DNA from: Patescibacteria group bacterium
GTDB lineage: Bacteria; Patescibacteriota; Minisyncoccia; Minisyncoccales; Staskawiczbacteraceae
NCBI GenBank assembly: GCA_038063015.1
Contig: JBBTVX010000001.1
Coordinates: 2,772 to 66,771, forward strand
Direction of reading: 5' to 3'
DNA length: 64,000 bases
Shown: piece by piece, positions 1 through 64,000 of the stretch
Numbering within the stretch: the stretch's first letter is position 1
Layout: every line of letters starts with the position of its first letter
Notes under the pieces: generated by a model
The model's database searches: none
What the model saw: only the letters and a program-made list of their open reading frames with translations
Told to the model about the DNA's origin: nothing
Position numbers and translations under genes: made by a program

Positions 1-938
1 AGAAAAACGCTTTCTCGCTCGCTGGGCGCGTCTATCAAAAGCAAAATGTCAGAATCAATAAGGTGTTCCAAGGTATTTTTCCGGGGCAAGGTATCTATTA
101 ATTTAACAACGTTGTTTAGGTTATATTTCGCAACTAAATTTTTAATTCCCTTGATTCTTCCGATTAATTTAACCTTAATTTTTTTATCAATATCCATCTC
201 GTTGTTTAATAATTTTAACGCTCTTAAAAAGGGTTCGGGCGATCTCGGACCGTAAAAATTTCCGGCGTGGGTAATTACAAACTTGTCTTCTTTTTGTTTA
301 TTAGTTTTTATCGGAAGCTCTGTCGGGTCATAAGAATTTGGTATTACCTCTATTTTATTTTCCATTTTATATTTCGCCAAAAACAATCTTTTTGTTTGTT
401 CCGTAGTAACAATAATTTTATCCGCGCTAAGCATAACTTTTTTCTCTAAGTATTCATCAATTTTTTTAATGAACTTGTTGGGAAAAAAATAATAAGAACT
501 TTGTGTCCAAGGGTCGGAAAAGTAAGCTATCCAATATAATCTGCTCAACGATTTTAATCTTAACGCCACCAAATGACTGACAATCGGGCTTGACCGAGAG
601 ATGATTATATCAACATTCTCCTTTTTTAAGATTTTTTTACCTTCCCTTATCGCAGAAAAAATCCATCCTATCCTGCTATAAGTGAACGATAAAATCTTAA
701 ATTTCTGAAAAATATAGATTATTATATTTCCTATCGGATAAGTTCTATAAATCGAAATGTTTTTGGGCAAATCAGACGAAATATAAATATCTGTTAACAC
801 GCCCGCTGTTTTTTTTGCGCATAAAACCGCTGCGCTCCAATTAAAACAATTCAAATATTTTACAAAGTTAAAAATTAACGCGCTATCGGCCGTTTGAATC
901 GGGGGAAAAGCATAAGAAACCAATAATATTTTTTTCAT
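1..938 (-). CDS. Glycosyltransferase, GT-B fold / GT4-like (partial; C-terminus lies beyond window start)
   Basis: Open minus-strand frame from ATG at 938-936 to the window edge. It is absent from the ORF track because it has no stop in the window. Hand translation begins MKKILLVSYAFPPIQTADSA, a typical GT4 N-terminus. It starts 4 nt after the wecB stop. Confidence 0.6.
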   Translation of the reverse strand, partial: MKKILLVSYAFPPIQTADSALIFNFVKYLNCFNWSAAVLCAKKTAGVLTDIYISSDLPKNISIYRTYPIGNIIIYIFQKFKILSFTYSRIGWIFSAIREGKKILKKENVDIIISRSSPIVSHLVALRLKSLSRLYWIAYFSDPWTQSSYYFFPNKFIKKIDEYLEKKVMLSADKIIVTTEQTKRLFLAKYKMENKIEVIPNSYDPTELPIKTNKQKEDKFVITHAGNFYGPRSPEPFLRALKLLNNEMDIDKKIKVKLIGRIKGIKNLVAKYNLNNVVKLIDTLPRKNTLEHLIDSDILLLIDAPSERESVF

Positions 939-941
939 TTT

Positions 942-2036
942 TTAATTGGCAATTTTTAAAATTATTCTTATAATTCTTTCGGCGGCTTTTCCGTCGCCAA
1001 AAGGGTTTTTCCAATTTCTTTTTTTATCAAGCATTTTATAAACAATTTTTAAAATTTTTGAAGAATTAGTTCCGGCTAAAATATTACTGCCAACCTCTAT
1101 TGTTTCCGGTCTTTCAGTATTGCTTCTTAAAGTGATGCAAGGGGTTTTCAAAATGCAAGCTTCTTCCTGTATTCCGCCCGAATCAGTTAAAATTAATCTT
1201 GCGCCGGCTTCAAGTTTTAAAAAATCCAAATAACCAACTGGTTCAATTGTTTTAATTCCCTCTGGAGTTTTCAGTTTGAAATTGTCCATCATTTTTTGTG
1301 TTCTTGGATGAATCGGAAAAATTATTGGTAAATTAAATTTTTTATAAATTAACCTTAATCCTTCAAAAATCTCTTTAATTTTTTCTTTTTTATCCACGTT
1401 TTCCGGCCGATGCATAGTGAGAAGAAAATATTTTTCTTTTTTAATATTTAACTTTTTTAAAATTTTTGATTTCTTTTCTGATAGTTTTAAATTTTGATAA
1501 ACCGCGTCAACAATTGTGTTTCCGGTAATGAAGATTTTATTTTTGGAAATCCCTTCGTTGATTAAAATTTGTTTTGATTTTTCCGTGGGAGCAAAAAATA
1601 AATCAGAACAATGGTCGGTTAAAATTCTGTTTATTTCTTCGGGCATTTCCCTAGAATACGACCTTAGACCCGCCTCAATATGATAAATTCTGATGTGAAG
1701 CTTGGCGGCCGCCAACGCTCCTGCCAAAGCCGTATTGGTATCCGCCAAAACTAAAAAAATATCCGGCTTCTCTTTAATTAAAACCCTTTCTATTCCTATT
1801 AACATTTTCCCCACTTCTTCGGCATGGGTTCCTGATTTAATTTTTAAATTATATTTAGGCGCTGGCAATTCTAATTCTTTAAAAAAAATTTTATCCAAAT
1901 TTTTTGAATAATGCTGATTTGTATGCAAAATAAAAAAATTAAGATGGTTTTTTTTACACTCTTTAATAACAGGGGCTATTTTTATTATTTCCGGACGAGT
2001 TCCAACGATAATTGAAATTTTAATATTTTTCTTCAT
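942..2036 (-). CDS. wecB: UDP-N-acetylglucosamine 2-epimerase (non-hydrolysing)
   Basis: 364 aa with GTRPEIIK, DTNTALAGALAAAKL, HIEAGLRS, PEEINR, HRPENVD, DSGGIQEE and TERPE motifs. These are characteristic of the WecB/MnaA epimerase_2 family. ATG confirmed at 2036. Confidence 0.9.
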   Translation of the reverse strand: MKKNIKISIIVGTRPEIIKIAPVIKECKKNHLNFFILHTNQHYSKNLDKIFFKELELPAPKYNLKIKSGTHAEEVGKMLIGIERVLIKEKPDIFLVLADTNTALAGALAAAKLHIRIYHIEAGLRSYSREMPEEINRILTDHCSDLFFAPTEKSKQILINEGISKNKIFITGNTIVDAVYQNLKLSEKKSKILKKLNIKKEKYFLLTMHRPENVDKKEKIKEIFEGLRLIYKKFNLPIIFPIHPRTQKMMDNFKLKTPEGIKTIEPVGYLDFLKLEAGARLILTDSGGIQEEACILKTPCITLRSNTERPETIEVGSNILAGTNSSKILKIVYKMLDKKRNWKNPFGDGKAAERIIRIILKIAN

Positions 2037-2044
2037 AATTTACT

Positions 2045-3517
2045 TTAAAAATTCTCATTTGATAGCCAATTTAATTTATGCAAAAATTTATAAAAAATAA
2101 AAAGGGCTGTAAAATAAGATACTATTCCCGTAATCACGCCAAAAACAACATTAAGACGGTAAATTATGGGTTGACTGATAACCAACAGCATTATCAAGCC
2201 GGAAAAAATAACTATAATAGCGATTTTAAGCAATCTCGTATTGAAAAGAGAAATATATGACATTCTTCTTGAAAATTCTATTCCCAAAAGAAGTATGATG
2301 ATGCTGGTAATTACCATGGTTATTGATGCCCCATAAAAACTATAACGAGGAATCAATATAATATTCGCAATAACATTTATTAAAGCGGCAATTGAATAAG
2401 TCCACAGATATTTTTTTTGCTGGTCGGAAACAAATAATATTATAATGTAAGGATTATAAATAAAACTAATTCCGGCTGCGAATATCAAAATCTGGAAGGA
2501 AGGAATTGATGAGCTAAAATTTTGGCCATAAATAAAATTGAAAATTCGAGGCGCCAAAGTTAAACAGCCGACCACTAAAGGTACGGTCAATATAATCATC
2601 GATTCCATATAGTAATTCCAAACTTTTTGAAATTTTTCTTTTGATTTTTTAAAAAGACTGCTTAAGGTCGGATAAAAGCTCATCCAAACTAATGTTGCCA
2701 CAACATAAATCAAGTTGACAATCGTGCGAGCGGCATTATACCAACCATTTTCTGTAACTTGTCCCAAGCGCCCCATTATTACCGAATCTATGTTCAAAAT
2801 AATCGCGTTAAAAATAGTGGCGAAACCCAAAAACTGAGAAAATAAAAAAAATTTCCGAAGAATAGCTTTATTAAAGCTCAATTTTAAAGGTTGAATATAA
2901 AAATGGAAAAATATCAGCAAAAAAATAAAAGCTGTCAAATTGGCGATTAAATAACCCCAGCTTATGTTTTCTATCGAAGGAAAATTAAAAATAACAAAAA
3001 TCACTATGCCGGCCATTATTAGGGCTTGAATGATTTTGGCTCCGGCCTCGTATTCCATTTGCTGACGAGCCCGAAAAAAAGCCCAAATAATAAAAGAAAA
3101 GTTATAAATTAAGGTGGAAATAGCCAAAATCCAGATTACTTTTTTGATAATAATATCCGAAGTAACAAAAAAAGAGCCGATAATTACTAAAATTAACGAC
3201 CCAACAGTTAAAAGAATTTTTAAACCAAGAACGCCTGAATATTCTTTCTCATTTTTTTTATCTTGGGAAAGCTCCCTCGTAGCAATATCAGAAAGACCAA
3301 AATCAGAAAAAAAAGCGAATAAAGAAACAAAAGCAAAGGCAAAGGCGAATTTTCCGAATTCAGTAGCGCCTAAAATTCGTATGGAGTAAATAATTAATAA
3401 AAATTGTGAAAGACGAAATATCGCTTCAGACACTGTTAACCAAAAGGTGTTTTTAATTACTGTTTGTCTTAATCCTAAATTTTTAAAAAAGAGGTTTGGC
3501 AATTCTTTAATTTTCAT
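2045..3517 (-). CDS. Polysaccharide flippase, MOP/Wzx-like
   Basis: 490 aa, hydrophobic throughout with many predicted TM helices. It shows the polysaccharide-biosynthesis-protein pattern and sits in a glycan cluster. Confidence 0.7.
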   Translation of the reverse strand: MKIKELPNLFFKNLGLRQTVIKNTFWLTVSEAIFRLSQFLLIIYSIRILGATEFGKFAFAFAFVSLFAFFSDFGLSDIATRELSQDKKNEKEYSGVLGLKILLTVGSLILVIIGSFFVTSDIIIKKVIWILAISTLIYNFSFIIWAFFRARQQMEYEAGAKIIQALIMAGIVIFVIFNFPSIENISWGYLIANLTAFIFLLIFFHFYIQPLKLSFNKAILRKFFLFSQFLGFATIFNAIILNIDSVIMGRLGQVTENGWYNAARTIVNLIYVVATLVWMSFYPTLSSLFKKSKEKFQKVWNYYMESMIILTVPLVVGCLTLAPRIFNFIYGQNFSSSIPSFQILIFAAGISFIYNPYIIILFVSDQQKKYLWTYSIAALINVIANIILIPRYSFYGASITMVITSIIILLLGIEFSRRMSYISLFNTRLLKIAIIVIFSGLIMLLVISQPIIYRLNVVFGVITGIVSYFTALFIFYKFLHKLNWLSNENF

Positions 3518-4241
3518 TTTTTCTCTGATATTTTAAAATTAAGTCAAAGGCTAAACTGTTAAAATATTTTTTAAGAATTTCGGCGTTAGGAATAATGCAA
3601 TGTCCGCCTATAAAATCTTTTGGCGAATAAAGAACCGGCCTGACCACATTCTTCATCCCAAGTTTTACATAACCCTCATTATAAGTTTTGTTAAAGTCGG
3701 ACGCCGCCTCATCAAAATCAACCCCCAACTTATCGCATATTTTCTTCATTTCTCCGTGCCAAGCAATAACAACTCCATAATAAGTAGTATCAAAAAGCTT
3801 GCCTAATTCCGTAGTTATAGAAGGATAAAAAACTTTCGTCTTAATGCCTATGGAATTAAGGTGTTTTTTAGCTAATTGGCCTGCCTTTTTATCATCAGCG
3901 CCGATATATTTTATAAATATTTTAATTCCCTTATGTAAATTAGGATGCACACCCCTAACCGGACTATGAACTACGGTTCCTCCAAATTTTTCTGAAAGTT
4001 TTTTTATTGTTCCGGGCGCCACCGTAGAGTGGATTATAACTAATCTGGGCCTAATGATTCTAATTTCCCTCTCTACTGTATTTATAAATTTTTCCGACCA
4101 CGGAATACAAATATTCAAAATTTCAACCCCGGACAAGCCATCGTCTCTTTTTAAATCTTTTATTTTTGGGTTTTGATAAAATTTAGCTATTGCCTGGCCC
4201 ACTTCGCCATAACCCAGTATGCCTATTTTTTTATTATTCAT
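3507..4241 (-). CDS. UDP-glucose/GDP-mannose dehydrogenase-family protein, short form lacking the C-terminal nucleotide-sugar domain
   Basis: Rossmann start MNNKKIGILGYGEVGQ, STVAPGT, a central-domain-like ELGKLFDTTYYGVVIAWHGEMKKICDKLGVDFDE, and a GGHCIIPN catalytic-Cys-like motif. Start set at ATG 4241, which overlaps the upstream stop by 8 nt. The track ORF extends further upstream without support. Confidence 0.5.
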   Translation of the reverse strand: MNNKKIGILGYGEVGQAIAKFYQNPKIKDLKRDDGLSGVEILNICIPWSEKFINTVEREIRIIRPRLVIIHSTVAPGTIKKLSEKFGGTVVHSPVRGVHPNLHKGIKIFIKYIGADDKKAGQLAKKHLNSIGIKTKVFYPSITTELGKLFDTTYYGVVIAWHGEMKKICDKLGVDFDEAASDFNKTYNEGYVKLGMKNVVRPVLYSPKDFIGGHCIIPNAEILKKYFNSLAFDLILKYQRKNEN

Positions 4242-5145
4242 ATTTTTTTTGAAACCATTTTTTTGTAATTTCGACTCCTTTTTCAAAATCAACTTTCGGC
4301 TCCCATGAAAGCAAGTTTCTGGCAAGAGAAATATCTGCCTGAGTATGAAGGGGGTCGCCGGGTCTCGGGGGTAAATATCGAACTTGGCCGCCAATAAGTT
4401 TGCTTAAATAATTAATTGAATAAGATTTTTCCTGGCCAATATTGATAAATTCCCCGCCCTTTATCTTTTCGCTTTCCATTGCTTTTATATTCGCATTCAT
4501 AACGTCTTCAACAAAACAGAACCCCCTTGTCTGCTCTCCGTCTCCAAAAATCGTTAGGGGTTTCTTTTCTGAATTCAACCTTAAAAACTTTCCGAGCACC
4601 AAACTATAATCAGAATTAAAATCAATCCTTGGCCCATAAACGTTAAAATATCTTAAGCAAACTATCGGCACTTCATAAAGGCTGTTAAACATTTTTGCAA
4701 ACTGCTCGCCGACTAATTTCTGTAAACCATACGGGCTTAAGGGATTGGGCGTCATACTTTCCTTTAAGGGCAGTTTTTCCTGATTTCCGTAAACAGAAGA
4801 CGAAGAGGCAAAAACAACTCTTTTACATTTATGGTCTGCCGCTGATTTAAAAACATTTATTGTTCCCAAAATATTGACTTTTGAGGTTAAAACAGGATTT
4901 TCAATTGAAAAAGGCACTCGCGGTATTGCGGCTAAATGAAAAACAAAATCGACTCCTTTAAAAATGGGTTTAATTTTTTTGAAATCACAAATATCTAACT
5001 GATAAAATTTTGCCTTCGGATTTAAATTTTCCTTTTTACCGGCCGAAAGGTCATCAATGATTATTACTTTGTGATTTTGTTCTATTAATTTATCTGCAAG
5101 ATGACTGCCTATAAACCCGGCTCCACCAGTTACTAAATATTTCAT
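4234..5145 (-). CDS. NAD-dependent nucleotide-sugar epimerase/dehydratase (extended SDR)
   Basis: MKYLVTGGAGFIGSHL Rossmann motif, ASSSSVYG, YGLQKLVGE (YxxxK). 303 aa. Confidence 0.8.
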   Translation of the reverse strand: MKYLVTGGAGFIGSHLADKLIEQNHKVIIIDDLSAGKKENLNPKAKFYQLDICDFKKIKPIFKGVDFVFHLAAIPRVPFSIENPVLTSKVNILGTINVFKSAADHKCKRVVFASSSSVYGNQEKLPLKESMTPNPLSPYGLQKLVGEQFAKMFNSLYEVPIVCLRYFNVYGPRIDFNSDYSLVLGKFLRLNSEKKPLTIFGDGEQTRGFCFVEDVMNANIKAMESEKIKGGEFINIGQEKSYSINYLSKLIGGQVRYLPPRPGDPLHTQADISLARNLLSWEPKVDFEKGVEITKKWFQKKYE

Positions 5146-5162
5146 AATTTCGCTGATAATTT

Positions 5163-6725
5163 CTATGATTTTATCAAAATATCTAATCTTTTTGATAAAA
5201 ATTTAGTTATTTTGTTATTTGATGTCCAATTGATTCCAAAAGGCGCCAAAGCAAAAAGAGAGATAAAAGCCGGAACTCTAATTCTGGTTGTTATGCCAAA
5301 ATTAGCTATAAAAACAGAAAGTACGGCTAATAATAATATGCTGAAAAAAAGCAAGGTAAAGGCAAGCGACTTAATGGGTTTTTTTATCCCTTTTATTATA
5401 AAAAATATAGAAAAATATAAAAGAATTGTTTCGGGTAAAATTAAAAAATGCCTTAAATATCTCATTTGCCAAGGAAAGGGACCCAGTGAAGCGTAAATAA
5501 AAGATATTAAAGAATTCTTTAAAAATATAAAAGGATTTCCAAATCCCGTTTTTACTATTACGTTAGACCCTCTGCCTCTTTTTGTAATAGGATTATCAGT
5601 AAAACCAGAGGGTTTGGGCTCGGCAGTCGCAGTGGGTTTGACAGTCACAGAAGATTCAACGGTCGCAGAGGGTTTAACAGTCGCGGGGGGTTTAGTAGCT
5701 ACAGAGGGTTTAGCAGCTGCAGAAGGCTCAACAGTCACAGGGGATTCAACAGCTGGCGGAATTTCAGGATTGGCAACAGCAAGAAATTCTCTATAATAAG
5801 TAATCATTTTTTGATTAAGAAAGGCCTTCATAAAATTAATTCCAAAATATCCCGCCCCGTTAGACGTTCCTCCTGAAATATTGGGCAGAAAGCCCAAAAG
5901 AGCGATAATTATAACCCCATAGATTAATCTTTTCTTTATTTTTAAATTTGAAAATAAAAACCAACAAGCAATAAAAGTTAAAACGGCGGCACAGGCGATA
6001 TAAAGACGAAAATGAAATAAAGCGCTTAAGGCAACATAAAAAATTATAAACTTAGGCCAAGAAAACGCTTTAAGTAATTTTAAAATTAATAATAATACGA
6101 TTGAAAATGATAAAGCGACTAAAGCGTCTTTTAACAGCAAACTTCCAAAAAAAAGCAAACTGGGATAAATGCTTACAATCAATCCCGCAAGAAAGGCTTC
6201 TTTTTTTAAACCGCCAATCTCCATAACTATCAAATAAACAAAAACAACTAAAAGAGCGATTAACCAAGCGTTAAACATTTGGCCGATAAGCGCTTGCGGC
6301 AATGTCAGAATATAAATATAACCAAGAATAACCGGATAATTGTGACCGACGTCTAATCCTTGCACAGAAAAATTTCCTTGACGAATCCTTTCTGATATCT
6401 GTCGAGCTATAACATCATATTCCGAATAGTCTCCAGCGCTCCCGCTAAACGGCTGAAATCCGATATAATGGATGAAAAAGACTGTCCCGAGGTGGATTAA
6501 AAGAGCAATTAAAAAAAGGGTGTATATTGTTTTAGTTTTGAAACCTATCTTTTTGAATATTGAAAAAACGACTGATGTTAAAAAAACAATAAAAATAATG
6601 CCCATGGCTAAAGTTTTATCAAACAGAGAAACTATCGTTAGTAATAAATAACTTGAAATAATTATTGTCAGTAAGTGAGGAGAATAAAAATTTTCCTTTA
6701 ATATTGATATAATTTTTCCGAACAT
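5163..6725 (-). CDS. Polytopic membrane protein, GT-C-like (ArnT/PMT_2-like) candidate glycosyltransferase with a Pro/Thr/Val/Lys hexapeptide-repeat insert
   Basis: 520 aa with more than 10 hydrophobic segments and a large loop carrying AAAKPS/VATKPP/ATVKPS/ATVESS/VTVKPT/ATAEPK repeats. The family call is by general architecture only. Confidence 0.4.
   Translation of the reverse strand: MFGKIISILKENFYSPHLLTIIISSYLLLTIVSLFDKTLAMGIIFIVFLTSVVFSIFKKIGFKTKTIYTLFLIALLIHLGTVFFIHYIGFQPFSGSAGDYSEYDVIARQISERIRQGNFSVQGLDVGHNYPVILGYIYILTLPQALIGQMFNAWLIALLVVFVYLIVMEIGGLKKEAFLAGLIVSIYPSLLFFGSLLLKDALVALSFSIVLLLILKLLKAFSWPKFIIFYVALSALFHFRLYIACAAVLTFIACWFLFSNLKIKKRLIYGVIIIALLGFLPNISGGTSNGAGYFGINFMKAFLNQKMITYYREFLAVANPEIPPAVESPVTVEPSAAAKPSVATKPPATVKPSATVESSVTVKPTATAEPKPSGFTDNPITKRGRGSNVIVKTGFGNPFIFLKNSLISFIYASLGPFPWQMRYLRHFLILPETILLYFSIFFIIKGIKKPIKSLAFTLLFFSILLLAVLSVFIANFGITTRIRVPAFISLFALAPFGINWTSNNKITKFLSKRLDILIKS
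5608..5765 (-). repeat. In-frame tandem repeat with 18-nt period (hexapeptide xxxKPS units), locally GC-rich
   Basis: The plus strand reads repeated gggtttRRcagtcRcag-type units. The encoded repeat is PVTVEPSAAAKPSVATKPPATVKPSATVESSVTVKPTATAEPKP. Confidence 0.8.
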
Positions 6726-6754
6726 AAATTTTTATATACTTATAATTTTTATTT

Positions 6755-7657
6755 TTATTTTTTAAAATAATCTTCAATCCCTTTATTTATATCATATTCA
6801 GGAATAAAAGATAAAGCTTTTTTTGTTTCTACCAAATCAGCCTCGGTGTATTCTTGATAATGTTTATATGGATTATCAATGTATTCTGGTTCAAAATCAG
6901 CGCCCAGAACTTCATTTAAATTTTTAATAATTTCATTGAAGGTTGTTGCCTTTCCGCTGCCAACGTTAAAAATTCCGCTTTTCTTGCTCTCCAAGGCCAG
7001 CAAATTAGCATTTACAATATCTTTAATATAAACCTGGTCTCTTTTCTGTTCTCCGTATTTGAATATCTTCGGTCTTCTTCCTTCTTTCATTTGCAAATAC
7101 AGTTGCCAAATCATGCTGGCCATTTTGCCTTTATATTTTTCTCCGGGGCCGTAAACATTAAAATAGCGGAGGCCCACAATATGAAGACTGTTAAAATTTT
7201 CGCGGGCAATGTTGTCTGCGTTTAACTTAGAAAGCCCATATATATTGGCCGGAACTTCGTTTTTTCCCACTTGCATCGGAGGCGTAGAATGGCCGTAAAC
7301 TGCCGCGGAGGAAGCATAAATTAATTTAGCCCTGCATTTTAGAGCAAAATTTAAAACATTTTTAAATCCGTCTACATTATTAAAGAGCATTTTTTTTTCA
7401 TCAAAAACCGTGGTGTCTGTAATAGCCGCTTGATGAAAAATAATATCCAGTTTGTCAAAATGCTTATTAAAATCTACTTCAACAATATTGTCAGAAATAA
7501 TTTCTCCCTTAAAATCTATCAAATTATCGGCATTTCCCGAAGAAAAATTATCAATAATATAATACTTGTTACCAGGATATTTTTCCTGAAGGGTTTTTAC
7601 CAAATTAGACCCGATAAATCCGGCTCCGCCCGTAATTAATATTTTTTTATTTTCCAT
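6755..7657 (-). CDS. hldD: ADP-L-glycero-D-manno-heptose 6-epimerase-like SDR
   Basis: ILITGGAGFIGSN, HQAAITDTT, YASSAAVYG, YGLSKLNAD. It lies immediately downstream of the heptose kinase and the adenylyltransferase/phosphatase genes. Confidence 0.6.
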   Translation of the reverse strand: MENKKILITGGAGFIGSNLVKTLQEKYPGNKYYIIDNFSSGNADNLIDFKGEIISDNIVEVDFNKHFDKLDIIFHQAAITDTTVFDEKKMLFNNVDGFKNVLNFALKCRAKLIYASSAAVYGHSTPPMQVGKNEVPANIYGLSKLNADNIARENFNSLHIVGLRYFNVYGPGEKYKGKMASMIWQLYLQMKEGRRPKIFKYGEQKRDQVYIKDIVNANLLALESKKSGIFNVGSGKATTFNEIIKNLNEVLGADFEPEYIDNPYKHYQEYTEADLVETKKALSFIPEYDINKGIEDYFKK

Positions 7658-8657
7658 TGTTTAAAACAATATTTACGGCTTCTAAAATATTTTTCGCGTA
7701 ATAATTTGGTTCTAATTTTAAACTTTTGGGCATTCTCCCGCCGATTTTTACGGTTTTAATATTCGCCTCCCTGCCAGCCATTACGTCCCTTGTGTCGTCG
7801 CCGATAAACCAGCTCTTACTTAGATTGATATTAAAATCTTTTACCGCTTGTAAAAACATGCCAATTTTCGGTTTTCGACAAAAACAATTATCGTCCGGTC
7901 CGTGCGGACAATAATAAATTTTATCAATTCTCACTCTTTTATTTTTTAACTCTTTTAGCATCCAGTTGTGTAATACTTTAAGCTCTTTTTCACTATAATA
8001 TCCCCGAGCTATTCCCGACTGATTCGTTATAATGATAATCTTATAGCCGGTTCTTGATAATTTTTTCAGAGCAGAAATTGCTCCAGGAACAAACTTAAAA
8101 TCTTCTATTTTATGAATATATTCCGGCTCATTTATGTTTATGGTGCCGTCACGGTCCAAAAAAACCGCTTTTATTTCTGGCTTTAAATTAATATCCCTAA
8201 TTTTTTCTACCAAACTACTGGTTGAAAATCCTTTCTGCCATTTTAAAATATGGATTTTTCCTCCGTTTTCTTCAACAACGCTCCTTTCAACGCAATTTAT
8301 TCCCCAATCAGAACCATTGCAATGGATATCTGGTTTTATTTTTTCTAAAATTACTTTTGGATTAATTTCATCAAAATTAACAACATAATCAACGTATTCA
8401 ATAACAGACAAAACTTCCGCCCGCTCTTTTTCTAAGTTTACAGGATGGTTGGGTCCTTTATATCTGCGAACGGAATTATCGCTGTTTAAAAGAATAATTA
8501 AAATATCTCCCTGTTTTTTTGCTTCCTCTAAAGATTTAATATGTCCAAAATGCAATATATCAAAACTACCGTTATAGGTAACGATTTTTTTCTCATTATC
8601 TCTGAGCTTTTGCGCAATCTTAATAATTTCTTTTTGGCTTTTAATTTTTGTGTCCAT
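7647..8657 (-). CDS. hldC-gmhB: Fusion: D-beta-D-heptose 1-phosphate adenylyltransferase (cytidylyltransferase fold) plus D,D-heptose 1,7-bisphosphate phosphatase (HAD)
   Basis: N-terminal half has GSFDILHFGHIKSLEEAK (HxGH nucleotidyltransferase motif). C-terminal half has VFLDRDGTIN (HAD motif I), YYCPHGPDDNCFCRKPKIGM (GmhB-type) and GDDTRDVMAG. Confidence 0.75.
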   Translation of the reverse strand: MDTKIKSQKEIIKIAQKLRDNEKKIVTYNGSFDILHFGHIKSLEEAKKQGDILIILLNSDNSVRRYKGPNHPVNLEKERAEVLSVIEYVDYVVNFDEINPKVILEKIKPDIHCNGSDWGINCVERSVVEENGGKIHILKWQKGFSTSSLVEKIRDINLKPEIKAVFLDRDGTININEPEYIHKIEDFKFVPGAISALKKLSRTGYKIIIITNQSGIARGYYSEKELKVLHNWMLKELKNKRVRIDKIYYCPHGPDDNCFCRKPKIGMFLQAVKDFNINLSKSWFIGDDTRDVMAGREANIKTVKIGGRMPKSLKLEPNYYAKNILEAVNIVLNNGK

Positions 8658-9613
8658 TAATTTTGTAAATCCTTTTTTAATTCTTCTGATAAAACCACTG
8701 CTGTACCCAACTTGCCAACTGCGATACCGGCTGCATGATTAGCAATTATAGTTGCCTGTTCAAGACTGGCTCCGGCGGATAAAGCCAATGCGACAACAGC
8801 TGTCACCGTATCTCCCGCCCCACTTACGTCAAACACTTCCCTTGCCATCGCGGGAAAATGCTTTATTTTATCATCTTCAAAAATGGTAATCCCTTCAGCT
8901 CCCTGGGTAAGCAAAACACTGCAGTTCAATTGCTTTTGAATAATTTTTCCGGCTTTTTTTATATCGTTGTCGCTTATGCCGGCTATCGCCAAAGCCTCTT
9001 TATAATTTGGGCTCAAAAGAGTTGCGTTTTTGAAAAAAGGCGCGTGCTTTGGCTTTACATCGCAGATAATCGGCTTTTTATATTTTACAGCTAAATTCAC
9101 TATAGTTTTTGATAAATTTTCAGTAATCACTCCTTTTGCGTAGTCAGAAACAACCAACCCGTCCCATTTTTTAATATGCGAGCCGATAAATTCCAATAAT
9201 TTTTTTTCAATATCGCTATTAATATATTGCGAGTCTTCTTTATCTACTCTAACAACCTGCTGGCTTCTGGCGACAACTCTTATCTTTTGAGTAGTCGGCT
9301 TTTGATTGTGCAACAAAATTCCGCCTGTATTTATGCTTAATTTTTTGAATTCCGAAAGCAATGTTTTTCCTGCCAAATCTTTTCCCGCCAGTCCTACAAC
9401 AAAAACTTTTCCACCCAAGGCAGTTATGTTTGTGGCAGTATTTCCTGCTCCGCCCGGCATAAAGCTCTCTTTTGTGACCAAAACTATGGGAATTGGGGCT
9501 TCGGGTGAAATTCTATCAACATTTCCCCATATAAAATGGTCCAACATCAAATCGCCAATTACACCGATTTTTTTTCCTTTAAAATTTTCTACTATTTCAA
9601 TTAAGTTTTTCAT
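8657..9613 (-). CDS. hldA: D-beta-D-heptose 7-phosphate kinase (PfkB family; RfaE domain I type)
   Basis: GVIGDLMLDHFIWGNVDRISPEAPIPIV, GGAGNTATN, DVSGAGDTV. It has a TAATG overlap with the downstream gene. Confidence 0.75.
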   Translation of the reverse strand: MKNLIEIVENFKGKKIGVIGDLMLDHFIWGNVDRISPEAPIPIVLVTKESFMPGGAGNTATNITALGGKVFVVGLAGKDLAGKTLLSEFKKLSINTGGILLHNQKPTTQKIRVVARSQQVVRVDKEDSQYINSDIEKKLLEFIGSHIKKWDGLVVSDYAKGVITENLSKTIVNLAVKYKKPIICDVKPKHAPFFKNATLLSPNYKEALAIAGISDNDIKKAGKIIQKQLNCSVLLTQGAEGITIFEDDKIKHFPAMAREVFDVSGAGDTVTAVVALALSAGASLEQATIIANHAAGIAVGKLGTAVVLSEELKKDLQN

Positions 9614-9619
9614 ATTTAT

Positions 9620-9694
9620 GGCAGAAATAAAAATATTTTTTAGCTTCGGGGAGACCGTGGGCTGGCGTTGCTAAAAAATATTTTTATTTCTGCC
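9620..9694. repeat. Perfect 25-bp inverted repeat with a 25-nt GC-rich loop (intercistronic hairpin)
   Basis: The arm ggcagaaataaaaatattttttagc (9620-9644) is the exact reverse complement of 9670-9694. The loop is ttcggggagaccgtgggctggcgtt. It lies between the cupin stop (9698) and the hldA start (9613). Confidence 0.9.
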
Positions 9695-9697
9695 CCA

Positions 9698-10060
9698 CTA
9701 GTCCCCTTTAATTATGCGCTTTGAATCTTCTTCAAAATGAGTAGTGGAAAATTCAAAAAGATTTGAGTCTTCCAGAGCTGTCATTTGATGCCTTAGGCTT
9801 GTTGGTATTTCAAGGCAATCGCCAGGCGAAAAAATATAGGATTCCGCAGATAGAATATCGTCGCTCCAGCTTATTTTTATTTCCATTTTTCCTGAAAAAA
9901 GATAAAATGTTTCATGTTTTTTTTCATGATAATGAAAACTGCATTTTTTTCCTTTTTCAAAAAACAACAACTTTCCGCAATATTCCCTATTATTTATCCA
10001 GTCCTCAAAACCCCACCCCTTTTTGTGTCTTTCGGGTTTATATGGCTTTGGCGTTTCCAT
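9698..10060 (-). CDS. Cupin-domain protein (small sugar isomerase/epimerase-like)
   Basis: 120 aa with KGWGFEDWI...GKLLFFEKGKKCSFHYHEKKHETFYLFSG, the cupin motif with its His cluster. Confidence 0.6.
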   Translation of the reverse strand: METPKPYKPERHKKGWGFEDWINNREYCGKLLFFEKGKKCSFHYHEKKHETFYLFSGKMEIKISWSDDILSAESYIFSPGDCLEIPTSLRHQMTALEDSNLFEFSTTHFEEDSKRIIKGD

Positions 10061-11099
10061 TTTTCAAAATTTGGTTAATTTTATTAAAAACTATTTCCGG
10101 AGTTATTTTTTTTAAACACTCGTGCTTCCTGGAGAAATCATATTTTGGGGTAAAAATATCATGATAGCGGTATCTGCATTTTTCTAAAATTATGTGAACC
10201 CTCGGGCCAACAGGTCCTGTTCTTCCATGAATAGTAGGTCCGAAAATAGCAATTAAATCAGTGTTTGTTGCGGCGGCAATATGGCTGAGACCCGTGTCTG
10301 AAGAAACAAATATCCTGCACCTGTCAATTAAAATAGCAACCTGGCTGAGGGTCAGCCCGATTGCGGGCATAGAATTTTTTCCTAAATAATTTTTAACTTC
10401 AGAACAAAGATTTTTTTCGCCCGATGACCCAAATAAAAGAATAAGGGCGTTCTGATGGCTGTTTAAAATTTTTCTGCCCAATTCAATAAAATTTTCTTTA
10501 GGCCACAATTTAAATTGCTGAGCTGTGCCCGACCCTATTGAAAACCCGATTAAAATTTTATTTCCTAAATTATTTTTTAAAATAAATTCTTCGGCAAATT
10601 GTTTATCGCTTTCGCTTCTTTCAAAAAAAGGTGGCGGCGGATTTTCTATTTTTATGCCTAAAGATTTCAATATTTTCAAATTCGCCTCTATTTTATGCAA
10701 ATCTCCGTCTAATTTTATTTGATGGCTGTAAAAAGGCAGTTTGAATTTTCTATATTCGCCAACGCTATTTTTTCCGCTGATTAAGAAAGCAAACAAGCTT
10801 CCTTTAATATGATTCACGCCGCTGGCGATAAAAACCAAATCGTATCTTTCCTTTTTAAGCTTTAATATCAATTTAATTTTATCTAAAAATTTATTCTTCT
10901 GAAAATTAAAAAAGAAAATTTTATTGATAATCAAAGAATCTTGAAAAATTCCCGTCTTGCCCGTAGTATGGCTTACAAAAATATCTATTACTGAATCCGG
11001 AAAATTATTTTTCAAAATTTGCAGAGCAGGAGAAAACATTATCAAGTCGCCGATTCCTCCGGGATTTATTATTAAAATTTTATGAAAAATCCCGGGCAT
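10038..11099 (-). CDS. Glycosyltransferase family 9 (ADP-heptose-dependent heptosyltransferase-like)
   Basis: ILIINPGGIGDLIMFSPALQILK N-terminus, KLWPKENFIELG, SSDTGLSHIAAATNTDLIAIFGPT. This is the classic GT9 pattern. Confidence 0.75.
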   Translation of the reverse strand: MPGIFHKILIINPGGIGDLIMFSPALQILKNNFPDSVIDIFVSHTTGKTGIFQDSLIINKIFFFNFQKNKFLDKIKLILKLKKERYDLVFIASGVNHIKGSLFAFLISGKNSVGEYRKFKLPFYSHQIKLDGDLHKIEANLKILKSLGIKIENPPPPFFERSESDKQFAEEFILKNNLGNKILIGFSIGSGTAQQFKLWPKENFIELGRKILNSHQNALILLFGSSGEKNLCSEVKNYLGKNSMPAIGLTLSQVAILIDRCRIFVSSDTGLSHIAAATNTDLIAIFGPTIHGRTGPVGPRVHIILEKCRYRYHDIFTPKYDFSRKHECLKKITPEIVFNKINQILKNGNAKAI

Positions 11100-11103
11100 A
11101 AAA

Positions 11104-11868
11104 TTAAGGTTTTTTAAAATATACTCCCGTATAATCTATTTTAATCAGTTCCGGGTTTATCTTTTTTTCTATAAAAAACTCGTCTAAGGCCTTTTTAGCG
11201 CCCTCCCAATGGCCATAATCGTCTAAAACAATATATCCTCCGATTATAACATTATCGTACAGGTTTTCAAGGCAGCATTTTGTTGACTCATACCAATCGC
11301 CATCCAGCCTTAAAAACGCAATTTTGCCTATTTTTTCTTTATCTTTCGGCAAAATGTCCTGAAACCAGCCCTTGCTAATTACAATATTTTCTTTATTCAA
11401 TTTTAAAATTTTAAAGAAAATTTCTTCTACATCCTTTAAAGGGGCCACGCATTTATCAATTGTTTTAAGGTTTCCCTCTGTTTTACTTAAAGCATAATCC
11501 CTTGCCGTTTGTCCATCTTCTACTGTTGGCTCCGGCAGACCCTCAAAAGAATCAAATAGCCATATCTTTCTATTAGAACCGAATTTTTGCGCCACAAAGG
11601 CCATAACAGCAACACAACCGCCCCTCCAAACCCCGCATTCAGCAAAAACGCCCGCTATTTTATTTTTTTCAATTAAATTTGCCAATTCGTAAACATTAGA
11701 CAATCTTGCATGCCCAACCATTGTATAAGGATATACTTTTTTAAATAACCATAATTTTTTAAAATTAAAAAAATCTTTTAGAGGAATGCTTTTTATAAAA
11801 ATTATCTTTTTGGCAAAGCTAAACAAAATTTTATTTTTTCTAATTATGTTTTTAAGTTGTTTTATCAT
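11104..11868 (-). CDS. TylF/MycF-family (macrocin-type) SAM-dependent O-methyltransferase
   Basis: GVFAECGVWRGGC, LFDSFEGLP, LRLDGDWYEST. These are typical of the TylF family. Confidence 0.7.
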   Translation of the reverse strand: MIKQLKNIIRKNKILFSFAKKIIFIKSIPLKDFFNFKKLWLFKKVYPYTMVGHARLSNVYELANLIEKNKIAGVFAECGVWRGGCVAVMAFVAQKFGSNRKIWLFDSFEGLPEPTVEDGQTARDYALSKTEGNLKTIDKCVAPLKDVEEIFFKILKLNKENIVISKGWFQDILPKDKEKIGKIAFLRLDGDWYESTKCCLENLYDNVIIGGYIVLDDYGHWEGAKKALDEFFIEKKINPELIKIDYTGVYFKKP

Positions 11869-13006
11869 TTTCTAAAAATTGCCACTCTTTAATAATATTT
11901 TTAATATTAAAATCTTCCGCTCTTTGTTTTGATTTTTCAATTAAATTATCTGATAATTTTTTATCGGTTAATACTTTTATTACGGCCCCTGCCAGTTCTT
12001 TTTTACTGTTTGTCAAAGAATCAATGGGCGTTAAAATTCCAAACTCTGCGTATTCAATATCCTTTATTTGGTATTTTATATCGGTTCCCGGGGCTAAAAT
12101 TTCTCTTGGCCCGGATTTGCAATCTGTTGATATAATAGGAAGGCCGCAGGCCATTGCTTCCAAAATCGAACAAGGCAATCCTTCCCGCAAAGAAGATAAA
12201 ACAAATACTTTTGCTTTGGCTAAAAATTTAAACGGATTATCTTGGCGACCCAATAAATATACGCTATCTCCGAGGTCCAATTCTTTGATTAGTTGTTCTA
12301 AGGGTTCTTTATTGTCTCCGGTTCCTAAAATTATTAATTTAGCCGTTTTGACCTTATTTTTTATTTCTTTAAACGCTTTTATCAGAGAGGAGTGATTTTT
12401 TTCCCCAGAGAGCCGTCCCATAGTAATTATTACCGGATTGTTAAAAATTTTTTGATACTTTGGTTCAATGGGCAAAATTGACGATTTTTTAATCTTTTCT
12501 ACATTTATCGGATTAAAAATAATTTTAATTTTTTCTTTTTTAATTCCGAAATTACTTATTAGGTCTTCGGCTACTGTTTTTGAAACACAAATAATTTTTT
12601 TTGATTTATTGAAAAATAATTTAATTAAAATTTTTTCAATAAAACCGCCGTGCGATTTTGACCAAAGGCTGTGCGCGCCTATTAATGTTTTTGAAGAACT
12701 CGATAAAAGTCCCATTAAATCGGCCGGAAAACCAAAAGTGATTATATAATCGGGATTTTCTTCTTCAACTATTTTTTTAAATAAAAAAAATCCTTTTAAA
12801 AAATAGTGTATTTTAAGCGGGAAATTGTTGGAAAATGACATGCCTAAAGAAATTAATTTTCCTTTGTATGGATAAAAAATATCGTTTTTAAACAAAACAA
12901 TGATTCTTTCAATTGAGCTTGGCAGGTTTAAAGACAGCTCAGACACCACCCTTTCTCCGCCTCCCATGCTTAAAGTGGGAATTAAAAAAATAATTTTTTT
13001 GGGCAT
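11852..13006 (-). CDS. Glycosyltransferase family 4 (GT-B)
   Basis: SMGGGERVV N-terminus and EGLPCSILEAMACGLPIISTDCKSGPREIL C-terminal motif. Confidence 0.85.
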   Translation of the reverse strand: MPKKIIFLIPTLSMGGGERVVSELSLNLPSSIERIIVLFKNDIFYPYKGKLISLGMSFSNNFPLKIHYFLKGFFLFKKIVEEENPDYIITFGFPADLMGLLSSSSKTLIGAHSLWSKSHGGFIEKILIKLFFNKSKKIICVSKTVAEDLISNFGIKKEKIKIIFNPINVEKIKKSSILPIEPKYQKIFNNPVIITMGRLSGEKNHSSLIKAFKEIKNKVKTAKLIILGTGDNKEPLEQLIKELDLGDSVYLLGRQDNPFKFLAKAKVFVLSSLREGLPCSILEAMACGLPIISTDCKSGPREILAPGTDIKYQIKDIEYAEFGILTPIDSLTNSKKELAGAVIKVLTDKKLSDNLIEKSKQRAEDFNIKNIIKEWQFLENDKTT

Positions 13007-13009
13007 AAT

Positions 13010-13957
13010 TTAAAAAAATTTTGACTCTTTAAGCTCAATTAGCATCGTCCCGTTGTTTCGTTTAAAAATTTTACCTATAACCCATAAAAACGCTGCTGGA
13101 ATAGTTCCTATTAAGTAATTTTTGAAACAGCCTAAAAAATAAACAGTTTTGAGAAAAATTAAGGATTCTTGCTTGTTTTTTGAGGCATATAAAGATTTGC
13201 CGGCCAATCCAGTCCTGAACCCGCTGGTCATCGCCTCTGAAAAAGTTTTGAATTGCTCTACATAATCAATGCGAGATATGCTAAATCCTTTTTTTTGGAA
13301 TATATTTGAAATTGCCTGCTTGTTCCATCTGGTAAAATAATGAGGCGGAAAATCCCAATGATTTAAATTAACCAGCATTCTTTCCCTGGAAGGCGCGTTT
13401 AGAACTATCATGCCATTGGTTTTTAACAAGTTTTTAACATTTTGAATAAATTCCAATGGGTCGTCTAAATAACCTATCACCGCTAAACAACTAATGATAT
13501 CAAACTTAGGCAAGTCCGTTTTTTTAAAAAAATCATCAAAAGATAACGCGAAAACATTTTTCAGGCCGAAATGCTCCCTGGCAATTCTAATATTTTCTTT
13601 GTCAAAATCCACGCCCCAAACTTCACAGCCTCTTTTTTGAAGCTCTGCGATAAACTCGCCTGCCGCGCAACCCAAATCTAAAATTCTTGCGCCTTTAGGA
13701 AAATTTTTGTGCGTTTTTAAAAATTTCTTATGGTATCCCGTATAAATTCCCGGCTTAACATTATTTTTTATCCTAAAAGCTTTTTCTTCATACCAACTGA
13801 GTCCGGGAATTTCTATGGGTAGCCAAAACTGAACTGAACATTCAGGGCATTGATATAAAGAAAATTTATCTGATTTTTTTTCAAAATCTCTGATAAATTT
13901 AAATTTTTTGCCCTGCCGGCAAATCGGACAAATTTTAGGGCAGTTTTGAAATGGCAT
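13010..13957 (-). CDS. Class I SAM methyltransferase with N-terminal Cys4 zinc ribbon
   Basis: CPICRQG...CPEC followed by ILDLGCAAGEF (SAM motif I). Confidence 0.75.
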   Translation of the reverse strand: MPFQNCPKICPICRQGKKFKFIRDFEKKSDKFSLYQCPECSVQFWLPIEIPGLSWYEEKAFRIKNNVKPGIYTGYHKKFLKTHKNFPKGARILDLGCAAGEFIAELQKRGCEVWGVDFDKENIRIAREHFGLKNVFALSFDDFFKKTDLPKFDIISCLAVIGYLDDPLEFIQNVKNLLKTNGMIVLNAPSRERMLVNLNHWDFPPHYFTRWNKQAISNIFQKKGFSISRIDYVEQFKTFSEAMTSGFRTGLAGKSLYASKNKQESLIFLKTVYFLGCFKNYLIGTIPAAFLWVIGKIFKRNNGTMLIELKESKFF

Positions 13958-15377
13958 ATTTTTTCAAACTTAAATATATTAATTTATAATCATTAATATC
14001 TTCCTTTTGGCCTACTGAAATAATACTGCCCTTAATCGTATTTCTAAAACAAGAAACAATAAAACGGCAGTTGATATCCTCTAAATTATCTACGCTTGGC
14101 TTGTTGATTAAATCGTTTTTTATCTTATCTTTTAATTCTTCAAAATTTTTTATTTTTTGGCATAAAGGATGATAAAAATAAGATACGTTTCCTAAAACAT
14201 AGGTTATCTTGCCGGCAAGAGCCGCTTCCATGCCAATGGTGCCGGTCAAAGTAATAACAGCCGATGATTTTTTTACAATCTGCCCCACATTCTCGTGCGG
14301 AGAAATTAAAACCGCATTGGGCAATTCTTTTAGTTTTTTATAAAAACTTCCCGGTCTCAGCCCGATACAGCCCGGATGCTCTTTTATGTACAATTTATAT
14401 GGAAAGGGCAGGGCAAAGGCGATATTTTTAATAGTGCTCAGCTGATCGGAATAATAAGTTGCCCAAATAGATGTAGAGGCTTCTGGCGGACCCTGTAAAG
14501 GATAAAAGAAAAAAATATCGCTGTTGCTGGTTTTAGAAAAAATATTCTTTTGGAATAGCGTCCTAATCTTTCTTCTCTCCGCTCTCCATGGGGTAACGAG
14601 CGCATACCTTAAAGCAATTTCGGTTTCGTAATCAAAATTTTTAAAATTCTTGATTTTTAAAAAACAACTCAATAAAAAGGGGACCTCTTTTATTATTCTT
14701 TTAATATAATATGTAAAGATATTGAATTGGGTAAGATAACTTCCCGCTATGCCTAATTTAAAATAAGAAGGCAGATTCTCATGGGATATAAATTTTTGTA
14801 TAAAATTTTGGACAAATTTTTTTTCTTTTTCCGATATATCAGTATCTTTAATTTCTTTAAAAGTTTTTTCGTATTTTGAAAAAGTAAATTCTAAATCGTA
14901 AATGTCTAACCGGCCCTCAAATCTAGAGCTACCTAATCCAAAATACGGTATATTGTTTTTCCTGCAAAAACTATAAGCAATTTCATGGAATAAACCGGCT
15001 GGCGGTTCGCCTATTATTGCGTCTGGTTTTTCCTGTTGAAAAAGAAATTCAAAGAATTGATGGGTTTGGGATATTATATTAAATGAATTATTATAATTGA
15101 AAAAACCTGACGGTTTATATCTATCAAAAGTAGGAAATAATTCTTTCCATGACAAATCGCCAAACTCTTTTCGGTCTGACTTATAATTTTCAACGCACCA
15201 GTCAACCCTGGAAATAATCTTGGCTTTATCGGGAAAAACTTTCTTTTTTGTGAATTCAACAATTTTGCTATTCATAGCAATTAAACATTCATCTCCTTGT
15301 TCTATTGCCTGACCGGCTAATTTAGCGAAAAATTCCGGAAAAAACGAAGAGTTGTTTACTATAAAAATCCATTTCAT
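13935..15377 (-). CDS. Capsule_synth (KpsS/KpsC-like) family protein, candidate CMP-ulosonic-acid transferase
   Basis: 480 aa. YIKEHPG and LTGTIGMEAALAGKITYVLG resemble the KpsS/KpsC beta-Kdo transferase family. Family assignment is by eye only. Confidence 0.45.
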   Translation of the reverse strand: MKWIFIVNNSSFFPEFFAKLAGQAIEQGDECLIAMNSKIVEFTKKKVFPDKAKIISRVDWCVENYKSDRKEFGDLSWKELFPTFDRYKPSGFFNYNNSFNIISQTHQFFEFLFQQEKPDAIIGEPPAGLFHEIAYSFCRKNNIPYFGLGSSRFEGRLDIYDLEFTFSKYEKTFKEIKDTDISEKEKKFVQNFIQKFISHENLPSYFKLGIAGSYLTQFNIFTYYIKRIIKEVPFLLSCFLKIKNFKNFDYETEIALRYALVTPWRAERRKIRTLFQKNIFSKTSNSDIFFFYPLQGPPEASTSIWATYYSDQLSTIKNIAFALPFPYKLYIKEHPGCIGLRPGSFYKKLKELPNAVLISPHENVGQIVKKSSAVITLTGTIGMEAALAGKITYVLGNVSYFYHPLCQKIKNFEELKDKIKNDLINKPSVDNLEDINCRFIVSCFRNTIKGSIISVGQKEDINDYKLIYLSLKKYAISKLP

Positions 15378-16837
15378 ATTTGTGTGTTTTTAATAGGCGA
15401 TTTAATTAATTCTCTTAAAAAAGCGAATTCTTTTTTTCCAATGCCTCTGAATAAAAATATCAAAATGCTATAAACAAAAACACCGTAGATAATTGACAAT
15501 ACAACATTAAACATACCCCAAGGATCAAGCCATCTTATAAATAAAATCATCAAAATTGACGCCGCTATGCTTTTGACCATAAAATTCCAATCAATTTTAA
15601 ATTTAAGTTCTTTAAAGGCGAAGTGCCATATCAAAACGAAAACGCAAAAATAAGATATAAAAGTAATAATAGCTGCGGCCATAATTCCAAACATGGGTAT
15701 GAAAATTGCGTTTAGCCCTAAATTGATAAAAGCCGCCACGCCCCAGATAGCCGCGATAAGTTTTGTCTTTTTGGCAAGAAATAAAATTTGGTTGAAAAAA
15801 CAAGCAATGCCATACACAAACATAGCCGCCGCTATAAAGGGAACTGTAAAATAAGCGTTAGCGGCGATTTCTTTGGTGGAAAGAATCTCAAGCAATTGGC
15901 GGGATAAAATAGACACCCCAAAAACCGCAGGGGTCATTATCAATAAAAAATATTTCAAAGAATAGCTTAAATATTTTTTAACTTCATCAAAATTATTATC
16001 ATCAAAAAACTTAGGCAAAACTATCGTCAATATAGATGTAATGGGAATAATAAAAAAGACTAAAAGCATTCCGACAGAATAAGCCGGCGCATAATAGCCT
16101 ACAAAAAGTATGCCTAAAAACAATCCAATAATATATCTATCGGCTGAAGCAACTACCCAATAAGAAAAATTATTAGTCATTGTGGGCATGCCAAAACGCA
16201 AATAATCTTTTATTAATGAAAAATCAGGAATTTTTATGCCGATTTTTTTAATAATATAAATAAATAAAATTAAAAATATCGCTATTCTGCCCAATAAAAG
16301 AGAAAAAACCGCGCCGTACAGTCCCCAGCCAAAAGTGATTGCCCCAATTATTAATCCTGTCTCTCCAAGCGTTTTTAGAATTGAAAACCCAAAATATCTC
16401 TCTATTTCTTTTCTAGTTTGAATTACGATTAAAAATGCTGAATTTAATGATTCAAAAACAATTATTAAGGCAAGAAGTTTAACAAATACCGGGGCAAATT
16501 GAAAAAAAGCGGCTGTTGGGCCTGAGAATACTATTAAAATTAAAGCCATTATTAAGGTAACGCCAGAAGTAAAAATCAATGAAGAATAAACGCCCTCTTG
16601 AACTTTTTCTCTATTTTTTTCTCCCGATAAAAATCTAAGCAAAGAGTCTTGTAAGCCAAAAAAACCAAAAGGAATCAACAGGCCTATTGTGGCCTTTATT
16701 TGGACCCAAATGCCATAATCTCCGGCTCCTAAAATTTTCGTGATAATAGGCAAAAAAATCAAGCTCTGGATAACTCCCGATGCGTGAAGCGCGCCTATAA
16801 GAAAGGTGTGTTTTGCGAATTTAAAATATGAATACAT
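15374..16837 (-). CDS. Polysaccharide flippase, MOP/Wzx-like (second copy)
   Basis: 487 aa and hydrophobic throughout. It has the polysaccharide-biosynthesis-protein architecture. Confidence 0.7.
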   Translation of the reverse strand: MYSYFKFAKHTFLIGALHASGVIQSLIFLPIITKILGAGDYGIWVQIKATIGLLIPFGFFGLQDSLLRFLSGEKNREKVQEGVYSSLIFTSGVTLIMALILIVFSGPTAAFFQFAPVFVKLLALIIVFESLNSAFLIVIQTRKEIERYFGFSILKTLGETGLIIGAITFGWGLYGAVFSLLLGRIAIFLILFIYIIKKIGIKIPDFSLIKDYLRFGMPTMTNNFSYWVVASADRYIIGLFLGILFVGYYAPAYSVGMLLVFFIIPITSILTIVLPKFFDDNNFDEVKKYLSYSLKYFLLIMTPAVFGVSILSRQLLEILSTKEIAANAYFTVPFIAAAMFVYGIACFFNQILFLAKKTKLIAAIWGVAAFINLGLNAIFIPMFGIMAAAIITFISYFCVFVLIWHFAFKELKFKIDWNFMVKSIAASILMILFIRWLDPWGMFNVVLSIIYGVFVYSILIFLFRGIGKKEFAFLRELIKSPIKNTQI

Positions 16838-16859
16838 TTTTTAAAATTATTCCAAGGAA

Positions 16860-18005
16860 TTAATGCGGCTGCTCGTTTCTTCTTCTTGTGCCTTGGGATG
16901 TTGAATAAGCGGCGTCGCTTACAAAATCCCATTTCCTTTTCCACTCTTTACCATGTCTAATTATTAATAAACCTTTATAGCAGAGCCTTAAAATTATTGA
17001 TGGAATTAGAAAAAGAGTTGAAAAAACCAAAGAAAATATCAATGCGTCTATAAATGCTGAATTTTTAAAAAACAATCTCAGACAGCCAAAATAAGAAAAA
17101 TAATTATAATTTTTAAATGCTTTCGTTGCCATCATATCAACAACAACCCCCCATCTCAATCCCCTGTATCTTTTGACAATCAAGGGCGCATAATCATTGT
17201 TCATGTGTTTATAAGACAATAACAAATTATTCAATTTTCTTTGCATTTGATAATGCAGAATAAATTTATCTTCAATATAATATTTATATTGAGATAATTC
17301 TTGGCATACTATTTCTTTGTTAAATACAATGCCGTTAAGATAAGGGTATTTTAAAAACATTAAAGAAAACAACACCATGTGCATATGGCTGGTCCCGATT
17401 CCTTTCTCAACAAAAGTTTTGTCTTCCGCCAATAATCCTTTAAGCGGTTTATTGTTATAGATTAATATTGATATAAAGGCGATTTGAGGAAAACTTAAGC
17501 CAATAATATCTTTTCTGTCTATTTTAATAATCTCGGGTTTATTTCTGTTAAAAGTATTGATAATAGTCATTTCTTTCCCTGTTTTTTTGTTGGAAAGATA
17601 TGAATTTACTCTAAGAACAATCAATCCAATATCTTTTTTATAATTTTCTTTATTTTTTTTCAGAAAATTTACAACCGTATCCAAACCATCGCTTACAATA
17701 TGGTCATCGTCGCCAAATGTCCAGATAAAATCTCCCTCGCACATTTCCGCCACTTTAATTATATTTGCGTCAACGCCTAAGTTTTTTTCGTTCTCGTTGT
17801 ATTTTATTATCAAATCCGGATATTTTTTTTGAAAACCAAAAACAACTTCCCTGGTATTGTCTGCCGAACCGTTATTAGAAATGCATATTTCAACTTCGCC
17901 TTTCAACTTTTTTGCTTGGGGTAAAACATTATTCAAAAGCTTTTCTAAAAAAACGGCTCTATTATAGGTCGGGATAGTAAAGCTTAGTAAAATTTTATTA
18001 TCCAT
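16860..18005 (-). CDS. Glycosyltransferase family 2 with C-terminal membrane segments
   Basis: FTIPTYNRAVFLEKLLNNVL, ISNNGSADNT and FGDDDH (DxD-like) motifs. Confidence 0.8.
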   Translation of the reverse strand: MDNKILLSFTIPTYNRAVFLEKLLNNVLPQAKKLKGEVEICISNNGSADNTREVVFGFQKKYPDLIIKYNENEKNLGVDANIIKVAEMCEGDFIWTFGDDDHIVSDGLDTVVNFLKKNKENYKKDIGLIVLRVNSYLSNKKTGKEMTIINTFNRNKPEIIKIDRKDIIGLSFPQIAFISILIYNNKPLKGLLAEDKTFVEKGIGTSHMHMVLFSLMFLKYPYLNGIVFNKEIVCQELSQYKYYIEDKFILHYQMQRKLNNLLLSYKHMNNDYAPLIVKRYRGLRWGVVVDMMATKAFKNYNYFSYFGCLRLFFKNSAFIDALIFSLVFSTLFLIPSIILRLCYKGLLIIRHGKEWKRKWDFVSDAAYSTSQGTRRRNEQPH

Positions 18006-18007
18006 AA

Positions 18008-18796
18008 TTATATCTTTTTACCGATAAATATTACGCAAGGGCTGAATAACCTTGTTTCAAAACCTTTGTTTTTAAAAACTAAATGGCAAAAAGGGTTTAA
18101 AATATATTCTAAACTGTATATAATTTTTAAAATTTTGTAACGGAAATTTTTGTTTGACATCGGAACTCTTAGTTTATAAGTCCCGTAATTTTTACAAAAT
18201 AGCTCCTGGACATTTTCTTTCTTGCACAATAACCTTAAATATTCTTCTTCCATTATTTCTAAGTTATGAAGAGACAAAAGGTCCGGTCTAAATATTTTAA
18301 ATTTTAAATAATTGAACCCTTTTAGGCGCGGTATTTGTATAAAAAATATTCCTCCTTTTTTTAAAATCTGCAAATGAATATCCACGGCTTTTTCCGACGG
18401 CATAATGTGCTCTATAAACCCGTAAGAATAAACCACATCAAAATACTCTTTATATTTTTCTAAAATATCTTTATTAAAAACATCTCCTTCAATCACATTT
18501 ATTCCCCTTTCTTTGGCTTGGTTAATTGGTCCCTTGGCAAACTCAATTCCATAAGGCTCGCAATTAAAATTATCCGCAATTTTTTTTAATAATTTTCCGT
18601 CGCCAGAGCCAATTTCGCAAATTTTAACTTCATGTCTATTTTTTCTATTAACCGAAAAATGTTTTGCCAAAATACTGTCATGCAAAAAAATATCGTAAGA
18701 ACTGAAAAATCCAACCTTAGGATTTATTTTTTCCTCTTTATAGTACTTATTCCACAACTCCGCAGATTGCTTATTTTCTACTGAATTATTTTCCAT
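18008..18796 (-). CDS. Class I SAM methyltransferase
   Basis: ICEIGSGDGKLL motif I and YSYGFIEHI motif. Confidence 0.7.
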   Translation of the reverse strand: MENNSVENKQSAELWNKYYKEEKINPKVGFFSSYDIFLHDSILAKHFSVNRKNRHEVKICEIGSGDGKLLKKIADNFNCEPYGIEFAKGPINQAKERGINVIEGDVFNKDILEKYKEYFDVVYSYGFIEHIMPSEKAVDIHLQILKKGGIFFIQIPRLKGFNYLKFKIFRPDLLSLHNLEIMEEEYLRLLCKKENVQELFCKNYGTYKLRVPMSNKNFRYKILKIIYSLEYILNPFCHLVFKNKGFETRLFSPCVIFIGKKI

Positions 18797-19730
18797 TTTT
18801 TAATAAAGTTTTTTTATACCATTTTAGTGTTTCTTTAATTCCTTCTTCAAAACTTGTTTTTGGCTGCCAATTTAATTTTTCTCTTGCTTTTGTCCAGTCA
18901 AGATACTGCTCTGGTATTTCGTTTTTCGCAATATTCAAAATTTTATAATTTATTTTCTTTCCCAACGCTTCTTCTGCCTGTTTCACGACATCCAAAACAC
19001 TAAAAATATTTTTTGAGCCGAAGTTAAACGCTTCACCCCAGTTTTCCTTATGGCTTGCCAGCTTTATACAGCCACCAACAATGTCTTTTATATAAGTGTA
19101 TTCTCTTACCATTTTTCCATCGCTTCTTATCAAAAGTTCTTTGTTTTTTACCACTGATTCCATGATTCCCGGAATTATTCTTGAAAAATTAAGGTCTCCA
19201 GGACCAAAAACATTGCTAAATCTTGTTATAACGACTGGCATTTTATATGTGGTAAAATAAGCTCTTGCTATTAAGTCGGCAGATGATTTTGAAGCATCAT
19301 AAGGGTGGTCGCCCTTTAACGGAGAGGATTCTTTATACGGCAGTTTTTCCGCTTTGCCATATGCCTTGTCTGAAGAAACAACAACAATCGATTCTACACC
19401 TTTTTGCTTTCTGCATGCCTCTAAAATATTTACAGTGCCCATAATATTCACTTCAATCGCTTCATAAGGATTTTTATACGCATCTTCAACCAGGGGTCTG
19501 GCGGCCAGATGAAAAATGATTTCTGGCTTTTCTTTTTCAAAAATCTCGTTAATCTTTCTGCTCCTGACATCAATTTTGTAAAACTTGGCTTTAGGGCTTA
19601 TATTTTCTTTTCTGCCGGAAGACAAATCGTCTAAAACAATTACTTTGTTGTTTTGCTTTATTAATTCGTCTGACAGATTAGACCCGATAAATCCGGCTCC
19701 TCCGGTTATTAATACTTTTTTTGCTTTCAT
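18786..19730 (-). CDS. Nucleotide-sugar 4,6-dehydratase/epimerase (extended SDR), probable partner of rfbF
   Basis: VLITGGAGFIGSN, SSDKAYG, YDASKSSADL. Start chosen at ATG 19730, which forms an ATGA overlap with the rfbF stop. The track ORF begins at a TTG (19766), and ATGs at 19748 and 19739 are alternatives. Confidence 0.7.
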   Translation of the reverse strand: MKAKKVLITGGAGFIGSNLSDELIKQNNKVIVLDDLSSGRKENISPKAKFYKIDVRSRKINEIFEKEKPEIIFHLAARPLVEDAYKNPYEAIEVNIMGTVNILEACRKQKGVESIVVVSSDKAYGKAEKLPYKESSPLKGDHPYDASKSSADLIARAYFTTYKMPVVITRFSNVFGPGDLNFSRIIPGIMESVVKNKELLIRSDGKMVREYTYIKDIVGGCIKLASHKENWGEAFNFGSKNIFSVLDVVKQAEEALGKKINYKILNIAKNEIPEQYLDWTKAREKLNWQPKTSFEEGIKETLKWYKKTLLKNGK

Positions 19731-20515
19731 TTTGACCATATTTTCCATTTCGGGTCTTTTTCCCAAAACTCATTTAATAGTTGAAAATCTCTATATGTAT
19801 CCATGCAATACCAAAAACCCTGATGCTTATAAAGGGCAAGTTGTTTTTCTGGCACCAGTCTCATTAAAGCATCCTCTATCATGTCTCCCGGTTTCAAATA
19901 ATTAAAAAATTCTTTGTTAAAAACCATAAAACCGCCATTGATATAATCGTAAAGCAGGGGTTTTTGGGCAAATTCGGTTACTATATTATTTTCATCTGAA
20001 TTTACCAGTCCCCATCTCGAAACGGGATGGACTCCGGTAACGGTTGCTATTTTTCCATGGCTTTTATGAAACTCCACAAGCTTTTGCATATCTATGTCGG
20101 AAACGCCGTCTCCATAGGTTACCATAAATATTTCATCGTCTTTAATGTGCCTTCTTGTTTTAATCACTCTTTCTCCATGAGGCGTTTCCAACCCCGTATC
20201 GGCGAAAATTATATTGAAATTATCCTCCTCTCCGTTCTTCAAAAAATTTGTGATTTTTCCCTCGCTTGGATTGAAAGAAAAATCGCAATTATAATATTTC
20301 TGTTTCAAAAAATAATCTTTGATATAGTTCCCCTTATATCCCAGCGCAAAAATAAAATCATTATAGCCGTAATGGCTGTAAATTTTCATAATGTGCCACA
20401 AAATAGGCTTTTCACCCACTTCCACCATAGGTTTTGGCTTAAATTCGGTCTCTTCTTTTAACCTGGTGCCCATGCCTCCGCAAAGTATTATTGTTTTAAT
20501 TTTTTGATTGTCCAT
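19727..20515 (-). CDS. rfbF: Glucose-1-phosphate cytidylyltransferase
   Basis: ILCGGMGTRLKEETEFKPKPMVEVGEKPILWHIMKIYSHYGYNDFIFALGYKG is a near-canonical RfbF N-terminus. Confidence 0.85.
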   Translation of the reverse strand: MDNQKIKTIILCGGMGTRLKEETEFKPKPMVEVGEKPILWHIMKIYSHYGYNDFIFALGYKGNYIKDYFLKQKYYNCDFSFNPSEGKITNFLKNGEEDNFNIIFADTGLETPHGERVIKTRRHIKDDEIFMVTYGDGVSDIDMQKLVEFHKSHGKIATVTGVHPVSRWGLVNSDENNIVTEFAQKPLLYDYINGGFMVFNKEFFNYLKPGDMIEDALMRLVPEKQLALYKHQGFWYCMDTYRDFQLLNEFWEKDPKWKIWSK

Positions 20516-21515
20516 AGTTTTTAAATTTTATAGTTTTTCCTTGTTTTTTTGCGCTTTGCCTTAAAGCAAGAATAATTTTAAGGGCTGCCAGCCCGTCTTC
20601 TCCCCCGCTTACTTGCTTTGATGAACCGTCAAGGCAGGAAACTATGTGCCCCACAACTGAACTTACTAAACTTCTTGGCTTGCCTTCTTTTTCAATTTTT
20701 TCAGACAGCTGATAAAAACCTTTGCAATATTTGTTCTCTACTGTTCTACTATATTCAACTTCAAAGCCAAAATTCTTTATGGCAAAATATCCTTTTTCTC
20801 CATAAAAATGAAAATCCGACAAGCCGTAATTTTTAGGAAGAGTTTGCAAGGTTGTCACTGTCCCGCTTTTAAATTTAATTAAAGCGTCTATGTTTTCGTC
20901 GTCTTTTTTCCAAGAAGTTTGTCTGTTTATAAAACCTTTTACCCAATCAACTTCTCCCAAAAAAAATCTTAAAAGGTCTATAACATGAGTTCCGCTATTG
21001 AGCAGTCCATTGTAATAATAGCAATTTACTTGAACAATTTTACCTATTAAACCATTGTTAATTTTTGCCTGCCACTTCTGCAACAAAGGGTCAAACCGAC
21101 GCTGATGATTAATAAATAATAAGGATTTGCTTTCTTTGCATTTTTTAATCATTTCTTCAGTTTGTTTTATCGACCCAGCAATCGGTTTCTCACAAAGTAT
21201 TGCCGGTATTTTATATTTTGCCGCCATTTTAACCAAAGAGGCATGGGAACCGGAGTTCGTGGCAATAGAAACAATGTCCGGTTTTGTTTTTTTGAACATA
21301 TCCTCGGCAGAACCGAATAAAGAAACTCCTGGAAAATATTTTCCGGCATTTTTTAGTTTTTCAGGATTAGTGTCAACTAAAGCAACTAAAACAACTTTTG
21401 GGTTCTTGTCATAACAAGCGGCATGGGTTTCGGGTTGAATCCCTTCAGAATAATTCCATTCTTCGGCCCCAACCTTACCGCACCCAATCACTGCCGCTTT
21501 ATATATTTTTTTCAT
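20496..21515 (-). CDS. Gfo/Idh/MocA-family NAD(P)-dependent sugar oxidoreductase
   Basis: AAVIGCGKVG Rossmann motif, CEKP motif, 339 aa. Confidence 0.75.
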   Translation of the reverse strand: MKKIYKAAVIGCGKVGAEEWNYSEGIQPETHAACYDKNPKVVLVALVDTNPEKLKNAGKYFPGVSLFGSAEDMFKKTKPDIVSIATNSGSHASLVKMAAKYKIPAILCEKPIAGSIKQTEEMIKKCKESKSLLFINHQRRFDPLLQKWQAKINNGLIGKIVQVNCYYYNGLLNSGTHVIDLLRFFLGEVDWVKGFINRQTSWKKDDENIDALIKFKSGTVTTLQTLPKNYGLSDFHFYGEKGYFAIKNFGFEVEYSRTVENKYCKGFYQLSEKIEKEGKPRSLVSSVVGHIVSCLDGSSKQVSGGEDGLAALKIILALRQSAKKQGKTIKFKNYGQSKN

Positions 21516-21516
21516 A

Positions 21517-22503
21517 TTATTCTATGTCACCGTCTATAAAAAACGGTGTTTCTTTATTATATAGTTTTTTTTCAATAATGTTTCCAATCTTTTGCAAATC
21601 GCCTTTAACCCCCCCTTTTCTGGCGATAAATATCAAATGAGTCCCAAATTGTTCTATGAAATTAATTATGGGCAATGGAATTTTTGAAGTATTTTTATAA
21701 AACTTATTAACTAACATTGAAAGAATAGCTGAGCGCTTGCCACCAATTGAAATATTTTTTCTCCAAGATAGCCCGCCAGGAAAAACATAATAATCCTTAA
21801 AACCTAAATTTTCTAAAAATATTTCTGCGGTTTTTTTTCGCCAAAAAGTCATGTGATATGGCGGCGAATCTCCTCCGCAGCTTTCAATAACGAAATCATC
21901 AATTATTTTTAAAAGCTTATAGTAATATCTGTTTCTGTTGGGCAAGCTCCCGATAAAATAACCGCCATCAGCCAAGTGTCTATATATATTTTGACCGACA
22001 ACTAATGGTTTATCGGCATGCTCCAGAATATCTAAAGCAGAAATGACATTAAAAGCATTAGGCCATTCTTTCGGGATATTAAATTGCTCTCCGCTTGTTA
22101 TGTGAAATTTAACAAAGGGACAATTCTGATTCAGCGCGCTTAAATAACTTTTAGAGACATCAATAGCATAAGTGTCAAATCCTAATCTATGAGCATGAAA
22201 CAAAAATGTTCCCGGACCAGTCCCAATATCTAAAATTGTTCCTTTTTTAATCAAATTTAAAAAAATAACTAAGGAAGAATAAGTAAAGTTCCTTCTTAAG
22301 GACTTTTCCAGCAATCTCTTAAAATCTACTTTTTCATAGGGTTGATTATAATCAGCCAAACTTTTGGCCGGCCAAGAAAACTCTCCCTTGCATTTTAAAC
22401 AGCCGAATAATTTATATCCGGAGATATTTTTTATAAATCTGTTTTCAGCGCTATTGCAAATCGGACAAGTAATATTAAATTTTGAAAAATTTTCCTCTTT
22501 CAT
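21517..22503 (-). CDS. Class I SAM methyltransferase with N-terminal zinc ribbon
   Basis: CPICNS...CLKC then ILDIGTGPGTF. Start set at ATG 22503 because the track start 22521 is a TTG. Confidence 0.7.
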   Translation of the reverse strand: MKEENFSKFNITCPICNSAENRFIKNISGYKLFGCLKCKGEFSWPAKSLADYNQPYEKVDFKRLLEKSLRRNFTYSSLVIFLNLIKKGTILDIGTGPGTFLFHAHRLGFDTYAIDVSKSYLSALNQNCPFVKFHITSGEQFNIPKEWPNAFNVISALDILEHADKPLVVGQNIYRHLADGGYFIGSLPNRNRYYYKLLKIIDDFVIESCGGDSPPYHMTFWRKKTAEIFLENLGFKDYYVFPGGLSWRKNISIGGKRSAILSMLVNKFYKNTSKIPLPIINFIEQFGTHLIFIARKGGVKGDLQKIGNIIEKKLYNKETPFFIDGDIE

Positions 22504-23536
22504 CTTGATATATTTCGTCAAAATAACGAATTAACCGGGTGCCCCATTTTATTTTTGGCTTTTTCCAACTTTCTCCTATGACGTTTTTTATTGCCAAACG
22601 CACAAGGTCAACGCCAGCCGCAACGCTAAGAAGCGCCGCGCCGTGAATTCTAGAATTTGCTTCTAATGCCCTCGGAACGCCTTTTTCGTCTTTTATAAAT
22701 TGTATTCCTACTATTGTGCTAAGATTAAGGCTGGCAACTATCTTTTCAGAATATTTTATAATTTCTTTTTCTTTGACGACCTGCCCTAAAAAACTAGCCC
22801 CTAAAAGGATTTTATCTCTTGTTCTTGGAATAACAATTTGAGCTTGACCATTATTGGCTAAAATATCAACGCTATACTCCTTACCGGATAAAAATTGCAT
22901 CACCAAAATTTCCGGGAAATCTTTGGCTTCTTTTAAAATTAAACAAATTTCAGAAAAGCCAGCCATAACGCTTTCTGGATGGTCTTTTAAAAGAGAATGC
23001 AACCGATTGTTTTTTGATGACAGAACCCTAAATCCTCTGCTTCCGCTGGAAATTGTAGGCTTGAAACAAACTGCCTTCTCGGGATAACCCAATTGAAAAA
23101 CAGCCCTCCGAAAATCTTTATAATTTTTGACCTTGATAAAATCCGGAACAGGGATTCCTTTTTCTTTGCAAAATACAAAAAACCTTTCTTTGTCTTCCGC
23201 AATTTGTATGCTTTCTAAAGATGATAATAAAACCAACGTGCCTATTTTTTCAAATTTATCTTTATTGCTGGCAATTGAAATAAGCTCCCTTGGATCAATT
23301 GGAATTAAGATTATAACTTTTTCTTTTTTGCAAATTCTTAAAAGATCATCTACATAGTTCTTGTCTTCTGGCTGGGAAACAAAATACCCTTTATCAATAA
23401 AAGAAAAACCCATCGTCTCTCTCTCGGAGGAGGTGCCTATAATCCTAAATCCTTTCCCCAGCCGTTTAAGATATCGTCCAAAGCTTGGGAATCCCGATCC
23501 GGATGCCGAGGTTACGAGTATGGTTTTTTTACTCAT
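22475..23536 (-). CDS. ATP-grasp ligase (carbamoyl-phosphate-synthase-like ATP-binding domain)
   Basis: 353 aa with an ATP-grasp layout: KPTISSGSRGFRVL, a QFLSGKEYSVD-type segment, and EANSRIHG near the C-terminus. Confidence 0.65.
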   Translation of the reverse strand: MSKKTILVTSASGSGFPSFGRYLKRLGKGFRIIGTSSERETMGFSFIDKGYFVSQPEDKNYVDDLLRICKKEKVIILIPIDPRELISIASNKDKFEKIGTLVLLSSLESIQIAEDKERFFVFCKEKGIPVPDFIKVKNYKDFRRAVFQLGYPEKAVCFKPTISSGSRGFRVLSSKNNRLHSLLKDHPESVMAGFSEICLILKEAKDFPEILVMQFLSGKEYSVDILANNGQAQIVIPRTRDKILLGASFLGQVVKEKEIIKYSEKIVASLNLSTIVGIQFIKDEKGVPRALEANSRIHGAALLSVAAGVDLVRLAIKNVIGESWKKPKIKWGTRLIRYFDEIYQDERGKFFKI

Positions 23537-25950
23537 ATTAATATGCTTTTTAATTGATTAAAATTTTTCATTTGTTGGCTGGGAATGATGAATGTTTTTA
23601 TGCCGGCAACCCTGCCCAGTTGCAATTCAGAGGCGGAGTCTCCTATTAATAAACATTGGTTGTTTTTAATTTTCATTCTTTTCAAAATTTTATTTAATCC
23701 CTCGGGATGAGGTTTTAAATACTTAACGTCGTCGCTTCCAATTATTATTTTAGGTTTGGGCAGTTTAAATTTTTTAAAAATTTCAACAATACACTGGCTG
23801 TTATTATTGCTAAGAATTGCGAAAGGAATATCATTAATATGTAAAAATTCTAAAAAATCTTTAGCGCCGGGCATTAGTTCAGCTTTTTCCGCCGACTTTA
23901 ATTCTTCTTTATTAACAATGGATAGCAAATCGGCATAAAATTTTTTCGTTTTTGACACTGTTTTGGCAATTTCGTATATCGGCTTAGGGTGGGAGAAATC
24001 AGCTTTAACGCCGTTCTTGGCGCAAAAATTTTCCATTTCCTTTCTGACAAAAACCCAATTTACTTTAAGGTCCGCTATCGTTCGGTCAAAATCAAGAATT
24101 ACTGTATTTCTATTTTTTATTGAATGGTATTCTTTACTTCGGATATTCTTGACAATAACCATATCTATTCTTTTTTTGTTTATTTCCAAAATTTGAGGAT
24201 TTTGTTTAAGGAATTCAAGAATATCTTTCGTGCCAAAAATTTTATTTTTCTTATCCAAAGCGTTAAAAATCTTTCTTGTAAGAATCAAATCTTCGGGATA
24301 ATCAAGGGTCAAACGTATCGTGGAAAGATTAACGGAATTTTTTAAATTATAAATCCTAAACTTTTTAGGATGCTCCATAATATAGGCGCCGTAGCATTCC
24401 CGATAAAAAGGATTTTTCATTTCTCTGTCCAGCCTTTCAAAGGTTGAAACAGGTATAATATCCATATCCAAACCGTGGGGAAAAGTAGGGGGGGAAGAAT
24501 TAGTGAAAAAATCAAATTTATTATAATTTTTTTTATATATTTTTACTATTTCGTCCACTATTTCAGGGTCAACGAAAGGACAATCTCCGGTAACTAATAA
24601 TAAAGCGTCCGCATTAAATTTTTTAGCAGATTCATACTGCCTTGAAATTAAATCATATTCTGATCCTCTGTGGCATTTAAGTCCAATTTTTTCTGCATGT
24701 TCCGCTAAAATATCATTTTCTTTGCTGTTTACGGTTGCCAAAACTATATCATCAATTTCTTTAGCCGCTTTTAATCTGCGGAACATGTTTTCAATTAAAC
24801 TTTTGCCGGAAATTTTTAACAAAGCCTTTCCTTTGAGCCGTTTTGAACCCATTCTTGCTTGAATACATGCAATCACTTTTAATTTTTTTTCGCCAGATGG
24901 CGGATTGTTTTCAAAAATTTTTGTTATAAAATTTATTACTTTTTGAGTAGATTTATTTTCTGTATATTTTTTAATTAATTTTGAATTATTTTTTTGAAAC
25001 GTCTGAAAAAGCATCTTTTTAAGAATAGGATAAAGCTCTTCTTTCTTATAAACAGGAGTAGATAAACCGAATCTATTGCTAATTAAAAGGTCTGCGCCTT
25101 TTAAATTGGGCTGGTAGCTTAACACTTTCTTGCCCAACATGGCCGCCTCAAAGAGCACCACTGAATTAATTCCAGCGATTATTTCTGATTTTTTAATTAA
25201 TTCTTTATTATATGGTTTTTTTTCTTTTTCTATTTTTATATTTGAATTTTTTATTATTTTATCAAACTTATCAAGTTTTTTAGAACGCGGATGAAAATTA
25301 ATAATAATTTTTTTATTTAAATCGATTTTTTCCAACGCCTTAACAATGTCTTCAAAAACCTGAACTTCATCAAATTTGGTGCAATTTTTATAATCTTTCC
25401 TGCTGTTTTTATATATTTCAGAAAATGGCTGAGAAAAAAAGGCAATATGGGCTTTGTTTGGTTTATGTAAAATAATTTTTGAAAATGAGTCAAAATATGG
25501 ATTTCCTGTAATAAAAATTTTATTTGCTGGCAAACCGTCTGCCGTCATTTGCTTTTTCATTATTTCATCTACCGCTAAAATGTAATCGGGCAAATATTTT
25601 AAGTTTCCTGTCTCTGGGTCGCTGAAAGACGGGGCATAATCTGTCCAAAAATCAACTATACTGATTGTCGGTATGTTTTTAGCTTTGGCCATGGCTATTA
25701 TTATTTTTTCTATAGAATCGGCAAAACTGGTGCCTGTAAAAACCAAGTCCGCTCCGTTTATGTTAAACGATTTTTTACCGGCATCTGAATATTTTATATT
25801 CAGTTTCTCGGCAAGTAGGCAGGCGTGTTTGGCTAAAATCACCGACATATTAAATCTTTTATCTTTTTCGAGTTTTTTTATAACCGGAGCTATCGCATTA
25901 AATCCTCCCGGGTCTTGGGCGGTAAAAATGATTTTATATTTTCTTTTCAT
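23533..25950 (-). CDS. Three-domain fusion: N-terminal GT-B-like domain (PseG/epimerase-like), central SpsF-type cytidylyltransferase, C-terminal HAD phosphatase
   Basis: The central domain has IQARMGSKRLKGK and TGDCPFVDPEIVDE (SpsF/CTP_transf_3 type). The C-terminal domain has ILDFDRTIADL (DxD HAD motif I), SNNNSQ and GDSASE. The N-terminal 340 aa look like a two-Rossmann GT-B fold, called by eye only. Confidence 0.6.
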   Translation of the reverse strand: MKRKYKIIFTAQDPGGFNAIAPVIKKLEKDKRFNMSVILAKHACLLAEKLNIKYSDAGKKSFNINGADLVFTGTSFADSIEKIIIAMAKAKNIPTISIVDFWTDYAPSFSDPETGNLKYLPDYILAVDEIMKKQMTADGLPANKIFITGNPYFDSFSKIILHKPNKAHIAFFSQPFSEIYKNSRKDYKNCTKFDEVQVFEDIVKALEKIDLNKKIIINFHPRSKKLDKFDKIIKNSNIKIEKEKKPYNKELIKKSEIIAGINSVVLFEAAMLGKKVLSYQPNLKGADLLISNRFGLSTPVYKKEELYPILKKMLFQTFQKNNSKLIKKYTENKSTQKVINFITKIFENNPPSGEKKLKVIACIQARMGSKRLKGKALLKISGKSLIENMFRRLKAAKEIDDIVLATVNSKENDILAEHAEKIGLKCHRGSEYDLISRQYESAKKFNADALLLVTGDCPFVDPEIVDEIVKIYKKNYNKFDFFTNSSPPTFPHGLDMDIIPVSTFERLDREMKNPFYRECYGAYIMEHPKKFRIYNLKNSVNLSTIRLTLDYPEDLILTRKIFNALDKKNKIFGTKDILEFLKQNPQILEINKKRIDMVIVKNIRSKEYHSIKNRNTVILDFDRTIADLKVNWVFVRKEMENFCAKNGVKADFSHPKPIYEIAKTVSKTKKFYADLLSIVNKEELKSAEKAELMPGAKDFLEFLHINDIPFAILSNNNSQCIVEIFKKFKLPKPKIIIGSDDVKYLKPHPEGLNKILKRMKIKNNQCLLIGDSASELQLGRVAGIKTFIIPSQQMKNFNQLKSILI

Positions 25951-27241
25951 ATCTTTTTAACTCTGCAATATTCTCCTCAATTTTTTTAACAGCTTCAATG
26001 AATAAATCAATGTCTTTTTTTGTCTGAGGCGGATGGCAAATAGTTGCTATTAAAAGCTCTTTTTCAGACATTCTTTCCGCAACGGGACAAATTCCTTTTT
26101 TGTAACTAATATTATGAGGATATTCTTTAGAAATAAAGGGAAATTTACAATTAGGATACATTTGCTGTTTTTGATAAACCGGCATTAAATAAACCGGATC
26201 TTCGCACCCTATCACGAGCGGAAATCCTTCGGCTTTCATTGCATTTACAAAAGTTTGTCTTTTAATATTAATTTTTTCTGATAAAAATCTGAAACCATAA
26301 CCATAATAAACATGAATGCTATTTTTAAAAACCGAAGGAGGAATCAGCCATTTGAATTGCGAAAGTTGTTTGCTTAAATAATCGGCAAGCATTGTTCTTG
26401 GTTTATTTAGTTTATCCATTTTTTTAAACTGTTCTATGGCAATTGCCGCCTGAATTTCAGTTAAACGAAAATTGTTTCCCAAAATTGGTTCGTAATTTTT
26501 TTTGCTATGACCTGATTTGCATAAATCATTGATAACCGCTTCTCCATGGTTTCTAATAAGTTGAGCCCTAAAAGCATATTTTTTATTATTAGTAACCAAT
26601 GCTCCTCCTTCTCCGCATTGGATGATTTTATGAACATTAAAGCTAAAAACGCCTATGTCGCCGATCGTACCGGTAAATTTACCGTTATATGTTGCTCCGG
26701 CTGATTGAGCATTGTCTTCAATAATTTTTAATTTATATTTTTTTGCTATTTTTAAAATAGGATTATAATTTGCCGAACCGCCAAGCATATTAACAGCCAA
26801 AATTGCTTTGGTTTTATCGTTAATATTTTTTTCAATGCTTTCGGGGTCAAGGCAAAAGCTATTTTCTTCTATGTCGGCAAAAACTGGCAATGCGTTATTA
26901 AAAAGAATAGCCGAAGCAGTGGCTGTCATGGTATAGGGCGAGGTAATTACTTCATCTCCGGGACCAATTCCTAAAGCTCCTACTGCTGCCTGCAGGGCAG
27001 TGGTGGCGGAATTAAAACTAACAGCATATTTAACCTTAAAATGCTTGCAAATCCTTGTTTCTAACTCTTTTACATATTTGCCACCCAAAAAATAACTGCC
27101 GGCCCTGCCGACAAATCCGGAAAGAATTCTCTCTTTTACTGCTTTAAGCGCAGCCCTCTCTTCCTCTTTGCCAATAAAATTATATTGAGGCAAAGGTTTT
27201 TTTATTACCGGCCTTCCGCCGAATAAAGCAAGTTTTTTCAT
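25934..27241 (-). CDS. DegT/DnrJ/EryC1/StrS-family PLP-dependent sugar aminotransferase/dehydratase
   Basis: 435 aa with FNSATTALQAAV, the SFNVHKII Lys motif and NFRLTEIQAAIAIEQ. Confidence 0.8.
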   Translation of the reverse strand: MKKLALFGGRPVIKKPLPQYNFIGKEEERAALKAVKERILSGFVGRAGSYFLGGKYVKELETRICKHFKVKYAVSFNSATTALQAAVGALGIGPGDEVITSPYTMTATASAILFNNALPVFADIEENSFCLDPESIEKNINDKTKAILAVNMLGGSANYNPILKIAKKYKLKIIEDNAQSAGATYNGKFTGTIGDIGVFSFNVHKIIQCGEGGALVTNNKKYAFRAQLIRNHGEAVINDLCKSGHSKKNYEPILGNNFRLTEIQAAIAIEQFKKMDKLNKPRTMLADYLSKQLSQFKWLIPPSVFKNSIHVYYGYGFRFLSEKINIKRQTFVNAMKAEGFPLVIGCEDPVYLMPVYQKQQMYPNCKFPFISKEYPHNISYKKGICPVAERMSEKELLIATICHPPQTKKDIDLFIEAVKKIEENIAELKRYEKKI

Positions 27242-27253
27242 AATTTTATAATT

Positions 27254-27955
27254 TTATGTTTTAACTCCGCTTTTAATAATAGATAAAGATTTATCTCCTT
27301 CATTAAAAACTAAATCAACCGCTGATAAATAGGGAACAAATTCTCCCCAAAGTTGAGAATATTCCGGATGTTTATAATCTTGAAATTTTATTATAATACC
27401 TTCTTTTTGGAATAGGGATTTATCCAAAATCTCTTCTGCTCCCTTGGCGTCGTATAAACAAGTTATTCCTTGGTTCTTGCATAAATTTATAACTTTTTCT
27501 GTTTTTTCCATGTTTTCGTCTTTTAAATTAAGTTTTGAAGAAAAAATAATCTTTGTTTTAATTCCTAAAATATCGCAAACTAATTTTATTAAATCCGTAT
27601 TTAAATCCTTTAATAAAACATATTTTTTAGAATAAATTTTTTCAAACAGGATTTTATGTTTTTCAAAATGCGGGGATTTTTTATAAGACAGCATTATTGT
27701 TTTCCAGTGGTTTTCTAAATGGTTTCCCTGCGAGTAAGATATTTTAATTTCAGATATCCGTGTTTTTTGCGACGCTTTCTCAACCGGAACGGTTAAATAA
27801 GTTTCTCCATTGGCTGTTTTAATTCTGTTTCTGTTTTGCCAGGACTTCCTTTCAAATTGAACGTGGTCAAAAACAACAAAAACATCTGAAGAATCAATCA
27901 TTTCAAAATATCCGAGCCATGGCAAATAAGTTGGTTGCAATATTGTTCCTTTCAT
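27254..27955 (-). CDS. WbqC-family protein
   Basis: ILQPTYLPWLGYFEMIDSSDVFVVFDHVQFERKSWQNRNRI is the hallmark WbqC N-terminus. Confidence 0.8.
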   Translation of the reverse strand: MKGTILQPTYLPWLGYFEMIDSSDVFVVFDHVQFERKSWQNRNRIKTANGETYLTVPVEKASQKTRISEIKISYSQGNHLENHWKTIMLSYKKSPHFEKHKILFEKIYSKKYVLLKDLNTDLIKLVCDILGIKTKIIFSSKLNLKDENMEKTEKVINLCKNQGITCLYDAKGAEEILDKSLFQKEGIIIKFQDYKHPEYSQLWGEFVPYLSAVDLVFNEGDKSLSIIKSGVKT

Positions 27956-27957
27956 TA

Positions 27958-29580
27958 TTAAATATCTATTCCTAATTTAGAAACATAATGAGACCAATCA
28001 AATGATTTATCGGTCTCCAATATGTTTTTTGCCTTGCTTAAATACTGTTTTCTTTTTTCAGTGTCGTTTCTTTTCCTCATAATTTCCGCCAAACAGAAAA
28101 AGGCGAAAAAATGCTTAGGGACTATTTCAAGAACATAATTAAAATCTCTTTCGGCTTGGTCTAGCGCTTTTTTTGTTCCCAATAACAAGTTTCTATTTTC
28201 CAAAAAATTATATTTAATGTTATACAGATAATTCCATTCGTTTAATTCCTCTTTTGTGTAATCAATATATTTAATTTCCGCCGCGCTATGGAATTCATAA
28301 TCTTTACAATCTTCTGCCCCGTATTCGGCCGTTAACTTATTATCAATGCAATAATCATATAACTCTGTTCCCGGAAACGGCTGAAAACAATAATATGCCC
28401 TCCAATCAAGGTCTAATTCCCCCCCAAATTCAAGCGTCTCTATAAAATCTTTTTTTGTTTCAAAAGGAAATCCCACGATAAAAAAACCAACGATAAAAGC
28501 ATCGCCGTGTTTTCTAATTAATTTAACTAAATTATCCACTTCATTAAGAAAAAGAGGTTTTTTAACTTTCTTTAATGTTTCGGCGTTGCCAGACTCAATG
28601 GCGATATTAAACGCGGCGATGCCGGCTTCATACATATTTTTAATTACTTCTTCATCGTTAATTGTCCTTACTGACAATCCTCCGCCTACAATCCATTTAA
28701 TATTCAGTTTTTTAATCTCGCGTAATAATTCTAAAAACCATTCTTTATTTACAGACATATTTTCGTCATTAAAAACAATGGTGTTTATGCCGTAATTTTT
28801 TTTTAAAAATCTTATTTCCTCTATTATTAAACCGACTTCCCTACATCTCCAAATATGCTTAAAAAATTTAGACGAAGAACAAAACGTACATCGATTTGGA
28901 CAGCCCCTTGTAGCAGTCATAGCCCCTAACTTTATTTCGCCTTTTTTAAATATTCTGTATAAAAAATTTTTACCTTCTTTATAATAATATTCCATTTTAA
29001 TGTCTTCCCATGGCAATCTTTTTGACGTCTTAAATCCCTGCCAAAAAGTTTTTCTATCATTTTTTATTATTTCTCCGTCTTTAACAAACGCTATGCCCTC
29101 AACATTTTCTAAATTAGAAAAACCATTTAAGGCGTCAATCAAGTCTGCAAGACCCAATTCGCCCTCAGACACAACAGCATAGTCAATGTTTTTATCCGCT
29201 AAAGCAATCTTTGTTATATGCGTTGGATAATGTCCGCCTAAAACAACTTTAATATTGGCGTCAACTTCCTTAATTTTTTTAGCAATATCATGGAAAATAT
29301 CCCTGCTGGTATAATATAAAGCAGAAATGGCGACTAAATCCGGCTTATACGAAGTTATTAACTCTTCTATGGTTTGCTTTAAATCTTTTTTACTAATAAA
29401 TTTCATTTCAATATTTAAATCAACAAAATATGTATCATATTTTTTTGTATCTTTTAAATATGAATAAACATATAGCAGCCCTATGGGTGGCTCAAAATAG
29501 GAATACGTTTGATTTTTTAATTCTCCAACCAAAACCGGATCTGGTGGATTTAAAAATAATATTTTTTTGATAGTTTTCAT
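27958..29580 (-). CDS. Class B (cobalamin-binding domain) radical SAM enzyme with helical C-terminal tail
   Basis: N-terminal B12-binding-like Rossmann region (DLVAISALYYT...VVLGGHYPT), the radical SAM cluster motif CPNRCTFC, and a TPR-like C-terminal end. Confidence 0.75.
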   Translation of the reverse strand: MKTIKKILFLNPPDPVLVGELKNQTYSYFEPPIGLLYVYSYLKDTKKYDTYFVDLNIEMKFISKKDLKQTIEELITSYKPDLVAISALYYTSRDIFHDIAKKIKEVDANIKVVLGGHYPTHITKIALADKNIDYAVVSEGELGLADLIDALNGFSNLENVEGIAFVKDGEIIKNDRKTFWQGFKTSKRLPWEDIKMEYYYKEGKNFLYRIFKKGEIKLGAMTATRGCPNRCTFCSSSKFFKHIWRCREVGLIIEEIRFLKKNYGINTIVFNDENMSVNKEWFLELLREIKKLNIKWIVGGGLSVRTINDEEVIKNMYEAGIAAFNIAIESGNAETLKKVKKPLFLNEVDNLVKLIRKHGDAFIVGFFIVGFPFETKKDFIETLEFGGELDLDWRAYYCFQPFPGTELYDYCIDNKLTAEYGAEDCKDYEFHSAAEIKYIDYTKEELNEWNYLYNIKYNFLENRNLLLGTKKALDQAERDFNYVLEIVPKHFFAFFCLAEIMRKRNDTEKRKQYLSKAKNILETDKSFDWSHYVSKLGIDI

Positions 29581-30939
29581 TTAAAAATATTTAAATATTT
29601 TTTCCGCTTCTTTTTTAGATTTTTCCAATTCAAAAATTTTAGGTTCGGCCGGATATAAAATTGTTTTTTCGGGACTAAACTTTTTCTGGTGCCTTTTAAC
29701 GTATTTTTTAACTCTCAAAATATGATAAGCGCTCGTTACTATCACTATTTTTCTTTTTCCTCTCAAAAATGATGATGGCATTTTTGAAAACTGGTCTTTC
29801 GTATTGTTTATATTAAGGTTTTTTGAAACAATTATTTTTTCTTTTGGAAAACCGTAATTCCGCAAAAATTCTTTTTTAATCAATTTTCTCAGATTGTCAT
29901 TTTGTTCGTTTGAAGCGTTATAGTAAACAATCGGACCCTTTATCAAAATATCCTTTGCTTTTATATCCTTATCGTTCATTTTTAATCTTCCCGCTGAAAC
30001 TTGTTTTGCTATTTTAAAAGCGGTCTCAAGCCTGTCTTTATCTTCGTTTCTCTTGTTGTTTGAAATATCTTGGATATTTTCTTCGCCGCCCGAAAGAACA
30101 ATTATTAGGTCCCAGTCATTTTTTGGCTTAGGGCTTTTTTGTTTAATTATTTTTTTTGTCTGCCATAAAATCTTTTTCTCTAATTTCTTTCTGACCAAAG
30201 CGTCCTTCGGTATCATATAACTGTGCCTTATACTCTTATTTATGGCTGCTATTTTTGGATTTTCATCAAGATATTTTAATATTTCTTCCGCGCCAAAATC
30301 TTCTTTCGGCTCAAAATGCTTAATTATATTTTCAACCAGAACTAAATCCTGGGGTTCGTCTACGCAAACCCTTAAGTCCTTGCGAAAAAATTTGGGCGGA
30401 GCTGTTTCAACTTTTATTTTAAACAAATCGGGATTTTCGCAAATAAATGATACTATATGTTCAAGATGATAGGGATTTTTTGTAATTTTAAGAATTTTTT
30501 TAAACGCGCCAAAACTTATAATTTCAATATCTCCCAAACCAAACGGGTATCCTTTAATAAAAAAATAATCTGGTTTGTTTTTTATGCTTTTATATTCTTT
30601 AATGCTTTGGTCAATTAAAACAGGGTCAATAAGCGGGCAATCTCCGGTAATTCTGATAGCCGGGTCAATTTTGAATTTTTCTGCTGCTTCTAAAAATCTT
30701 GAAAGAACGTTATTAAGGCTTCCCTGATAAAAATTAACTTTGCCCCTTTTAATTAACGGCAAAAGAACAGAACTTTTTTTAGTGTCTGGAATTGCCACCA
30801 CTATCTTTTTTGCCAGCTTAGCTTTTTTTGACCTTAAAATAACCCACTCTAATAAATGCTTATTCAATATCTTTTTATTCATTTTTCCTGGTAATCTTTT
30901 TGATTCCATTCTTGCTTGTATAATAATTCCTATATTCAT
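29581..30939 (-). CDS. Fusion: SpsF-type cytidylyltransferase plus DUF218 (YdcF/ElyC-like) domain
   Basis: N-terminus has IIQARMESKRLPGK and ITGDCPLIDPVLID. C-terminus has IIVLSGGEE and VIVTSAYHILRV, typical of DUF218. Confidence 0.65.
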   Translation of the reverse strand: MNIGIIIQARMESKRLPGKMNKKILNKHLLEWVILRSKKAKLAKKIVVAIPDTKKSSVLLPLIKRGKVNFYQGSLNNVLSRFLEAAEKFKIDPAIRITGDCPLIDPVLIDQSIKEYKSIKNKPDYFFIKGYPFGLGDIEIISFGAFKKILKITKNPYHLEHIVSFICENPDLFKIKVETAPPKFFRKDLRVCVDEPQDLVLVENIIKHFEPKEDFGAEEILKYLDENPKIAAINKSIRHSYMIPKDALVRKKLEKKILWQTKKIIKQKSPKPKNDWDLIIVLSGGEENIQDISNNKRNEDKDRLETAFKIAKQVSAGRLKMNDKDIKAKDILIKGPIVYYNASNEQNDNLRKLIKKEFLRNYGFPKEKIIVSKNLNINNTKDQFSKMPSSFLRGKRKIVIVTSAYHILRVKKYVKRHQKKFSPEKTILYPAEPKIFELEKSKKEAEKIFKYF

Positions 30940-30942
30940 AGA

Positions 30943-32016
30943 TTATAAAATTTTGATAAGAATTTTCATCAAATAATTAATTTCTTTTGCGGTCATTGAC
31001 GGATATATAGGAAGGGCTATCAAAGAAGATGTGGCTTTTTTTGTATTTTTGAATAAGTCATCTCTCATTTTTAAATATTGATGCAGCGGCGGATAAACCC
31101 CTCTGCCTATTTCTATGCCATACTTTGTCGCTTCTTTTATAACTTCTATGGGATTTTTATTTATCTCAATCATATAACGCCAAAAAATATTTTCTTTAGA
31201 CAAAAATGGAATCTTTGCTACACTTTTTAACGAACGGCCATAAGCTTTAGCTATATTTTTTCTTTTTTTAACAAATTGATTTAGCTGGTCAAGCTGGCTT
31301 GTTCCCAAATAAGCGTTTAAATCGCTAATTTTATAATTATATTGCACATTATAGCTGTCGGGTTTTTTAAGACGCTGAGCTACTATTGTGCTTTCGTAAT
31401 CGCCCAAAAATTTTGCTTTTTCAAATAAATCTTTTGAATCAGTCAAAAACACCCCTCCGCTACCAGTAGTCATCATTTTTGAAGAGTGCACAGAAAAAAT
31501 TGATATTGCTCCATAACTGCCCAATTTTTTGCTAAGATACTCACCCCCTAAAGATTGAGTTGCATCTTCTATTACAGGAATTCCAAATTTTATAATTTTT
31601 TCTATTTCAGCTGGAAAACCAAACATATGGGGAACAATTATTACTTTAGTTTTTAAACTGATTTTCTTTTTCAAATCTAAAAAAGAAATATTAAAATCGC
31701 TTTTTTCAACATTAAAATTGCAATCAACCAGCTTTACTTCTGCTTTTACATAAGAAATGGCATTTAACAGAGCAACGCAGGTATATGAGGGACAAATAAC
31801 TTCATCTTTTTCTTTAATATCCAAAGCCAGTAAAGCCAAATGCAAAGCAGATGTTCCAGAATTTGTTGATATGGCGTATTTTCTTCCAATATATCCTGCA
31901 AACTTATTTTCAAACTTTTTAATAGCCTCGTCTGAAAAAATATCCAAAACAGCCAGTTTTTTAAAACTTTTAGCGTCTTTTTTGGTTATAGTGGGCCTGT
32001 TTAATGGAATTTTCAT
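30943..32016 (-). CDS. DegT/DnrJ/EryC1-family PLP-dependent sugar aminotransferase
   Basis: TNSGTSALHLALLAL, FSVHSSKMMTTGSGG (Lys motif), YNYKISDLNAYLGTSQL. Confidence 0.8.
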   Translation of the reverse strand: MKIPLNRPTITKKDAKSFKKLAVLDIFSDEAIKKFENKFAGYIGRKYAISTNSGTSALHLALLALDIKEKDEVICPSYTCVALLNAISYVKAEVKLVDCNFNVEKSDFNISFLDLKKKISLKTKVIIVPHMFGFPAEIEKIIKFGIPVIEDATQSLGGEYLSKKLGSYGAISIFSVHSSKMMTTGSGGVFLTDSKDLFEKAKFLGDYESTIVAQRLKKPDSYNVQYNYKISDLNAYLGTSQLDQLNQFVKKRKNIAKAYGRSLKSVAKIPFLSKENIFWRYMIEINKNPIEVIKEATKYGIEIGRGVYPPLHQYLKMRDDLFKNTKKATSSLIALPIYPSMTAKEINYLMKILIKIL

Positions 32017-32078
32017 TTTAATGCTTCTATTATAGTTGTATAATTAATGCCATAAAAAAAGTCAGATAGCATTGCTAC

Positions 32079-33137
32079 CTAACTTTTAGCGACTAAACTC
32101 CAATCAAGAGGAGTGCCGCGCGTTATATCTGCCGAAGCTTTTCGCCCTAAAATTTCAGGCAGAAATTTGGGAGCAAGACCATACCCGGGGCGAATAGACC
32201 CGATATTTTCTCTGCTGAATTCTTCTCCTGCCTTTATGTCGCATACCGCAAACAAAGACCTCTTCCCTGCCATATTGGCTAACTCACTTTTTAATACACC
32301 GTATTGGACTTTGCCAATAGCTTTTTCCGCTTCTCTGACTGATTTGACCAGCTGCCTTAGCTCTTCTGGCTCTATGGAAAAAGAAGAATCCGGTCCCCCA
32401 TCAGACCTTTTCAAAGTAAAATGCTTTTCAATTATGCAGACTCCAAAAGCGACAGATTCCGCAGACATGGTAATGCCAAGGCTGTGGTCTGACAACCCTG
32501 AAACAATATTAAATCTTTCTTTTATGTCGGGTATTGTAGCTAAATTCATATCTTCTGGCTTTGCAGGATAACTGCTTACGCAATGTAAGAGCGCGATATC
32601 CTTGGTTCCGTTTTCCCGCAATGTGGAAATAGCAAGCTCTATTTCTTCTAAGTTTGCCATTCCTTTTGATATTATAACCGGCTTTCCTGTTTTAGCTATT
32701 TTCACAAGAAACTCAATATCATTTGTTTCAAAAGAAGATATTTTATAAGCCGGGACATCCATTTTTTCCAAGAAATCAACTGCGGTTGCGTCGTAAGCAG
32801 TAGAAAAAATAATAATTCCGCAATCATCTGCTTTTTTTTTAAGTTCAGGATACCATTCCCATGACATATATGCTGTTTTGTAAAGGTCGTACAGCGTTTT
32901 TCCATCCCAATCAGGATTGGCATCTTTGACAACAAAACTGTCTTCTTTGCAATCAATGGTAAGGGTGTCTGGCGTATAAGTCTGCAGTTTTATGGCATCT
33001 GCTCCTGCTTCTGCGGCAGCTTTGATTATTTCTTTTGCTCTTTCCAAATTTTGATTATGGTTGGCTGACATTTCAGCAATAATAAAAACTGGTTCTCCTT
33101 CGCCTATCCATTTGTTGGAAATCTTAATTTTTTGCAT
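32079..33137 (-). CDS. pseI: Nonulosonic acid synthase (NeuB family), most likely pseudaminic acid synthase
   Basis: FIIAEMSANHNQNLERAKEIIKAAAEAGADAIKLQTY, SDHSLG, and a C-terminal SAF/antifreeze-like domain. The Pse assignment rests on the pseB/pseC context. Confidence 0.75.
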   Translation of the reverse strand: MQKIKISNKWIGEGEPVFIIAEMSANHNQNLERAKEIIKAAAEAGADAIKLQTYTPDTLTIDCKEDSFVVKDANPDWDGKTLYDLYKTAYMSWEWYPELKKKADDCGIIIFSTAYDATAVDFLEKMDVPAYKISSFETNDIEFLVKIAKTGKPVIISKGMANLEEIELAISTLRENGTKDIALLHCVSSYPAKPEDMNLATIPDIKERFNIVSGLSDHSLGITMSAESVAFGVCIIEKHFTLKRSDGGPDSSFSIEPEELRQLVKSVREAEKAIGKVQYGVLKSELANMAGKRSLFAVCDIKAGEEFSRENIGSIRPGYGLAPKFLPEILGRKASADITRGTPLDWSLVAKS

Positions 33138-33153
33138 AAAAATTGTAATTTTT

Positions 33154-33837
33154 TTATTTTTTAACCATAATAATCCAGTCGGAATTTTTATTTTTTAAAT
33201 TATCAAAAGTAGTTTCTGTTTTTTCAATGACAATCTCTTCAAACTTGCTAAAAACTTTATTTATATCTCCTTTATTCAAAAAGCGCATAATCATATCTTT
33301 TTCGTTTGTTTCTGAAATATTTAAGACAAATGTGTTTTTTTCTATTTCTTTTCCCTTGCCAAATCTATAATCATCGGCGCTTCTGGTAAAAATAAACGCC
33401 TTTCTTCCCTTCTTTAAAATCCTATAAACTTCATCTACTGATTTTTGATAGCCCTCGCTATCATTATAATAAAAAACGCCGTAAGAAATTACTCCGTCAA
33501 AAAAATTATCTTTAAACGGCTGATTCTCCATGCTGGTATTTTTGAGCGTAGCCGTTAATTTTTTTTCTTGAAGCCGTTTTTTTGTAACATTTAAACCTGT
33601 TCCTGAAATGTCTGTAGCATAAGTTTGAAATCCTTCTTTAGCCAAAAAAACAGTATGAACGCCTGCCCCGCATCCTAAATCCAATATTTTGAACCGGCTC
33701 CTTTCTTTTAAATCTTTGGGGAATTGACTAAATACAAACCTGACCACATGGTCGTTTGGATATTTGGGCTGGAATCTTTCTTCTGAATGCAAATCTTCCC
33801 ATTTGGTTTTCATTGCAACGTTTAAATTATTTTTCAT
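33154..33837 (-). CDS. Class I SAM methyltransferase
   Basis: ILDLGCGAGVHTVFLAKEGF. Start set at ATG 33837 because the track start 33846 is a TTG. Confidence 0.75.
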   Translation of the reverse strand: MKNNLNVAMKTKWEDLHSEERFQPKYPNDHVVRFVFSQFPKDLKERSRFKILDLGCGAGVHTVFLAKEGFQTYATDISGTGLNVTKKRLQEKKLTATLKNTSMENQPFKDNFFDGVISYGVFYYNDSEGYQKSVDEVYRILKKGRKAFIFTRSADDYRFGKGKEIEKNTFVLNISETNEKDMIMRFLNKGDINKVFSKFEEIVIEKTETTFDNLKNKNSDWIIMVKK

Positions 33838-35068
33838 TTTTAACAAGTTTAATTTCTTTTAATTTATTTACAAAATCTAAAACATCGTTAAACTTCATAT
33901 CCAATTCTTCCGCTATGTCAAATACAGTTTTATCTCCCTCAAGATTCAGCATAATTTTTTCAATATTCTGGTTTAATTCTAAATTTTCTCTCCAATCCAC
34001 CCAAAAGCCGTAGCCCGATAAAAATATCGGCCCTTTGAAATTTCTCTTAGGCGCAAAATCCCTGTCAATAATGTTTAATATTTCTAAAATCAAATCCCTT
34101 GATTTTTCCAATCTTTGTTCTGAAATAATGGCGGGATTATCGTCTGACGTATGATATTCGGGGTAAGGGTATTTGCTGATTGAAATCATTGGAATATTAA
34201 CGCCCGGGCCGTTAAAAGCAATTTCATCATTTGCCACAACTGTCCTAAAAGCTCCCTCTGTGAATTTTTTAAGTTCTCTTTTCATCACATATCTGGCGAT
34301 TCTGTCTATGCGCGCGTCGCCCTGTTTTGTCAGCTGCAGGGCGTAAATATCATCGCTTCCAAGCATTTCAAGAAAAATTCCGCATTCAATTTTTGAAATT
34401 AAATCTTCATTTTGGCTCAAATAAGCTATTGACCCTATGGTTTCCGGGACAAATAAAAATTTATATGTGTAGTAATTATTCTTCTTGCTCATTGCTTTGG
34501 CAAGAGCAACTAAGACTGAAACTCCGGCCAAATCATCATTCGCCTGCCCTGGATGGCAAAGGTGAGCGGCCAAAATAATTATTTTATCTGTTTTTCCTTT
34601 TATTGTATAATCTCCGACTTTCAAATTTCCTTTTTCAAATTTAGAATCAATAAAAACTTTGTATTTGTCTTTTGTAAATTCTTTTAATTTATTATCTTGA
34701 ATGCAAAACCCCCAATCTTTTTGATAATATTTAAACTCGAAAGGAACAGCGTCTGGTCTTTCTGGATTTGTGTGTAAATGCTGAAATAGCTCCTCCTTGC
34801 TTACAATTTTATCAATTGGCAAAGAATAAGAAACAATATGCAGGGGGTGGTCTTTTAAATTCAGCATCCTTTTACCGTCTAAATCTTCAATAAAAGCGCT
34901 GCTTACAGTCCATTTTTCCGGAACAATCCATGTCCAGCATTTTGTTCCCGTGGGAATTTTATGAATTTTTAAAGGAATTATTTTTGAAATATATTCCAAT
35001 GATTCGTCAAATCCGTCAGAGACAATATCCCTTCTTTTAAGCCACAAATCATTAATTAATTTCATCAT
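33827..35068 (-). CDS. DUF4910/DUF2172 aminopeptidase-like (M28-fold) protein with C-terminal winged-helix domain
   Basis: IHKIPTGTKCWTWIVPEKWTV and the AHLCHPGQANDDLAGV metal-site-like motif match the polysaccharide-cluster DUF4910 family. It has an ATGA overlap with the upstream gene. Confidence 0.65.
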   Translation of the reverse strand: MMKLINDLWLKRRDIVSDGFDESLEYISKIIPLKIHKIPTGTKCWTWIVPEKWTVSSAFIEDLDGKRMLNLKDHPLHIVSYSLPIDKIVSKEELFQHLHTNPERPDAVPFEFKYYQKDWGFCIQDNKLKEFTKDKYKVFIDSKFEKGNLKVGDYTIKGKTDKIIILAAHLCHPGQANDDLAGVSVLVALAKAMSKKNNYYTYKFLFVPETIGSIAYLSQNEDLISKIECGIFLEMLGSDDIYALQLTKQGDARIDRIARYVMKRELKKFTEGAFRTVVANDEIAFNGPGVNIPMISISKYPYPEYHTSDDNPAIISEQRLEKSRDLILEILNIIDRDFAPKRNFKGPIFLSGYGFWVDWRENLELNQNIEKIMLNLEGDKTVFDIAEELDMKFNDVLDFVNKLKEIKLVKNEK

Positions 35069-35877
35069 ATTTTTGTATTCGTTTTAATAAAACAAGTTGG
35101 ATCATTTTTAAACATTTTTATACCTTCTCGACAAATGTCGCCTATTATAGCAACGCTTATTTTAGCGCAACCAAGGGGCAATTTTTTAAGCAAACCGCTG
35201 TCTAAAAGGTTTTTTTCAATTTTACTAAAATCAGGAATTGCGCTTTCGTCTAATGGTCTAACATAATATTCATATTCATCATTATATACTTTATTTTTAA
35301 TTTTAATCTTTCCCTTAAATTTCTTGGTGTATCTATAAGAAACTCCTATCTTTTCCTCGATATAATGAATCTGTGTGCAGACGAAATAATCAACCCCGAA
35401 TATAATATATTTACTATCTCTAATATTCGCAAGTTTATCATATATTGAACCTTTTCCAAAACTGTTTTTGCTAAGATTGCTAGTTAATTCTTCGGCTCTT
35501 TTTCCAATGGCGGCAACTGAAAATATCGGATGAATGCTTCTATAAGCGTCCTTTCTTTTACGCAATTCTTCAGTGAATAATCCCACTGTTGACGGCGTGT
35601 TATCTGGGTCATAAATTTCATTATTGCAAAAAGAGTATGTAAATGTGGGGACAATCAAAGTTCCTCCTTTTCCTATAGTTTTCAAAAATGCTTCTATAAA
35701 AACATTAGCGAATTCGGTCTTGTCGACGATATCGCCTAATTTACCGAATTTTGACAGGTCGGCGTGGACCATCGCCACATCTCCTTTTTTAATTCCGGAT
35801 TTCTTGATAGTTTTGACTATATCTTGAAAAACAAATCCTTTTTGTCCGCATTTAAATATGATTTTTTCTTTCTTCAT
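35065..35877 (-). CDS. AAC(3)-fold (Antibiotic_NAT) N-acyltransferase, probable amino-sugar N-acyltransferase
   Basis: GDVAMVHADLSKFG and GGTLIVPTFTYSF are the AAC(3)-family signature. The gene sits between the ACP and DUF4910 genes. Confidence 0.7.
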   Translation of the reverse strand: MKKEKIIFKCGQKGFVFQDIVKTIKKSGIKKGDVAMVHADLSKFGKLGDIVDKTEFANVFIEAFLKTIGKGGTLIVPTFTYSFCNNEIYDPDNTPSTVGLFTEELRKRKDAYRSIHPIFSVAAIGKRAEELTSNLSKNSFGKGSIYDKLANIRDSKYIIFGVDYFVCTQIHYIEEKIGVSYRYTKKFKGKIKIKNKVYNDEYEYYVRPLDESAIPDFSKIEKNLLDSGLLKKLPLGCAKISVAIIGDICREGIKMFKNDPTCFIKTNTKI

Positions 35878-36110
35878 AATTCTATGCCTTTTGAACGAAG
35901 CGTATTTTTAATATCGCCTAAAGATTTGACCTTCAACACTTCATTCATGTTAAAAGATACTTTAAACTGCTTTTCCAATTCAGCAATAAGCAATAAATAA
36001 TTCATAGAATCCCAATTGGGAATTCCTTCTACCGTCAGGGAATCTTTAATTTTGTCCGGCGTTAATTTAAAAATATCAAAAATTATTTTATTAAATTTTT
36101 CCATTTTCAT
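35874..36110 (-). CDS. Acyl carrier protein
   Basis: About 78 aa. MKMEKFNKIIFDIF...EGIPNWDSMNYLLLIAELE carries the DSM phosphopantetheine-Ser motif. Start taken at ATG 36110 (or 36104). The longer track ORF overlaps the FkbH gene. Confidence 0.7.
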   Translation of the reverse strand: MKMEKFNKIIFDIFKLTPDKIKDSLTVEGIPNWDSMNYLLLIAELEKQFKVSFNMNEVLKVKSLGDIKNTLRSKGIEL

Positions 36111-37161
36111 TTGATAATAAGTTTGTGGCCACCCAATATGGCGAATCAATAATATCATCAATTGGCACCGGATTCTCTTTAAAGTATTTTTCCAAAAAGT
36201 CTTGGGCTGGTTTGTTCTTTTCAGTTTGGACAAATGTTATTGATAAATTTTCAGCCTGGTTATCTTTGGCGATTTTTGCGATAGCTGCCAAAAATGCTTC
36301 TTCAACGCCTCGCCCGATAACTCTGCAGCTCATTAAAAATTGATCAACATGCCATAACTCAGCGCCCTCTTTTACAACAGCAAAGCTAATTATTCCGTAA
36401 TCGCCAAAACAATCCGTTAATCTGCCGTAAAATATTCGATAGTCTTTGTTATTCATAAAATCTGCGATGTCTTTTTCTGACAACTCATATTTGTTAAAAT
36501 TGAATTGATTGGTCTTGCCGGTAAGCTGGGCTAAGCGCGCCAATTGAGACGGATCGTCTATAAATATCTGCAATTCCAACCCCAAACTTTTTAAAAACTC
36601 TTTCTGGTTGTTAAAAGATTTCTCAGATTCGCGACGCAATCTTTCAGTTGTATAAAAATTCCCCCTCATTTTGTCTTCATCTGTCAGGGCGGCTAAATCA
36701 AAATATGGAAGGCCAATTAAAAACTTTGTATAATCTGAAGGATTAGATGGCATTTCTGGAGTTTCAACTTCCGACAAAATTGCTTTGACCAGCGCTCTAT
36801 TTACCGGGTCATCATCTAAAAATACCATTGAATCAAGGCCGATATTTATTTCTTTTGCCAATTCTTTTAAATTGCTGGCCTTGTCATTCCAATTAATTCG
36901 CGCAGCTGCAAAATTATTTTCTCTCAAAATCATATTTGGGTGAGTTCTAATGACTCTTATGGCATCCTCGTAATTATTACGGCTGTTAATGGCTAAAATT
37001 ACTCCCTTATTATGTAAATCTAAAAGAGCTTGCTGAAAAGCAACAAAACCCGCTCCCGGTCCGGCAAGGGAGAGTTTTATGCCGTTAAAGCCGTCCTCTC
37101 CCACAATACCGCCCCAAAGAGTGTTATCAAGATCTAATACTATGCATTTTTTAGCGTTCAT
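36091..37161 (-). CDS. FkbH-like HAD-IIIC phosphatase/acyl-loading protein
   Basis: CIVLDLDNTLWGGIVGEDG (HAD-IIIC motif I), LAINSRNN, VFLDDDPVNR, and a C-terminal GNAT-like half. This is the FkbH-domain architecture. Confidence 0.75.
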   Translation of the reverse strand: MNAKKCIVLDLDNTLWGGIVGEDGFNGIKLSLAGPGAGFVAFQQALLDLHNKGVILAINSRNNYEDAIRVIRTHPNMILRENNFAAARINWNDKASNLKELAKEINIGLDSMVFLDDDPVNRALVKAILSEVETPEMPSNPSDYTKFLIGLPYFDLAALTDEDKMRGNFYTTERLRRESEKSFNNQKEFLKSLGLELQIFIDDPSQLARLAQLTGKTNQFNFNKYELSEKDIADFMNNKDYRIFYGRLTDCFGDYGIISFAVVKEGAELWHVDQFLMSCRVIGRGVEEAFLAAIAKIAKDNQAENLSITFVQTEKNKPAQDFLEKYFKENPVPIDDIIDSPYWVATNLLSNENGKI

Positions 37162-37175
37162 TTTTTACCAACTTT

Positions 37176-37541
37176 TTACTTTTTGAAAGTAATGCATACC
37201 GCCTGGACGATTGATTTGGTATGCGAAATGCTAATTATTGATTTATATTTCTTTTCCATTATCTTGTTTAAAAATTTAACCTTAGGCGCGCCGTTTTTAT
37301 CGTTTGTTATTTCTATCTCGTTAAAAGCGATATTGTCTCTAATTGTCTTTTTTACCGCCTCTTTAGCGACAAACCTTGCGGCGAAATGAGAAGAAGGATT
37401 CGGCTTAGACAGAGAATATTTTTTTTCTTTCCGGGTATAAATTCTATCAAAAAAACTTCTGTTTTTTTCCGGGTCTAATTTGGCAAATCTATCAATATTT
37501 TCCATATCTAAACCGACGCCGATGTTATTTATCATTTTCAT
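37176..37541 (-). CDS. acpS: Holo-ACP synthase (4'-phosphopantetheinyl transferase, AcpS type)
   Basis: 121 aa with IGVGLDMENIDRF, FAARFVAKEAVKK and ISISHT. It has an ATGA overlap with the upstream gene. Confidence 0.8.
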   Translation of the reverse strand: MKMINNIGVGLDMENIDRFAKLDPEKNRSFFDRIYTRKEKKYSLSKPNPSSHFAARFVAKEAVKKTIRDNIAFNEIEITNDKNGAPKVKFLNKIMEKKYKSIISISHTKSIVQAVCITFKK

Positions 37542-38278
37542 AAAACAATATATGATATATCCGGTTCGTAATAAAAATTTTTAATCGTATGTTTTTTTAA
37601 ATCTAATTCTTCCATTAAGGCGACTGTTTCCCCCGGCCATTTGGGATTATTTATTTCATCAAAAACTAAAATTGATCCGGCCGCCATTCTTGGTAAAAAC
37701 ATTTTTAAAGCCTCTTTAGTGGGCTTGTAAATATCGAAGTCCAAATATAATAAAGATATTACAAGATGCTGATTTTTTTCAAGAAATTCCGGTCCGGTTT
37801 TCAAAAAATCCCCTTTAACTAATTTAATTTTACTGATATGGGAAAGAAATCGGTTTGAATCATATAAATCTATTGCTTTTTTAAGTTCGTCATAGGAATC
37901 GGCGAATATGCCGCCTGTTTTTGCGTCAACATTTTTATTTTCCGCCATGTCTTTAATATCAACGTCGGGAAAACCGGAAAAAGTGTCAAACCCGATAATT
38001 TCTCTATGATAATTTGTCGGTTCATATATTGCCGATAGTTTAGCCCAAGCCATCAATCCGGACCCCCTGAAAACTCCGCATTCCACAATAGAGCCCTTAT
38101 TGTCTAAAATCATCTTAAACAGTTCGTGTTGGGCTAAAAAACGGGAAATCGCCTGCCGTGAAGCATATTTGGGAAAATCATCAACAAGCTCTATGGCTGG
38201 TTTATTTTCTTGGGCAATTAGATTGATTAAGTGCCGGTTTAATTCTTCAGAATAATTTTTTTCTTTTTCTGTTCTCAT
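37538..38278 (-). CDS. TylF/MycF-family SAM-dependent O-methyltransferase (second copy)
   Basis: VECGVFRGSGLM, GFDTFSGFP, LYLDFDIYKPT. Confidence 0.7.
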   Translation of the reverse strand: MRTEKEKNYSEELNRHLINLIAQENKPAIELVDDFPKYASRQAISRFLAQHELFKMILDNKGSIVECGVFRGSGLMAWAKLSAIYEPTNYHREIIGFDTFSGFPDVDIKDMAENKNVDAKTGGIFADSYDELKKAIDLYDSNRFLSHISKIKLVKGDFLKTGPEFLEKNQHLVISLLYLDFDIYKPTKEALKMFLPRMAAGSILVFDEINNPKWPGETVALMEELDLKKHTIKNFYYEPDISYIVL

Positions 38279-39396
38279 ATTATTTTTTTAATTGAATTAA
38301 TAACATATTGAATATCTTTATTAGCCATCTTGGGAAAAAGAGACAAAGTGATTGCTCTTTCATAATATTTTTCAGCTTTTGGGAAATCACCTTTTTTGTA
38401 CCCAAATTCCTTTTTATAAAATGGATGAAGGTGCAAAGGCATATAATGAACCTGCGCGCCGATTCCTTGCTCCTGCAAAGCATCAAATATATTCCTCCTG
38501 GAATGCTCTTGAACTTGAATAGGATATATGTGCCATGCTGATTTTACGTAATCTTTTTCTGTCGGCAATATAATTTCTTTGATATTTTGGAACGCTTTAT
38601 TATATTTAACCGCAATTTCTCTTCTTTTTTTTAAAAATTTATCTATTTTTTTTAACTGGCTTAAGCCCAAGGCGCATTGAAAATCAGTAAGGCGATAATT
38701 ATAACCGATGTCTTTTATTTCATAATACCATTTGCCGTTTTCCGGCTTTTTTATTATTCCGTGATGCCTGAATGTTTTCAATTTTTCGTAAAAATCTTTA
38801 TTGTTTGTCAGTATCATTCCTCCTTCTCCTGTTGTAATATGTTTTACCGGATGAAAACTTAAAATTGTTATATCGGCCAAACTTCCAATTTTCTTTCCTT
38901 TGTATTCTGCCCCTAAAGCGTGGCAGGCGTCTTCTATAACTAACAATTTATATTTCTTGGCGATTTTTAAAATTTTGTCATAATCGCAGGGATGGCCGGC
39001 AAAATCAACTAAAACTATTGCTTTTGTTCTTTTTGTTATTTTTTTCTCAATTTTTTCCGGGTCAATGTTCAAAGTATCTTCTTTAACATCGGAAAAAATC
39101 GGCCTAGCCCCTAAAACCACCATCATGTTGGCGGTGGCGGCAAAAGTTAAAGGAGTAGTTATTATTTCGTCTCTCGCATTAATGCCAGCCACGCTGTATG
39201 CCGAATGGAGGGCGGCTGTTCCCGATGAAACTGCCACTGCGTATTTTGCTCCGCAGTATTTAGCAATTGCCTTTTCAAACTCTTCAACCTTTGGACCCTG
39301 GGTCAGCCAATCGCTTCTTAAAGCTTTCACAACTTCTTTTATATCCTCTTCGTCCACCCATTGGCGGCCATATGAAATTATTGGAATTTTAGCCAT
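38275..39396 (-). CDS. pseC: UDP-4-amino-4,6-dideoxy-N-acetyl-beta-L-altrosamine transaminase-like (PseC-type DegT aminotransferase)
   Basis: IPIISYGRQWVDEEDIKEVVKALRSDWLTQGPKVEEFE, SFHPVKHITTGEGG, YNYRLTDFQCALGLSQL. Start set at ATG 39396 because the track start 39444 is a TTG. Confidence 0.75.
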   Translation of the reverse strand: MAKIPIISYGRQWVDEEDIKEVVKALRSDWLTQGPKVEEFEKAIAKYCGAKYAVAVSSGTAALHSAYSVAGINARDEIITTPLTFAATANMMVVLGARPIFSDVKEDTLNIDPEKIEKKITKRTKAIVLVDFAGHPCDYDKILKIAKKYKLLVIEDACHALGAEYKGKKIGSLADITILSFHPVKHITTGEGGMILTNNKDFYEKLKTFRHHGIIKKPENGKWYYEIKDIGYNYRLTDFQCALGLSQLKKIDKFLKKRREIAVKYNKAFQNIKEIILPTEKDYVKSAWHIYPIQVQEHSRRNIFDALQEQGIGAQVHYMPLHLHPFYKKEFGYKKGDFPKAEKYYERAITLSLFPKMANKDIQYVINSIKKII

Positions 39397-40322
39397 TGCG
39401 TTGTTTTTAATATTCCCTGTTCCAAATTTATTGTTGGTTTCCAATTTAAAACATCTTCTGCTTTGCTTGAATCGGCGCGCATATTCATTACTTCGGCATG
39501 AGGATGATGGTGCTTAATAAACTTTATTTCTATTTTATCGTCGGCTATCTTTTCTGCTAAATCCTTTATTTTCACCTCTATCCCAGAACCGGCATTAAAA
39601 ATCTGTCCAATCGCTTTATCGCTGAAACAGGCTCTGGCAATAAATTCAGCGCAATCTTCTATATAGAAAAAGTCTCTTCCTTGTTCCCCGTCTCCAAAAA
39701 TCTCTAACGGCTCTCCTTTGAGCTTCTTATTAATAAATATGCTCATTACTCCTCCCTCGGAATCGCTCCTTTGATAAGGACCGTAAATGCTAAACGGCCT
39801 TAGAATAACAACCGGTAAATTATATGTTTTAGAATATGACATTACAAGGTTTTCGCCGTTAATTTTACTGGCTGTATACGGACATGAAGCGTAAAGAGCA
39901 TGCTCTTCCGTTATTTTACGGCCCGGTTCGGCTGTTTTATAAACTAAAGCGGAGCTTGCAAAAACCATTTTTACATTATGTTTTCTGCATTGTTCAAGAA
40001 TGTTAAAGGTGCCCAAACAATTGTCATTAAAGCTTTTTTCCGGATTATCAATGCTCTCCTGCACGTCTATTGCCGCGGCAAAATGAATGCATATATCAAA
40101 ATTATTTTTAAAAAGTTCTGAAACTAATTCTTTATCTTTTATATCTCCTATTATAAAATCCTCTAATTTATCTCTAAATTCTTCGATGTTTTTTTCAGAG
40201 CCGTTTGAAAGGTTGTCTAAAATCCAAATTTTATGTCCTTTATTGAGCAGATTTTTCGCAGTCCAACGGCCCATAAAACCCGCTCCTCCTGTTATTAAAA
40301 TATTTTTAACCTTTATATCCAT
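39378..40322 (-). CDS. NAD-dependent nucleotide-sugar epimerase/dehydratase/reductase (extended SDR)
   Basis: ILITGGAGFMG, ASSALVYK, YTASKINGE (YxxxK). Confidence 0.8.
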   Translation of the reverse strand: MDIKVKNILITGGAGFMGRWTAKNLLNKGHKIWILDNLSNGSEKNIEEFRDKLEDFIIGDIKDKELVSELFKNNFDICIHFAAAIDVQESIDNPEKSFNDNCLGTFNILEQCRKHNVKMVFASSALVYKTAEPGRKITEEHALYASCPYTASKINGENLVMSYSKTYNLPVVILRPFSIYGPYQRSDSEGGVMSIFINKKLKGEPLEIFGDGEQGRDFFYIEDCAEFIARACFSDKAIGQIFNAGSGIEVKIKDLAEKIADDKIEIKFIKHHHPHAEVMNMRADSSKAEDVLNWKPTINLEQGILKTTQWLKFQ

Positions 40323-41727
40323 AATCCCACCAATTTACAGGTAAATTATATTTTTGCATTTTATCTTGAACGGCTTTAAAAGCTTTCTTTTTAAATTCCT
40401 CAATTTCTGGAGCTGTAATATCATAGGGCTCGCCAACGCTGGTATTGCAATCATAAAGCTCCCAGTCCTTATGAAATATCCTATATCTAAATTTTTCTGG
40501 ATTCCTGAATATCTCTGTTCCCGGATTTGGAGCTAACAAATTAAACTCTGCTCTTGAATTTTCCACAATTAATTTAAACGACATCATTTCAAGAAGTTTT
40601 TTAAAATTCTTTTTTACTGTGGTAAAAGTGGCGTCGCAACATTTTAAAGCAATATCAAGCGTCTGCTCAAGGGTTTGTTTTGTTTCTCCTGGAAGCCCCA
40701 AAATAAATCCGGCGTGAAACAGCATTTCGTTTCTCTGAAACATTTCGGCGATTTCTAATATCTTAGACACGGTAATAGCCCTCTTGTTAACTTTCAGAAC
40801 TTCGTCCGAACCCGACTCCATTCCTATATAAAGATTGGTACATCCCGCTTCTTTCAATTTTACAAGAATTTCGTCAGTAATGCCGTCTGGCCTTGTTGCT
40901 GCCCGAAATTGTCCAACATTCTTACTTTTTATTAATTCTAAAACTTGTTTTGTGCGGTCCGGAAATAAGCCCATAAATTCGTCCTCATATCTTATCTCAA
41001 GTTTTGGATTTAACGAAAGAGCAAGCTCTAGCTCTTGCGATATTGTATTCGCGGGACGACAGCGAATTCCTCTTCCGTGCACTGACGGCAATTCGCAAAA
41101 AGCGCAATTATGAGGGCACCCTCGCGTACACATTAAAACAACATAGGCATATTTTTTCATATCAAGCATATCATATGCCGGTATAGGTATTTCTTCGGGA
41201 TTTAACAATGGGCCCATCGGATTATCAATAATTTGGCCGTTTTCTCTAAAACTGATGCCTTGTATTTGAGAAAAAGGTTTGCCTTGTGAAAGCTCAAATA
41301 AAGGACGCTCTCCCTCTCCTCTGACAACAACGTCTACCCATGGACACTCATTTAAGGTTTCGTGAGCCATAAATGTAACATGCACGCCCCCAATTACCAC
41401 TATTGTTTTCGGCTCTGCCTCTTTTACCGCTTTGGCTATTTTCGTTGCGGGAATATACGATATTGTTGTTGATGTTATTCCAACAATGTGCGGTTTAGAG
41501 TCGTTAATATAATATTTTACAACCTGTTGTATCTCGTTTATTGAGCGAGAGAGAAGAGATGGTTTTTCATACTGCATCTGTTTTGTGTCCAAAACATCAA
41601 CTTTTACTCCTGCTTTGCGCAGATAGGCCGCTAAATACATAAGCCCCTTGGGAGGAAACTGCGTCAACCAGTTTATATCCCAGGGTCTTTCTGGAAATGG
41701 CGGGTCTATTAATAAAATATTCAACAT
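40306..41727 (-). CDS. Class B (cobalamin-binding domain) radical SAM enzyme
   Basis: N-terminal B12-binding-like region (HIVGITSTT...VVIGGVHVT) and the radical SAM motif CPHNCAFC. Confidence 0.75.
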   Translation of the reverse strand: MLNILLIDPPFPERPWDINWLTQFPPKGLMYLAAYLRKAGVKVDVLDTKQMQYEKPSLLSRSINEIQQVVKYYINDSKPHIVGITSTTISYIPATKIAKAVKEAEPKTIVVIGGVHVTFMAHETLNECPWVDVVVRGEGERPLFELSQGKPFSQIQGISFRENGQIIDNPMGPLLNPEEIPIPAYDMLDMKKYAYVVLMCTRGCPHNCAFCELPSVHGRGIRCRPANTISQELELALSLNPKLEIRYEDEFMGLFPDRTKQVLELIKSKNVGQFRAATRPDGITDEILVKLKEAGCTNLYIGMESGSDEVLKVNKRAITVSKILEIAEMFQRNEMLFHAGFILGLPGETKQTLEQTLDIALKCCDATFTTVKKNFKKLLEMMSFKLIVENSRAEFNLLAPNPGTEIFRNPEKFRYRIFHKDWELYDCNTSVGEPYDITAPEIEEFKKKAFKAVQDKMQKYNLPVNWWDYGYKG

Positions 41728-42728
41728 AAATCTACTTCTGTTTCTAATAATTTATTTATTGCTTCTTGCGATATAAATTTACCCTTATTTGAAGAAACAA
41801 CGGGATTCTCAATAGATTTCATGTCCTGATATTTTACTCTAACTCGCGAATAATCAAGCATTGGAAAAATAACATACATATCATCTGATTCTACCGACCG
41901 GGAAAGCTCTTCTTCTGACATTATGTGTTCATGTATTTTTTCGCCCTCGCCTTTTTCTGTAATAATTGTCTCTGTTTTTTTGCCATTGGCATATCTATTT
42001 GTCATTGCCTCTGCCAAATCAACAACTTTCAATGTTTTCATTTTCCAAACAAAAGTTTCTCCTCCTTTTACAAGCTCAATGGCTTTAAAAATTAAACTTA
42101 CCGCTTCTTGCATTGTAATCACAAAACGGGTCATCTCTTTGTTGGTAATTGTAATGGGAACTCCGTCCTCAATCTGTTTTTTAAAACGAGGGATAACCGA
42201 ACCATTGGACCCTATCACATTTCCAAAACGCACAGAAGCAAACAGTGTTTTTTTATCTCCTTTATAATAATTCGCCGAAGAAATAAGTTTTTCTCCCAAA
42301 AGCTTAGTCATGCCCATTACGCTTAATGGCTGAGCCGCTTTGTCGGTGCTGGAAAAAATTACTTTTTCAACATTTTCATTTCTGGCGCAATCTATAACGT
42401 TCTGTAAACCCTTTATGTTTGTTTTTACTGCTTCAAAAGGATTATATTCACAAGCATATACATGCTTCATTGCCGCTAAATGAACAACGATATCAATTCC
42501 CTCCATTGCAAGTTTTAATCTGTCAAAATCTCTCACGTCGCCAATTAAATAACGCAACCTTTCTTCTCCGATAAAACTATTCTTTAATTTATATATCTCA
42601 TTTTCCGATAAATCAAAAACACGGATAACATTTACATCATGCTTCAACATTTCTTTAATCAGCGCTTTGCCAACCGAACCAGCTCCGCCGGTTACCAATA
42701 TTTTTTTATTTTTTAATTCTTCTTGCAT
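41721..42728 (-). CDS. pseB: UDP-N-acetylglucosamine 4,6-dehydratase (inverting), FlaA1/PseB/CapD-short type
   Basis: ILVTGGAGSVGKAL, YLIGDVRDFDRL, HLAAMKHVYACEYNPFEAVKTNI, STDKAA, MGMTKLLGE, RFGNVIGSNGSVIP. It aligns closely by eye with PseB-type proteins. Confidence 0.8.
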   Translation of the reverse strand: MQEELKNKKILVTGGAGSVGKALIKEMLKHDVNVIRVFDLSENEIYKLKNSFIGEERLRYLIGDVRDFDRLKLAMEGIDIVVHLAAMKHVYACEYNPFEAVKTNIKGLQNVIDCARNENVEKVIFSSTDKAAQPLSVMGMTKLLGEKLISSANYYKGDKKTLFASVRFGNVIGSNGSVIPRFKKQIEDGVPITITNKEMTRFVITMQEAVSLIFKAIELVKGGETFVWKMKTLKVVDLAEAMTNRYANGKKTETIITEKGEGEKIHEHIMSEEELSRSVESDDMYVIFPMLDYSRVRVKYQDMKSIENPVVSSNKGKFISQEAINKLLETEVDLC

Positions 42729-42739
42729 GAAATTTTAGC

Positions 42740-43834
42740 TTAGCTTATACAACCCAGTCGCTCAAAGGCGCGAGCCAGCTCTTCTGGTGTCGCCTTATGG
42801 GGAATACGCAGTACGCGACAAGGCGCGCCAGACACTGCCTTCTCCAAAATAACGCGAGCGCGCCAAAAATCAGCTCCGAGGTCTTCTAAACCCAAAGACC
42901 CCATTTCAAAAAGTCGCTTAAGGTCGTTTTCAAGCTCTTGGTAGAGAACAGCAAAAATGCGACGGGCCATCCATGTCCCGTTTTGTTCCTCTATTGAGAA
43001 ATCAGGAACATGACATCTAAGAAGCAATATTGTTTTTGTGACAGATCCTTTTGTTCCCAAACATTTTGCATCAAATATTTGTTCAGCGGGCACAATATCT
43101 ACATAGTCTCGGCGGATAAAAGGAATAAAGGCAATTCTATTGTAAACTCCCTTACTCTTGAGAAATTTATCAATAATCCCCCGGAATGGAACGTTAGCGT
43201 AGAGGTTCCATATAATGGAACGAGTGACGCGTTTTTTCAAACTCATGTGTTTGCGAGAAGCGAATAACTCGGGATAAACCGAACTATGATATTCCTTAAG
43301 CACGAATGCTTTATGAAACGCCAAACACATGCCGGATTCTGTGAGCGCTATCATGTCGTCGCCCAGCAGTTTATACCCTTTTTCTTTTACGAGGAAACCA
43401 GAGAGCGCTGTTTTGCCAACTCCTCCGCAACCTGCTAAAATAGTAACGCCTCCCGCGGGGTTTTGCAGGGCAGCCGCATGGGCGAACGAAATGCCGTTAC
43501 TAATAAAAAGTTGTTGAATAAGACCGGTAAAAGAAAACATGGCATCGGTGTATACGGCGTATCCCGTCGGTTTTTTTTCTATTGCCAAGCGAGAGTCGCG
43601 GTTCGCGCACCACGAATCTCTGCCACCTTCTGAATTTTGGAATATCTCGTTTTCTTGAGGAAAAGAAAACATCTCAAAAGGATTAACCAATATCATCAAG
43701 GGGTTAGAATGGTCTTGTTCAGAACTTTTAAAAGACCCCAACTGCCGATTGATTGATTTCAAAACCCACGGACGAATTTTTGGATTGACGCGCACGGTTA
43801 TAAGATCGTGAATGTGGTATACGTGTTCATTCAT
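42740..43834 (-). CDS. HprK-like P-loop protein (uncharacterised), compositionally atypical
   Basis: LAGCGGVGKTALSG followed by LLGDDMIAL resembles the HPr-kinase C-terminal-domain Walker-A plus GDD arrangement. The N-terminal 130 aa give no call. GC is visibly higher than in neighbouring genes. Confidence 0.4.
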   Translation of the reverse strand: MNEHVYHIHDLITVRVNPKIRPWVLKSINRQLGSFKSSEQDHSNPLMILVNPFEMFSFPQENEIFQNSEGGRDSWCANRDSRLAIEKKPTGYAVYTDAMFSFTGLIQQLFISNGISFAHAAALQNPAGGVTILAGCGGVGKTALSGFLVKEKGYKLLGDDMIALTESGMCLAFHKAFVLKEYHSSVYPELFASRKHMSLKKRVTRSIIWNLYANVPFRGIIDKFLKSKGVYNRIAFIPFIRRDYVDIVPAEQIFDAKCLGTKGSVTKTILLLRCHVPDFSIEEQNGTWMARRIFAVLYQELENDLKRLFEMGSLGLEDLGADFWRARVILEKAVSGAPCRVLRIPHKATPEELARAFERLGCIS

Positions 43835-43840
43835 AAAAAA

Positions 43841-44089
43841 TTACCACTTTTCAATGGCTTCTCTGGTTTTATTTTTTAATTTTTTGTAAACTTTAAAAAC
43901 GTTCAGCTCCAATTTTGGAGAAATAAGCTTCAAAATTTCATCGCCCCAAATCCTATATTGACCGGAAACTTTATAAGCTTCTATTATGCCGCTCTTTATC
44001 ATTCTTTTCATTGTGCTGTCGCTAACTTTTAAGAAGTCGCGGGCCTCTTTTGGCGTATAAACTTTCCCTGGCTTAATTTCTTCTACCAT
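43841..44089 (-). CDS. Small helix-turn-helix DNA-binding protein (excisionase/MerR-like HTH_17 type)
   Basis: 82 aa with YTPKEARDFLKVSDSTMKRMIKSGIIEAYKVSGQYRI. Confidence 0.6.
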   Translation of the reverse strand: MVEEIKPGKVYTPKEARDFLKVSDSTMKRMIKSGIIEAYKVSGQYRIWGDEILKLISPKLELNVFKVYKKLKNKTREAIEKW

Positions 44090-44095
44090 GATTTA

Positions 44096-44124
44096 ATGAT
44101 AAACCCCCCTTAACTTAATGTCAA
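44096..44124 (-). promoter_or_regulatory. Sigma-70-like promoter predicted to give a leaderless mRNA for the HTH gene
   Basis: The minus strand reads TTGACA (44124-44119), a 17-nt spacer, TATCAT (44101-44096), then 6 nt to the ATG at 44089. AT-rich background makes chance matches possible. Confidence 0.4.
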
Positions 44125-44160
44125 GAGAGGTCAAAAAGTATCATTTGAATAGTAGTTTGG

Positions 44161-44724
44161 TTAAGTTTGAACAGGAACGATGCTGTTTGCTTTTGCTTTA
44201 AACTTTTTTTTAATTAAAATCGTCGCCGCTTCATAAGCGCCGAAAAAAGCGCCTACATAAAATAAGTCTCCCAATAATGTATTTCTGAAAAACGGCAAAG
44301 CCATAATATAAGACTGAATTATTCCAGAAAAAGTTTTGGCATACCAGGGAGAAAAAGCCCAGACCGCGAAATTAGTAATAAGAAAAAACAAAACAGAAGA
44401 CAAAATTGCGGCTCCCGCAACTGTCTGCCATTTTTTGCGCTTTTTTAGCCAAAAACCCAAAATTGTACATAAAATAAAACTCCCATAAACCGCAGTCATT
44501 ATTTTTAAGTCATAAAAACCAATAAATACATCGGAAATCAACATTGCCAAAACTGGCAAAAAAAGAGCTATTTTTTTAGAAAAATAAACTCCGCCAAATA
44601 GAGCAATAGCGGCTATGGGCGTAAAATTAGGAGCGTGGGGAATAATCCTCAAACTAACTCCTATTAGAATAAAAAATAAAGCGATAATAAACTCTAAAAT
44701 TTTTCCGTTTTTTGAGATTTCCAT
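44161..44724 (-). CDS. Small polytopic membrane protein (DUF6580-like), candidate cobalamin transporter / ECF-S-like component
   Basis: 187 aa with about 6 TM segments and the IPHAPNFTPIAAIALFGG motif. It is the last gene of the riboswitch-controlled operon. Function is inferred from context. Confidence 0.4.
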   Translation of the reverse strand: MEISKNGKILEFIIALFFILIGVSLRIIPHAPNFTPIAAIALFGGVYFSKKIALFLPVLAMLISDVFIGFYDLKIMTAVYGSFILCTILGFWLKKRKKWQTVAGAAILSSVLFFLITNFAVWAFSPWYAKTFSGIIQSYIMALPFFRNTLLGDLFYVGAFFGAYEAATILIKKKFKAKANSIVPVQT

Positions 44725-44747
44725 AGATTTATTGATTAGTTTTAATA

Positions 44748-45209
44748 TTAAAATTGCGATTTTTCAAATTTGAATTCAATTTTGTCTCCGGATTTTATAA
44801 TCATCTTGTCTGCGGAAACCATAGGCGTTTCCCCATTGATATAGTATAGCCAATATTTTCCGCCTTGTCCATTTTCTTTGTCTCCGATTGCTTCGATCAT
44901 AATTCCTATATCATAGGTTTTGGTTTTCAAAACCATGTTTAATTCTTCTGTTTTATTTTTTAATAAATCAAAGGCGGTCTCTCCTTCAACAAATTCAACT
45001 TCAAAGGTTTTTGGTTCTTTTTCTCCATCGTTAATTGTCAGCTTCGCTTTTTTTTCTGCTTCTACTGCTTTTGATTTTGCCGTTTTTAAAACATTGCTAT
45101 TTTCCCTTTCTTCAACACCGAGCTGCGATGAATTATTAGAAAACAACAGCCAACTGCCAACAATAATAATTATTCCCAAACCAACTATGATATAAATATT
45201 TTTTTTCAT
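44748..45209 (-). CDS. Secreted/anchored DUF4430 (transcobalamin beta-domain-like) protein
   Basis: N-terminal TM/signal segment. C-terminus has ETAFDLLKNK...GGKYWLYYINGETPMVSADKMIIKSGDKIEFKF, typical of DUF4430. Confidence 0.65.
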   Translation of the reverse strand: MKKNIYIIVGLGIIIIVGSWLLFSNNSSQLGVEERENSNVLKTAKSKAVEAEKKAKLTINDGEKEPKTFEVEFVEGETAFDLLKNKTEELNMVLKTKTYDIGIMIEAIGDKENGQGGKYWLYYINGETPMVSADKMIIKSGDKIEFKFEKSQF

Positions 45210-45211
45210 TT

Positions 45212-45751
45212 TTAAAGTTTCGCTTTTTTATTTTTTCCTATTAAAAGACCGAAAAGAATTAAAATTAAGATAACGCCAAAAATATAAATTAAACTTTGCT
45301 GATTTTTAAATAATCCCTTAAAATTTTCTAAGACAGATGCCATCCAAAAATTAGACTTTTTTTCCGAAACTCTGACCTCTATAGGGATTTTTACGCCAGC
45401 ATTGGCTTTAAATTCTCTTTCGGATAAGGGTTTGGCCACCACTGAAATCGTGGTAAAGAAAACTCCTGTTTCTTTGCTTTCAATTTCTAAAATTGCTTTT
45501 TGAGACTTTTTGGCTTCCAAAATAAAGCTTTCCGGTTTTATTTTAACCCAATCAGAAAAATTATCAAGATAAACTTCAAGTAAGGCCACGTTGTCTCCCG
45601 GATTTTCTATTGTTATTTCTTTTTTAGTTAAACTTGCGCTGGTTTCAATTTTTATCTCCGAAGGGCTTACTTTAATTGATACCGCCTCAACAGAATTAGC
45701 GGTTAAAAAAGAAATTATTATTAATATTAAAATTAACAGATTTTTTTTCAT
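45212..45751 (-). CDS. Secreted beta-rich protein with C-terminal TM anchor (unknown function)
   Basis: Signal peptide MKKNLLILILIIISFLTANSVEA and C-terminal IYIFGVILILILFGLLIGKNKK. ATG 45751 forms an ATGA overlap with the upstream stop. The track start 45766 is a TTG. Confidence 0.5.
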   Translation of the reverse strand: MKKNLLILILIIISFLTANSVEAVSIKVSPSEIKIETSASLTKKEITIENPGDNVALLEVYLDNFSDWVKIKPESFILEAKKSQKAILEIESKETGVFFTTISVVAKPLSEREFKANAGVKIPIEVRVSEKKSNFWMASVLENFKGLFKNQQSLIYIFGVILILILFGLLIGKNKKAKL

Positions 45752-47562
45752 TTTTTGATTGCCCAAAAAGTAAGCTCTCCCTGCATTAAACCAAAATCTC
45801 CATTATAGTTTAAGGGTATGCTTAATTTAACCGGCAAAATTTTACTTTGACTTTTCTCTATTTCAGCAGAGAAAATTCGCCAAGATTGCCCCTCTATATC
45901 TAAATTATCCCGAAAAATATTAGCCCCGCCAACCTCTGTTTCTAAATAAATTCCACTATCTTTGTTGTTAATGGTTAAATTTTGAGCAGAATTTCCTCCT
46001 GGTTTCAATTTTCCAAAATCCAACATATCCGGACTCACTGAAAAACTAATTCCGTCTTGGTCTCCCCCTGGTAAAACCTTAATTTTTTCAATTTCCACTT
46101 TTAACCCTACCTGATGGCTTGCAGGAGCTTCGCCTGCTGTTAAATTTACTTTTTTGCTTCTAATATAACCTATTTCGTTTATAATCTGGTTTTCAACAAA
46201 TATCTGATGAAAGCCCCCCTCTAATCCGTCTAAAGAAACCTTAACCTTGCCAAAATTATCTGTTATTAATTCCGAAAGTCCGATTTTCACCTTTATCCCT
46301 TCTTTTTCTAAGTTTTGCCAACTACTTATTTCAGGATTATAGTATTTAACCTGAACTTCGGCTGAATCCTCGGTTTTAGTAAGCGCTATCTTGGTTTGAA
46401 ACCAACCTTTTTCCAGCCACTCTCCGGTAAACCACAAAACTTCGTCTCCGGATTCTAAATAATAACTGTCTGCTCCTATTGTGGGAGAAATATTGTTTAC
46501 CATATACATCCAGCTGTCCTGGCCGTTTATTTTTGCCAAATAAAAACCCATTCCAGGGTATTCGCTGATTAAATAATCGTAATTACATGTTTCAGAGCCA
46601 TTAATTATCAAATCCAAAGCAGTTGCTCCGCTTATTCTTCTGTCGCAAATGGTGCTGTCTTTACCTTCAATTCTTAAATATTTTAGATTAGAATCTGTTG
46701 AAACCGGGTAAAACTTTTTTGATAAAGCGATTAAAGCATATGAACTGCAAGATTTGTTGTCCCCTTCAGACTGCCACCAAAAACCTCCGTCTGCGTCTTG
46801 CAAGGAAATAAGATGATTAAGGGGATTTTTCCCGTTTTTCACCCAATTTGAACTAATGGGCCCCTGACCCAATTTATAAATAGCTGAAATTATCCAAGCG
46901 TCGGAACAGGAATCGGAAGGAGACGCCGCAGAATAAGGAAACCCTCCGTCGTCATTCTGCTGAGATTTCAAATAATTAATCGCGTTCTGGACAGCAGATG
47001 AAGAAGGGAAAACTCCCGCCTCTAACAAAGCCATAATGGCCGACGCCGTGTCATTAGTGTCAGAAGAGGAAGAAATATTATAACTCCATCCGCCGTCTGA
47101 ATTTTGATGGTTCAAAATATAATTTTTAGCGTCTTGAACCATTACTGAATTTCCTTGGCCAACCGAACCCAATGCCGAAATCGCCCAAATATCATCATTG
47201 ATTAAATCTTTATCGCCGAATTGGCTATCTTGATAAAAACTTTTAAGTTTCTCTACATAATTTTCACTCCCAAAATTAACAGGACTTTTGCCGGCTGCCG
47301 TTAAAGCCAAAATATACTTGGCGTAAGTGGCAATGGATTCTTGTCCGGAAGGAATAGATTTAAGATAATCTAAACTGGCTTCAGTTTCTCCCGCCCCGGC
47401 TAAGGCCATAGTATTCCAAGCGGTTTGAGGCTGAGATTTAATATAATTAACAACTTTATCAATTTCTGATTGGTTTTCCGCCTTAATTTCAAAAAAATTG
47501 CTAAATCCAATCAAACCGGCTGAAATCACAGCTAAAAAAACTATTAAAATTTTCTTTTTCAT
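45748..47562 (-). CDS. Secreted alpha/alpha-toroid (prenyltransferase/squalene-cyclase repeat) plus DUF4430 plus Ig-like-tail protein; candidate extracellular cobalamin binder
   Basis: Signal peptide. Repeats are DGGWSYN...DTASAIMAL, DDGGFPYS...DAWIISAI and ADGGFWWQ...SSYALIAL. Then YPGMGFYLAKINGQDSWMYMVNNISPTIGADSYYLESGDEVLWF (DUF4430). Confidence 0.6.
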   Translation of the reverse strand: MKKKILIVFLAVISAGLIGFSNFFEIKAENQSEIDKVVNYIKSQPQTAWNTMALAGAGETEASLDYLKSIPSGQESIATYAKYILALTAAGKSPVNFGSENYVEKLKSFYQDSQFGDKDLINDDIWAISALGSVGQGNSVMVQDAKNYILNHQNSDGGWSYNISSSSDTNDTASAIMALLEAGVFPSSSAVQNAINYLKSQQNDDGGFPYSAASPSDSCSDAWIISAIYKLGQGPISSNWVKNGKNPLNHLISLQDADGGFWWQSEGDNKSCSSYALIALSKKFYPVSTDSNLKYLRIEGKDSTICDRRISGATALDLIINGSETCNYDYLISEYPGMGFYLAKINGQDSWMYMVNNISPTIGADSYYLESGDEVLWFTGEWLEKGWFQTKIALTKTEDSAEVQVKYYNPEISSWQNLEKEGIKVKIGLSELITDNFGKVKVSLDGLEGGFHQIFVENQIINEIGYIRSKKVNLTAGEAPASHQVGLKVEIEKIKVLPGGDQDGISFSVSPDMLDFGKLKPGGNSAQNLTINNKDSGIYLETEVGGANIFRDNLDIEGQSWRIFSAEIEKSQSKILPVKLSIPLNYNGDFGLMQGELTFWAIKK

Positions 47563-47565
47563 AAA

Positions 47566-47802
47566 AAAAAATCCCTTTTCGAGAGGGAAAGTTTGCCTAA
47601 TCTAAAAATTAGACGCTCTTTTCTTTGCTCGAAGAAAGTTAAGTTAATTATAATTATTAAAAATTAATGGTATTCTGGCTTTACCCTGTTAAATAGCGCT
47701 TTGCGCTAATTTCACGAAGTGAAATTATTTAACTGGGTTTACAGTTGCGGCACAGCCCCGGACTTTCCCGCTAAAGCGGAATCACCGGTGTTTCCCATTT
47801 AT
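47566..47802 (-). ncRNA. Cobalamin (B12) riboswitch with expression platform
   Basis: The minus-strand RNA reads GGGAAACACCGGUGAUUCC...GGGGCUGUGCCGCAACUGUAA...AAGCCAGAAUACC (B12-box-like), matching the conserved cobalamin-aptamer core. It ends in UCCCU-CUCGAAA-AGGGA plus U9 directly abutting the AUG at 47562. That hairpin can act as a terminator or sequester the AAGGGA ribosome-binding site. Confidence 0.75.
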
Positions 47803-47808
47803 TTATTT

Positions 47809-47836
47809 ATTTTATCTTTTTTTACAAAGCTGTCAA
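47809..47836 (-). promoter_or_regulatory. Sigma-70-like promoter for the riboswitch leader
   Basis: The minus strand reads TTGACA (47836-47831), a 16-nt spacer and TAAAAT (47814-47809). It lies in the last codons and stop region of the upstream radical SAM gene. Confidence 0.35.
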
Positions 47837-49798
47837 TACTCTCATCTTATTTTTGAGCATATCCACGCCGCCTGTTTCTAAAAATTGGACAATATTTTTT
47901 GAAGATAAGTCTTTTTTTCCGTCTGGGCTTAAATGAAGCCTGCAAAAAGAAACAAATTCTTGAGGCCGATAAATTTCTAATTCAATGACATCTTTGTTGG
48001 CAAATTTGGGGTCGCCAGTTATAATTGAAATAATCTCGCCCGGATATTTTTTAATTATTTTTTTCTCGTCTTCCAAAAAATCTTTACAAATTAAAAGGTC
48101 TGAAAGTTCAATTATATTATTCATAACAACCTGGTTAAAAATATTTTTCAATCTGAGTTTTTCGGTTGCAATGGTTTCTATTTCTTTTTGTAAAGCTTCA
48201 ATAATTTTTAAATCTTGATACGCTAATGCGACATAAAAAAGATTTAATTTTATAAAAGTATTAACCAAATTGTTAAAATTTTCTGGTTGCTCGTAGAAAA
48301 AAATCATTTCTTCTTTTGTTTCAAACCATTCTTCCATAGATTCTTTTTTTATACGGTCAAAAAAATTTCTCAAAATAGAATTTTTGGTCCGAGAAAGCTC
48401 ATCTATAATTATTTCCGGATTAATTCCTTGTTTTTTAGCTAATAAAAAAACTGGTTTAAATATACCCATATTCCAATTAAAAAGAATAAGCCAGTGATGA
48501 ATTTTAAAGTTGTTCAATTCTTCCTCTGACATATCTTTTGTGGCTCTTACAGACTCTTCTATCTCAAATACTATCCTATTATCGTATTTGCCATAAGCGC
48601 CGAAAATCGGCCTGTATTTAGTTTTGACTCCATATTGTTGGCGATATTCATCGCTTTCATATTTTGTGCCTTGCAAGAGCGTAATATTTAACATGCTGAT
48701 ATAATCAAACCCCATATCAAAAGCGGATGCGAGAGTATTATAGTGGCTCTTCGCGCTCTCGCCTGGCAATCCTATAAGAATATCTGTTCGCACCTCAAGA
48801 TTTTTTTTGTGGAAGTAATTAAGCTGTTCCGTTATGCCGCTCATTTTTATGGCGCCCCTGCCAATATTATCAAGAACTTTCGGGTCCGCCGATTGTATGG
48901 CAATTAATCCTTTATTATTTTCTCCTAAAATTTCTGAAATTTCTATGTTTCGGCTAACCGTGTTTTTTGACTGCCAAACAGTTACATCTGCGGGGTATCC
49001 TTTTTTATCCATAACTTCACGCACTTTTTTTGCAATTTCCAAGTCTCTTGGCAAGATTCCGAAATTACTGTCGCAAAATATCCAAGCAGGCTGACCTGCT
49101 GATTTCTCAGCTATGTATTCAATTTCTTTTAAGACCTGGTCAAGCGGCCTTATTCTTATTTTTGAAAGCATCGTCCCCCAGGCGCAATAAACGCACCGAA
49201 AGGGACATCCTCTATTAGTTTCTATAAGAGGAATCATATTAGGGTCGGCCAAAAATTGGTCTAGCCATCCCGTAAGGTATGGACTCGGCTGGTTTATTTC
49301 CATACTTTTTTGGTCAGGCGGTTTTGGGGCATAAAAAAACTCTCCGTCAATAATAACGGCGCAGCCTGAAGGATGCGGCTTGACGCATCCTCCCAAAATT
49401 TCGCTTATAATTTTTGCAAAAGTTTCCTCGCCTTCGTTTATTATGCAATAATCAAGATTTTTATGATTAGTGAGAAATTTTTCAATATCGGCTGGCTCTG
49501 TCCTAATGTTTGGTCCGCCCATTGCTGTTAATGTTTTGGAATTTAAACGTTTGACCATATCTAAAAAAAGAAAATCAAGTCTCTCGTTCCAACTGTAATG
49601 GCTCAAAGCTAAAATGTCCGGAGGGTTTTCAAGAAGAGCTTTTTCAAGAACATCCGGATATTTAAAAAGTTTAATATTAACTTCCGACCCGAATTTTTCT
49701 TTAAGAAATGATGCCACATACCCTATGTTTAAAGGCACGACGTAATCTGTCTTAACGGTGTTGTATACTAAGTCGGCAAGATATATGTTTATAGCCAT
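47822..49798 (-). CDS. Class B (cobalamin-binding domain) radical SAM enzyme, large form (658 aa)
   Basis: N-terminal B12-binding-like region (DILALSHYSWN...AMGGPN), the motif NRGCPFRCVYCAWG, and a C-terminal helical extension of about 250 aa. Confidence 0.75.
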   Translation of the reverse strand: MAINIYLADLVYNTVKTDYVVPLNIGYVASFLKEKFGSEVNIKLFKYPDVLEKALLENPPDILALSHYSWNERLDFLFLDMVKRLNSKTLTAMGGPNIRTEPADIEKFLTNHKNLDYCIINEGEETFAKIISEILGGCVKPHPSGCAVIIDGEFFYAPKPPDQKSMEINQPSPYLTGWLDQFLADPNMIPLIETNRGCPFRCVYCAWGTMLSKIRIRPLDQVLKEIEYIAEKSAGQPAWIFCDSNFGILPRDLEIAKKVREVMDKKGYPADVTVWQSKNTVSRNIEISEILGENNKGLIAIQSADPKVLDNIGRGAIKMSGITEQLNYFHKKNLEVRTDILIGLPGESAKSHYNTLASAFDMGFDYISMLNITLLQGTKYESDEYRQQYGVKTKYRPIFGAYGKYDNRIVFEIEESVRATKDMSEEELNNFKIHHWLILFNWNMGIFKPVFLLAKKQGINPEIIIDELSRTKNSILRNFFDRIKKESMEEWFETKEEMIFFYEQPENFNNLVNTFIKLNLFYVALAYQDLKIIEALQKEIETIATEKLRLKNIFNQVVMNNIIELSDLLICKDFLEDEKKIIKKYPGEIISIITGDPKFANKDVIELEIYRPQEFVSFCRLHLSPDGKKDLSSKNIVQFLETGGVDMLKNKMRVLTAL

Positions 49799-49799
49799 A

Positions 49800-51473
49800 T
49801 TAAGATTTAAGAAACTGATTGAAATCTTTTATAATTGGATTATCCCAAGATAAATACTTAGAAAAAGTTTCGGAAAGCTCTTCGTCTTTGAAAAGATTTT
49901 TGGCTATATTATAATGCTCTTCATATTCAGAATAACAATTTTTTTGCTTATAAATGTGCCCCATAACTAAATGCAGAATGATGTGTTCCGGCATTGCCAG
50001 TGAAAAATCTTTGAAAAATTTCAAAAGTTCGTCTCGCCCGTCCGCGGTTTCAAGAGAGGGATTATTAAGAAAATTCATCTCAATATTGGCATCATATATA
50101 ATTGCCTGCAGTTGATTGTAATTCCATTGGTCTGATTTTAAATAGTCGCATCGCCGATTATCAAATTTATCTAAATTGTCTTCGGGGAAAACTAATAAAT
50201 CAGCGCTCTTTGCCTCGTCAAACATCTGTGTTCCGGGATAAGGCAAAACGGTGGCAAATTGGTTCCAATTAGCTTTTAACTCGCGGGCGAAACTAAAAGT
50301 GCTGTTAATTTGAGCCATCGTTTCATTCGGAAATCCCACCATCCAGCAAATGCTAACATGAACGCCGTGAGATTTCATCATTTTTACCACCTCTCTTACT
50401 TTATCAAAATTCAGAAATTTATTGATGCGTTTTTGCATCTCGGGAGAACCCGACTCAACGGCTATGGCAAACTTGCTCATACCCGCCTCAATTAATAAAC
50501 TTACTATTTCTTCGTCTAAATGCTTGACTGAAAAATTTAAAACCTTTAGCTCCAGGGGCAACTTCATGTTTATTATTCTGGTCAAAAAATCCTTAATCCA
50601 GTCTTTGGAGAAAGAAAGATTATCGTCTGTAAAATATAAAGTTTTAACACCATTGTATCTTTTTTTTATTTCTAATATCTCTTTTATCAAATTTTCAACC
50701 GGCTTGTAGCGAATCTGTCCGCCCCAAAAAAGAAAAGTTGTGCAATAATAACAACGATACGGACAGCCCCTGCTTCCTTCTGTCGGCAACGCGCTGTCCC
50801 CGCTCTTTTTGAAATACTCCTCTATATTTAAATAATTCCAAGCCGGCATTGGCAAGTCGCTTAAGTTAATAAAATTACACCCTCCTTTGACAATATTAAT
50901 TTCTCCTTTTTCATTTTTTGTCGCATATGACCCGGAAGGAAATTTTTTATCAAATTCAGCGTCTTGATGATTATTGTATTTATTAAGAATATGTAAAAAA
51001 GTGGTTTCCCCTTCTCCTATTATCGCGTCATCAATATCATATTTTGTCAGGCATCTCTCGGGAAAAAGGGTAGAATATCCCCCGCCGATAATTATTTTTG
51101 CTTCAGGATGAAATTTTCTTGATAATTTCACGGCATCGTCAACCCACCTTTCATTAAAAACATACATCACCGACAGAGATAAAACATCGTAATCGTTATT
51201 CTGAATAACTTCAGCTAACAAATTGGGAAAAACAGATGTGTCTACCGGAATTTCAGGTTCGGTATAAGCCTCTAAATTTAAATCTACGGCTTTTATTTTA
51301 TAATCGCAGGTTTTATATTTATCCACAAAAGCGCACAATACCGGCAAAGCCAAAGTGGGAATTGGTCTAAACGGGTTTTTAGTTCTGAAGCTATCTTCGC
51401 TCGGAGTGTCCGGATGGGAACACATAGGAAGCTTTAAAAGAAAGATTGATTTAAATTGTTTTTTTTCCGTCAT
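49800..51473 (-). CDS. Class B (cobalamin-binding domain) radical SAM enzyme (557 aa)
   Basis: DVLSLSVMYVF...IIGGGYST B12-binding-like region, SRGCPYRCYYCTT, and a C-terminal helical extension. Confidence 0.75.
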   Translation of the reverse strand: MTEKKQFKSIFLLKLPMCSHPDTPSEDSFRTKNPFRPIPTLALPVLCAFVDKYKTCDYKIKAVDLNLEAYTEPEIPVDTSVFPNLLAEVIQNNDYDVLSLSVMYVFNERWVDDAVKLSRKFHPEAKIIIGGGYSTLFPERCLTKYDIDDAIIGEGETTFLHILNKYNNHQDAEFDKKFPSGSYATKNEKGEINIVKGGCNFINLSDLPMPAWNYLNIEEYFKKSGDSALPTEGSRGCPYRCYYCTTFLFWGGQIRYKPVENLIKEILEIKKRYNGVKTLYFTDDNLSFSKDWIKDFLTRIINMKLPLELKVLNFSVKHLDEEIVSLLIEAGMSKFAIAVESGSPEMQKRINKFLNFDKVREVVKMMKSHGVHVSICWMVGFPNETMAQINSTFSFARELKANWNQFATVLPYPGTQMFDEAKSADLLVFPEDNLDKFDNRRCDYLKSDQWNYNQLQAIIYDANIEMNFLNNPSLETADGRDELLKFFKDFSLAMPEHIILHLVMGHIYKQKNCYSEYEEHYNIAKNLFKDEELSETFSKYLSWDNPIIKDFNQFLKS

Positions 51474-51479
51474 ATTATT

Positions 51480-52421
51480 TTATGATTTTCCAAAAAATTT
51501 TCTAATAATTGTCTTTGCGATTTCTTTGTTAAAGGCGAATGCATAGGGCAATAATTTTGTTTTAAAATTAGCAGGCGGATATTCTTTAATTTCTGAAACA
51601 AATTTAAAATTAATATTATCATGTTTGGAAATAAAAGAAAGAAAATTATCCGCTAGGGAAATATAGTAAGGGTCGGCCATAACAGGAGAATGCAGGGCAA
51701 TATGAAATAATGGCGCGCCTTGTTCATGATATTCTTTGAAACAGGCCTTTAGCCAGGAAAAACCGTACTTTGGCGCGTCTTCTGGACCAGCTGTTCCTCT
51801 CAAAAACATCCGAGAAACCGGAACTATTAAAATAGGCATATCTCCTTTATTTTGATAATCGTCTATACTTGGTTTATAGGGCATACATATTCTAGGGAGC
51901 TTTGACCAATCCAAATAAGATAATTTAAAACCGGGATAGGCGGAACAATCGTGAGTAAAACCCAATTCTGTGAGAATCTTTACCGTATCATTATTCAGAG
52001 ACCATCTGCCGGCAACAAAAACCTTGGGCTCAATTCCTAATGATCTTTTTAGCCGTTCCTTCCCCGTCTTTATCATATCAAGTTGTTCCGGATAAGAATA
52101 ATCCTGCAAGGCGCTGGAAACCGATGCCTGTTTGCAATGTTCCTTAAGATATTGGTCGCCCACATGCCATTTTAATCCAACTCTCTCAAATTCTTCCCAT
52201 CCCGGATGAATATGAAGACCGACTTCTTGTCCTGTGTTTTTAGGAAAATAATCAACAACTTCCGGACAAACGACAAAGGTTATTTTTGCCCCGTATTTTT
52301 TTGCTAATCTAACTAAATTCGGCGCTCCGTCTTTTACTCCCTGAAAAGCTTTTTTATCAAAAATCATTCTTTTATTTCTTATAAAACCGAATTCTGTATG
52401 GCAAACTATAATTATGTCCAT
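51480..52421 (-). CDS. Hypothetical protein, possibly of the polysaccharide-deacetylase / glycoside-hydrolase-57-like barrel superfamily
   Basis: 313 aa with CHTEFG, GLHIHPGW and FVAGRWS. There is only weak by-eye resemblance to metal-dependent carbohydrate deacetylases. Confidence 0.3.
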   Translation of the reverse strand: MDIIIVCHTEFGFIRNKRMIFDKKAFQGVKDGAPNLVRLAKKYGAKITFVVCPEVVDYFPKNTGQEVGLHIHPGWEEFERVGLKWHVGDQYLKEHCKQASVSSALQDYSYPEQLDMIKTGKERLKRSLGIEPKVFVAGRWSLNNDTVKILTELGFTHDCSAYPGFKLSYLDWSKLPRICMPYKPSIDDYQNKGDMPILIVPVSRMFLRGTAGPEDAPKYGFSWLKACFKEYHEQGAPLFHIALHSPVMADPYYISLADNFLSFISKHDNINFKFVSEIKEYPPANFKTKLLPYAFAFNKEIAKTIIRKFFGKS

Positions 52422-52433
52422 TTATTATAACTC

Positions 52434-52610
52434 TTCCTTGAATTATGAAATGACCATTTTAAAATATAAGTTTTTGCTATTTATTGCTAATTTTACCCCT
52501 GACTGCGTAAAAACTTTAAAATGTAAGCGTAGCTACATTTTAAAGTTTTTCCTTCGCCAGAGGCAAAATTCCCTAATAAATAGCTAAAAATCATTTCGTA
52601 ATTCAAGGAA
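52434..52610. repeat. Large imperfect palindrome (about 177 bp) filling the divergent intergenic region
   Basis: Outer arms: ttccttgaattatgaaatga (52434-52453) pairs with tcatttcgtaattcaaggaa (52591-52610), with 1 mismatch in 20. Middle arms: tttttgctatttatt / aataaatagctaaaaa. Central perfect 17-bp arms: aaaaactttaaaatgta (52509-52525) / tacattttaaagttttt (52534-52550) around an 8-nt loop. Confidence 0.85.
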
Positions 52611-52650
52611 CTATTGTATTTCTTAATAAATCTTTATATCATAAATTACA

Positions 52651-55242
52651 ATGGAAAACAATAATTTTATTTCGCAAAAAAAATCTCATCGCTTATTTTT
52701 CTGGGGAATTTGTTTTATCTTATTTTTACCAATAATTATTCTGCCGCCGGCCTTTGAACCCTCTGTTTGGAGCCGGGCAATTTTATTTAGAACTGCTCTA
52801 ACCCTCTTAATTTCTTTTTTATTTTTTAAATTTTTCTATAAAAAAGATATAACTATTTCTATCCCAAAGTGGAAAAATCCTGTTTACCCCGTTAGAAACT
52901 TCGTTTCTAACGGGGTTTATTTGCCCTTCTTGATACTTTTAGCTTTTTTAATTGCTTTAATTATAGCAACTCTATTCTCGCAAGATTTGATGTTTAGTAT
53001 TTTTGGCTCGCCGAAGAGGGCCGGCGGCATTTTAAATTTGTTATTTTTCTTTCTTTTTGCTGTTTTTTTAGCTCTTTTCATAGATAAAAATGACTGGAAA
53101 AAATTATTTCACATATTATTCGGCTTTGGAGTTTTAATCTCTTTATTAGCTGTTGTTCAATATTTTAATCTCTTAAAAAATGTTTTTATTTCTTTTGAGT
53201 CGGGAGGCACTCCGTCTTTTTTAGGCAATGCCACTTTTTTAGCAATCTATATGCTTTTTTTAACTTTTCTATCTTTCACTCTATTAACACAAGAAAAAGA
53301 TAAAAAGAAAAAATGGGCATATGGCGCGCTATTTTTGCTATTTGGTTGTACTATTTTAATAACAGGAGCCAGGGCCACTTATTTGGGATTACTGATTGGA
53401 TTTTTTTTCTTTATCTTTTTCTACCCTAAAAAATTTAAACTTCTCAAAATAGTCGCCTCTTCTTTTGTGTTATTTGTCATAATTGCCGCGGTTCTTTTCA
53501 ATATTTTTCCTCAAATCGCGGAAAAAAACAACTTATTTAAAATGACGGCCGGCAGATTATCCATAAAGGGGGTGATGACAGACCTGGCAGGAACCCGTTT
53601 CTCGGCCTGGAAAATCGCCTTTCAGGCAATAAAAGATAAACCGATTTGGGGCTGGGGGCCTGAAAATTTCTATATCGGCTTTGAAAAATACTATGATACC
53701 AATACTCCGGGCATTAAAGATACATGGTGGGATAGGCCGCACAATGCATTTTTAGACATTGCCGTAAGCTCCGGCATAATATCGCTAATTCTTTATTTTT
53801 TATTCTGGCTCGCTCTTTTCTGGCAGCTGCAAAAATTTAAAAGGCGGCAGGGCGATGACGAGCGCGCCTACTTGGCTCACGGGCTTCAAACGATGTTTAT
53901 AGCGTATCTTACGGCGCTTTTCTTCAATTTTGACGATTTTTCAACCTATCTTATATCTTTCTTTTTTATCGGATATGCTTTTCATTTAATATCAAATCAG
54001 GGCGAACAAAAAATTATTCAAACGCCGAAAACGAATTTTTTTAAAAAAAAGTTTGCTTATATCCCCCTTCTGCTGATTTTAATCTGTTTTATTTGGTTTT
54101 GGAATATAAAACCATTATATCTCAATGAAAAAATCAATTATGCTGAAATTTTAATTGCCGCCAAAAAATGCGATAAAGCGATAAATATGACAAAAAATAT
54201 CTGGCAAGGCGGCGGAATTCTAACATCTTACGCGGGATTAAAGTATACTGATTTTATTAAACAGTGCGCTACAGCTGAAAAAGAAGTTGAATATGTTTTA
54301 TCTGGAACTGAAGCCCTAAAATCAGCCTCCCTTGTCCAGCCCAATTACACCAGAACATGGCTTGTTTTAGCTGGGTTTATAAATGTTTTAGCGGCTAAAG
54401 AAGAAGATGTTGAAAAGCAAAAAAAATTATTATTGGAAGCAAGGGGCTATCTTGAGAAAGCTTTGGAATTAAGTCCGAAACGCCAGGAAATTTTTATAGA
54501 AATGGAAAAAAATTATATTATGGCCAAAGATTACCAAAAAATGAAAAAAACAGCCGAAGATTGCCTTGAAATAGATTCCGGTTATGGACAATGTTATTGG
54601 TATTTGGGCATTGCGGAAATATTTTTAGGAGACCAGGAAAACGGCAAAAAACATATTCAGAGGGCGCAAGAAGGAGGCGCTGTTACCCCGCCATATATTC
54701 AGCTTGGAGTCGCCTATATAAGCCAAAAAAACTATAAAGACGCGGCTGAAGCCTACCGCATGGCTACTGTTTACAATAATGATAAAAACGCCGGCTGGCA
54801 CGCTGTTTTGGCTTTTTTATACAAAAAAATCAAGGAATATGATAAAGCGGGAAAAGAAGCTATTAAAGTTTTTGAATTAGAACCGGAAAATAAAGAGGCA
54901 ATGGATTTTTTAAAACAACTGCTGGGTTTAAGCCCCAATGACCCAAGCCTTCATTCTTCTTTGGCTTATGTTTACAAACAAATGGGAGAAGACGAAAAAG
55001 CCAGACAAGAGTATTTAATAGTTAAATCGCTTTATTTGCAGGCCGCGGCAAAATATCCAAAAGAGGGCACCTATCGCTTTAATTTGGCGGGTGTCTACAA
55101 AGAATTGGGCGAATACGAAAAATCGTACTACGAAGCTGTGCTTGCCAAAAAAATAGACCCGGGACTTGAGCCTGCCGTATTAGGTCTTTTATACACTTTG
55201 CCAGAAAATTACATAGAAAGATACAGACAAATTGGAAAATAA
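52651..55242 (+). CDS. O-antigen ligase / Wzy_C-domain membrane protein fused to C-terminal TPR repeats
   Basis: 863 aa with about 12 TM segments. GARATYLGLLIGFFFF and RPHNAFLDIAVSSGI are Wzy_C-like. The C-terminal 350 aa carry TPR-like repeats (YWYLGIAEIFLGDQENG, LGVAYISQKNYKDAAEAY and others). Confidence 0.75.
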   Translation: MENNNFISQKKSHRLFFWGICFILFLPIIILPPAFEPSVWSRAILFRTALTLLISFLFFKFFYKKDITISIPKWKNPVYPVRNFVSNGVYLPFLILLAFLIALIIATLFSQDLMFSIFGSPKRAGGILNLLFFFLFAVFLALFIDKNDWKKLFHILFGFGVLISLLAVVQYFNLLKNVFISFESGGTPSFLGNATFLAIYMLFLTFLSFTLLTQEKDKKKKWAYGALFLLFGCTILITGARATYLGLLIGFFFFIFFYPKKFKLLKIVASSFVLFVIIAAVLFNIFPQIAEKNNLFKMTAGRLSIKGVMTDLAGTRFSAWKIAFQAIKDKPIWGWGPENFYIGFEKYYDTNTPGIKDTWWDRPHNAFLDIAVSSGIISLILYFLFWLALFWQLQKFKRRQGDDERAYLAHGLQTMFIAYLTALFFNFDDFSTYLISFFFIGYAFHLISNQGEQKIIQTPKTNFFKKKFAYIPLLLILICFIWFWNIKPLYLNEKINYAEILIAAKKCDKAINMTKNIWQGGGILTSYAGLKYTDFIKQCATAEKEVEYVLSGTEALKSASLVQPNYTRTWLVLAGFINVLAAKEEDVEKQKKLLLEARGYLEKALELSPKRQEIFIEMEKNYIMAKDYQKMKKTAEDCLEIDSGYGQCYWYLGIAEIFLGDQENGKKHIQRAQEGGAVTPPYIQLGVAYISQKNYKDAAEAYRMATVYNNDKNAGWHAVLAFLYKKIKEYDKAGKEAIKVFELEPENKEAMDFLKQLLGLSPNDPSLHSSLAYVYKQMGEDEKARQEYLIVKSLYLQAAAKYPKEGTYRFNLAGVYKELGEYEKSYYEAVLAKKIDPGLEPAVLGLLYTLPENYIERYRQIGK
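52886..52916. repeat. Perfect 14-bp-arm palindrome embedded in-frame in the Wzy_C gene
   Basis: accccgttagaaac-ttc-gtttctaacggggt. It encodes YPVRNFVSNGVY and is locally GC-rich relative to the rest of the gene. Confidence 0.9.
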
Positions 55243-55248
55243 AAATAT

Positions 55249-56616
55249 ATGAAAATGGAAATAAAAAATTTAATAAAAAAACAAATAAGAGAAATACAGG
55301 ATTGGCCAAAATCAGGCATTAGCTTTAAAGACATAACCCCCCTGCTTGAAAATAAAAAACTTTTTTCCAAAACGATTGACGAACTGGCAAAACCCTATTT
55401 AAACCAAAGAATTGACAAAATTGTCGGCATAGACGCAAGGGGTTTTTTATTGGCTTCCGCTATGGCTTATAAATTAAAAACAGGAATTGCCATTATAAGA
55501 AAACAGGGAAAACTTCCGTCAAAAACAGTTTCTAAAAAATATGCTTTAGAATACGGCAGTAATACCATTGAAATGCATCAAGACTCTATTTTGCCCGGAG
55601 AAAAAGTCTTGCTGATTGACGATGTTTTAGCCACTGGCGGCACAATGAAAGCCGCCGTTGACTTGGTAAAAGAGCTTGGTGGAAAAATAATCGGCATTGA
55701 TTTTTTAATTGAGCTTTCCTACCTAAATGGAAAAAAAATCCTCAAAGGACAAAAAATAAAGTCTTTAATAAAATATAATTCTGTAAGCAATCCGCCAGCC
55801 AACGGAAAACCGCAAAAAAAATTAGCGGAAATCGGAATAATCGGCGGCTCCGGGTTTTATGAATTTTTTAAGGGCGGGGCAAGGGAAATTGATATTGAAA
55901 CAGAGTTCGGAAAACCTTCAGATAAAATTACCATAGGAAAGATATCTGGAAAAACAGTGGCTTTTTTGCCAAGGCATGGAAAAAATCATCAAATTCCGCC
56001 TCATAAAATAAATTACAGGGCAAATATCTCTGCCTTGAAACAAATCGGCGTTGAAAAAATTATCGCCCCTTCGGCTGTGGGCTCGTTAAAACAAAACATT
56101 AAGCCGGGCGACTTTGTAATTTGCGACCAATTCATTGACAGAACTAAAAAAAGAGAGGACACTTTTTTTGACGGACCCAAAGTAGCCCACATTGAAAGCG
56201 CTTTTCCCTACTGCCAGGATTTAAGAAAAATCGCTGTCTTGCAGGCAAAAAAATTGGGGCTAAAAACGCATTCAAAAGGAACCGCTGTTGTTGTTGAAGG
56301 TCCGAAGTTTTCAACTGCGGCGGAAAGCGCTTATTTTTCTAAAATAGGAGCCGATGTTATAAATATGACTCAATATCCCGAGGTGATTTTGGCGCTGGAA
56401 ATGGGCATGTGTTATTTAAACATTTCTTTGGTTACTGATTACGACGCCGGAATATACGCTAAAACAAAAATTGAACCGGTCTCAATTGAACAAGTTCTGG
56501 CAAATTTTAAAAACAACAACGAAAAATTAAAAAATTTGATATTGAAAATCATAAAAAACATTCCAGACAAAACCTCCTGCGACTGCCAAAAAAAAGCGGA
56601 AAGAGCCGTTATGTAA
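55249..56616 (+). CDS. apt-mtnP: Fusion: adenine phosphoribosyltransferase plus S-methyl-5'-thioadenosine phosphorylase
   Basis: N-terminal half has DWPKSGISFKDITPLL and VLLIDDVLATGGTMKAA (the PRPP motif). C-terminal half has IGIIGGSGFYEF, FLPRHGKNHQIPPHKINYRANI and INMTQYPEV (MTAP/PNP family). The linker is near nt 55780-55830. Confidence 0.85.
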   Translation: MKMEIKNLIKKQIREIQDWPKSGISFKDITPLLENKKLFSKTIDELAKPYLNQRIDKIVGIDARGFLLASAMAYKLKTGIAIIRKQGKLPSKTVSKKYALEYGSNTIEMHQDSILPGEKVLLIDDVLATGGTMKAAVDLVKELGGKIIGIDFLIELSYLNGKKILKGQKIKSLIKYNSVSNPPANGKPQKKLAEIGIIGGSGFYEFFKGGAREIDIETEFGKPSDKITIGKISGKTVAFLPRHGKNHQIPPHKINYRANISALKQIGVEKIIAPSAVGSLKQNIKPGDFVICDQFIDRTKKREDTFFDGPKVAHIESAFPYCQDLRKIAVLQAKKLGLKTHSKGTAVVVEGPKFSTAAESAYFSKIGADVINMTQYPEVILALEMGMCYLNISLVTDYDAGIYAKTKIEPVSIEQVLANFKNNNEKLKNLILKIIKNIPDKTSCDCQKKAERAVM

Positions 56617-56682
56617 TTGATTACCGCTGATTGCTGGCTGATTAACACTGATAAAATATTAAAATACGAATTAAGCTTAAAT

Positions 56683-56722
56683 CGATGTCCGACCTCGCAA
56701 AGCTTTGCGAGGTCGGACATCG
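56683..56722. repeat. Perfect 40-bp GC-rich palindrome (20-bp arms, no spacer) in the convergent intergenic region
   Basis: cgatgtccgacctcgcaaag / ctttgcgaggtcggacatcg, centred on aagctt. Confidence 0.9.
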
Positions 56723-56751
56723 CCGTAACTCATCAGTGGAAATCAGCAAAC

Positions 56752-56776
56752 AAAAAACCCCTTTCGGGGTTTTTTG
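56752..56776. terminator. Bidirectional intrinsic terminator
   Basis: aaaaaacccc-tttc-ggggtttttt. A G/C stem is flanked by an A-run and a T-run. It lies between the stops of the convergent genes at 56616 (+) and 56829 (-). Confidence 0.8.
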
Positions 56777-56828
56777 TTTTCATCCCTTCAGCTCTTTCAC
56801 AAGAAGAGCAAGGGTTTTATTCAAGAAA

Positions 56829-59800
56829 TTATCTCAACCAAGTCTCTGAATTTAAGATAGATTCTAACAGATAGCTGTTTGTCCAGTCTTTATCTGAACT
56901 TGTGCCAACTGTACCGTTCGCAGGAGCATGGCCAACAGCTGACATATCAGACCAAATCATAGTTGCCTCTTCGGCATCACCAGTTGCTGCTGCGGCTGAA
57001 TCGTGCAAGCCGATTATACCAAGTGAAGCATTAGCGTTCAGATATGTATGGGAAGCTGTCTGGGCCGCTGTGTCTCTGCTGAATACCACAGAAACCGAGT
57101 CAACTCCAGCCGTATCGCCTGAGCCTGTACCGGTTCTGAATTGTTCCGGAGTTCCTTTTATTGTGTAGGTAACTTCACCGCCAGATAGAATTGTATCAGC
57201 GGTATTACCATCCCAAGCAACAACAATTGTGCTGTCGTTCTCGGAAACTCCTGAAGATGATCCTTCGACTGAAAGACCGTCTTCGTTCAGAATTGACACA
57301 GAACTTGTGATATCTAATCCATTCTTCTCAAGCTTCAAGTTGCCAAGTCCTAATTGGGCCACAGTTCCTCCATCAGACCATGAAACAGCTAACTTAAACT
57401 GCTTCATTGTAATATCGCCTTTGTCAGCTTTGGCTTTGAACGAATATACGCTCTGTTCTGCGCCGTTAGACATATAGGTGCTGTTATTTAAGTCGTTCAA
57501 CGTAAGCACTGGAACGGCTTTGTAAACAAGCGTGGTGTTTCCAGCAGCTGTTGTAAAGGTGGTGTCAGTGGTTACTGTCCCGTTCGGGTCCTGCCTCTTA
57601 ACATGAGTTAAGGTTGGCTTTACGTCAACATTTGAAGAACTGGCTGTAGCTGATATGCCGGGTGACAATGTATAGGCAATTGTTACGGTCTTTGAAGTAG
57701 AAGCGGGAATCACAATGTTTAAACCGGTAAAGTAGAACCTGTCATTTGCTGTATCATAAGGAATTGTTTTTAACACAGTGCCTGAAGCATCTTTAAGCGA
57801 AGCTGAAACAACAGCTTGGGCAATTGTGTCTGAACCCATAGAGAACCTCATTTCTGTCACAGTGTATTGCTGATAAGAAGAGGTCATCACGTAATTTGCA
57901 ACATCAACTGTTTGATTACCGGCAGCCACCTGATTCAAAGGAGAGCTAGAAGATGTTGTTGTGAAGCTCCCCGTACTAAAGGCAATGTTTTGCCCGTCAA
58001 CCGTTCCAGAAGTGTCAGCCGATGTAGCTGAGCTGACAGTTGTTCCGTCAATGTCAACTGTAGCATACGCTGTGCCGGCCGCTGATGAACTAAAGTCTGC
58101 ATAAACCATTATGTCAATGGTGTTGCCGGCTGGCAATGTGTGGTTGATTGACCATGAGTCGCTGGTTGAAACTGTTGGCTTTATAGTTGTTGTTTTGTCT
58201 CCATATACAACATACAAATTGCTTCCGTATGAAGAAGCCACTGAGTTCAAAGCAACATTAATAGCTGTTACATTAACCGATTCTGTTGTGTTAGCTGTTA
58301 ATGTAAAGTGAGCTAATTTGTGAGCTGTCAATGGAGCAACAACTGTCTGGTCTGTGTAAGCAGGGTATTTTGACAACGTCAAAGCCCCTGTTGCCACAGT
58401 CAAAGTGTTGCCATTGGTGGCAGCTGAAGGCGCGCTTAAGCTTGCCAAAGATACCGTGCCCTGGGCATTGCTTGAACCTGCAATAATACTAACTTGCAGG
58501 GTATCGGTAGCATCAATATCGTTATAAGTGCCAGTTGCGTCGTAGATATCGCCTTTTACTTCTAAAGTAACAGGCGAACCCGGCGTAACGATTAAAGATG
58601 AACCTGGGCTAAATAGTGTTCCGGCGGCAACAGGCGAAATTGCTGTTGTGCTGCCGATTTGGACGCCATTAGCCAATACCATACCACTTCTTAATAACAT
58701 GCTTGCCGCATCAGTACATACAGTACTGGCGGCGGTACAATTATCTGTTCCAGTTACGTTAGTAAATATGATTCTAACGTACAAGCTTTCAACTTTTACA
58801 GGTTCTCCGGCGGCAGTAAGGGTGTATTTAGCTAATGTTGCATTTGGGGCAGTGTTAACTATATCGCCAGATGGAGAAGTGGATTGCTTGGTAAAAGTCA
58901 AAGTTCCCGAAGCTACTGTCTGAACACCGGATGTTACATCGGCTACTGTAAAGCTTCCAGTAGTGGTTGCTGTTGTTGGCGCTGTGTTGACATTATATTG
59001 TGTATCAACAAAGTTAGCGTCAGCGGATACTGATACTCTAAACTTAAAGTTTAAGCTTGATCCGCCAATAATATCAGCCACTAACTTAATAACTCTTGTG
59101 CCTGCCTCCATTCTCTTTGGGCTAGCAGATAAATCAAAAGTCACATAACCATTCTCGCCATCTAAATTAGCTACAGCAGAACCAACCTGGACTCCGTCAA
59201 CATAAAGACGAAAGTTTTGAAGGTCGGTTTTCTTAACAGAGCCAATCTCCCTGAAAGCAATACGGGTGAAGTCAACGGCTCTGGTAGAAATAACAACGCT
59301 GTTTTGCCAAACCGTGTAATCGTTCTGGGGAGTTAAGCTGGTATTTGTTGATGGTGTCGTGGTGGCCGCAAACTCAACTCCAGCTCCAGTGGCAGTTGCC
59401 GCTGTCATTAGATTTCCGTTAATTGGATATGTTCCCTTAACAGAACTGGCGTTGGTGGTTACACTAGTAGAAGCGTTGATAGCGGCCCCTACTGTTTGAC
59501 CAGCAGAAGCGGCTAAATCAGCGGCTACTGTGATTGTTGTTGAACCGCCAGATGGAACTGTAAATAGTCCGGATGCGTCATTGAAAGTAATTACACCAGA
59601 TGAAACGCTGGCTGCATCAGTTAATCTTTTTGCTCCATTGAACAAATATACATTTGCCAAGGTAGCATCAAGAGAAACACCAATTCTATTTACTTTTAAA
59701 TTGGTAACTTTTACTTCTGCGTTATCGCCGTTAGTAAAAGTGAATTTAGCCAATGGGGCCAAACCCTGCGCCAATATAACTGTTCCAGAGGCTGGATTAT

Positions 59801-60338
59801 TGTAGGCTAATCCCACTGTCAATCCCGCGCCTGTTGGAACTACAACTGGAGGAGTTGTTCCGCCGGTTGTTCCGCCGCCGGTTGTTCCACCGGTTGTTCC
59901 GCCGGTTAATATTAAATTCATTTTGGCTCTGGTGTTTGGACCAACTGTGCCTAATGAACCTGTTCCGTATTTTGCTTGAAATTTTTTAACAGCCGCTACG
60001 GTTAAATTTCCGTAAGTGGTTGTTTCGTTGCCGGCTGAGCCGACTCCGCTAACTGCTACTTGTGTCGCTGTATCGGTGTTTAAAAGCGCTTGAACGCATT
60101 TTACATCACTGCCCGTGGAACCTTTTACCAGTGTTCTAGTAAGAGTAATTCCAGCGCAGGCGGTAGGTGCTGTTCCGGTTGTAGTTGTTCCGCCTTGCAA
60201 TGCCACTAATTGGGCCTGTAATGCGGTAATTTGAGCTAACAACTCGTCAATCGTAACACCTTGAGCCACACCAGGAGCAATCATTGCAACCAAAGTCAAA
60301 GCGACTACGGTTGTGATAATTGTTTTTCGTATACTCAT
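56829..60338 (-). CDS. Large secreted Thr/Ala/Gly/Val/Ser-rich surface protein with an N-terminal peptidoglycan-binding domain and about 8 beta-sandwich-like repeats (S-layer-like)
   Basis: Signal peptide MSIRKTIITTVVALTLVAMIAPGVAQG, then coiled LLAQITALQAQLVALQ. PG_binding_1-like GSTGSDVKCVQALLN...NLTVAAVKKFQAKYG follows, then a GGTTGGTTGGGTTGGTTPP linker. Modules recur, each opening like LAKFTFTNG..VKVTNLKV, LAKYTLTAAGEPVKVESLYV or LAHFTLTAN..VNVTAINV. Confidence 0.65.
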   Translation of the reverse strand: MSIRKTIITTVVALTLVAMIAPGVAQGVTIDELLAQITALQAQLVALQGGTTTTGTAPTACAGITLTRTLVKGSTGSDVKCVQALLNTDTATQVAVSGVGSAGNETTTYGNLTVAAVKKFQAKYGTGSLGTVGPNTRAKMNLILTGGTTGGTTGGGTTGGTTPPVVVPTGAGLTVGLAYNNPASGTVILAQGLAPLAKFTFTNGDNAEVKVTNLKVNRIGVSLDATLANVYLFNGAKRLTDAASVSSGVITFNDASGLFTVPSGGSTTITVAADLAASAGQTVGAAINASTSVTTNASSVKGTYPINGNLMTAATATGAGVEFAATTTPSTNTSLTPQNDYTVWQNSVVISTRAVDFTRIAFREIGSVKKTDLQNFRLYVDGVQVGSAVANLDGENGYVTFDLSASPKRMEAGTRVIKLVADIIGGSSLNFKFRVSVSADANFVDTQYNVNTAPTTATTTGSFTVADVTSGVQTVASGTLTFTKQSTSPSGDIVNTAPNATLAKYTLTAAGEPVKVESLYVRIIFTNVTGTDNCTAASTVCTDAASMLLRSGMVLANGVQIGSTTAISPVAAGTLFSPGSSLIVTPGSPVTLEVKGDIYDATGTYNDIDATDTLQVSIIAGSSNAQGTVSLASLSAPSAATNGNTLTVATGALTLSKYPAYTDQTVVAPLTAHKLAHFTLTANTTESVNVTAINVALNSVASSYGSNLYVVYGDKTTTIKPTVSTSDSWSINHTLPAGNTIDIMVYADFSSSAAGTAYATVDIDGTTVSSATSADTSGTVDGQNIAFSTGSFTTTSSSSPLNQVAAGNQTVDVANYVMTSSYQQYTVTEMRFSMGSDTIAQAVVSASLKDASGTVLKTIPYDTANDRFYFTGLNIVIPASTSKTVTIAYTLSPGISATASSSNVDVKPTLTHVKRQDPNGTVTTDTTFTTAAGNTTLVYKAVPVLTLNDLNNSTYMSNGAEQSVYSFKAKADKGDITMKQFKLAVSWSDGGTVAQLGLGNLKLEKNGLDITSSVSILNEDGLSVEGSSSGVSENDSTIVVAWDGNTADTILSGGEVTYTIKGTPEQFRTGTGSGDTAGVDSVSVVFSRDTAAQTASHTYLNANASLGIIGLHDSAAAATGDAEEATMIWSDMSAVGHAPANGTVGTSSDKDWTNSYLLESILNSETWLR

Positions 60339-60354
60339 TTTTTGTGTGTTTTTT

Positions 60355-60670
60355 ATCCCTCACTAACTTTGCTCTCTTTACCCATTAGTTGGGTTTCAAA
60401 ATACTATTTTTTATTCTTTCTTTTATTCTATACCAAGCTGCTCCATGATTTTTCAACTTCTGCTCCCTATCTGCTGCATCTGTTTTTGATTTATATATCT
60501 CACAATATATCAGTTCCCAAGGAATTTTGCGTTTAGTTGAAAAAACTTTACCTCGATTATGCGCGTCTAATCTGTTTTGCATATTCAGAGTAATGCCGAT
60601 ATAAAATGTGAAATCTTTTTTGCTCTGAATTACATATAAAACATGCATAAGAGCAAAGTTAGTGAGGGAT
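60355..60670 (-). mobile_element. GIY-YIG gene cassette bracketed by a perfect 21-bp inverted repeat (candidate selfish/mobile unit)
   Basis: atccctcactaactttgctct (60355-60375) is the exact reverse complement of agagcaaagttagtgagggat (60650-60670). The arms lie 9 nt past the stop and 1 nt before the start of the enclosed ORF. Confidence 0.45.
60385..60648 (-). CDS. GIY-YIG nuclease-domain protein (UPF0213-like, 87 aa)
   Basis: LYVIQSKKDFTFYIGITLNMQNRLDAHN (GIY...YIG motif), and REQKLKN with the conserved Arg/Glu/Asn region. Confidence 0.8.
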   Translation of the reverse strand: MHVLYVIQSKKDFTFYIGITLNMQNRLDAHNRGKVFSTKRKIPWELIYCEIYKSKTDAADREQKLKNHGAAWYRIKERIKNSILKPN

Positions 60671-60762
60671 GAATTAATTTATATTTTTATTTTTCTCGCC
60701 GGTCGACCATTGTAAACTCGCGATTTTACGTATTAATCACGAATTAACGACTCGTCAATTGT

Positions 60763-61530
60763 TTATTTATTAAGCGTTAATATTCCTTCTAAAGCGTCTG
60801 AATATTTCCCGTCTGCGTATAAATCCTTTATTGTTTGCATTGTTTTTTGCTGGTCTTCTGTTAATGTTGTTTTTTCTAAATCATCAATCTCTCTTTGCGC
60901 CAAAGGAGCCAACGCGTCGTTTAAATCTTTTGATTCTTGGGTATCTATCAGGTCCACTCCGTAGGTTTGCAATTGCTTTTTATTATCTTCTATTTTTTTA
61001 ATCTGCAAAACAAGCGCCCTTATTGCTTGTGAATCTTTCTGTTCTATGCTGTCAATCAAATTTTTTGTCGCTTGTGAAATGCTTGCCTGAAACTCTTTTA
61101 TGGCTGGAGCAATATTTTGCATTCTGTTATTTTTTACAACTTGCGTTAAATCATCCAATCTTCTGCTGGCAATTTCAAGGTTATTCTTTAACTGATTCTC
61201 CGGCGCTCCAAAAGCTGTTTGGGATTGCTCTGTCATTCTTTTTACTGAAAATAATATATCGCCGGGCATTGTGTACTGGGCAAAGCCAAACATCCCAACC
61301 ATTATAAAAAGAAGAGTTGCAAAAGCGTAAGCTAATTTTCTTTGATAAATAAGAGCGGGCAAAAAGCTTAAAATTCCAAATATGCTTTCTTTCTTTCTCG
61401 CGCTAAAACTTTCAGCGAAAGCAGGCTTTGGTTCTGCTAATATCTGATTTTTAGCCAAAATCACCCATTCTTTTCTGGGCTTTATCTGCTGGAGTTCCTT
61501 TAATTTGTTGATTAATTTTGTCTCCTGCAT
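60763..61530 (-). CDS. Single-pass membrane protein, DUF5667-like; candidate anti-sigma factor
   Basis: Short cytoplasmic N-terminus, a TM segment LAYAFATLLFIMVGMFGFA, and a helical extracytoplasmic domain. It lies immediately downstream of the ECF sigma gene. Confidence 0.45.
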   Translation of the reverse strand: MQETKLINKLKELQQIKPRKEWVILAKNQILAEPKPAFAESFSARKKESIFGILSFLPALIYQRKLAYAFATLLFIMVGMFGFAQYTMPGDILFSVKRMTEQSQTAFGAPENQLKNNLEIASRRLDDLTQVVKNNRMQNIAPAIKEFQASISQATKNLIDSIEQKDSQAIRALVLQIKKIEDNKKQLQTYGVDLIDTQESKDLNDALAPLAQREIDDLEKTTLTEDQQKTMQTIKDLYADGKYSDALEGILTLNK

Positions 61531-61569
61531 GTTATTATTATGACGTAAAAACCGTGATTTTGTTACAAT

Positions 61570-62085
61570 CTACAGTTCTTGTACTTTCCTTGCTTCCATT
61601 TCCTTTTTTAAAACTTTTAGCCCCCGATGAAGCATTACCCTTATTGTGCCTTCTGGCTTTCCCATAATCTCGGCTATTTCCGGCACCTTCATATCATCAA
61701 TATAGTGACAAATGATTATGTCCTGATAGTCTTGTTTTAAGTTTTGGATAGCCAGCCTAACTTCTTCAAATTCAGAGCTTAATATGGCTCTTTCTTCTAA
61801 TCCCATTCCTCGGTCAACTATTTGAGGCAAAATGTCAGCCGAAATTATTCTTGTCCTACCCTTTTCTCTATAATGGTCAATCACTGTATTCCTGGCAATC
61901 TGGTATAAAAAGGCGCTTGGATTTAGGACTTTTTGGCTCTGGAAGGCCTCCCAGCCCCTTAAAAAGACCTTTGAGGTAATGTCCTCGGCTGTTTCCTGTG
62001 AATCTACTTTTAAGTAAACAAACCTATATATTTTATCAATATAATGGTCGTAAATCTGGCTAAATTTCTCTTTATAATTATCCAT
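61570..62085 (-). CDS. ECF-type sigma-70 family RNA polymerase sigma factor
   Basis: 171 aa. Region 2 has IYRFVYLKV...AEDITSKVFLRGWEAF...AFLYQIARNTVIDHYR. Region 4 has DMKVPEIAEIMGKPEGTIRVMLHRGLKVLK. Confidence 0.85.
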   Translation of the reverse strand: MDNYKEKFSQIYDHYIDKIYRFVYLKVDSQETAEDITSKVFLRGWEAFQSQKVLNPSAFLYQIARNTVIDHYREKGRTRIISADILPQIVDRGMGLEERAILSSEFEEVRLAIQNLKQDYQDIIICHYIDDMKVPEIAEIMGKPEGTIRVMLHRGLKVLKKEMEARKVQEL

Positions 62086-62099
62086 TATTATATAACTAT

Positions 62100-62128
62100 A
62101 TAATATAATAAAAACAAAACAAAGTCAA
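62100..62128 (-). promoter_or_regulatory. Sigma-70-like promoter upstream of the ECF sigma gene
   Basis: The minus strand reads TTGACT (62128-62123), a 17-nt spacer and TATTAT (62105-62100). The predicted leader is very short. AT-rich context. Confidence 0.35.
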
Positions 62129-62142
62129 GACTAATAAAATTA

Positions 62143-62160
62143 ATCCCGTTTGGGCGGGAT
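62143..62160 (-). terminator. Intrinsic terminator downstream of the DeoR-like gene
   Basis: The minus strand reads AUCCCG-CCCAAA-CGGGAU followed by a U-rich UUAAUUUUAUU. Confidence 0.55.
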
Positions 62161-62221
62161 GTTGATAATCTTTTTATTGATAGGACAAAATAGGACAAAA
62201 TTTAATTTAATTAAGATATAG

Positions 62222-62806
62222 TTAATGTCCTAACTGATAAAACACTTGATTCCATTCCCCTGCCCTAATTATCTCTCCATTTTTTAATAATTCGTCTAAA
62301 TCCCTTCTTATTGTTCTTTTTGTAACATCATTTAAAACTGTTTTAAAATCTGAAACCTGGGCATGCCCTTTTTCGCTTAAAATCTGGAGTATTTTTTTCT
62401 GGCGGTCTGAAATAGAAAATTCAGCGACTTTCGGCTGGCTAATTTTTTCTTCGGTAAATGACACTTGGTTTTCTATGGTCTTTTGAAAAGTAATTTTTTG
62501 GGTTTGGGCAACAATTTTTGTGTTTTCTGCTTTTTTCACCGGCTGGCTTGCTTGCCCCATGATTTTTTCGTATTCTTTAGAAATTATTAAAAAATTAATG
62601 CTATCTATCCATCCAAAGGACTTGGCAAGTTTTAGGTAGTTCAAAAGAACCTCTATGTCCTCCAAAAACTGGCCAGAGGCATTATTCCTATTATCCATTA
62701 TTGATAATGCTTTTTCTTTAGCTCGATTTTTTAACGGCTCCCCTTCGGGAAAAAAATCCAGCAATTTATAAACCGCACCGGTTAATTGTATAAATTTATC
62801 TTCCAT
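62222..62806 (-). CDS. DeoR-type HTH protein with an uncharacterised helical N-terminal domain
   Basis: C-terminus has RQKKILQILSEKGHAQVSDFKTVLNDVTKRTIRRDLDELLKNGEI (DeoR HTH). Start set at ATG 62806 because the track start 62836 is a TTG. Confidence 0.6.
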   Translation of the reverse strand: MEDKFIQLTGAVYKLLDFFPEGEPLKNRAKEKALSIMDNRNNASGQFLEDIEVLLNYLKLAKSFGWIDSINFLIISKEYEKIMGQASQPVKKAENTKIVAQTQKITFQKTIENQVSFTEEKISQPKVAEFSISDRQKKILQILSEKGHAQVSDFKTVLNDVTKRTIRRDLDELLKNGEIIRAGEWNQVFYQLGH

Positions 62807-62852
62807 CTGGCCTTTAATATACCAGAAAAAAATCAAAAGTCAAAAAAACGAT

Positions 62853-63125
62853 GGGGCACGGGGTTCAAACTAGAATCAATTTAGCGGAGTGAATTCAGGC
62901 AAGCTTCAAGGCGCGAGGAAGAGATACGATGCTTTACGCATCGTTCTCGACGAGTAACGAAGAAGATTGCCTGAATTCGCCCGCCCGAAGGGAAGCCAAA
63001 AAAATGGCTAATTTCTGCGTTGCGACTTCGTCAACGTATCACATAGGATATGTTTCCTCGTCGCTCCTTGAAATTATCTCACTTTTTGGCTTCTAAATTT
63101 GATCCTAGTTTGAATCCCGTGCCCT
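62853..63125. other. Highly structured, GC-enriched element of about 270 nt (candidate novel ncRNA, or a MITE-like element)
   Basis: A closing helix of about 29 bp joins 62853-62882 to 63095-63125. Hairpin A spans 62884-62984, with perfect 12-bp gaattcaggcaa/ttgcctgaattc and an apical 7-bp acgatgc/gcatcgt. A short cccgaaggg hairpin reads C(UUCG)G on the minus strand. Hairpin B spans 62992-63093, with perfect 11-bp gaagccaaaaa/tttttggcttc and inner taatttc/gaaatta and gcgac/gtcgc. Confidence 0.6.
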
Positions 63126-63208
63126 GAAAACCGTTTATTTATTATATCATAAAAAAAAGATATACCATGTGAATAACTCTATGGCTTAAACTGAGGCAAA
63201 GAGCCCGC

Positions 63209-64000
63209 TTATTCTTCAATCTTTATCAAAACTTCTTTTGGAATGCTTATTTTTGTTTCTGCTGGTGTTTCTGGCAACCAAACAGATTCGTTTCCGGCAA
63301 AATCCTTTGCTTTTATTTGAAAATAATAAGCCTTTTCGTCTTGGCTTTCTATAAATTCTCTTGTAAAACTGGCGGACGTCGGGCTTCCGCTAACTATTAC
63401 TGGAGCGTCTTCCTGCCAATCGCCACTTTCTTCTTTCCAATGAAAAATATAGATGGCTATGCCAGACGGAGTAACTGTCCCAATAGTATCTGTAATTTCA
63501 AAATTAACTGTAAAAATAATATTGTTTTGAACCGGATTTAAATTAAAGCTAACTTCGGGCGGAGTCGCATCCTTTTCTTCAACCGGCGGCTCAATATATT
63601 TAATATTTTTTGCTTTTGGAGTAGGCGCGGCCAGCTCAAAATCAACTGAATTGTTATCTGTATCTAAGTAAGTTTGACTGGCCTCATCAAATACCCTGCC
63701 CAAACTTTGGCTGTTGTCTGGATTTTGCGCAGGCGAAGTTTCAAAATCCTGCGGACTGCCGAAACCTAATTTGTCGGAAATATCTCCTTTAGGATTTTTT
63801 AAAACCAAAGAATTATTTTCAGTAAGAGTTAAATCCAATACAATATCGAGCGCGCTGGCTGATTCTGAAATTAAAAAATAATCATTTGCCAAAATCGTCT
63901 TTCCTTCAAATTTAGGCGAGGAAACAAGAGAATTCCATGAAGTTCCTGTTTCTGTTTTTCTCTGTAAATACCAACCTGTCAAACTAACTTCAAAATTATT
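63209..64000 (-). CDS. Lamin-tail-domain (LTD) containing secreted protein (partial; N-terminus beyond window end)
   Basis: The frame stays open to nt 64000, and the track M at 63982 is a TTG. NNFEVSLTGWYLQRK...SWNSLV...LKNPKGDISDKLGFG is LTD-like, followed by a beta-rich C-terminal domain. Confidence 0.55.
   Translation of the reverse strand, partial: NNFEVSLTGWYLQRKTETGTSWNSLVSSPKFEGKTILANDYFLISESASALDIVLDLTLTENNSLVLKNPKGDISDKLGFGSPQDFETSPAQNPDNSQSLGRVFDEASQTYLDTDNNSVDFELAAPTPKAKNIKYIEPPVEEKDATPPEVSFNLNPVQNNIIFTVNFEITDTIGTVTPSGIAIYIFHWKEESGDWQEDAPVIVSGSPTSASFTREFIESQDEKAYYFQIKAKDFAGNESVWLPETPAETKISIPKEVLIKIEE

Follow-up and report, generated by a model that had tools for sequence, protein, structure and literature searches.

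A pseudaminic acid-type pathway built from noncanonical parts, with a B12-radical SAM enzyme between its first-step enzymes, in a groundwater Patescibacteria contig

The analyzed window, a 64-kb stretch of a contig from groundwater Patescibacteria (candidate phyla radiation, CPR), encodes a real but nonstandard pathway of the pseudaminic acid (Pse) type, the most unusual part of which is a B12-radical SAM enzyme whose gene lies between those of the two enzymes of the first step. The reading favored here, with a probability of roughly 60%, is that of a Pse-configured pathway that combines a Pen/Pal entry, a radical SAM enzyme, N-acylation based on an acyl carrier protein (ACP), UDP release by an epimerase-fold domain, and SpsF-type activation. 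Its substrates, order of steps, acyl group, and radical SAM chemistry are predicted below from the protein families, gene order, and conserved modules observed. The product is likely a nonulosonic acid of Pse configuration that carries a glyceroyl-type N-acyl group; that it differs from Pse5Ac7Ac, as suggested in the original prediction, is very likely.

All pathway open reading frames (ORFs) named in that prediction were recovered on the minus strand at the positions listed in Table 1, with family-score E values in profile searches far beyond chance. They belong to an array of tightly packed or overlapping genes that runs from position 43834 to position 16860 and is best explained as the nonulosonic acid branch of a surface-glycan operon of >40 kb. 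Ahead of the first gene, a gap of 327 nt contains the promoter-like site. That gene encodes a 364-aa P-loop protein with no Pfam match and only 22 homologues, in which the Walker A motif GGVGKT is invariant; its AF2 model (pLDDT 85.6) is best matched in Foldseek by ATP-dependent PEP carboxykinases, with a TMq of about 0.5. The segment 38200-42800 is not an assembly chimera, since four independent groundwater metagenome runs contain 0.92 to 0.98 of its k-mers. The window also encodes a second NDP-hexose pathway (NTP_transferase and 4,6-dehydratase, 18786-20515), as well as ADP-heptose genes, several glycosyltransferases, and two flippases.

Table 1. Features of the pathway region, by descending position
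Feature	Position	Strand	Basis
Promoter-like site TTGACA-17-TATCAT	44096..44124	-	Consensus scan, 11/12 matches; consensus match only
P-loop protein, 364 aa, PEPCK/HprK-like fold	42740..43834	-	Structure prediction
Pen/PseB-like UDP-GlcNAc dehydratase, STDK...M138xxxK142	41721..42728	-	Polysacc_synt_2; PseB model; PDB matches
Cobalamin-binding radical SAM enzyme, middle of trio	40306..41727	-	B12-binding 79 bits; Radical_SAM 79 bits
Pal orthologue (UDP-6-deoxy-GlcNAc-5,6-ene 4-oxidase/5,6-reductase/5-epimerase type)	39378..40322	-	Extended SDR; PDB 6BWL; Y149xxxK153
PseC aminotransferase	38275..39396	-	TIGR03588 503 bits (cut-off 423.5); PLP lysine present
TylF-like O-methyltransferase	37538..38278	-	PF05711 47.5 bits
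AcpS-type phosphopantetheinyl transferase	37176..37541	-	TIGR00556 68 bits (cut-off 45); PF01648
FkbH-domain protein, glyceryl-ACP-forming type	36091..37161	-	TIGR01686 290 bits (cut-off 147)
Small ACP, start codon uncertain	35874..36149	-	PP-binding 20.6 bits, marginally under cut-off 20.8; WDSM serine motif
AAC(3)-fold N-acyltransferase, candidate PseH substitute	35065..35877	-	PF02522 (Antibiotic_NAT) 135 bits
Aminopeptidase-like polysaccharide biosynthesis protein (DUF4910/DUF2172/M28), Cj1295 type	33827..35068	-	DUF4910 269 bits; PDB 3K9T 261 bits
Class I SAM methyltransferase	33154..33846	-	Methyltransf_25, Methyltransf_11
PseI pseudaminic acid synthase	32079..33137	-	TIGR03586 469 bits (cut-off 340)
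Second DegT aminotransferase	30943..32016	-	PF01041 232 bits; PLP lysine kept
SpsF-type cytidylyltransferase-DUF218 fusion, candidate CMP-sugar synthetase	29581..30939	-	CTP_transf_3 85 bits; DUF218 36 bits
Second B12-radical SAM enzyme	27958..29580	-	Profile matches
WbqC-like protein	27254..27955	-	PF08889 256 bits
Long DegT aminotransferase, recurrent "module B"	25934..27241	-	PF01041 286 bits
805-aa fusion: UDP-GlcNAc 2-epimerase-fold domain (1-350), SpsF-type cytidylyltransferase (358-590), HAD phosphatase (617-790)	23533..25950	-	Weak Epimerase_2-like GT-B, CTP_transf_3, HAD
ATP-grasp ligase, possible aminoacyl or acyl amide ligase	22475..23536	-	Profile matches
GFO/IDH/MocA oxidoreductase, module B	20496..21515	-	Profile match; orthologues in L041-L043
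Candidate nonulosonic acid transferase, adjoining Wzx flippase gene	13935..15377	-	Weak BFO_1060-family match; Capsule_synth

The Pse-type core proposed originally is present at the equivalog level: a Pse backbone is supported in that both PseC and PseI exceed their equivalog cut-offs and PseI is nearest to the solved Pse synthase 8H2C (297 bits, versus 187 bits for SpsE and 160 bits for NeuB). The same NeuB-family protein scores 313 bits with the NeuB model, under the cut-off of 400. In the proposed pathway, PseC would aminate C4, and PseI would join the sugar with PEP.

For the dehydratase, previously described as PseB-type, the position and the Polysacc_synt_2 domain hold, but the score with the PseB model TIGR03589 (315 bits, E = 4.6e-94) falls short of the equivalog cut-off (407.75), and the best PDB match is Pen (6BWC, 260 bits), followed by FlaA1 (236), CapE (196), and PglF (164). 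The catalytic Tyr of the SDR family is replaced by Met138, which is invariant among the orthologues; in alignments, Pen and FlaA1 have Tyr at this position, whereas CapE and 4J2O have Met, like the protein described here. Given this Met and the missed cut-off, the product of this enzyme could differ from that of Pen. The second SDR, with its YxxxK motif intact, matches the Bacillus thuringiensis protein Pal (6BWL) with 348.8 bits (E = 2.6e-103), compared to 141 bits for the second-best PDB match; its earlier description as an additional, tailoring SDR has been rejected on these grounds. Since this SDR is a close homologue of Pal and the supposed PseB is most similar to Pen, the known Pen/Pal route, a published two-enzyme replacement of PseB (PMC5109656, PMC8987622, PMC7439481), appears to be used here. 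[quoted passage not shown]

The position of the B12-radical SAM gene, along with the SDR gene, between the dehydratase and pseC genes agrees with the original prediction. Far from being a casual insertion, this gene encodes the central protein of a Pen-like/radical SAM/Pal-like trio that is strictly conserved. The coding sequence overlaps both neighboring genes. All 16 loci that have close orthologues, but none of the 27 other loci, contain a Met-type Pen-like gene directly upstream, and a Pal-like gene is found downstream of the orthologues in related loci. The trio recurs across phyla, in numerous uncultured bacteria as well as an archaeon, with downstream acyltransferases, hydrolases, and synthases that differ from locus to locus; no published description of it was found in the literature. 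It is not specific for Pse, as loci L003 and L040 (the latter also containing a true NeuC) pair it with NeuB/LegI-like synthases. The enzyme has a CPHNCAFC (CxxxCxxC) motif at residue 204, does not reach the cut-off of any NCBIfam model, and belongs to an unnamed, tight family with 57 to 93% identity, after which identity falls to 35%. A Pen-Pal-like fusion protein that has no radical SAM partner retains the Tyr. Because of the overlap with both neighbors, the tightness of the family, the linkage to Met-type Pen and Pal, the variable downstream genes, and the Tyr-keeping fusion, the enzyme was assigned to the early steps; this order follows the gene order, and the enzyme could act later, on the N-acyl group.

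As to its chemistry, C-alkylation, e.g., at C6 of the 5,6-ene intermediate, is preferred as a guess. The closest PDB match is the C-methyltransferase QCMT (9CCB, 78 bits), the B12-binding domain is strong, and cobalamin-dependent radical SAM enzymes characterized so far are mostly methylases (PMC12931638). Chemistry other than methylation could nevertheless be performed, given that the nonmethylating relatives BchE, HpnJ, and OxsB score about equally well: HpnJ (157 bits) and BchE (148 bits) are among the best NCBIfam matches, AprD4 is found among both the NCBIfam and the PDB matches, and a partner dehydratase without the catalytic Tyr hints at an altered first step. A radical epimerase, a dehydratase/deoxygenase (compare the AprD4/AprD3 pair), or a rearranging enzyme, with the Pal-like SDR serving as the reductase, is therefore a tentative alternative, although such a close relative of Pal argues for a retained Pal role.

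The absence of canonical PseG and PseH, noted originally, extends to the profile searches: TIGR03590 (PseG) and TIGR03585 (PseH) gave no match even at E ≤ 1 on candidate ORFs, and no window ORF of at least 90 to 100 aa matched the PseG, PseH, or PseF models or contained GNAT, hexapeptide (LbH), or GT28/Glyco_tran_28_C Pfam domains. PseG-type genes are likewise absent from the trio loci L003, L038, and L039.

The block between pseC and pseI (33154-38278) did not figure in the original prediction. PseH is probably replaced by this FkbH/ACP/AcpS/AAC(3)-like/aminopeptidase-like/two-methyltransferase module, the best candidate for that role, which is also the most telling hint at the identity of the N-acyl group. 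The ENA annotation of the contig includes the ACP gene, with a length of 91 aa, and the PDB matches of the N-acyltransferase are AAC(3) enzymes, YokD, and FrbF. The module is found in identical order in L001, and ORFs of matching lengths come after pseC in L007. Judged by domain architecture and published descriptions, it parallels the Cj1295-Cj1302 region of the flagellin glycosylation locus of Campylobacter jejuni 11168, which includes an FkbH-domain gene (Cj1302), an N-acetyltransferase (Cj1296/7), and Cj1295, described as the same kind of aminopeptidase-like protein (PMC3068675) and required for 5-(2,3-di-O-methylglyceroyl)-Pse. In the proposed pathway, FkbH would place glycerate on the ACP, primed by AcpS; the AAC(3)-fold enzyme, instead of a PseH-type acetyltransferase, would take the acyl group from this dedicated ACP; and the two methyltransferases could O-methylate it, so that the amide formed would be of the glyceroyl or O-methylglyceroyl type. 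An N-acetyl group may be stripped by the Cj1295-like aminopeptidase-fold protein, allowing its replacement.

Production of ordinary Pse5Ac7Ac, or of a Pse with a simple N-acyl group, is improbable; in that case, the extra genes would serve other sugars or lipid parts of the glycan, and the acetyltransferase and hydrolase would be encoded elsewhere in the genome. The window covers only 64 kb of the genome, and its NDP-hexose, ADP-heptose, glycosyltransferase, and flippase genes suggest other possible substrates for the extra enzymes; but both ends of the radical SAM gene overlap their neighbors, pen and pal, in a trio kept in 16/16 loci while the remaining cluster varies, the FkbH module lies within the Pse core with a same-length counterpart in L007, GNAT, LbH, and GT28 genes are missing from the window, and other trio loci lack PseG-type genes too.

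The only hydrolase candidate for UDP release is, as suggested before, the GT-B domain at the N terminus of the 805-aa fusion (AF2 pLDDT 92), but its fold is that of UDP-GlcNAc 2-epimerases (NeuC/WecB). Its top 50 Foldseek matches are UDP-sugar 2-epimerases nearly throughout, including the hydrolyzing NeuC (6VLB/6VLC), with no PseG among them, and this led to rejection of a PseG (GT28) fold. Asp and His-Pro residues are invariant in the family, whose members, free-standing or fused to CTP_transf_3, are located in NeuB clusters; in L043, the gene directly precedes NeuB. PseG is probably replaced by this domain, which is fused to an SpsF-type cytidylyltransferase and would release UDP.

The fold, the conserved His-Pro motif and acidic residues typical of UDP-GlcNAc 2-epimerases, and the occurrence of the trio with Leg-type genes in L040 could also mean that the domain inverts C2 like NeuC/LegG, giving a C5 epimer of Pse (acinetaminic acid-like) or another stereoisomer. 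Such a non-Pse backbone is hardly probable: C2 inversion by a NeuC-like mechanism fits poorly with a PseI-type synthase, the models that PseC and PseI satisfy were built for the L-altro route, and the domain is only 11 to 18% identical to real epimerases, so its chemistry may differ. Alternatively, as its homologues also have weak precomputed matches to polysialyltransferase (PF07388) and MGDG synthase (MGDG_synth), the domain could be a nonulosonic acid transferase fused to its CMP-sugar synthetase, an arrangement that would channel the donor. UDP release would then fall to DUF218 (a constant neighbor of NeuB and CTP_transf_3 in L042 and L043), the P-loop protein, or WbqC, or be nonenzymatic. 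This version is unlikely, considering the position of the domain's gene before NeuB in L043, the separate transferase candidate beside Wzx, and nearest folds that are epimerases/hydrolases and not GT38, GT52, or GT80 sialyltransferases.

In the favored Pse-type pathway, the CMP-sugar would be made by the SpsF-type cytidylyltransferase (PDB 6OEW, 106 bits) without PseF, whose model gives only 21 bits (cut-off 205.7), in line with the original assignment. B. subtilis SpsF is a proposed CMP-Leg synthetase. In L042 and L043, DUF218 and CTP_transf_3 are separate adjacent genes beside NeuB. The DegT aminotransferase next to this gene, also as predicted, scores about 200 bits with each of the PseC and LegC models, under both cut-offs. 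Further tailoring is the probable role of the second radical SAM enzyme (with only 25 to 28% identity to its radical SAM counterparts at other loci), the WbqC-like protein, the ATP-grasp ligase, the long DegT aminotransferase, whose orthologues (55 to 68% identity) immediately precede the GT-B-like gene in L041-L043, and the GFO/IDH/MocA oxidoreductase (40 to 50% identity to its orthologues there). Finally, the BFO_1060-like transferase and Wzx may deliver the sugar onto a lipid-linked glycan. BFO_1060/Tanf_01245 are Leg/Pse transferases of T. forsythia (PMC5420450); the match to the BFO_1060-family model is weak (33.6 bits, cut-off 200), as is that to Capsule_synth, and a Capsule_synth gene occupies the equivalent position in L042.

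The pathway genes belong to one dense array on the minus strand, running from 43834 down to 16860, in which adjacent genes mostly overlap by 4 to 47 nt or lie no more than 22 nt apart, with a single gap of 62 nt. All ORFs named in the original prediction are present on this strand at the coordinates it had assigned to them, and the HMM scores of the array genes are far above chance expectation. That prediction had described a pseudaminic acid (Pse) core of PseB-, PseC-, and PseI-type enzymes, without recognizable PseH or PseG and interrupted by extra enzymes. The PseC and PseI assignments stand at the equivalog level, with 503.3 bits for PseC (TIGR03588; cut-off, 423.5) and 468.6 bits for PseI (TIGR03586; cut-off, 340.25). 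The synthase fails the NeuB model (313 against 400 bits), and its nearest solved structure is 8H2C, a Pse synthase. The PseB assignment does not reach that level: the dehydratase scores 315 bits against an equivalog cut-off of 407.75 and carries Met in the position of the catalytic Tyr.

The NCBIfam search that had been proposed for PseB, PseC, PseI, PseF, PseG, and PseH bears out the reported absences. PseH (TIGR03585) and PseG (TIGR03590) gave zero matches, even at E ≤ 1 on candidate ORFs, and the GNAT, hexapeptide-repeat (LbH), and GT28 (Glyco_tran_28_C) domains of Pfam are absent from all window ORFs of at least 90 to 100 aa, antisense ORFs included. Concealment of canonical PseG, PseH, or PseF in ORFs called otherwise was rejected: the scan of seven candidate ORFs or domains at E ≤ 1 returned a sole match, that of the cytidylyltransferase candidate to PseF (TIGR03584), with 21.1 bits against a cut-off of 205.7. 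Altogether, four of the six membership tests for the canonical PseBCHGIF pathway failed, leaving PseC and PseI as the two true members; rated by these two, the locus can be expected to work like a Pse pathway. Because both are equivalog-level matches, it would share the backbone logic of the Helicobacter and Campylobacter pathway, namely formation of 4-keto-6-deoxy-L-AltNAc, transamination, N-acylation, UDP release, condensation with PEP, and CMP activation. However, four of the six enzymes appear to be swapped: PseB for a Pen-like enzyme plus Pal, PseH for an AAC(3)-fold candidate, PseG for a candidate domain with the 2-epimerase fold, and PseF for a candidate SpsF-type enzyme. Nonulosonic acids such as Pse and legionaminic acid (Leg) influence the recognition of bacterial surfaces, flagella, and pili, and their known biosynthesis takes six or seven soluble enzymes without any radical chemistry.

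The SDR between the dehydratase and PseC had been regarded as a tailoring enzyme. Instead, it is a homolog of Pal: among all PDB sequences, its best match is Bacillus thuringiensis Pal (6BWL; 348.8 bits, E = 2.6e-103), followed at a distance by GalE (141 bits), and it keeps the Yx3K motif. Pen generates UDP-6-deoxy-GlcNAc-5,6-ene, from which Pal yields UDP-4-keto-6-deoxy-L-AltNAc, so that the PseB step is split between two enzymes in B. thuringiensis (PMC5109656, PMC8987622, PMC7439481). Given the Pal match and this split, the SDR belongs, as judged by homology, to the core of an alternative route that is already known. The dehydratase is less clear-cut. Its PDB ranking is headed by B. thuringiensis Pen (6BWC; 260 bits), ahead of Helicobacter pylori PseB/FlaA1 (236), an FnlA-type enzyme (203), CapE (196), and PglF (164). 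The signature of Pen-type 5,6-dehydratases is TDK...Yx3K (PMC8987622), and both Pen and FlaA1 carry the SDR catalytic Tyr (YGATK), whereas the window enzyme has Met (STDKAAQPLSVMGMTK). This Met, residue 138, is invariant across all orthologs looked at; in the alignment, CapE, the FnlA-type enzyme, and PglF also have Met in the Tyr position.

The window would thus match the Bacillus Pen/Pal variant at Pal and, at Pen, in part. Like the seven-enzyme CMP-Pse pathway of B. thuringiensis (Pen, Pal, Pam, and others; Li et al. 2015, as described in PMC5109656, PMC8987622, and PMC7439481), the window would replace PseB with a two-enzyme entry, and here, too, a PseC-type aminotransferase and a PseI-type synthase come after the entry enzymes. 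However, the window alone has a cobalamin radical SAM gene between pen and pal, and the Bacillus and Geobacillus loci contain PseF and PseG orthologs, whereas the window is without PseG-, PseH-, or PseF-type proteins. The Leg pathway of B. subtilis (SpsM, C, D, G, E, and F; PMC7439481) likewise uses UDP-linked precursors, an Mx3K dehydratase (SpsM), and SpsF as its proposed cytidylyltransferase, but its backbone is Leg rather than Pse, and it includes neither a radical SAM enzyme nor an FkbH module.

The radical SAM gene shares 7 nt with pen and 17 nt with pal. Its product combines an N-terminal B12-binding domain (PF02310, 78.9 bits) with a radical SAM domain (PF04055, 79.4 bits) and has CPHNCAFC as its CxxxCxxC motif, the domain arrangement of the cobalamin-dependent (class B) radical SAM methyltransferases. 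It falls outside the characterized subfamilies (HpnJ, BchE, PhpK, GenK, Fom3, QCMT, and others), as all NCBIfam scores are far under their cut-offs, the top match being HpnJ with 157 against 578 bits; the nearest solved relative is the glutamine C-methyltransferase QCMT (9CCB, 78 bits). In a search of 5.8 billion proteins, the family proved to be sharply bounded, with about 70 clusters at 57 to 93% full-length identity and the next match at 35%, and the names of its members, where the sources give any, are only generic.

Conservation of the gene order was assessed in 43 loci (L001 to L043); for L002 to L037, the assessment drew on ORF lists and lengths, scans for motifs, and a small number of pairwise alignments. 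In all 16 loci with close orthologs (L001-L013, L038-L040), the radical SAM start is preceded at a distance of about 600 nt by the Met-type Pen motif, which is absent from the 27 others. The Pal motif FGDGxQxRDF was found downstream of the radical SAM gene in 11 of these 16, and SDR-sized ORFs follow it in the remaining loci examined (L005, L007, and L009); in L038 to L040, the arrangement of this trio is supported by Pfam-annotated neighbors. What lies downstream varies. The acyltransferase is LbH/PglD-like, a GNAT, a formyltransferase, or AAC(3)-like, depending on the locus, and the synthase is PseI-type in the window, L007, L038, and L039 and NeuB/LegI-like in L003 and L040, the last of which holds a true NeuC. 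Because the trio keeps its synteny while the downstream content changes, we infer that the radical SAM enzyme acts at the UDP-sugar stage, alongside the Met-type dehydratase and Pal. The state of the Tyr position appears to track the radical SAM partner, with Met in all 16 trio loci and Tyr in the lone Pen-Pal-like fusion, a sample too small for generalizing. This fusion, a 684-aa Epimerase plus Polysacc_synt_2 protein (L041, 41-2095), keeps Tyr and is without a radical SAM partner in the stretch fetched.

The literature searched contains no link of radical SAM enzymes to Pse or other nonulosonic acids, and no example involving a UDP-sugar or a glycan is given in a 2026 review of the B12 radical SAM enzymes. 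The only precedent found for a radical SAM enzyme that acts straight after a Pen/TunA-type enzyme would be tunicamycin biosynthesis (TunA/TunF/TunB; PMC5365060, PMC8987622), an analogy drawn from the described chemistry: TunA/TunF, with an SDR-family UDP-GlcNAc 5,6-dehydratase, produce an exo-glycal with a 5,6-ene, and the C6 of this intermediate is the predicted site at which a radical SAM enzyme creates a C-C bond. That enzyme, TunB, has a putative radical SAM assignment and acts together with TunM in coupling a uridine radical (PMC5365060, PMC8987622). The product there is, however, an antibiotic, not a nonulosonic acid. By this analogy, methylation at C6 of an ene or enone intermediate, leading to a ten-carbon acid, would be a chemically attractive speculation. 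In its general form, the reading is that the precursor made by the trio is carbon-extended or C-branched: the radical SAM enzyme would alkylate the 5,6-ene (or 4-keto-5,6-ene) UDP-sugar at C6, and PseC, acylation, and PseI would then lead to a 9-C-methyl "dec-ulosonic" acid with ten carbons or to a different C-methylated Pse or Leg. We put the chance that this is correct at roughly one in five. If true, CPR bacteria, Omnitrophota, and some archaea would display on their surfaces a class of sugars that is so far undescribed. With a strictly conserved cobalamin radical SAM enzyme among its first steps, the pathway would gain a new reaction and possibly a new sugar, and a radical SAM family that is well delimited but still unnamed would be assigned a function.

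Loci with the trio carry the host labels Patescibacteria, Omnitrophota, and Firestonebacteria, and one (L039) is on a Methanoperedens MAG contig. This contig (ENA ERZ24908688, 1-21419) encodes the trio together with equivalog-level PseC and PseI a few kilobases from a gene for the AglB (STT3) oligosaccharyltransferase, a proximity that hints at use of the trio in archaeal N-glycans. The 65% identity between its radical SAM protein and the bacterial counterpart suggests lateral transfer. A far more compact version of the pathway is seen in L003, a related Patescibacteria locus, in which the trio and pseC are followed by a "pseudaminic acid biosynthesis-associated methylase" (TIGR03587, 159 against 112 bits; L003:13467-14138) and then by an SpsF-type cytidylyltransferase, the NeuB/LegI-like synthase, an LbH acetyltransferase, and a PIG-L-type deacetylase. 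An 805-aa ORF in L003 proved to be unrelated to the window fusion of that size, the length match being coincidental.

The original prediction left unmentioned the block of seven genes between pseC and pseI (see the table), which likely substitutes for PseH. ORFs of matching lengths follow pseC in identical order in L007. The block unites an FkbH-domain protein, a carrier protein, and a phosphopantetheinyl transferase. FkbH makes glyceryl-S-ACP from a glycolytic intermediate, so the AAC(3)-like enzyme presumably moves a glyceroyl or O-methylglyceroyl group from the ACP to the sugar amine. The simplest target, because the window is without PseH, would be the 4-amino group, later N7 of Pse. The block also combines the AAC(3)-like enzyme with a Cj1295-type protein, as judged from the description of Cj1295 and Cj1296/7 in PMC3068675. 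In the alternative proposed by analogy with the hypothesis of Hitchen et al., the Cj1295-like protein would deacetylate N5, and the N-acetyl group would then be swapped.

By domain types and published descriptions, the aminopeptidase-like protein (Cj1295), the N-acetyltransferase (Cj1296/7), and FkbH (Cj1302) are common to the window and Campylobacter jejuni NCTC 11168 (Cj1295-Cj1302; PMC3068675, PMC7099621), where Cj1295 is needed for 7-acetamido-5-(2,3-di-O-methylglyceroyl)amino-Pse. There, however, the module is added to a full PseBCHGIF set and modifies N5; in the window, because no PseH is found, the 4-amino group may receive its acyl group from this module alone. N-glyceroyl Pse is also known from nature, in Tannerella forsythia (Pse5Am7Gra; PMC5378307, PMC5420450), for which the responsible genes are stated as unidentified (PMC5378307). 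The window locus is a compact gene set for how N-glyceroyl or O-methylglyceroyl groups reach Pse, a question that for Campylobacter has been answered only by hypothesis.

For the release of UDP, the candidate is the N-terminal domain (residues 1-350) of the 805-aa fusion, which has weak Epimerase_2/WecB matches only. Its homologs are free-standing proteins of about 350 aa or fusions with CTP_transf_3, nearly all of them unnamed or hypothetical. The AlphaFold model of this GT-B domain (60 sequences; pLDDT 92, pTM 0.90) resembles, among the best 50 PDB structural matches, nearly exclusively UDP-sugar 2-epimerases, including the hydrolyzing NeuC (6VLB/6VLC) and human GNE, with TM scores of about 0.67 and 10 to 18% identity. 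PseG is absent from these 50 matches, on the strength of which a PseG-like fold for this domain was rejected. Conservation is complete or almost complete at an Asp, a Gly, and a His-Pro pair. The predicted fold and these residues would fit a UDP-sugar hydrolase analogous to PseG, LegG, and NeuC; a transferase role would be the less likely alternative. For CMP activation, both CTP_transf_3 domains of the window have as their nearest structure the uncharacterized cytidylyltransferase 6OEW, and a JGI source labels a homolog "SpsF." In B. subtilis, the CMP-legionaminic acid synthetase is proposed to be SpsF (PMC7439481).

The putative hydrolase is part of a recurrent gene set, module B, found in the window (20496-27241) and on unrelated metagenomic contigs (L041, L042, and L043): a long DegT aminotransferase, the 2-epimerase-fold GT-B domain, an SpsF-type CTP_transf_3 protein, and a GFO/IDH/MocA oxidoreductase, adjoining NeuB and in most cases accompanied by a GNAT and a DUF218 protein. 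The GFO/IDH/MocA, GNAT, and DUF218 proteins are the usual neighbors of free-standing GT-B homologs; in the NeuB clusters of L041 to L043, these homologs always come after the long DegT, and the next gene is CTP_transf_3 or, in L043, NeuB itself. Identities with the window orthologs are 55 to 68% for DegT, 37 to 48% for the GT-B domain, and 40 to 50% for the oxidoreductase. Taken together, an oxidoreductase, an aminotransferase, and an acyltransferase suggest that the set may turn a hydroxyl of the nonulosonic acid into an acylamino group, as in an 8-amino derivative.

The observations concern the families of the proteins, the order of the genes, and three conserved modules (module A, with pen, the radical SAM gene, pal, and pseC; the acyl module, with FkbH, ACP, the AAC(3)-like enzyme, and associated genes; and module B); from them, the following order of reactions can be proposed. 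The Pen-like enzyme, the radical SAM enzyme, and Pal would turn UDP-GlcNAc into a UDP-sugar of the 4-keto-6-deoxy-L-altro type, perhaps with a C-alkyl group, which PseC would transaminate and the acyl module would acylate from ACP. UDP would then be released by the 2-epimerase-fold domain, PseI would condense the sugar with PEP, and an SpsF-type enzyme would activate it with CTP. Later oxidation, transamination, and acylation (GFO/IDH/MocA, DegT, and ATP-grasp proteins) might follow, possibly with more radical SAM or WbqC-like chemistry, before a BFO_1060/Capsule_synth-like protein encoded beside Wzx would transfer the sugar. Compared with the T. forsythia transferase Tanf_01245/BFO_1060, the match of that protein, encoded beside a flippase gene, is far under the cut-off (33.6 against 200 bits). 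The FkbH module has its genetic precedent in Campylobacter. The Met-type Pen-like/B12-radical SAM/Pal trio and the replacement of PseG and PseF by 2-epimerase-fold and SpsF-type enzymes appear to be undescribed in the literature searched.

Features of the nonulosonic acid locus and its surroundings (coordinates in the window)
Feature	Coordinates	Strand	Remarks
Surface-glycan locus content			2 Wzx-type flippases; GT2, GT4, and GT9 transferases; ADP-heptose genes; WecB epimerase
ADP-heptose-type genes	7647-11099	minus	PfkB kinase, cytidylyltransferase-like domain + HAD phosphatase fusion, cupin, GT9 heptosyltransferase
805-aa fusion	23533-25950	minus	2-epimerase-fold GT-B domain + SpsF-type CTP_transf_3 + HAD
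Cytidylyltransferase	29581-30939	minus	CTP_transf_3 + DUF218
Class I methyltransferase	33154-33846	minus	between pseC and pseI
DUF4910/DUF2172/M28 aminopeptidase-like protein	33827-35068	minus	PDB 3K9T, 261 bits
AAC(3)-fold N-acyltransferase	35065-35877	minus	PF02522, 135 bits
Small ACP	~35874-36149	minus	PP-binding, 20.6 bits (marginal); WDSM serine motif
FkbH-domain protein	36091-37161	minus	TIGR01686, 290 bits (cut-off, 147)
AcpS	37176-37541	minus	68 bits (cut-off, 45)
TylF-like O-methyltransferase	37538-38278	minus	between pseC and pseI
Pal-like SDR	39378-40322	minus	
B12-radical SAM protein	40306-41727	minus	
Pen-like dehydratase	41721-42728	minus	
364-aa P-loop protein	42740-43834	minus	first operon gene; no family match
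DUF6580 membrane protein, DUF4430 protein, small protein, 604-aa alpha/alpha-toroid + DUF4430 protein	44161-47562	minus	upstream of operon
B12-binding radical SAM proteins, two more large ones (658 and 557 aa); polysaccharide-deacetylase/DUF2334-like protein (weak)	47822-51473 and 51480-52421	minus	upstream
863-aa Wzy_C (O-antigen ligase/PglL-like) protein, C-terminal TPR repeats	52651-55242	+	divergently transcribed
455-aa phosphoribosyltransferase + PNP/UDP-type nucleoside phosphorylase fusion	55249-56616	+	divergently transcribed

The window has a G+C content of about 33% and is mostly a single-strand surface-glycan locus. The exact sequence of the radical SAM protein is also found on a groundwater metagenome contig (ENA ERZ1292629, "Hain_H43_01um"), and four groundwater metagenome runs contain 0.92 to 0.98 of the k-mers of the pen-to-pseC stretch, with partial coverage in the runs of another study. 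The MAGs of close relatives are labeled Patescibacteria, Parcubacteria, Staskawiczbacteria, and "Saccharibacteria." Cobalamin radical SAM genes number four per 64 kb in this small-genome organism; an ultra-small bacterium of the B12-auxotroph type thus spends more than 40 kb and four B12 enzymes on one surface glycan. No riboswitches, cobalamin or other, were detected in the window at the Rfam gathering thresholds. Because of these four genes and of DUF4430, the transcobalamin-like C-terminal domain, the four-gene set upstream of the operon may serve cobalamin capture and uptake. Its DUF6580 protein is 69 to 72% identical to those encoded directly upstream of pen in two other loci (L003:8103-8669 and L011:8093-8653). 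A likeness of the 604-aa protein to transcobalamin in sequence was rejected, as a PDB sequence search matched only alpha/alpha-toroids of the terpene-cyclase type.

The divergently transcribed Wzy_C/TPR protein is a possible ligase or O-oligosaccharyltransferase for the glycan, and the genes of the ADP-heptose type are unexpected company in a glycan locus of Patescibacteria. The protein encoded by the first gene of the operon has only 22 homologs, those few that are named coming from Patescibacteria, and its Walker A motif is invariant. The P-loop fold predicted for it is similar to those of ATP-dependent PEP carboxykinase and HPr kinase (TMq about 0.5), and on this ground it was rejected as the missing hydrolase or acetyltransferase. 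It is suggestive that a gene for a PEP-related, kinase-like protein heads an operon whose synthase uses up PEP.

Follow-up and report, generated by a model that had tools for sequence, protein, structure and literature searches.

A Patescibacteria bacterium carries its own version of a widespread gene set, probably for N-acyl tailoring, inside a pseudaminic acid cluster

What do the genes that stand between pseC and pseI in a Patescibacteria bacterium do, and which nitrogen of the sugar would they acylate? We analysed the surrounding 64 kb of DNA (the window) using ORF calls and profile HMM searches and found nine genes in one order, all on the minus strand: pseC, a TylF-like O-methyltransferase, AcpS, FkbH, ACP, AAC(3), DUF4910, a SAM methyltransferase and pseI. 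This order had been put forward in an initial annotation and is confirmed here, with each of the profiles it named (TIGR01681/TIGR01686, PF02522, PF16254/PF09940 and PF01648) matching its gene. The gene identities are thus upheld by the HMMs, but the span given for the cassette (33827–38278) omits a downstream methyltransferase (33154–33846) that the same annotation lists. The ATGA overlaps described there are present at four junctions (PseC/TylF, TylF/AcpS, ACP/AAC(3) and AAC(3)/DUF4910). From sequence comparison, we consider it probable that the cassette, which is homologous to Campylobacter jejuni Cj1295–Cj1304, tailors the N-acyl group of a pseudaminic-acid-type nonulosonic acid by a carrier-protein-dependent route.

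PseC (UDP-4-amino-4,6-dideoxy-N-acetyl-beta-L-altrosamine transaminase, 38275–39444) scores 503 bits against TIGR03588 (cut-off 423.5), has its probable true start at the ATG at 39396, and is 41–42% identical to C. jejuni PseC. PseI (pseudaminic acid synthase, 32079–33137) scores 469 bits against TIGR03586 (cut-off 340) and is 45% identical to C. jejuni PseI. Upstream on the same strand, positions 39378–42728 encode a PseB-like 4,6-dehydratase (TIGR03589, 315 bits, below the cut-off of 407.75), a B12-binding radical SAM enzyme (PF02310 and PF04055) and an SDR (PF01370); this block would feed PseC, and is also kept in the related loci L002 and L004. The TylF-like SAM methyltransferase (37538–38278; PF05711, 1.8e-12) had been assigned to the acyl cassette, but in L002 and L003 it follows PseC away from the ACP cassette, travelling with the PseB–radical SAM–SDR–PseC block instead. 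Elsewhere, the window encodes two more DegT enzymes, WbqC, an ATP-grasp ligase and many glycosyltransferases.

The acyl group would be prepared by three adjacent gene products. The holo-ACP synthase, an AcpS-type phosphopantetheinyl transferase (37176–37541; PF01648, 5e-15; TIGR00556, 68.3 bits, cut-off 45.35), would, by family membership, convert the stand-alone 78-residue ACP (35874–36110; PF00550, 21.9 bits, cut-off 20.8) to its holo form. The FkbH-type HAD-IIIC glyceryl transferase/phosphatase (36091–37161, 356 residues) scores 290 bits against TIGR01686 (cut-off 146.65) and 71 bits against TIGR01681, and matches the HAD domain of PDB 3slr (3e-38). It holds a D10-x-D12-x-T14 motif (DLDNT, residues 10–14) and Cys279 in LMSCRVIGRG, the latter invariant across five cassette FkbH proteins, while Ser35 of the ACP lies in NWDSM, resembling the EWDSL and NWTSL motifs of the C. 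jejuni cassette ACPs. The initial annotation had named loss of the FkbH Cys/Asp residues or of a modifiable ACP serine as evidence against its proposal; the Asp motif, Cys279 and Ser35 are all present. Given family membership, these conserved residues and the analogy with OzmB, 1,3-bisphosphoglycerate would supply the glyceryl unit that FkbH loads onto its Cys279, dephosphorylates at the DxDxT HAD site and passes to the ACP. The likeness to FkbH/OzmB systems (methoxymalonyl-ACP, tetronate) includes the short architecture (366 residues in OzmB), a TIGR01686 score above cut-off, the HAD aspartates, the conserved cysteine, and a dedicated ACP and O-methyltransferase in one operon (PMC9057759, PMC7489565). 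In contrast to these systems, the window lacks dehydrogenases that would oxidise glyceryl to hydroxymalonyl and encodes neither a polyketide synthase nor a condensing enzyme of the FabH type, and its acyl group is proposed to finish as a sugar amide. AcpS accompanies the cassette in L001, L002, L004 and L090 too. The ACP always sits with AAC(3), and its loader varies: FkbH in the window, L001, L002, L004, L009 and L091, an amino-acid:carrier-protein ligase in L016, AMP-binding/LuxE enzymes in L090, and AMP-binding plus FabH-like enzymes in C. jejuni (L088).

The same module adjoins pseC in C. jejuni, in the order PseB, PseC, DUF4910, AAC(3), ACP, methyltransferase, glyoxalase, FkbH-like, FabH, ACP. 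In Cj1294–Cj1304, as in the window, the cassette directly follows pseC, and DUF4910 (34% identity), AAC(3)-fold (41%) and FkbH-type (33%, Cj1302-type) proteins are common to both, the last with DxDxT and SCRxxGR motifs in each. Both also encode a SAM methyltransferase and a small ACP whose motif is W-D/T-S. The window differs in having its own AcpS and TylF-like methyltransferase, in lacking a FabH-like enzyme, second ACP and glyoxalase-type protein, in its rearranged gene order, in lacking the homopolymeric phase-variation tracts reported for Cj1295 and Cj1296, and in its host, a Patescibacteria organism as opposed to a flagellated pathogen. Cj1295 is needed for di-O-methylglyceroyl-pseudaminic acid on C. 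jejuni flagellin (PMC3068675), and so the product named in the initial annotation is real, and genetics links it to the DUF4910 homologue. Its acyl group is carried by N5 in Campylobacter, with acetamido or acetamidino at N7 (PMC3068675, PMC4975691). By description, the cassette also resembles the neighbourhood of CA_C2195 in C. acetobutylicum, which holds an aminosugar N-acetyltransferase, an ACP, a HAD-plus-acetyltransferase-like protein and NeuB/SpsE, together with a Maf-type protein and an ATP-grasp ligase; Das et al. 2014 went no further than suggesting a general part in making modified carbohydrates (PMC4000134). Similar cassettes also occur in marine metagenomes, in Omnitrophota and in other Patescibacteria. 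The window cassette is homologous to C. jejuni Cj1295–Cj1304, matches C. acetobutylicum CA_C2195–2199 as well and is not new in kind, and the suggestion of new biochemistry for this lineage falls to the presence of the module in several phyla.

The DUF4910 plus DUF2172 protein (33827–35068), a predicted mono-zinc, M28-like member of the Cj1295/CA_C2195 family, matches PF16254 (3e-80), PF09940 (3e-33), M28 (1e-11), the C. jejuni Cj1295 region (1e-57) and PDB 3k9t (CA_C2195, 1.6e-76). Its predicted zinc ligands His172, Asp178 and His306, assigned following PMC4000134, are invariant in our alignment and common to CA_C2195. The canonical M28 co-catalytic residues are absent from DUF4910 (Das et al., PMC4000134), so that as an amidase it would have to work through a non-standard active site. 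We propose a sugar de-N-acetylase role for this protein, in obligate partnership with the AAC(3) enzyme. It may strip the N-acetyl group inherited from UDP-GlcNAc, the future N5 of the nonulosonic acid, a tentative assignment that we place just short of an even chance. Deacetylating N5 and then re-acylating it has a precedent in formylated nonulosonic acids (bioRxiv 10.64898/2026.04.20.719630).

The AAC(3)-fold (Antibiotic_NAT, LegH-like) N-acyltransferase (35065–35877; PF02522, 4.3e-39) falls below every aminoglycoside-resistance AAC(3) cut-off in profile HMM searches. In BLAST its identity is 39% with the LegH/Cj1298 type of C. jejuni and 37% with the Cj1296/7 type, and multiple alignment gave 34–37% identity to LegH, with His171 and Glu174 invariant. 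LegH is likewise a PF02522 protein acting on a nucleotide-linked amino sugar en route to a nonulosonic acid; it was reportedly assayed in Schoenhofen's 2009 work, and is to our knowledge the only assayed relative of the window enzyme. LegH is described as an acetyl-CoA-dependent N-acetyltransferase of the legionaminic acid pathway that acts on the 4-amino group (PMC3438082, PMC6137143). In contrast, the window gene is ATGA-coupled to both the ACP and DUF4910 genes, and its product may use a phosphopantetheine-bound acyl group instead of acetyl-CoA, re-acylating the amine freed by DUF4910. The expected product would be a C. jejuni-like 5-N-(O-methylated glyceroyl) Pse-type sugar.

The initial annotation favoured the other nitrogen, with the AAC(3) enzyme replacing PseH and moving ACP-bound (methyl)glyceroyl to the PseC-made 4-amino group to give a 7-N-glyceroyl-type Pse, DUF4910 then having its role elsewhere; we regard this as unlikely. 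Its claim that the window has no GNAT-type PseH is upheld: a search with ten seed proteins (E ≤ 10) found no GNAT, hexapeptide, PseH, PseG or PIG-L homologues in the 64 kb, whereas a separate PseH exists in C. jejuni. Since the window has none, the AAC(3) enzyme could act at N7, and the PseC-derived 4-amine (N7) would be acylated by that enzyme, by the nearby ATP-grasp ligase (22475–23536) or through a gene elsewhere in the genome. The position of the cassette directly after pseC fits this model, which is also favoured by LegH, since a member of the same family takes acetyl-CoA to the 4-amino group of an NDP-sugar and gives the fold a precedent for the H-step. Tannerella forsythia makes a 7-N-glyceroyl Pse, but has a normal PseH and no genes assigned to the glyceroyl group (PMC5378307), and the sole product tied to a homologous cassette is the N5-acylated Campylobacter sugar.

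To compare gene neighbourhoods, we surveyed the 53 DUF4910 loci among the matches listed that had 5 kb or more of sequence to either side, taking flanks of 10 kb; related Chloroflexota MAGs dominate, so that the tallies do not stand for independent events. A separate AAC(3) gene is present in 39 of the 53 (adjacent in 37) and fused in another 5, and AAC(3)::DUF4910 fusions occur in 8 of 86 loci, in both cases among the matches listed. DUF4910, left without a role in the initial annotation, is thus a constant AAC(3) partner by adjacency, and acylation at N7 does not account for this near-obligate linkage or the fusions. Among the matches listed, 29/53 loci have AAC(3) and NeuB without a DegT aminotransferase (L022 was verified gene by gene), although 10-kb flanks can miss a more distant one; without this enzyme, the GlcNAc N-acetyl is the sole available nitrogen. 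In some related loci, the syntenic L004 among them, the AAC(3)–DUF4910 pair coexists with ordinary acetyltransferases of the PseH/LegH kind (NeuD/PglD-type or GNAT). Simple replacement of PseH fits poorly with these two kinds of locus. DUF4910 can also be paired with a hexapeptide acetyltransferase, as in L006, or with a GNAT, as in L013; the AAC(3) fold can perform the H-step, but the comparative evidence points away from a 7-N-glyceroyl product.

Could DUF4910 itself transfer the acyl group? The AAC(3) enzyme would then be a plain acetyl-CoA H-step acetyltransferase, as LegH is annotated and used (PMC3438082, PMC6137143), with DUF4910 a transacylase of ACP-bound or other acyl groups onto the sugar, a role raised by Das et al. 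(PMC4000134). Loss of Cj1295 alone gave the C. jejuni phenotype (PMC3068675), and most AAC(3)–DUF4910 loci among the matches listed have no nearby ACP. However, the ACP gene is ATGA-coupled to AAC(3) and not to DUF4910, the thioester-processing MaoC is likewise fused to AAC(3), and the aminotransferase-free loci would offer an acetyl-CoA N-acetyltransferase no free amine. His-Asp-His mono-zinc sites are typical of hydrolases, and the predicted site here would speak for one. We judge the transacylase role improbable, and prefer DUF4910 as deacetylase with AAC(3) as acyltransferase.

It is more improbable still, to the point of being remote, that the cassette decorates another amino sugar of the surface-polysaccharide cluster. 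The further DegT enzymes, WbqC, ATP-grasp ligase and glycosyltransferases of the window, and the AAC(3)::DUF4910 fusions found outside NeuB clusters in some Chloroflexota, would suit such a substrate, perhaps a second or third DegT product. Against it, NeuB is present in 41/53 DUF4910 loci among the matches listed; pseC and pseI flank the cassette in both the window and L004; and the genetic work in Campylobacter links the family with Pse (PMC3068675).

O-methylation of the glyceryl unit by one or both SAM methyltransferases might occur on the ACP or after transfer. The class-I enzyme (33154–33846; PF13649, 5e-18; PF08241, 7e-17) is the candidate for methylating the glyceroyl group; methyltransferase types vary from locus to locus, with fusions to AAC(3) in L004 and to DUF4910 in L090, a locus that also has a glyoxalase::AAC(3) fusion. 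Within its pseudaminic acid cluster, this candidate-phyla Patescibacteria bacterium has its own version of a widespread gene set whose products most likely assemble a glycerate-derived acyl group on a small carrier protein and then place it on a sugar nitrogen.

Open reading frame calls and profile searches bore out the gene list and order of the initial annotation, with every cassette gene on the minus strand and matches to each family it had named (TIGR01681/TIGR01686, PF02522, PF16254/PF09940 and PF01648). The flanking PseC and PseI exceed their equivalog cut-offs (TIGR03588, 503 bits against 423.5; TIGR03586, 469 bits against 340), and the PseB-like dehydratase has TIGR03589 as its top match, at 315 bits below the cut-off of 407.75. 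FkbH passes both TIGR01686 (290.4 bits, cut-off 146.65) and the HAD-IIIC profile TIGR01681 (70.8 bits, cut-off 35.75). The holo-ACP synthase (AcpS) is matched by PF01648 (55.9 bits against 25) and TIGR00556 (68.3 bits against 45.35) and falls just under the cut-off for TIGR00516 (58.0 against 59.8), and the acyl carrier protein (ACP) passes PF00550 marginally (21.9 bits against 20.8). Of the two methyltransferases, one matches PF05711 (TylF) and the other PF13649. ATGA overlaps are present at four junctions, namely PseC/TylF, TylF/AcpS, ACP/AAC(3)-fold enzyme (AAC3) and AAC3/DUF4910. The nearest relatives of the window proteins, among the matches listed, are labelled Patescibacteria, Parcubacteria or Staskawiczbacteria, which makes a bacterium of the candidate phyla radiation the most likely source.

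The residues on which carrier-protein loading was proposed to depend are in place. FkbH has the HAD DxDxT motif as DLDNT at residues 10–14 (Asp10, Asp12 and Thr14), and its Cys279, in the sequence LMSCRVIGRG, is invariant in an alignment of five cassette homologues and the Campylobacter jejuni protein; we take Cys279 to be the catalytic residue, holding the (phospho)glyceryl group as a thioester. The ACP has a modifiable serine, Ser35, in an NWDSM motif of the D-S-L/M type at the start of helix II.

AAC3 matches PF02522 at 134.9 bits (4e-39). Against the NCBIfam equivalog and subfamily profiles it scores far under the cut-offs of all aminoglycoside-resistance AAC(3) families, the best being NF033082 at 72.8 bits against a cut-off of 270; judged by its sequence, it has the AAC(3) fold but is not a resistance enzyme. 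It shares the features of LegH-like sugar N-acyltransferases, with the PF02522 fold, the conserved His/Glu positions and a gene location in a nonulosonic acid cluster. His171 and Glu174 are invariant in every member aligned, and BLAST-level comparison with C. jejuni proteins gave identities of 39% for LegH and 37% for the Cj1296/7 type. The protein named at NCBI as ‘N-acetyltransferase LegH [Campylobacter jejuni]’ is itself a PF02522 protein, encoded directly after Cj1296/7 in the pse-proximal cassette of the C. jejuni locus. In legionaminic acid synthesis LegH, which is Cj1298 (PMC3438082), acetylates the NDP-4-amino sugar (PMC6137143), so there is precedent for acylation of a PseC-type 4-amino sugar by an AAC(3)-fold enzyme, and such a step is not novel.

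The DUF4910 protein matches PF16254 at 269 bits (3e-80), with an inserted DUF2172 domain (PF09940, 114 bits) and an M28 match. Comparison with PDB 3k9t, the structure of the founding DUF4910 protein CA_C2195 from Clostridium acetobutylicum (Das et al. 2014, PMC4000134), gave 1.6e-76; the zinc ligands His189, Asp195 and His324 of that structure correspond to His172, Asp178 and His306 of the window protein and are invariant in the alignment. At the C-terminus, HTH_47 (PF16221) reaches 16.1 bits, below its cut-off of 27.1, and the last ∼75 residues are conserved in close relatives.

The closest known counterpart is found in Campylobacter, and the statement in the initial annotation that di-O-methylglyceroyl-modified pseudaminic acid occurs there was correct (PMC3068675), a homologous cassette also lying beside pseC. 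The C. jejuni 11168-type order is PseB, PseC, DUF4910, AAC(3), a 76-aa ACP, a methyltransferase, a glyoxalase-type protein, a 520-aa FkbH-like protein, a FabH-like protein and a 73-aa ACP. Identities between the C. jejuni and window proteins are 34% for DUF4910, 41% for AAC3 and 33% for FkbH, the FkbH motifs are common to both, and both cassettes adjoin pseC; the two are homologous. The window variant has its own AcpS and is without the FabH-like protein, the second ACP and the glyoxalase-type protein. These Campylobacter loci were reached through an AAC(3) match from C. peloridis, none being among the matches listed in our DUF4910-anchored scan.

In C. jejuni 11168, the DUF2172/M28 protein (PMC6321876) Cj1295 is needed for di-O-methylglyceroyl-pseudaminic acid on flagellin, and a de-N-acetylation role was proposed for it by Hitchen et al. 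2010 (PMC3068675); cj1302 is the FkbH-domain gene (PMC7099621). In C. acetobutylicum, CA_C2195 is encoded near an aminosugar N-acetyltransferase, an ACP, a HAD-plus-acetyltransferase-like protein and NeuB (PMC4000134). The cassette was thus already known at the genomic level in both organisms, and its biochemistry is not of a new kind. The phase-OFF state of Cj1296/7 in C. jejuni producing the di-O-methylglyceroyl form (PMC3068675, PMC13130089) was set aside as an argument against an AAC3 role, the intact paralogue Cj1298/LegH being adjacent. A separate C. jejuni flagellar glycosylation island (AP028369.1, 1–15000) has three AAC(3)-fold paralogues among ACPs, AMP-ligases and a FabH-like enzyme, together with a formyltransferase and PIG-L deacetylase pair, a sign that this one locus holds more than one carrier-protein-dependent route of acylation.

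The initial annotation proposed that AAC3 may replace PseH and transfer a glyceryl-type acyl group to the PseC-made 4-amine, which becomes N7. Its gene identities and Campylobacter parallel hold, but the 7-N position does not agree with Campylobacter, where the di-O-methylglyceroyl group is on N5 and an acetamido or acetamidino group is at N7 (PMC3068675, PMC4975691). The absence of a GNAT-type PseH was confirmed: searches with ten seed proteins (E ≤ 10) found no PseH-like GNAT, hexapeptide acetyltransferase, PseG or PIG-L deacetylase in the 64 kb. A syntenic Patescibacteria locus (L004) does have a candidate GNAT downstream, with a weak match to PseH (51.9 bits against a cut-off of 93.1). With the LegH precedent on one side and the Campylobacter N5 position on the other, we consider it unlikely that AAC3 itself acylates N7. 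That step may instead fall to a gene elsewhere in the genome or to an ATP-grasp ligase (22475–23536). Where the GNAT lies in L004, the cytidylyltransferase fusion of the window is extended by a HAD domain, and this ligase and a methyltransferase (the two at 21517–23536, minus strand) are also present. The ligase and methyltransferase may form an alternative route for acylating the second amino group.

We surveyed the genomic context of DUF4910 by scanning genome contigs with the DUF4910 alignment, retaining the 53 loci with at least 5 kb on each side out of 86 among the matches listed. Among these matches, which are mostly related Chloroflexota, so that the counts are not independent events, a separate AAC3 was found in 39 of the 53 loci (adjacent to DUF4910 in 37), AAC3 and DUF4910 were fused into a polypeptide of ∼710 aa in five, and NeuB was present in 41. 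Over all 86 loci among the matches listed there are at least eight such fusions (8/86), and the Pfam architecture was confirmed for one of them (L028). AAC3 and NeuB occurred without a DegT aminotransferase in 29 of the 53 loci among the matches listed, although 10-kb flanks may miss genes encoded farther off. For one locus (L022), gene-by-gene annotation gave a methyltransferase, TauE, a Polysacc_synt_2 dehydratase, an RmlD-type reductase, NeuB, GT1, MT24, AAC3, DUF4910 and a cytidylyltransferase, with no aminotransferase in this annotation and with glycosyltransferases and sulfotransferases farther out. In loci without AAC3, the gene directly before DUF4910 encodes another acetyltransferase, of the hexapeptide type in L006 and a GNAT in L013. 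The AAC(3)-fold enzyme and DUF4910 are therefore a conserved and sometimes fused pair, and the fusions suggest a deacetylase handing a free amine to an acyltransferase. The fusion loci (L028 at 9155–11281, L026, L030, L031, L035, L043, L045 and L086) belong to Chloroflexota and one Ozemobacteraceae MAG. Some fusions lie outside NeuB clusters; the L028 fusion neighbours a CE4 polysaccharide deacetylase, an inositol-1-phosphate synthase and a class-V aminotransferase.

The module takes several forms in other loci. An Omnitrophota locus (L001) has AcpS, FkbH, a radical SAM enzyme, ACP, MaoC, AAC3 and DUF4910, and adjoins a Leg-type cluster in which a NeuD/PglD-type acetyltransferase is also encoded. 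Two loci from other Patescibacteria (L002 and L003) have AcpS, FkbH, ACP, AAC3, a methyltransferase and DUF4910, ∼5 kb from a PseB–radical SAM–SDR–PseC–TylF block, and the syntenic L004 has an AAC3::methyltransferase fusion. Elsewhere, FkbH and ACP accompany a MaoC::AAC3 fusion, a methyltransferase and DUF4910 (L091), or AcpS and ACP accompany an AMP-ligase, LuxE, LuxC, a glyoxalase::AAC3 fusion and a methyltransferase::DUF4910 fusion (L090). An Anaerolineales locus (L016, 7310–9992) combines ACP with an aminoacyl-tRNA-synthetase-like amino-acid:carrier-protein ligase (NF005479, 168 bits), a GNAT, AAC3 and DUF4910, which suggests that N-aminoacyl nonulosonic acids are made on a carrier protein there. 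Since the loader differs among loci and ACP, AAC3 and DUF4910 remain together, the carrier-protein loader is interchangeable.

N5 derives from the N-acetyl group of UDP-GlcNAc, so a different acyl group at this position requires prior de-N-acetylation. A deacetylase function for DUF4910 is supported by the three invariant zinc ligands matching 3k9t, by retention of the pair in clusters whose sole sugar nitrogen is the GlcNAc N-acetyl, by its coexistence with ordinary acetyltransferases for the PseC-type amine, and by the pairing of DUF4910 with three different acyltransferase folds. We also considered DUF4910 as a PseG-like substitute UDP-sugar hydrolase, and rejected this role because it leaves that pairing without a reason. 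For sugar deacetylation by DUF4910 we judge the chances close to even, leaning slightly towards doubt. FkbH enzymes use 1,3-bisphosphoglycerate as the source of a glyceryl unit, which passes by way of an S-enzyme intermediate to a dedicated ACP, and O-methylation of ACP-bound intermediates has a precedent in the methoxymalonyl-ACP pathway (PMC9057759, PMC7489565); for other nonulosonic acids, deacetylase and formyltransferase logic at N5 is on record (bioRxiv 10.64898/2026.04.20.719630). The N5 acyl group of Campylobacter, the zinc site, and the distribution and fusions of the pair lead us to favour an order in which FkbH would form glyceryl-ACP on the cassette ACP, the glyceryl group would then be O-methylated, DUF4910 would deacetylate the sugar and AAC3 would re-acylate it from the ACP. 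Overall, the cassette probably functions in this way.

In L002 and L003 the TylF-like methyltransferase goes with the PseC block, apart from the ACP cassette, so its substrate may be the sugar instead of the glyceroyl group. A B12-binding radical SAM enzyme (40306–41727, minus strand) lies between the PseB-like dehydratase (41721–42728) and the SDR (39378–40322), directly upstream of PseC, and Patescibacteria relatives show strong conservation of this dehydratase–radical SAM–SDR block (983 bits in L002 and 975 bits in L004). Its presence suggests radical chemistry on the 4-keto sugar, C-methylation for example, so the backbone may be a non-canonical pseudaminic acid. Also on the minus strand, an 805-aa three-part fusion (23533–25950) joins a GT-B-like N-terminal domain, with weak GT-B and weak Epimerase_2/BFO_1060 matches, to a CTP_transf_3 cytidylyltransferase and a C-terminal HAD phosphatase, the HAD part being absent from the L004 counterpart. 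A WbqC-family protein lies beside a DegT aminotransferase (25934–27955, minus strand), and this pairing or its co-occurrence with the cassette recurs in L004, L009 and L091. At the cluster head, after a small HTH_17 gene, a 364-aa protein (42740–43834, minus strand) has a P-loop-like GCGGVGKT motif and only a weak PEPCK family match; L004 has a comparable unannotated gene at the corresponding place. Farther away, a large multi-pass membrane protein (5163–6725, minus strand) has, from its translation, an internal Pro/Ala/Thr/Val-rich repeat region (…VESPVTVEPSAAAKPSVATKPPATVKPSATVESSVTVKPTATAEPKP…), GC content rises to 0.42–0.45 with a change in the sign of GC skew at 54000–60000, and an Rfam scan of the entire window found no RNA family.

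No new class of system is revealed by these results. The route to di-O-methylglyceroyl-pseudaminic acid and the function of Cj1295/DUF4910 are questions more than 10 years old, raised by Hitchen 2010 and Das 2014, and we found no assay of this synthesis or of Cj1295/DUF4910 in the searchable literature; our analysis turns both into specific enzyme assignments open to test. The Campylobacter genes are part of a modular AAC3–DUF4910 system found across phyla. More tentatively, DUF4910 may found an unrecognised family of mono-zinc de-N-acetylases, acting on nonulosonic acids or on their precursors, that, with a LegH-like AAC3, forms a general and sometimes fused N5-acyl editing machine served by interchangeable loaders (FkbH, aminoacyl-tRNA-synthetase-like ligases or AMP-ligases/LuxE), the Patescibacteria version being self-sufficient through its own AcpS. 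For Patescibacteria, the cassette points to investment in elaborate, self-primed surface-sugar decoration, which bears on the host or phage interactions of these small-genome organisms.

Follow-up and report, generated by a model that had tools for sequence, protein, structure and literature searches.

The window, the whole 64-kb stretch of DNA analyzed here, belongs to a Patescibacteria-type (CPR) organism and carries a four-gene operon on its minus strand, embedded in a surface-glycan biosynthesis gene cluster. A 259-nt gap separates the first gene (45748–47562, minus strand) from the gene upstream (47822–49798). Gene 1 encodes a secreted protein of 604 residues, consisting of a signal peptide, an alpha/alpha toroid (residues ∼30–292), a DUF4430/SLBB beta-grasp domain (∼293–380), and two Ig-like domains (∼387–476 and ∼507–603). 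Gene 2 (45212–45751, minus strand), whose start codon shares the sequence ATGA with the stop codon of gene 1, encodes a protein of ∼179–184 residues with a signal peptide, a beta-rich domain, and a C-terminal hydrophobic membrane anchor; it matches no Pfam family beyond weak Ig-type hints, and the beta-rich domain is probably Ig-like. Gene 3 (44748–45209, minus strand) encodes a 153-aa protein in which a charged linker joins an N-terminal membrane anchor to a DUF4430/SLBB domain (Pfam DUF4430, 1.6e-14), and gene 4 (44161–44724, minus strand) a 187-aa DUF6580 membrane protein (Pfam DUF6580, 2.5e-53) with an ECF S-component-like fold, the candidate corrinoid translocator. An earlier note on this DNA had expected Prenyltrans/SQHop_cyclase and DUF4430 matches in the 604-aa protein, and DUF4430 and DUF6580 in the products of genes 3 and 4, all of which were found. 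It had also placed the operon in a small-genome host near four B12-binding radical SAM genes, and four such genes are present in the window (27958–29580, 40306–41727, 47822–49798, and 49800–51473).

On the minus strand the 259-nt gap reads GGGAAACACCGGUG...UCCGGGGCUGUGCCGCAACUGUAA...AAGCCAGAAUACC; the hairpin UCCCUCUCGAAAAGGGA comes next, and nine U residues after it abut the AUG, just as the earlier note had described. The predicted cobalamin riboswitch aptamer (47647–47835, minus strand) comprises the GGGAA/GGUG/UCC core, GCCGCAACUGUAA, the B12 box AAGCCAGAAUACC, and a P6-type extension. In a permissive scan of 47400–47950 it matched RF00174 over the full length of the model (E = 2.7e-5) with 28.1 bits, under the curated Rfam cut-off of 31.5 bits, and a scan of the window at curated cut-offs returned no match. 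Because the window aptamer is sub-threshold by itself, its acceptance rests on comparison with relatives. The same core is present in 11/11 close leaders, and a cobalamin-clan aptamer lies directly 5′ of the orthologous gene in seven of nine scanned loci (six of the nine above Rfam cut-offs). A strict core pattern run over 1.4 Mb gave 25 matches on the gene strand, L161 and L162 among them, and 0 on the opposite strand. When 13 leaders were aligned, 87% of cells paired and 8 pairs changed on both sides, values matched by 0 of 500 shuffles; the covarying aptamer stem occupies alignment columns 150–153/184–187. Farther out, just four of 18 homologues of this gene carry an aptamer that reaches the Rfam cut-off. 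On this sequence comparison the window leader is confirmed as a genuine cobalamin aptamer, sub-threshold alone but established by its relatives' leaders and by stem covariation. It shares its core sequence, B12 box, and stems with the riboswitches of Rfam clan CL00101 (RF00174, RF01482, RF01689), which likewise stand ahead of B12 transport genes, but the window copy is A+U-rich and under the cut-off, and the conserved expression platform, with its UUCGAGCAA loop motif, is particular to its lineage.

A sigma-70-like promoter (47809–47836, minus strand; TTGACA, 16-nt spacer, TAAAAT) agrees with the consensus at 11/12 positions, the best promoter match in 43700–48000. The reading frame of the upstream radical SAM gene stops inside the spacer, and the TTGA and −10 block are kept in orthologous leaders. 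Downstream of the aptamer, hairpin 1 of the platform (47620–47637, minus strand; UUUCUU-CGAGCA-AAGAAA) bears the near-invariant UUCGAGCAA loop motif, and 4/5 of its pairs show two-sided changes across the 13 leaders. A terminator scan found the second hairpin (47563–47588, minus strand; UCCCUCUCGAAAAGGGA then U9), a putative terminator and ribosome-binding-site-sequestering element whose stem is short (5 pairs) and covaries in orthologues (e.g., UCUCAC/GUGAGA and CCCGCC/GGCGGG); its 3′ arm AAGGGA, 9 nt 5′ of the AUG, is the likely Shine-Dalgarno sequence. The loop of this hairpin, CUCGAA, is the complement of UUCGAG in hairpin 1, and the alternative helix that the two make appears in the platform's minimum-energy fold. 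Across leaders this helix is 91% paired, and it displays no covariation because its bases hardly vary. As a whole, the platform folds no better than shuffled sequence (z-score −0.71). These elements suggest a mechanism in which transcription would start at the promoter overlapping the end of the upstream gene and, with ligand bound, hairpin 1 and the terminator hairpin would form, stopping transcription at U9 and hiding the Shine-Dalgarno sequence. Without ligand, UUCGAG of hairpin 1 may pair with CUCGAA of the terminator loop as an antiterminator, allowing the operon to be expressed. Plentiful B12 would thus turn the operon off.

The AlphaFold2 model of the 604-aa protein (pLDDT 84) has transcobalamin, haptocorrin, and intrinsic factor as its best 14 PDB matches in Foldseek (E ∼1e-9). 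These alignments span ∼410–447 columns and take in the beta domain as well as the alpha/alpha barrel; no matches outside the transcobalamin family span both. The superposition has a large rmsd (∼23 Å) because the domains are placed differently in the model. Compared with the animal proteins, the best PDB match to the predicted alpha6/alpha6 barrel plus beta domain fold, the 604-aa protein shows an identity of just 12–16%, has two additional Ig-like domains, and carries a barrel whose sequence is closer to terpene-cyclase repeats. Pfam assigns SQHop_cyclase_C/Prenyltrans to residues 125–280 and DUF4430 to residues 338–377, and by profile the toroid lies nearer to the repeats of squalene-hopene cyclase (E 4e-21) than to transcobalamin. 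Of the two domains, only the beta-grasp matches transcobalamin at the sequence level, and that weakly, to its beta domain (E 0.04). The profile of the protein likewise gave a weak match to ASH/Ig domains. PF01122 (Cobalamin_bind) was not matched by the 604-aa protein in Pfam; direct matches to it came from three toroid-protein neighbours of larger size in related loci. The architecture recurs in hundreds of CPR homologues.

The terpene-cyclase likeness would also fit a surface enzyme of terpene-cyclase/prenyltransferase type, or a glycan binder, that has a B12-like leader by chance; the sub-threshold score of the window aptamer and the position of the operon within a glycan cluster point the same way. 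We regard this as highly improbable, since a covarying aptamer is kept at the orthologous position in 11 leaders, the protein is a single barrel fused to DUF4430 and secreted away from isoprenoid diphosphates, and only transcobalamin-family structures match both of its domains. The predicted structure supports a transcobalamin-like two-domain protein, and the secreted protein would clamp a corrinoid between toroid and beta-grasp (DUF4430/SLBB) domain in the manner of transcobalamin. The two-domain B12 clamp proposed in the earlier note thus stands as a fold, and is less new than was implied. Burroughs et al. had predicted in 2007 that secreted bacterial toroid plus beta-grasp proteins are B12 scavengers and the source of animal transcobalamin (PMC1796856).

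The Firmicute toroid plus SLBB proteins encoded in CbiO/CbiQ operons (PMC1796856) and Lsa1836-1840 of Lactobacillus sakei resemble the window operon in combining a signal peptide and an alpha/alpha toroid with a transcobalamin-type beta-grasp, in having a second SLBB paralogue in the operon, and in their predicted role, B12 scavenging by hosts without B12 synthesis. The differences are that the host here is a CPR bacterium, that the 604-aa protein continues from toroid and SLBB into two Ig-like domains and has a tail-anchored partner, and that the Firmicute CbiO/CbiQ operons encode their own ATPase and T component, neither of which is in the window operon. For the related L. sakei operon, whose transcobalamin alpha-like and beta-like proteins are separate, heme uptake has been proposed (bioRxiv 10.1101/864751). 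Here too, something other than cobalamin itself could be imported, either a different tetrapyrrole or a precursor of corrinoids (heme, cobinamide, another cobamide). ECF-CbrT also carries cobinamide (PMC5997447), and the orthologous leaders fall under three Rfam cobalamin models, some having the P6 extension and others not, so that ligand preference may vary by lineage. We nevertheless consider a cargo other than cobalamin improbable: the operon lies under a cobalamin-clan riboswitch, the neighbours of DUF6580 are B12-specific (PduO, BtuR, NrdJ, and B12-radical SAM), hemin showed no competition when CbrT transport was assayed (PMC5997447), and the L. sakei heme claim is based on docking.

A gene of the gene 2 type follows the 604-aa gene in 8/8 close loci, even where genes 3 and 4 are missing. 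The tail-anchored gene 2 product may hold the Ig-like tail of the 604-aa protein at the membrane. Gene 3 keeps company with gene 4: a DUF4430 gene is immediately 5′ of DUF6580 in most CPR loci, and a natural DUF6580-anchor-DUF4430 fusion was found (P0311). The cbrT locus of Lactobacillus delbrueckii (ECF-CbrT, PDB 6FNP; nrdJ-cbrS-cbrT-pduO), which serves B12 uptake in a B12 auxotroph, has the order nrdJ-DUF4430-DUF4430-cbrT-pduO; DUF4430 (“CbrS”) genes precede a small six-helix membrane protein there as in the window operon, and the gene 3 protein is the counterpart of CbrS. Ligand would then pass from the 604-aa protein to the membrane-anchored, CbrS-like DUF4430 protein, and from there to the DUF6580 protein, which would carry it across the membrane.

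The AlphaFold2 model of gene 4 (pLDDT 84) has RibU and FolT as its best Foldseek matches (TM-score 0.5–0.57), at an E-value of 0.3 that is not statistically significant. The sole PDB sequence match of DUF6580 is CbrT (6fnp_A), at a borderline E of 0.006, while hhalign of DUF6580 against a CbrT-family alignment gave a probability of 76% (E 2.2e-5). The CbrT match takes in P-N-x-x-P, a motif common to both families and the most conserved one in each, and adenosyltransferase and NrdJ genes are common neighbours of both. DUF6580 is nevertheless a separate Pfam family, with no match to PF12822 or PF07155. Fold and profile together support DUF6580 as a distant relative of the B12-specific S component CbrT, the link being borderline. 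Compared with ECF-CbrT, the window operon adds the fused transcobalamin-like protein, the anchor partner, and the riboswitch, which a search at one cbrT locus did not find, and no ECF module is seen near DUF6580.

The earlier note's suggestion of a BtuM/CbrT-like membrane protein accordingly holds for the fold and, at the borderline, for the CbrT profile; the BtuM structure 6FFV was not matched by DUF6580 sequence even at E 10. BtuM of Thiobacillus denitrificans, a solitary B12 transporter, is likewise a small membrane protein that resembles an S component and has no ECF module, but the DUF6580 family lacks an invariant cysteine as cobalt ligand, making BtuM-type chemistry unlikely. The latter point bears on whether DUF6580 is a translocator at all or instead serves the DUF4430 protein as a membrane receptor or anchor, or processes corrinoids (e.g., as a decyanase), with transport left to another protein. 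BtuM joins binding with decyanation chemistry (PMC6072759), the fold match of DUF6580 is non-significant, and at locus L075 a BtuF-type periplasmic binding protein gene directly 5′ of DUF6580 implies that a classical ABC importer may coexist there. Such a role seems unlikely to us, given the missing cysteine, the fold and profile matches that indicate transport subunits, and most CPR loci, where the DUF4430-DUF6580 pair stands beside no other membrane protein.

We surveyed 117 same-strand neighbours in 80 DUF6580 loci and found DUF4430 (28), PduO (12), TonB-dependent receptors (7–8), NrdJ (3), and BtuR (2); ABC_tran and CbiQ were absent from the 25 commonest neighbour families. Cobalamin riboswitches were present in 7/11 and 4/20 scanned DUF6580 loci, and none was detected in the close DUF4430-DUF6580 loci L002, L005, and L008. 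In diderm phyla, where DUF6580 is frequent beside BtuB-like receptors, a TonB-dependent receptor adjoins it in 7/7 loci examined, with a cobalamin riboswitch in all five of these that were scanned. No ABC ATPase was found among window ORFs of at least 50 aa by a screen for Walker A and LSGGQ-type motifs; besides DUF6580, the only multi-helix membrane proteins of the window are a pair of Wzx-type flippases, a Wzy-type ligase, and a 520-aa protein with no Pfam match.

The same B12 uptake could be ATP-driven if DUF6580 were an ordinary group II-type S component on a shared EcfA/EcfA′/EcfT module encoded elsewhere, which we consider a credible but clearly lesser possibility. In group II ECF systems, S-component genes are typically scattered far from the EcfAA′T module, and CbrT, the nearest characterised relative of DUF6580, is inactive alone, giving no B12 uptake without the module (PMC5997447). 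Furthermore, cbrT has no adjoining ATPase gene, and our view of the host genome is 64 kb. Against this, an ABC ATPase gene occurs within 6 kb at just 1/80 DUF6580 loci, ABC_tran and CbiQ are not common neighbours, and the diderm setting beside riboswitch-controlled BtuB-like receptors is that of the module-independent BtuM (PMC6072759). A weak further argument is that AxxxA, a motif tied to S-component docking, is by eye absent from helix 1 of DUF6580 at the position of CbrT's ALLTA. The earlier note's claim that no energising module is present thus holds for the 64-kb window and for ±6 kb around 79/80 related loci; because group II modules are usually encoded far away, that the S component is solitary is something we infer.

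The operon is probably a corrinoid (vitamin B12) scavenging system of a CPR bacterium, which plentiful B12 would shut down through a cobalamin riboswitch. Our working view is that transport may proceed without a dedicated ATPase, as in BtuM. What is new is the DUF6580 link, the CPR setting, and that no ATPase is encoded nearby. The imported B12 would supply the four radical SAM enzymes that depend on it in the surface-glycan cluster around the operon.

The four genes lie on the minus strand in the order gene 1 (45748–47562, 604 aa), gene 2 (45212–45751, ~179 aa counted from its ATG), gene 3 (44748–45209, 153 aa), and gene 4 (44161–44724, 187 aa). The stop codon of gene 1 overlaps the start codon of gene 2 in an ATGA, and 2 nt separate the end of gene 2 from the start of gene 3. 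Between gene 1 and the upstream radical SAM gene is a leader of 259 nt, which contains, in order, GGGAAACACCGGUG, UCCGGGGCUGUGCCGCAACUGUAA, and AAGCCAGAAUACC, followed later by the hairpin UCCCUCUCGAAAAGGGA, nine U residues, and the AUG. The region's best match to a sigma-70-type promoter (47809–47836, minus strand; TTGACA, 16 nt, TAAAAT; 11 of 12 positions) holds the stop codon of the upstream gene within its spacer. A small HTH_17 gene (43841–44089, minus strand) lies downstream of the operon and also follows it in the comparison loci L161 and L162. We rejected this gene as a fifth operon member on account of its own promoter match (44096–44124, also 11 of 12 positions) and its absence from L163 and L166.

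The earlier note proposed that the leader carries a cobalamin riboswitch. At curated Rfam cut-offs RF00174 has no match in the 64-kb window, and a permissive scan of the leader gave a full-length match at 47647–47835 that scores 28.1 bits (E = 2.7e-5) against a gathering cut-off of 31.5 bits. The aptamer core GGGAA/GGUG, GCCGCAACUG, and the B12 box AGCCAGAAnACC are present in the leader and align to the RF00174 model. Taken by itself, the window sequence provides borderline evidence for a riboswitch; comparison with relatives settles, at the level of sequence, that the cobalamin riboswitch is real, its ligand binding and regulation being predicted. The comparison set comprised eight loci with close homologues of the 604-aa protein (53–72% identity), plus others from a genome-collection scan. 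A cobalamin-clan aptamer lies directly upstream of the orthologous gene in seven of nine scanned loci, and six of the nine leaders score above the family cut-offs (34.8–63.6 bits).

Our own covariance model for the CPR-type aptamer was abandoned when MAFFT misaligned the 5′ half of an aptamer alignment in which variants with and without an inserted hairpin occur together, and we therefore used a strict two-part core pattern instead. This pattern, which misses the G+C-richer aptamers of diderm loci, has 25 matches on the gene strand and none on the opposite strand in the 1.4 Mb of retrieved DNA. Among the matches are L161 and L162, which were missed by Rfam or lay outside the Rfam scan, so that an aptamer is present in all 11 closely alignable leaders, whose cores differ little or not at all. 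An alignment of 13 leaders displays the common core plus two conserved hairpins downstream. Because RNAalifold recovered just 11 pairs from this alignment, stems were set by hand for pair counting, with P1 and the P6 extension, which are not alignable, left out. In the hand-set stems 87% of cells are paired and both-side changes occur in 8 of 17 pairs, values reached by none of 500 shuffles, and slid controls are 41–60% paired. The aptamer stem at columns 150–153/184–187 shows both-side changes in two of its four pairs. The riboswitch claim, sub-cut-off in the window itself, is thus borne out by orthologous leaders and covariation. Leaders of one orthologous gene (L161–L168, L007, and L017) match three different models (RF00174, RF01482, and RF01689); some of them have a P6-type extension that others lack, and the same is true of an extra hairpin in the GGUG…UCC loop, so ligand preference may differ between close relatives.

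Downstream of the aptamer, both hairpin 1 (47620–47637, minus strand) and a terminator hairpin (47572–47588, minus strand) covary across leaders. The likely Shine-Dalgarno sequence, AAGGGA or GGAGA, forms the 3′ side of the terminator stem, which would allow the element to act on transcription and translation alike. The UUCGAG of hairpin 1 is complementary to the CUCGAA of the terminator loop, and the minimum-energy fold of the isolated platform contains this long-range helix, although the energy of the platform's fold does not stand out (z-score −0.71). Across leaders 91% of the helix is paired, without covariation because its bases barely vary; we infer that this helix is the antiterminator. 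A near-invariant loop motif, UUCGAGCAA, sits in the covarying hairpin that follows CPR cobalamin aptamers (window 47620–47637; columns 347–362 of the 13-leader alignment). It is also found just downstream of the aptamers of L014 and L029 and occurs before differing genes. A kissing loop between this motif and the aptamer was considered and rejected, since inspection by eye found no complement in the aptamer and the complement is the terminator loop CUCGAA. This lineage-specific conserved riboswitch expression platform appears to be new.

The 604-aa protein begins with an N-terminal signal sequence, and Pfam places squalene-cyclase/prenyltransferase toroid repeats at residues 125–280 and DUF4430 at 338–377; it is thus a secreted protein in which a toroid is followed by a DUF4430/SLBB beta-grasp domain. 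An AlphaFold2 model (35 homologues, mean pLDDT 84) displays a signal helix, a helical barrel (residues 31–280), a mixed beta domain (293–380), and two beta-sandwich domains; by profile, the C-terminal domain is similar to ASH/Ig domains. Foldseek ranks 1–14 in the PDB are occupied by rat, human, and bovine transcobalamin, haptocorrin, and intrinsic factor, aligned over 408–447 columns that span approximately the entire target chains and both domains (E = 8e-10 to 1e-8). These matches have target-normalised TM-scores of 0.39–0.46 and an rmsd of ~23 Å; we explain the large rmsd by the two domains being arranged differently in the model, which contains no ligand. The next ranks go to terpene cyclases and prenyltransferase beta subunits, which match the barrel only (~280–320 columns). 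In sequence-profile searches the barrel is closest to squalene-hopene cyclase (E = 4e-21), and the beta domain alone matches the transcobalamin beta domain, weakly (E = 0.04). PF01122 (Cobalamin_bind) is not among the Pfam matches of the 604-aa protein at E values up to 0.1; three larger toroid proteins beside DUF6580 in other CPR loci do match it. A terpene-cyclase role for the toroid was rejected in view of the single barrel, secretion, the DUF4430 fusion, and riboswitch control. As modeled, the protein shares its architecture and the type of its beta domain with transcobalamin and is a putative cobalamin binder, while the sequence of its barrel remains within the cyclase/prenyltransferase superfamily.

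The Pfam domains and the top 14 structural matches over both domains uphold the architecture of the two-domain clamp that had been proposed for this protein, but not its novelty, since the transcobalamin-like reading was anticipated in 2007 (PMC1796856). In that work Burroughs, Balaji, Iyer and Aravind introduced SLBB as the superfamily of the beta domain, described secreted bacterial fusions of SLBB with an alpha/alpha toroid, noted a second SLBB paralogue in those operons together with CbiO- and CbiQ-like genes in hosts without B12 synthesis, and proposed both B12 scavenging and transfer of the architecture to animals (PMC1796856). An operon of Lactobacillus sakei differs in that its alpha-like and beta-like parts are separate proteins, accompanied by a full ECF transporter; on the basis of docking, it was proposed to have a heme role (bioRxiv 10.1101/864751). 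The four-gene CPR arrangement, with a fused clamp and a dedicated anchor, appears to be new.

The 187-aa product of gene 4 is a strong member of DUF6580 (2.5e-53), the only family that Pfam returns; PF12822 and PF07155 are not matched. DUF6580 comprises 5,860 clusters at 50% identity, and its relatives carry the NCBI name “DUF6580 family putative transport protein.” Our literature search found no paper naming the family, and none on Patescibacteria with cobalamin and riboswitches or on CPR with ECF transporters. The structural model (pLDDT 84) contains seven helices, and its four best PDB matches are the ECF S components RibU and FolT, with TM-scores of 0.47–0.57 and a probability of 0.96, yet E values of just 0.3–0.5. 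When a 32-member DUF6580 profile was compared with PDB sequences at E values up to 10, the sole match was 6fnp_A (E = 0.006), from the ECF-CbrT vitamin B12 transporter (PMC5997447); the matched chain is CbrT, since it belongs to Pfam ECF_trnsprt. The aligned region includes P-N-x-x-P, the top conserved motif of the DUF6580 and CbrT families alike. An hhalign comparison with a CbrT-family alignment gave a probability of 76% (E = 2.2e-5) over 103 columns covering helices 1–4 only, a span that reflects the partial alignment, for which an 88-residue CbrT fragment used as query retrieved truncated proteins only. The solitary transporter BtuM (6FFV) is unmatched by the DUF6580 profile even at E = 10, and the 32-sequence alignment contains no invariant or nearly invariant cysteine of the kind that serves as the BtuM cobalt ligand. 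The invariant residues of DUF6580 are His30, Asp65, Tyr71, Trp92, Asn118, and Glu165. DUF6580 is likely, although not proven, to be distantly homologous to CbrT. The suggestion of an S-component-like membrane protein is consistent with the RibU/FolT fold matches, which do not reach statistical significance, and with the borderline CbrT profile match.

The gene neighborhood of CbrT offers a further parallel. On a contig that encodes a CbrT orthologue, the gene order is nrdJ, DUF4430, DUF4430, cbrT, and pduO, indicating that the published cluster's “cbrS” encodes a DUF4430 protein, and the succession of a DUF4430 gene and a membrane-protein gene at the cbrT locus equals that of window genes 3 and 4. 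CbrT and CbrS were reportedly first predicted by Rodionov et al. in 2009. In L169 and L170 (5001–5542) two ORFs, of 135 aa and 53 aa, together make up the CbrT orthologue; the 135-aa form is found on dozens of contigs, so that the split may reflect a frameshift that recurs or a genuinely truncated protein.

To place DUF6580 in its genomic context, we drew on 80 DUF6580 loci from the genome-collection scan, mostly CPR, with the other labels being Bacteroidota, Ignavibacteria, Chlorobiaceae, Omnitrophota, Planctomycetes, and Rokubacteria. In most CPR loci, home-made profiles detected a small DUF4430 gene immediately ahead of DUF6580. The full four-gene set occurs in L007, L010, L017, L065, L161, L162, L163, and L166, and it separates into two modules: the 604-aa gene is accompanied by its ~180-aa partner in every case, whereas the DUF4430-DUF6580 pair can be located elsewhere. 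A 337-aa protein from the representative library (P0311) joins DUF6580, an extra membrane helix, and DUF4430 in a natural fusion, which argues that the two proteins work together and agrees with a C-terminus on the cytoplasmic side, where S components have theirs. A Pfam census of 117 same-strand neighbors yielded DUF4430 (28), PduO-type adenosyltransferase (12), TonB-dependent receptor (7–8), radical SAM (4), class II ribonucleotide reductase (3), eukaryotic-type Cobalamin_bind (3), BtuR (2), and BtuF-type binding protein (2). Cobalamin riboswitches are present at Rfam cut-offs in 7 of 11 and 4 of 20 scanned DUF6580 loci. In diderm loci the adjacent large gene encodes a TonB-dependent receptor in seven of seven cases, and L030, L033, L074, L077, and L078 are diderm loci with riboswitches. 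One of these, from a Bacteroidota MAG (L030, 5688–9911), has a riboswitch, DUF6580, a second riboswitch, a TonB-dependent receptor, and a DUF5074/NHL protein in tandem. Also near DUF6580 genes are a group I intron inside a tRNA gene cluster (L021, 3132–3364) and a DUF3800-V RNA (L046, 64–159). These data place DUF6580 in the B12 regulon as a CbrT-like membrane component, an assignment that appears to be new.

The 25 commonest families of the 117 neighbors include neither ABC_tran nor CbiQ, and a motif screen found an ABC ATPase within 6 kb at one of the 80 DUF6580 loci and none in the 64-kb window. The earlier note's claim that an energising module is missing therefore stands for the stretches covered: no EcfA/EcfA′/EcfT module is encoded in the window or near 79 of the 80 loci. 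Our working view is that DUF6580 may operate in a solitary, BtuM-like mode, as suggested by the absence of ATPases across its loci, its position adjoining BtuB in diderm phyla, and a helix 1 that appears to lack the AxxxA motif. The setting typical of BtuM, a riboswitch-controlled btuB in a diderm with no ABC importer, is found for DUF6580 homologues but not for the window. The other explanation, that DUF6580 uses a shared ECF module encoded elsewhere in the genome, draws on the dependence of CbrT, the closest relative, on its module and on the visible portion of the genome being 64 kb only; we consider it rather less likely than not. Starting from the solitary mode, we tentatively suggest, with somewhat less than even confidence, that DUF6580 could be a third, very widespread family of ATPase-free B12 importers with a distant origin among CbrT-type S components. 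In CPR a transcobalamin-like capture relay at the cell surface would feed it; in Bacteroidota, Chlorobiota, Ignavibacteriota, Omnitrophota, and Planctomycetota, BtuB would do so.

The operon lies within a ~50-kb co-directional surface-glycan cluster that encodes Wzx-type flippases, DegT aminotransferases, cytidylyltransferases, and a Wzy/TPR protein. All four of the nearby B12-dependent radical SAM genes that had been noted are present inside this cluster (27958–29580, 40306–41727, 47822–49798, and 49800–51473, all minus strand) and encode B12-binding domains; two of them immediately precede the riboswitch. The organism's need for B12 seems to be tied to glycan tailoring by these enzymes. Homologues of the window proteins come from Patescibacteria/CPR assemblies, and the G+C content of the window is 31–43%. 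It rises to 43% at 56001–60000, compared to ~34% elsewhere, over a gene for a 1169-aa protein whose only Pfam match is a peptidoglycan-binding domain; at 55249–56616 (plus strand) is a 455-aa fusion of a phosphoribosyltransferase and a PNP_UDP_1 nucleoside phosphorylase.

Overall, both the observation and the interpretation of the earlier note hold, and the four genes probably constitute a B12 uptake operon. In the proposed mechanism, the toroid/SLBB clamp of the 604-aa protein would capture B12 while tethered by the gene 2 protein, the anchored DUF4430 protein would hand B12 over, DUF6580 would translocate it, and B12 would repress the whole operon through the riboswitch.

B12 producers are few and B12-requiring microbes many, and CPR bacteria are extreme auxotrophs with few recognizable transporters; to our knowledge, the route of B12 uptake across the inner membrane is not known for many lineages. 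The locus joins an RNA sensor, a surface binder shaped like transcobalamin, a shuttle resembling CbrS, and a membrane family named only as a DUF, and the gene-neighborhood data give DUF6580 a specific, directly testable function, for which E. coli complementation and liposome assays are available from work on CbrT and BtuM. It also provides a deep-branching bacterial example for the proposed bacterial origin of animal transcobalamin. If our reading of DUF6580 is true, it would explain the B12 supply of many B12-dependent organisms that have neither BtuFCD nor ECF-CbrT and would offer a compact bacterial model of the transcobalamin clamp.
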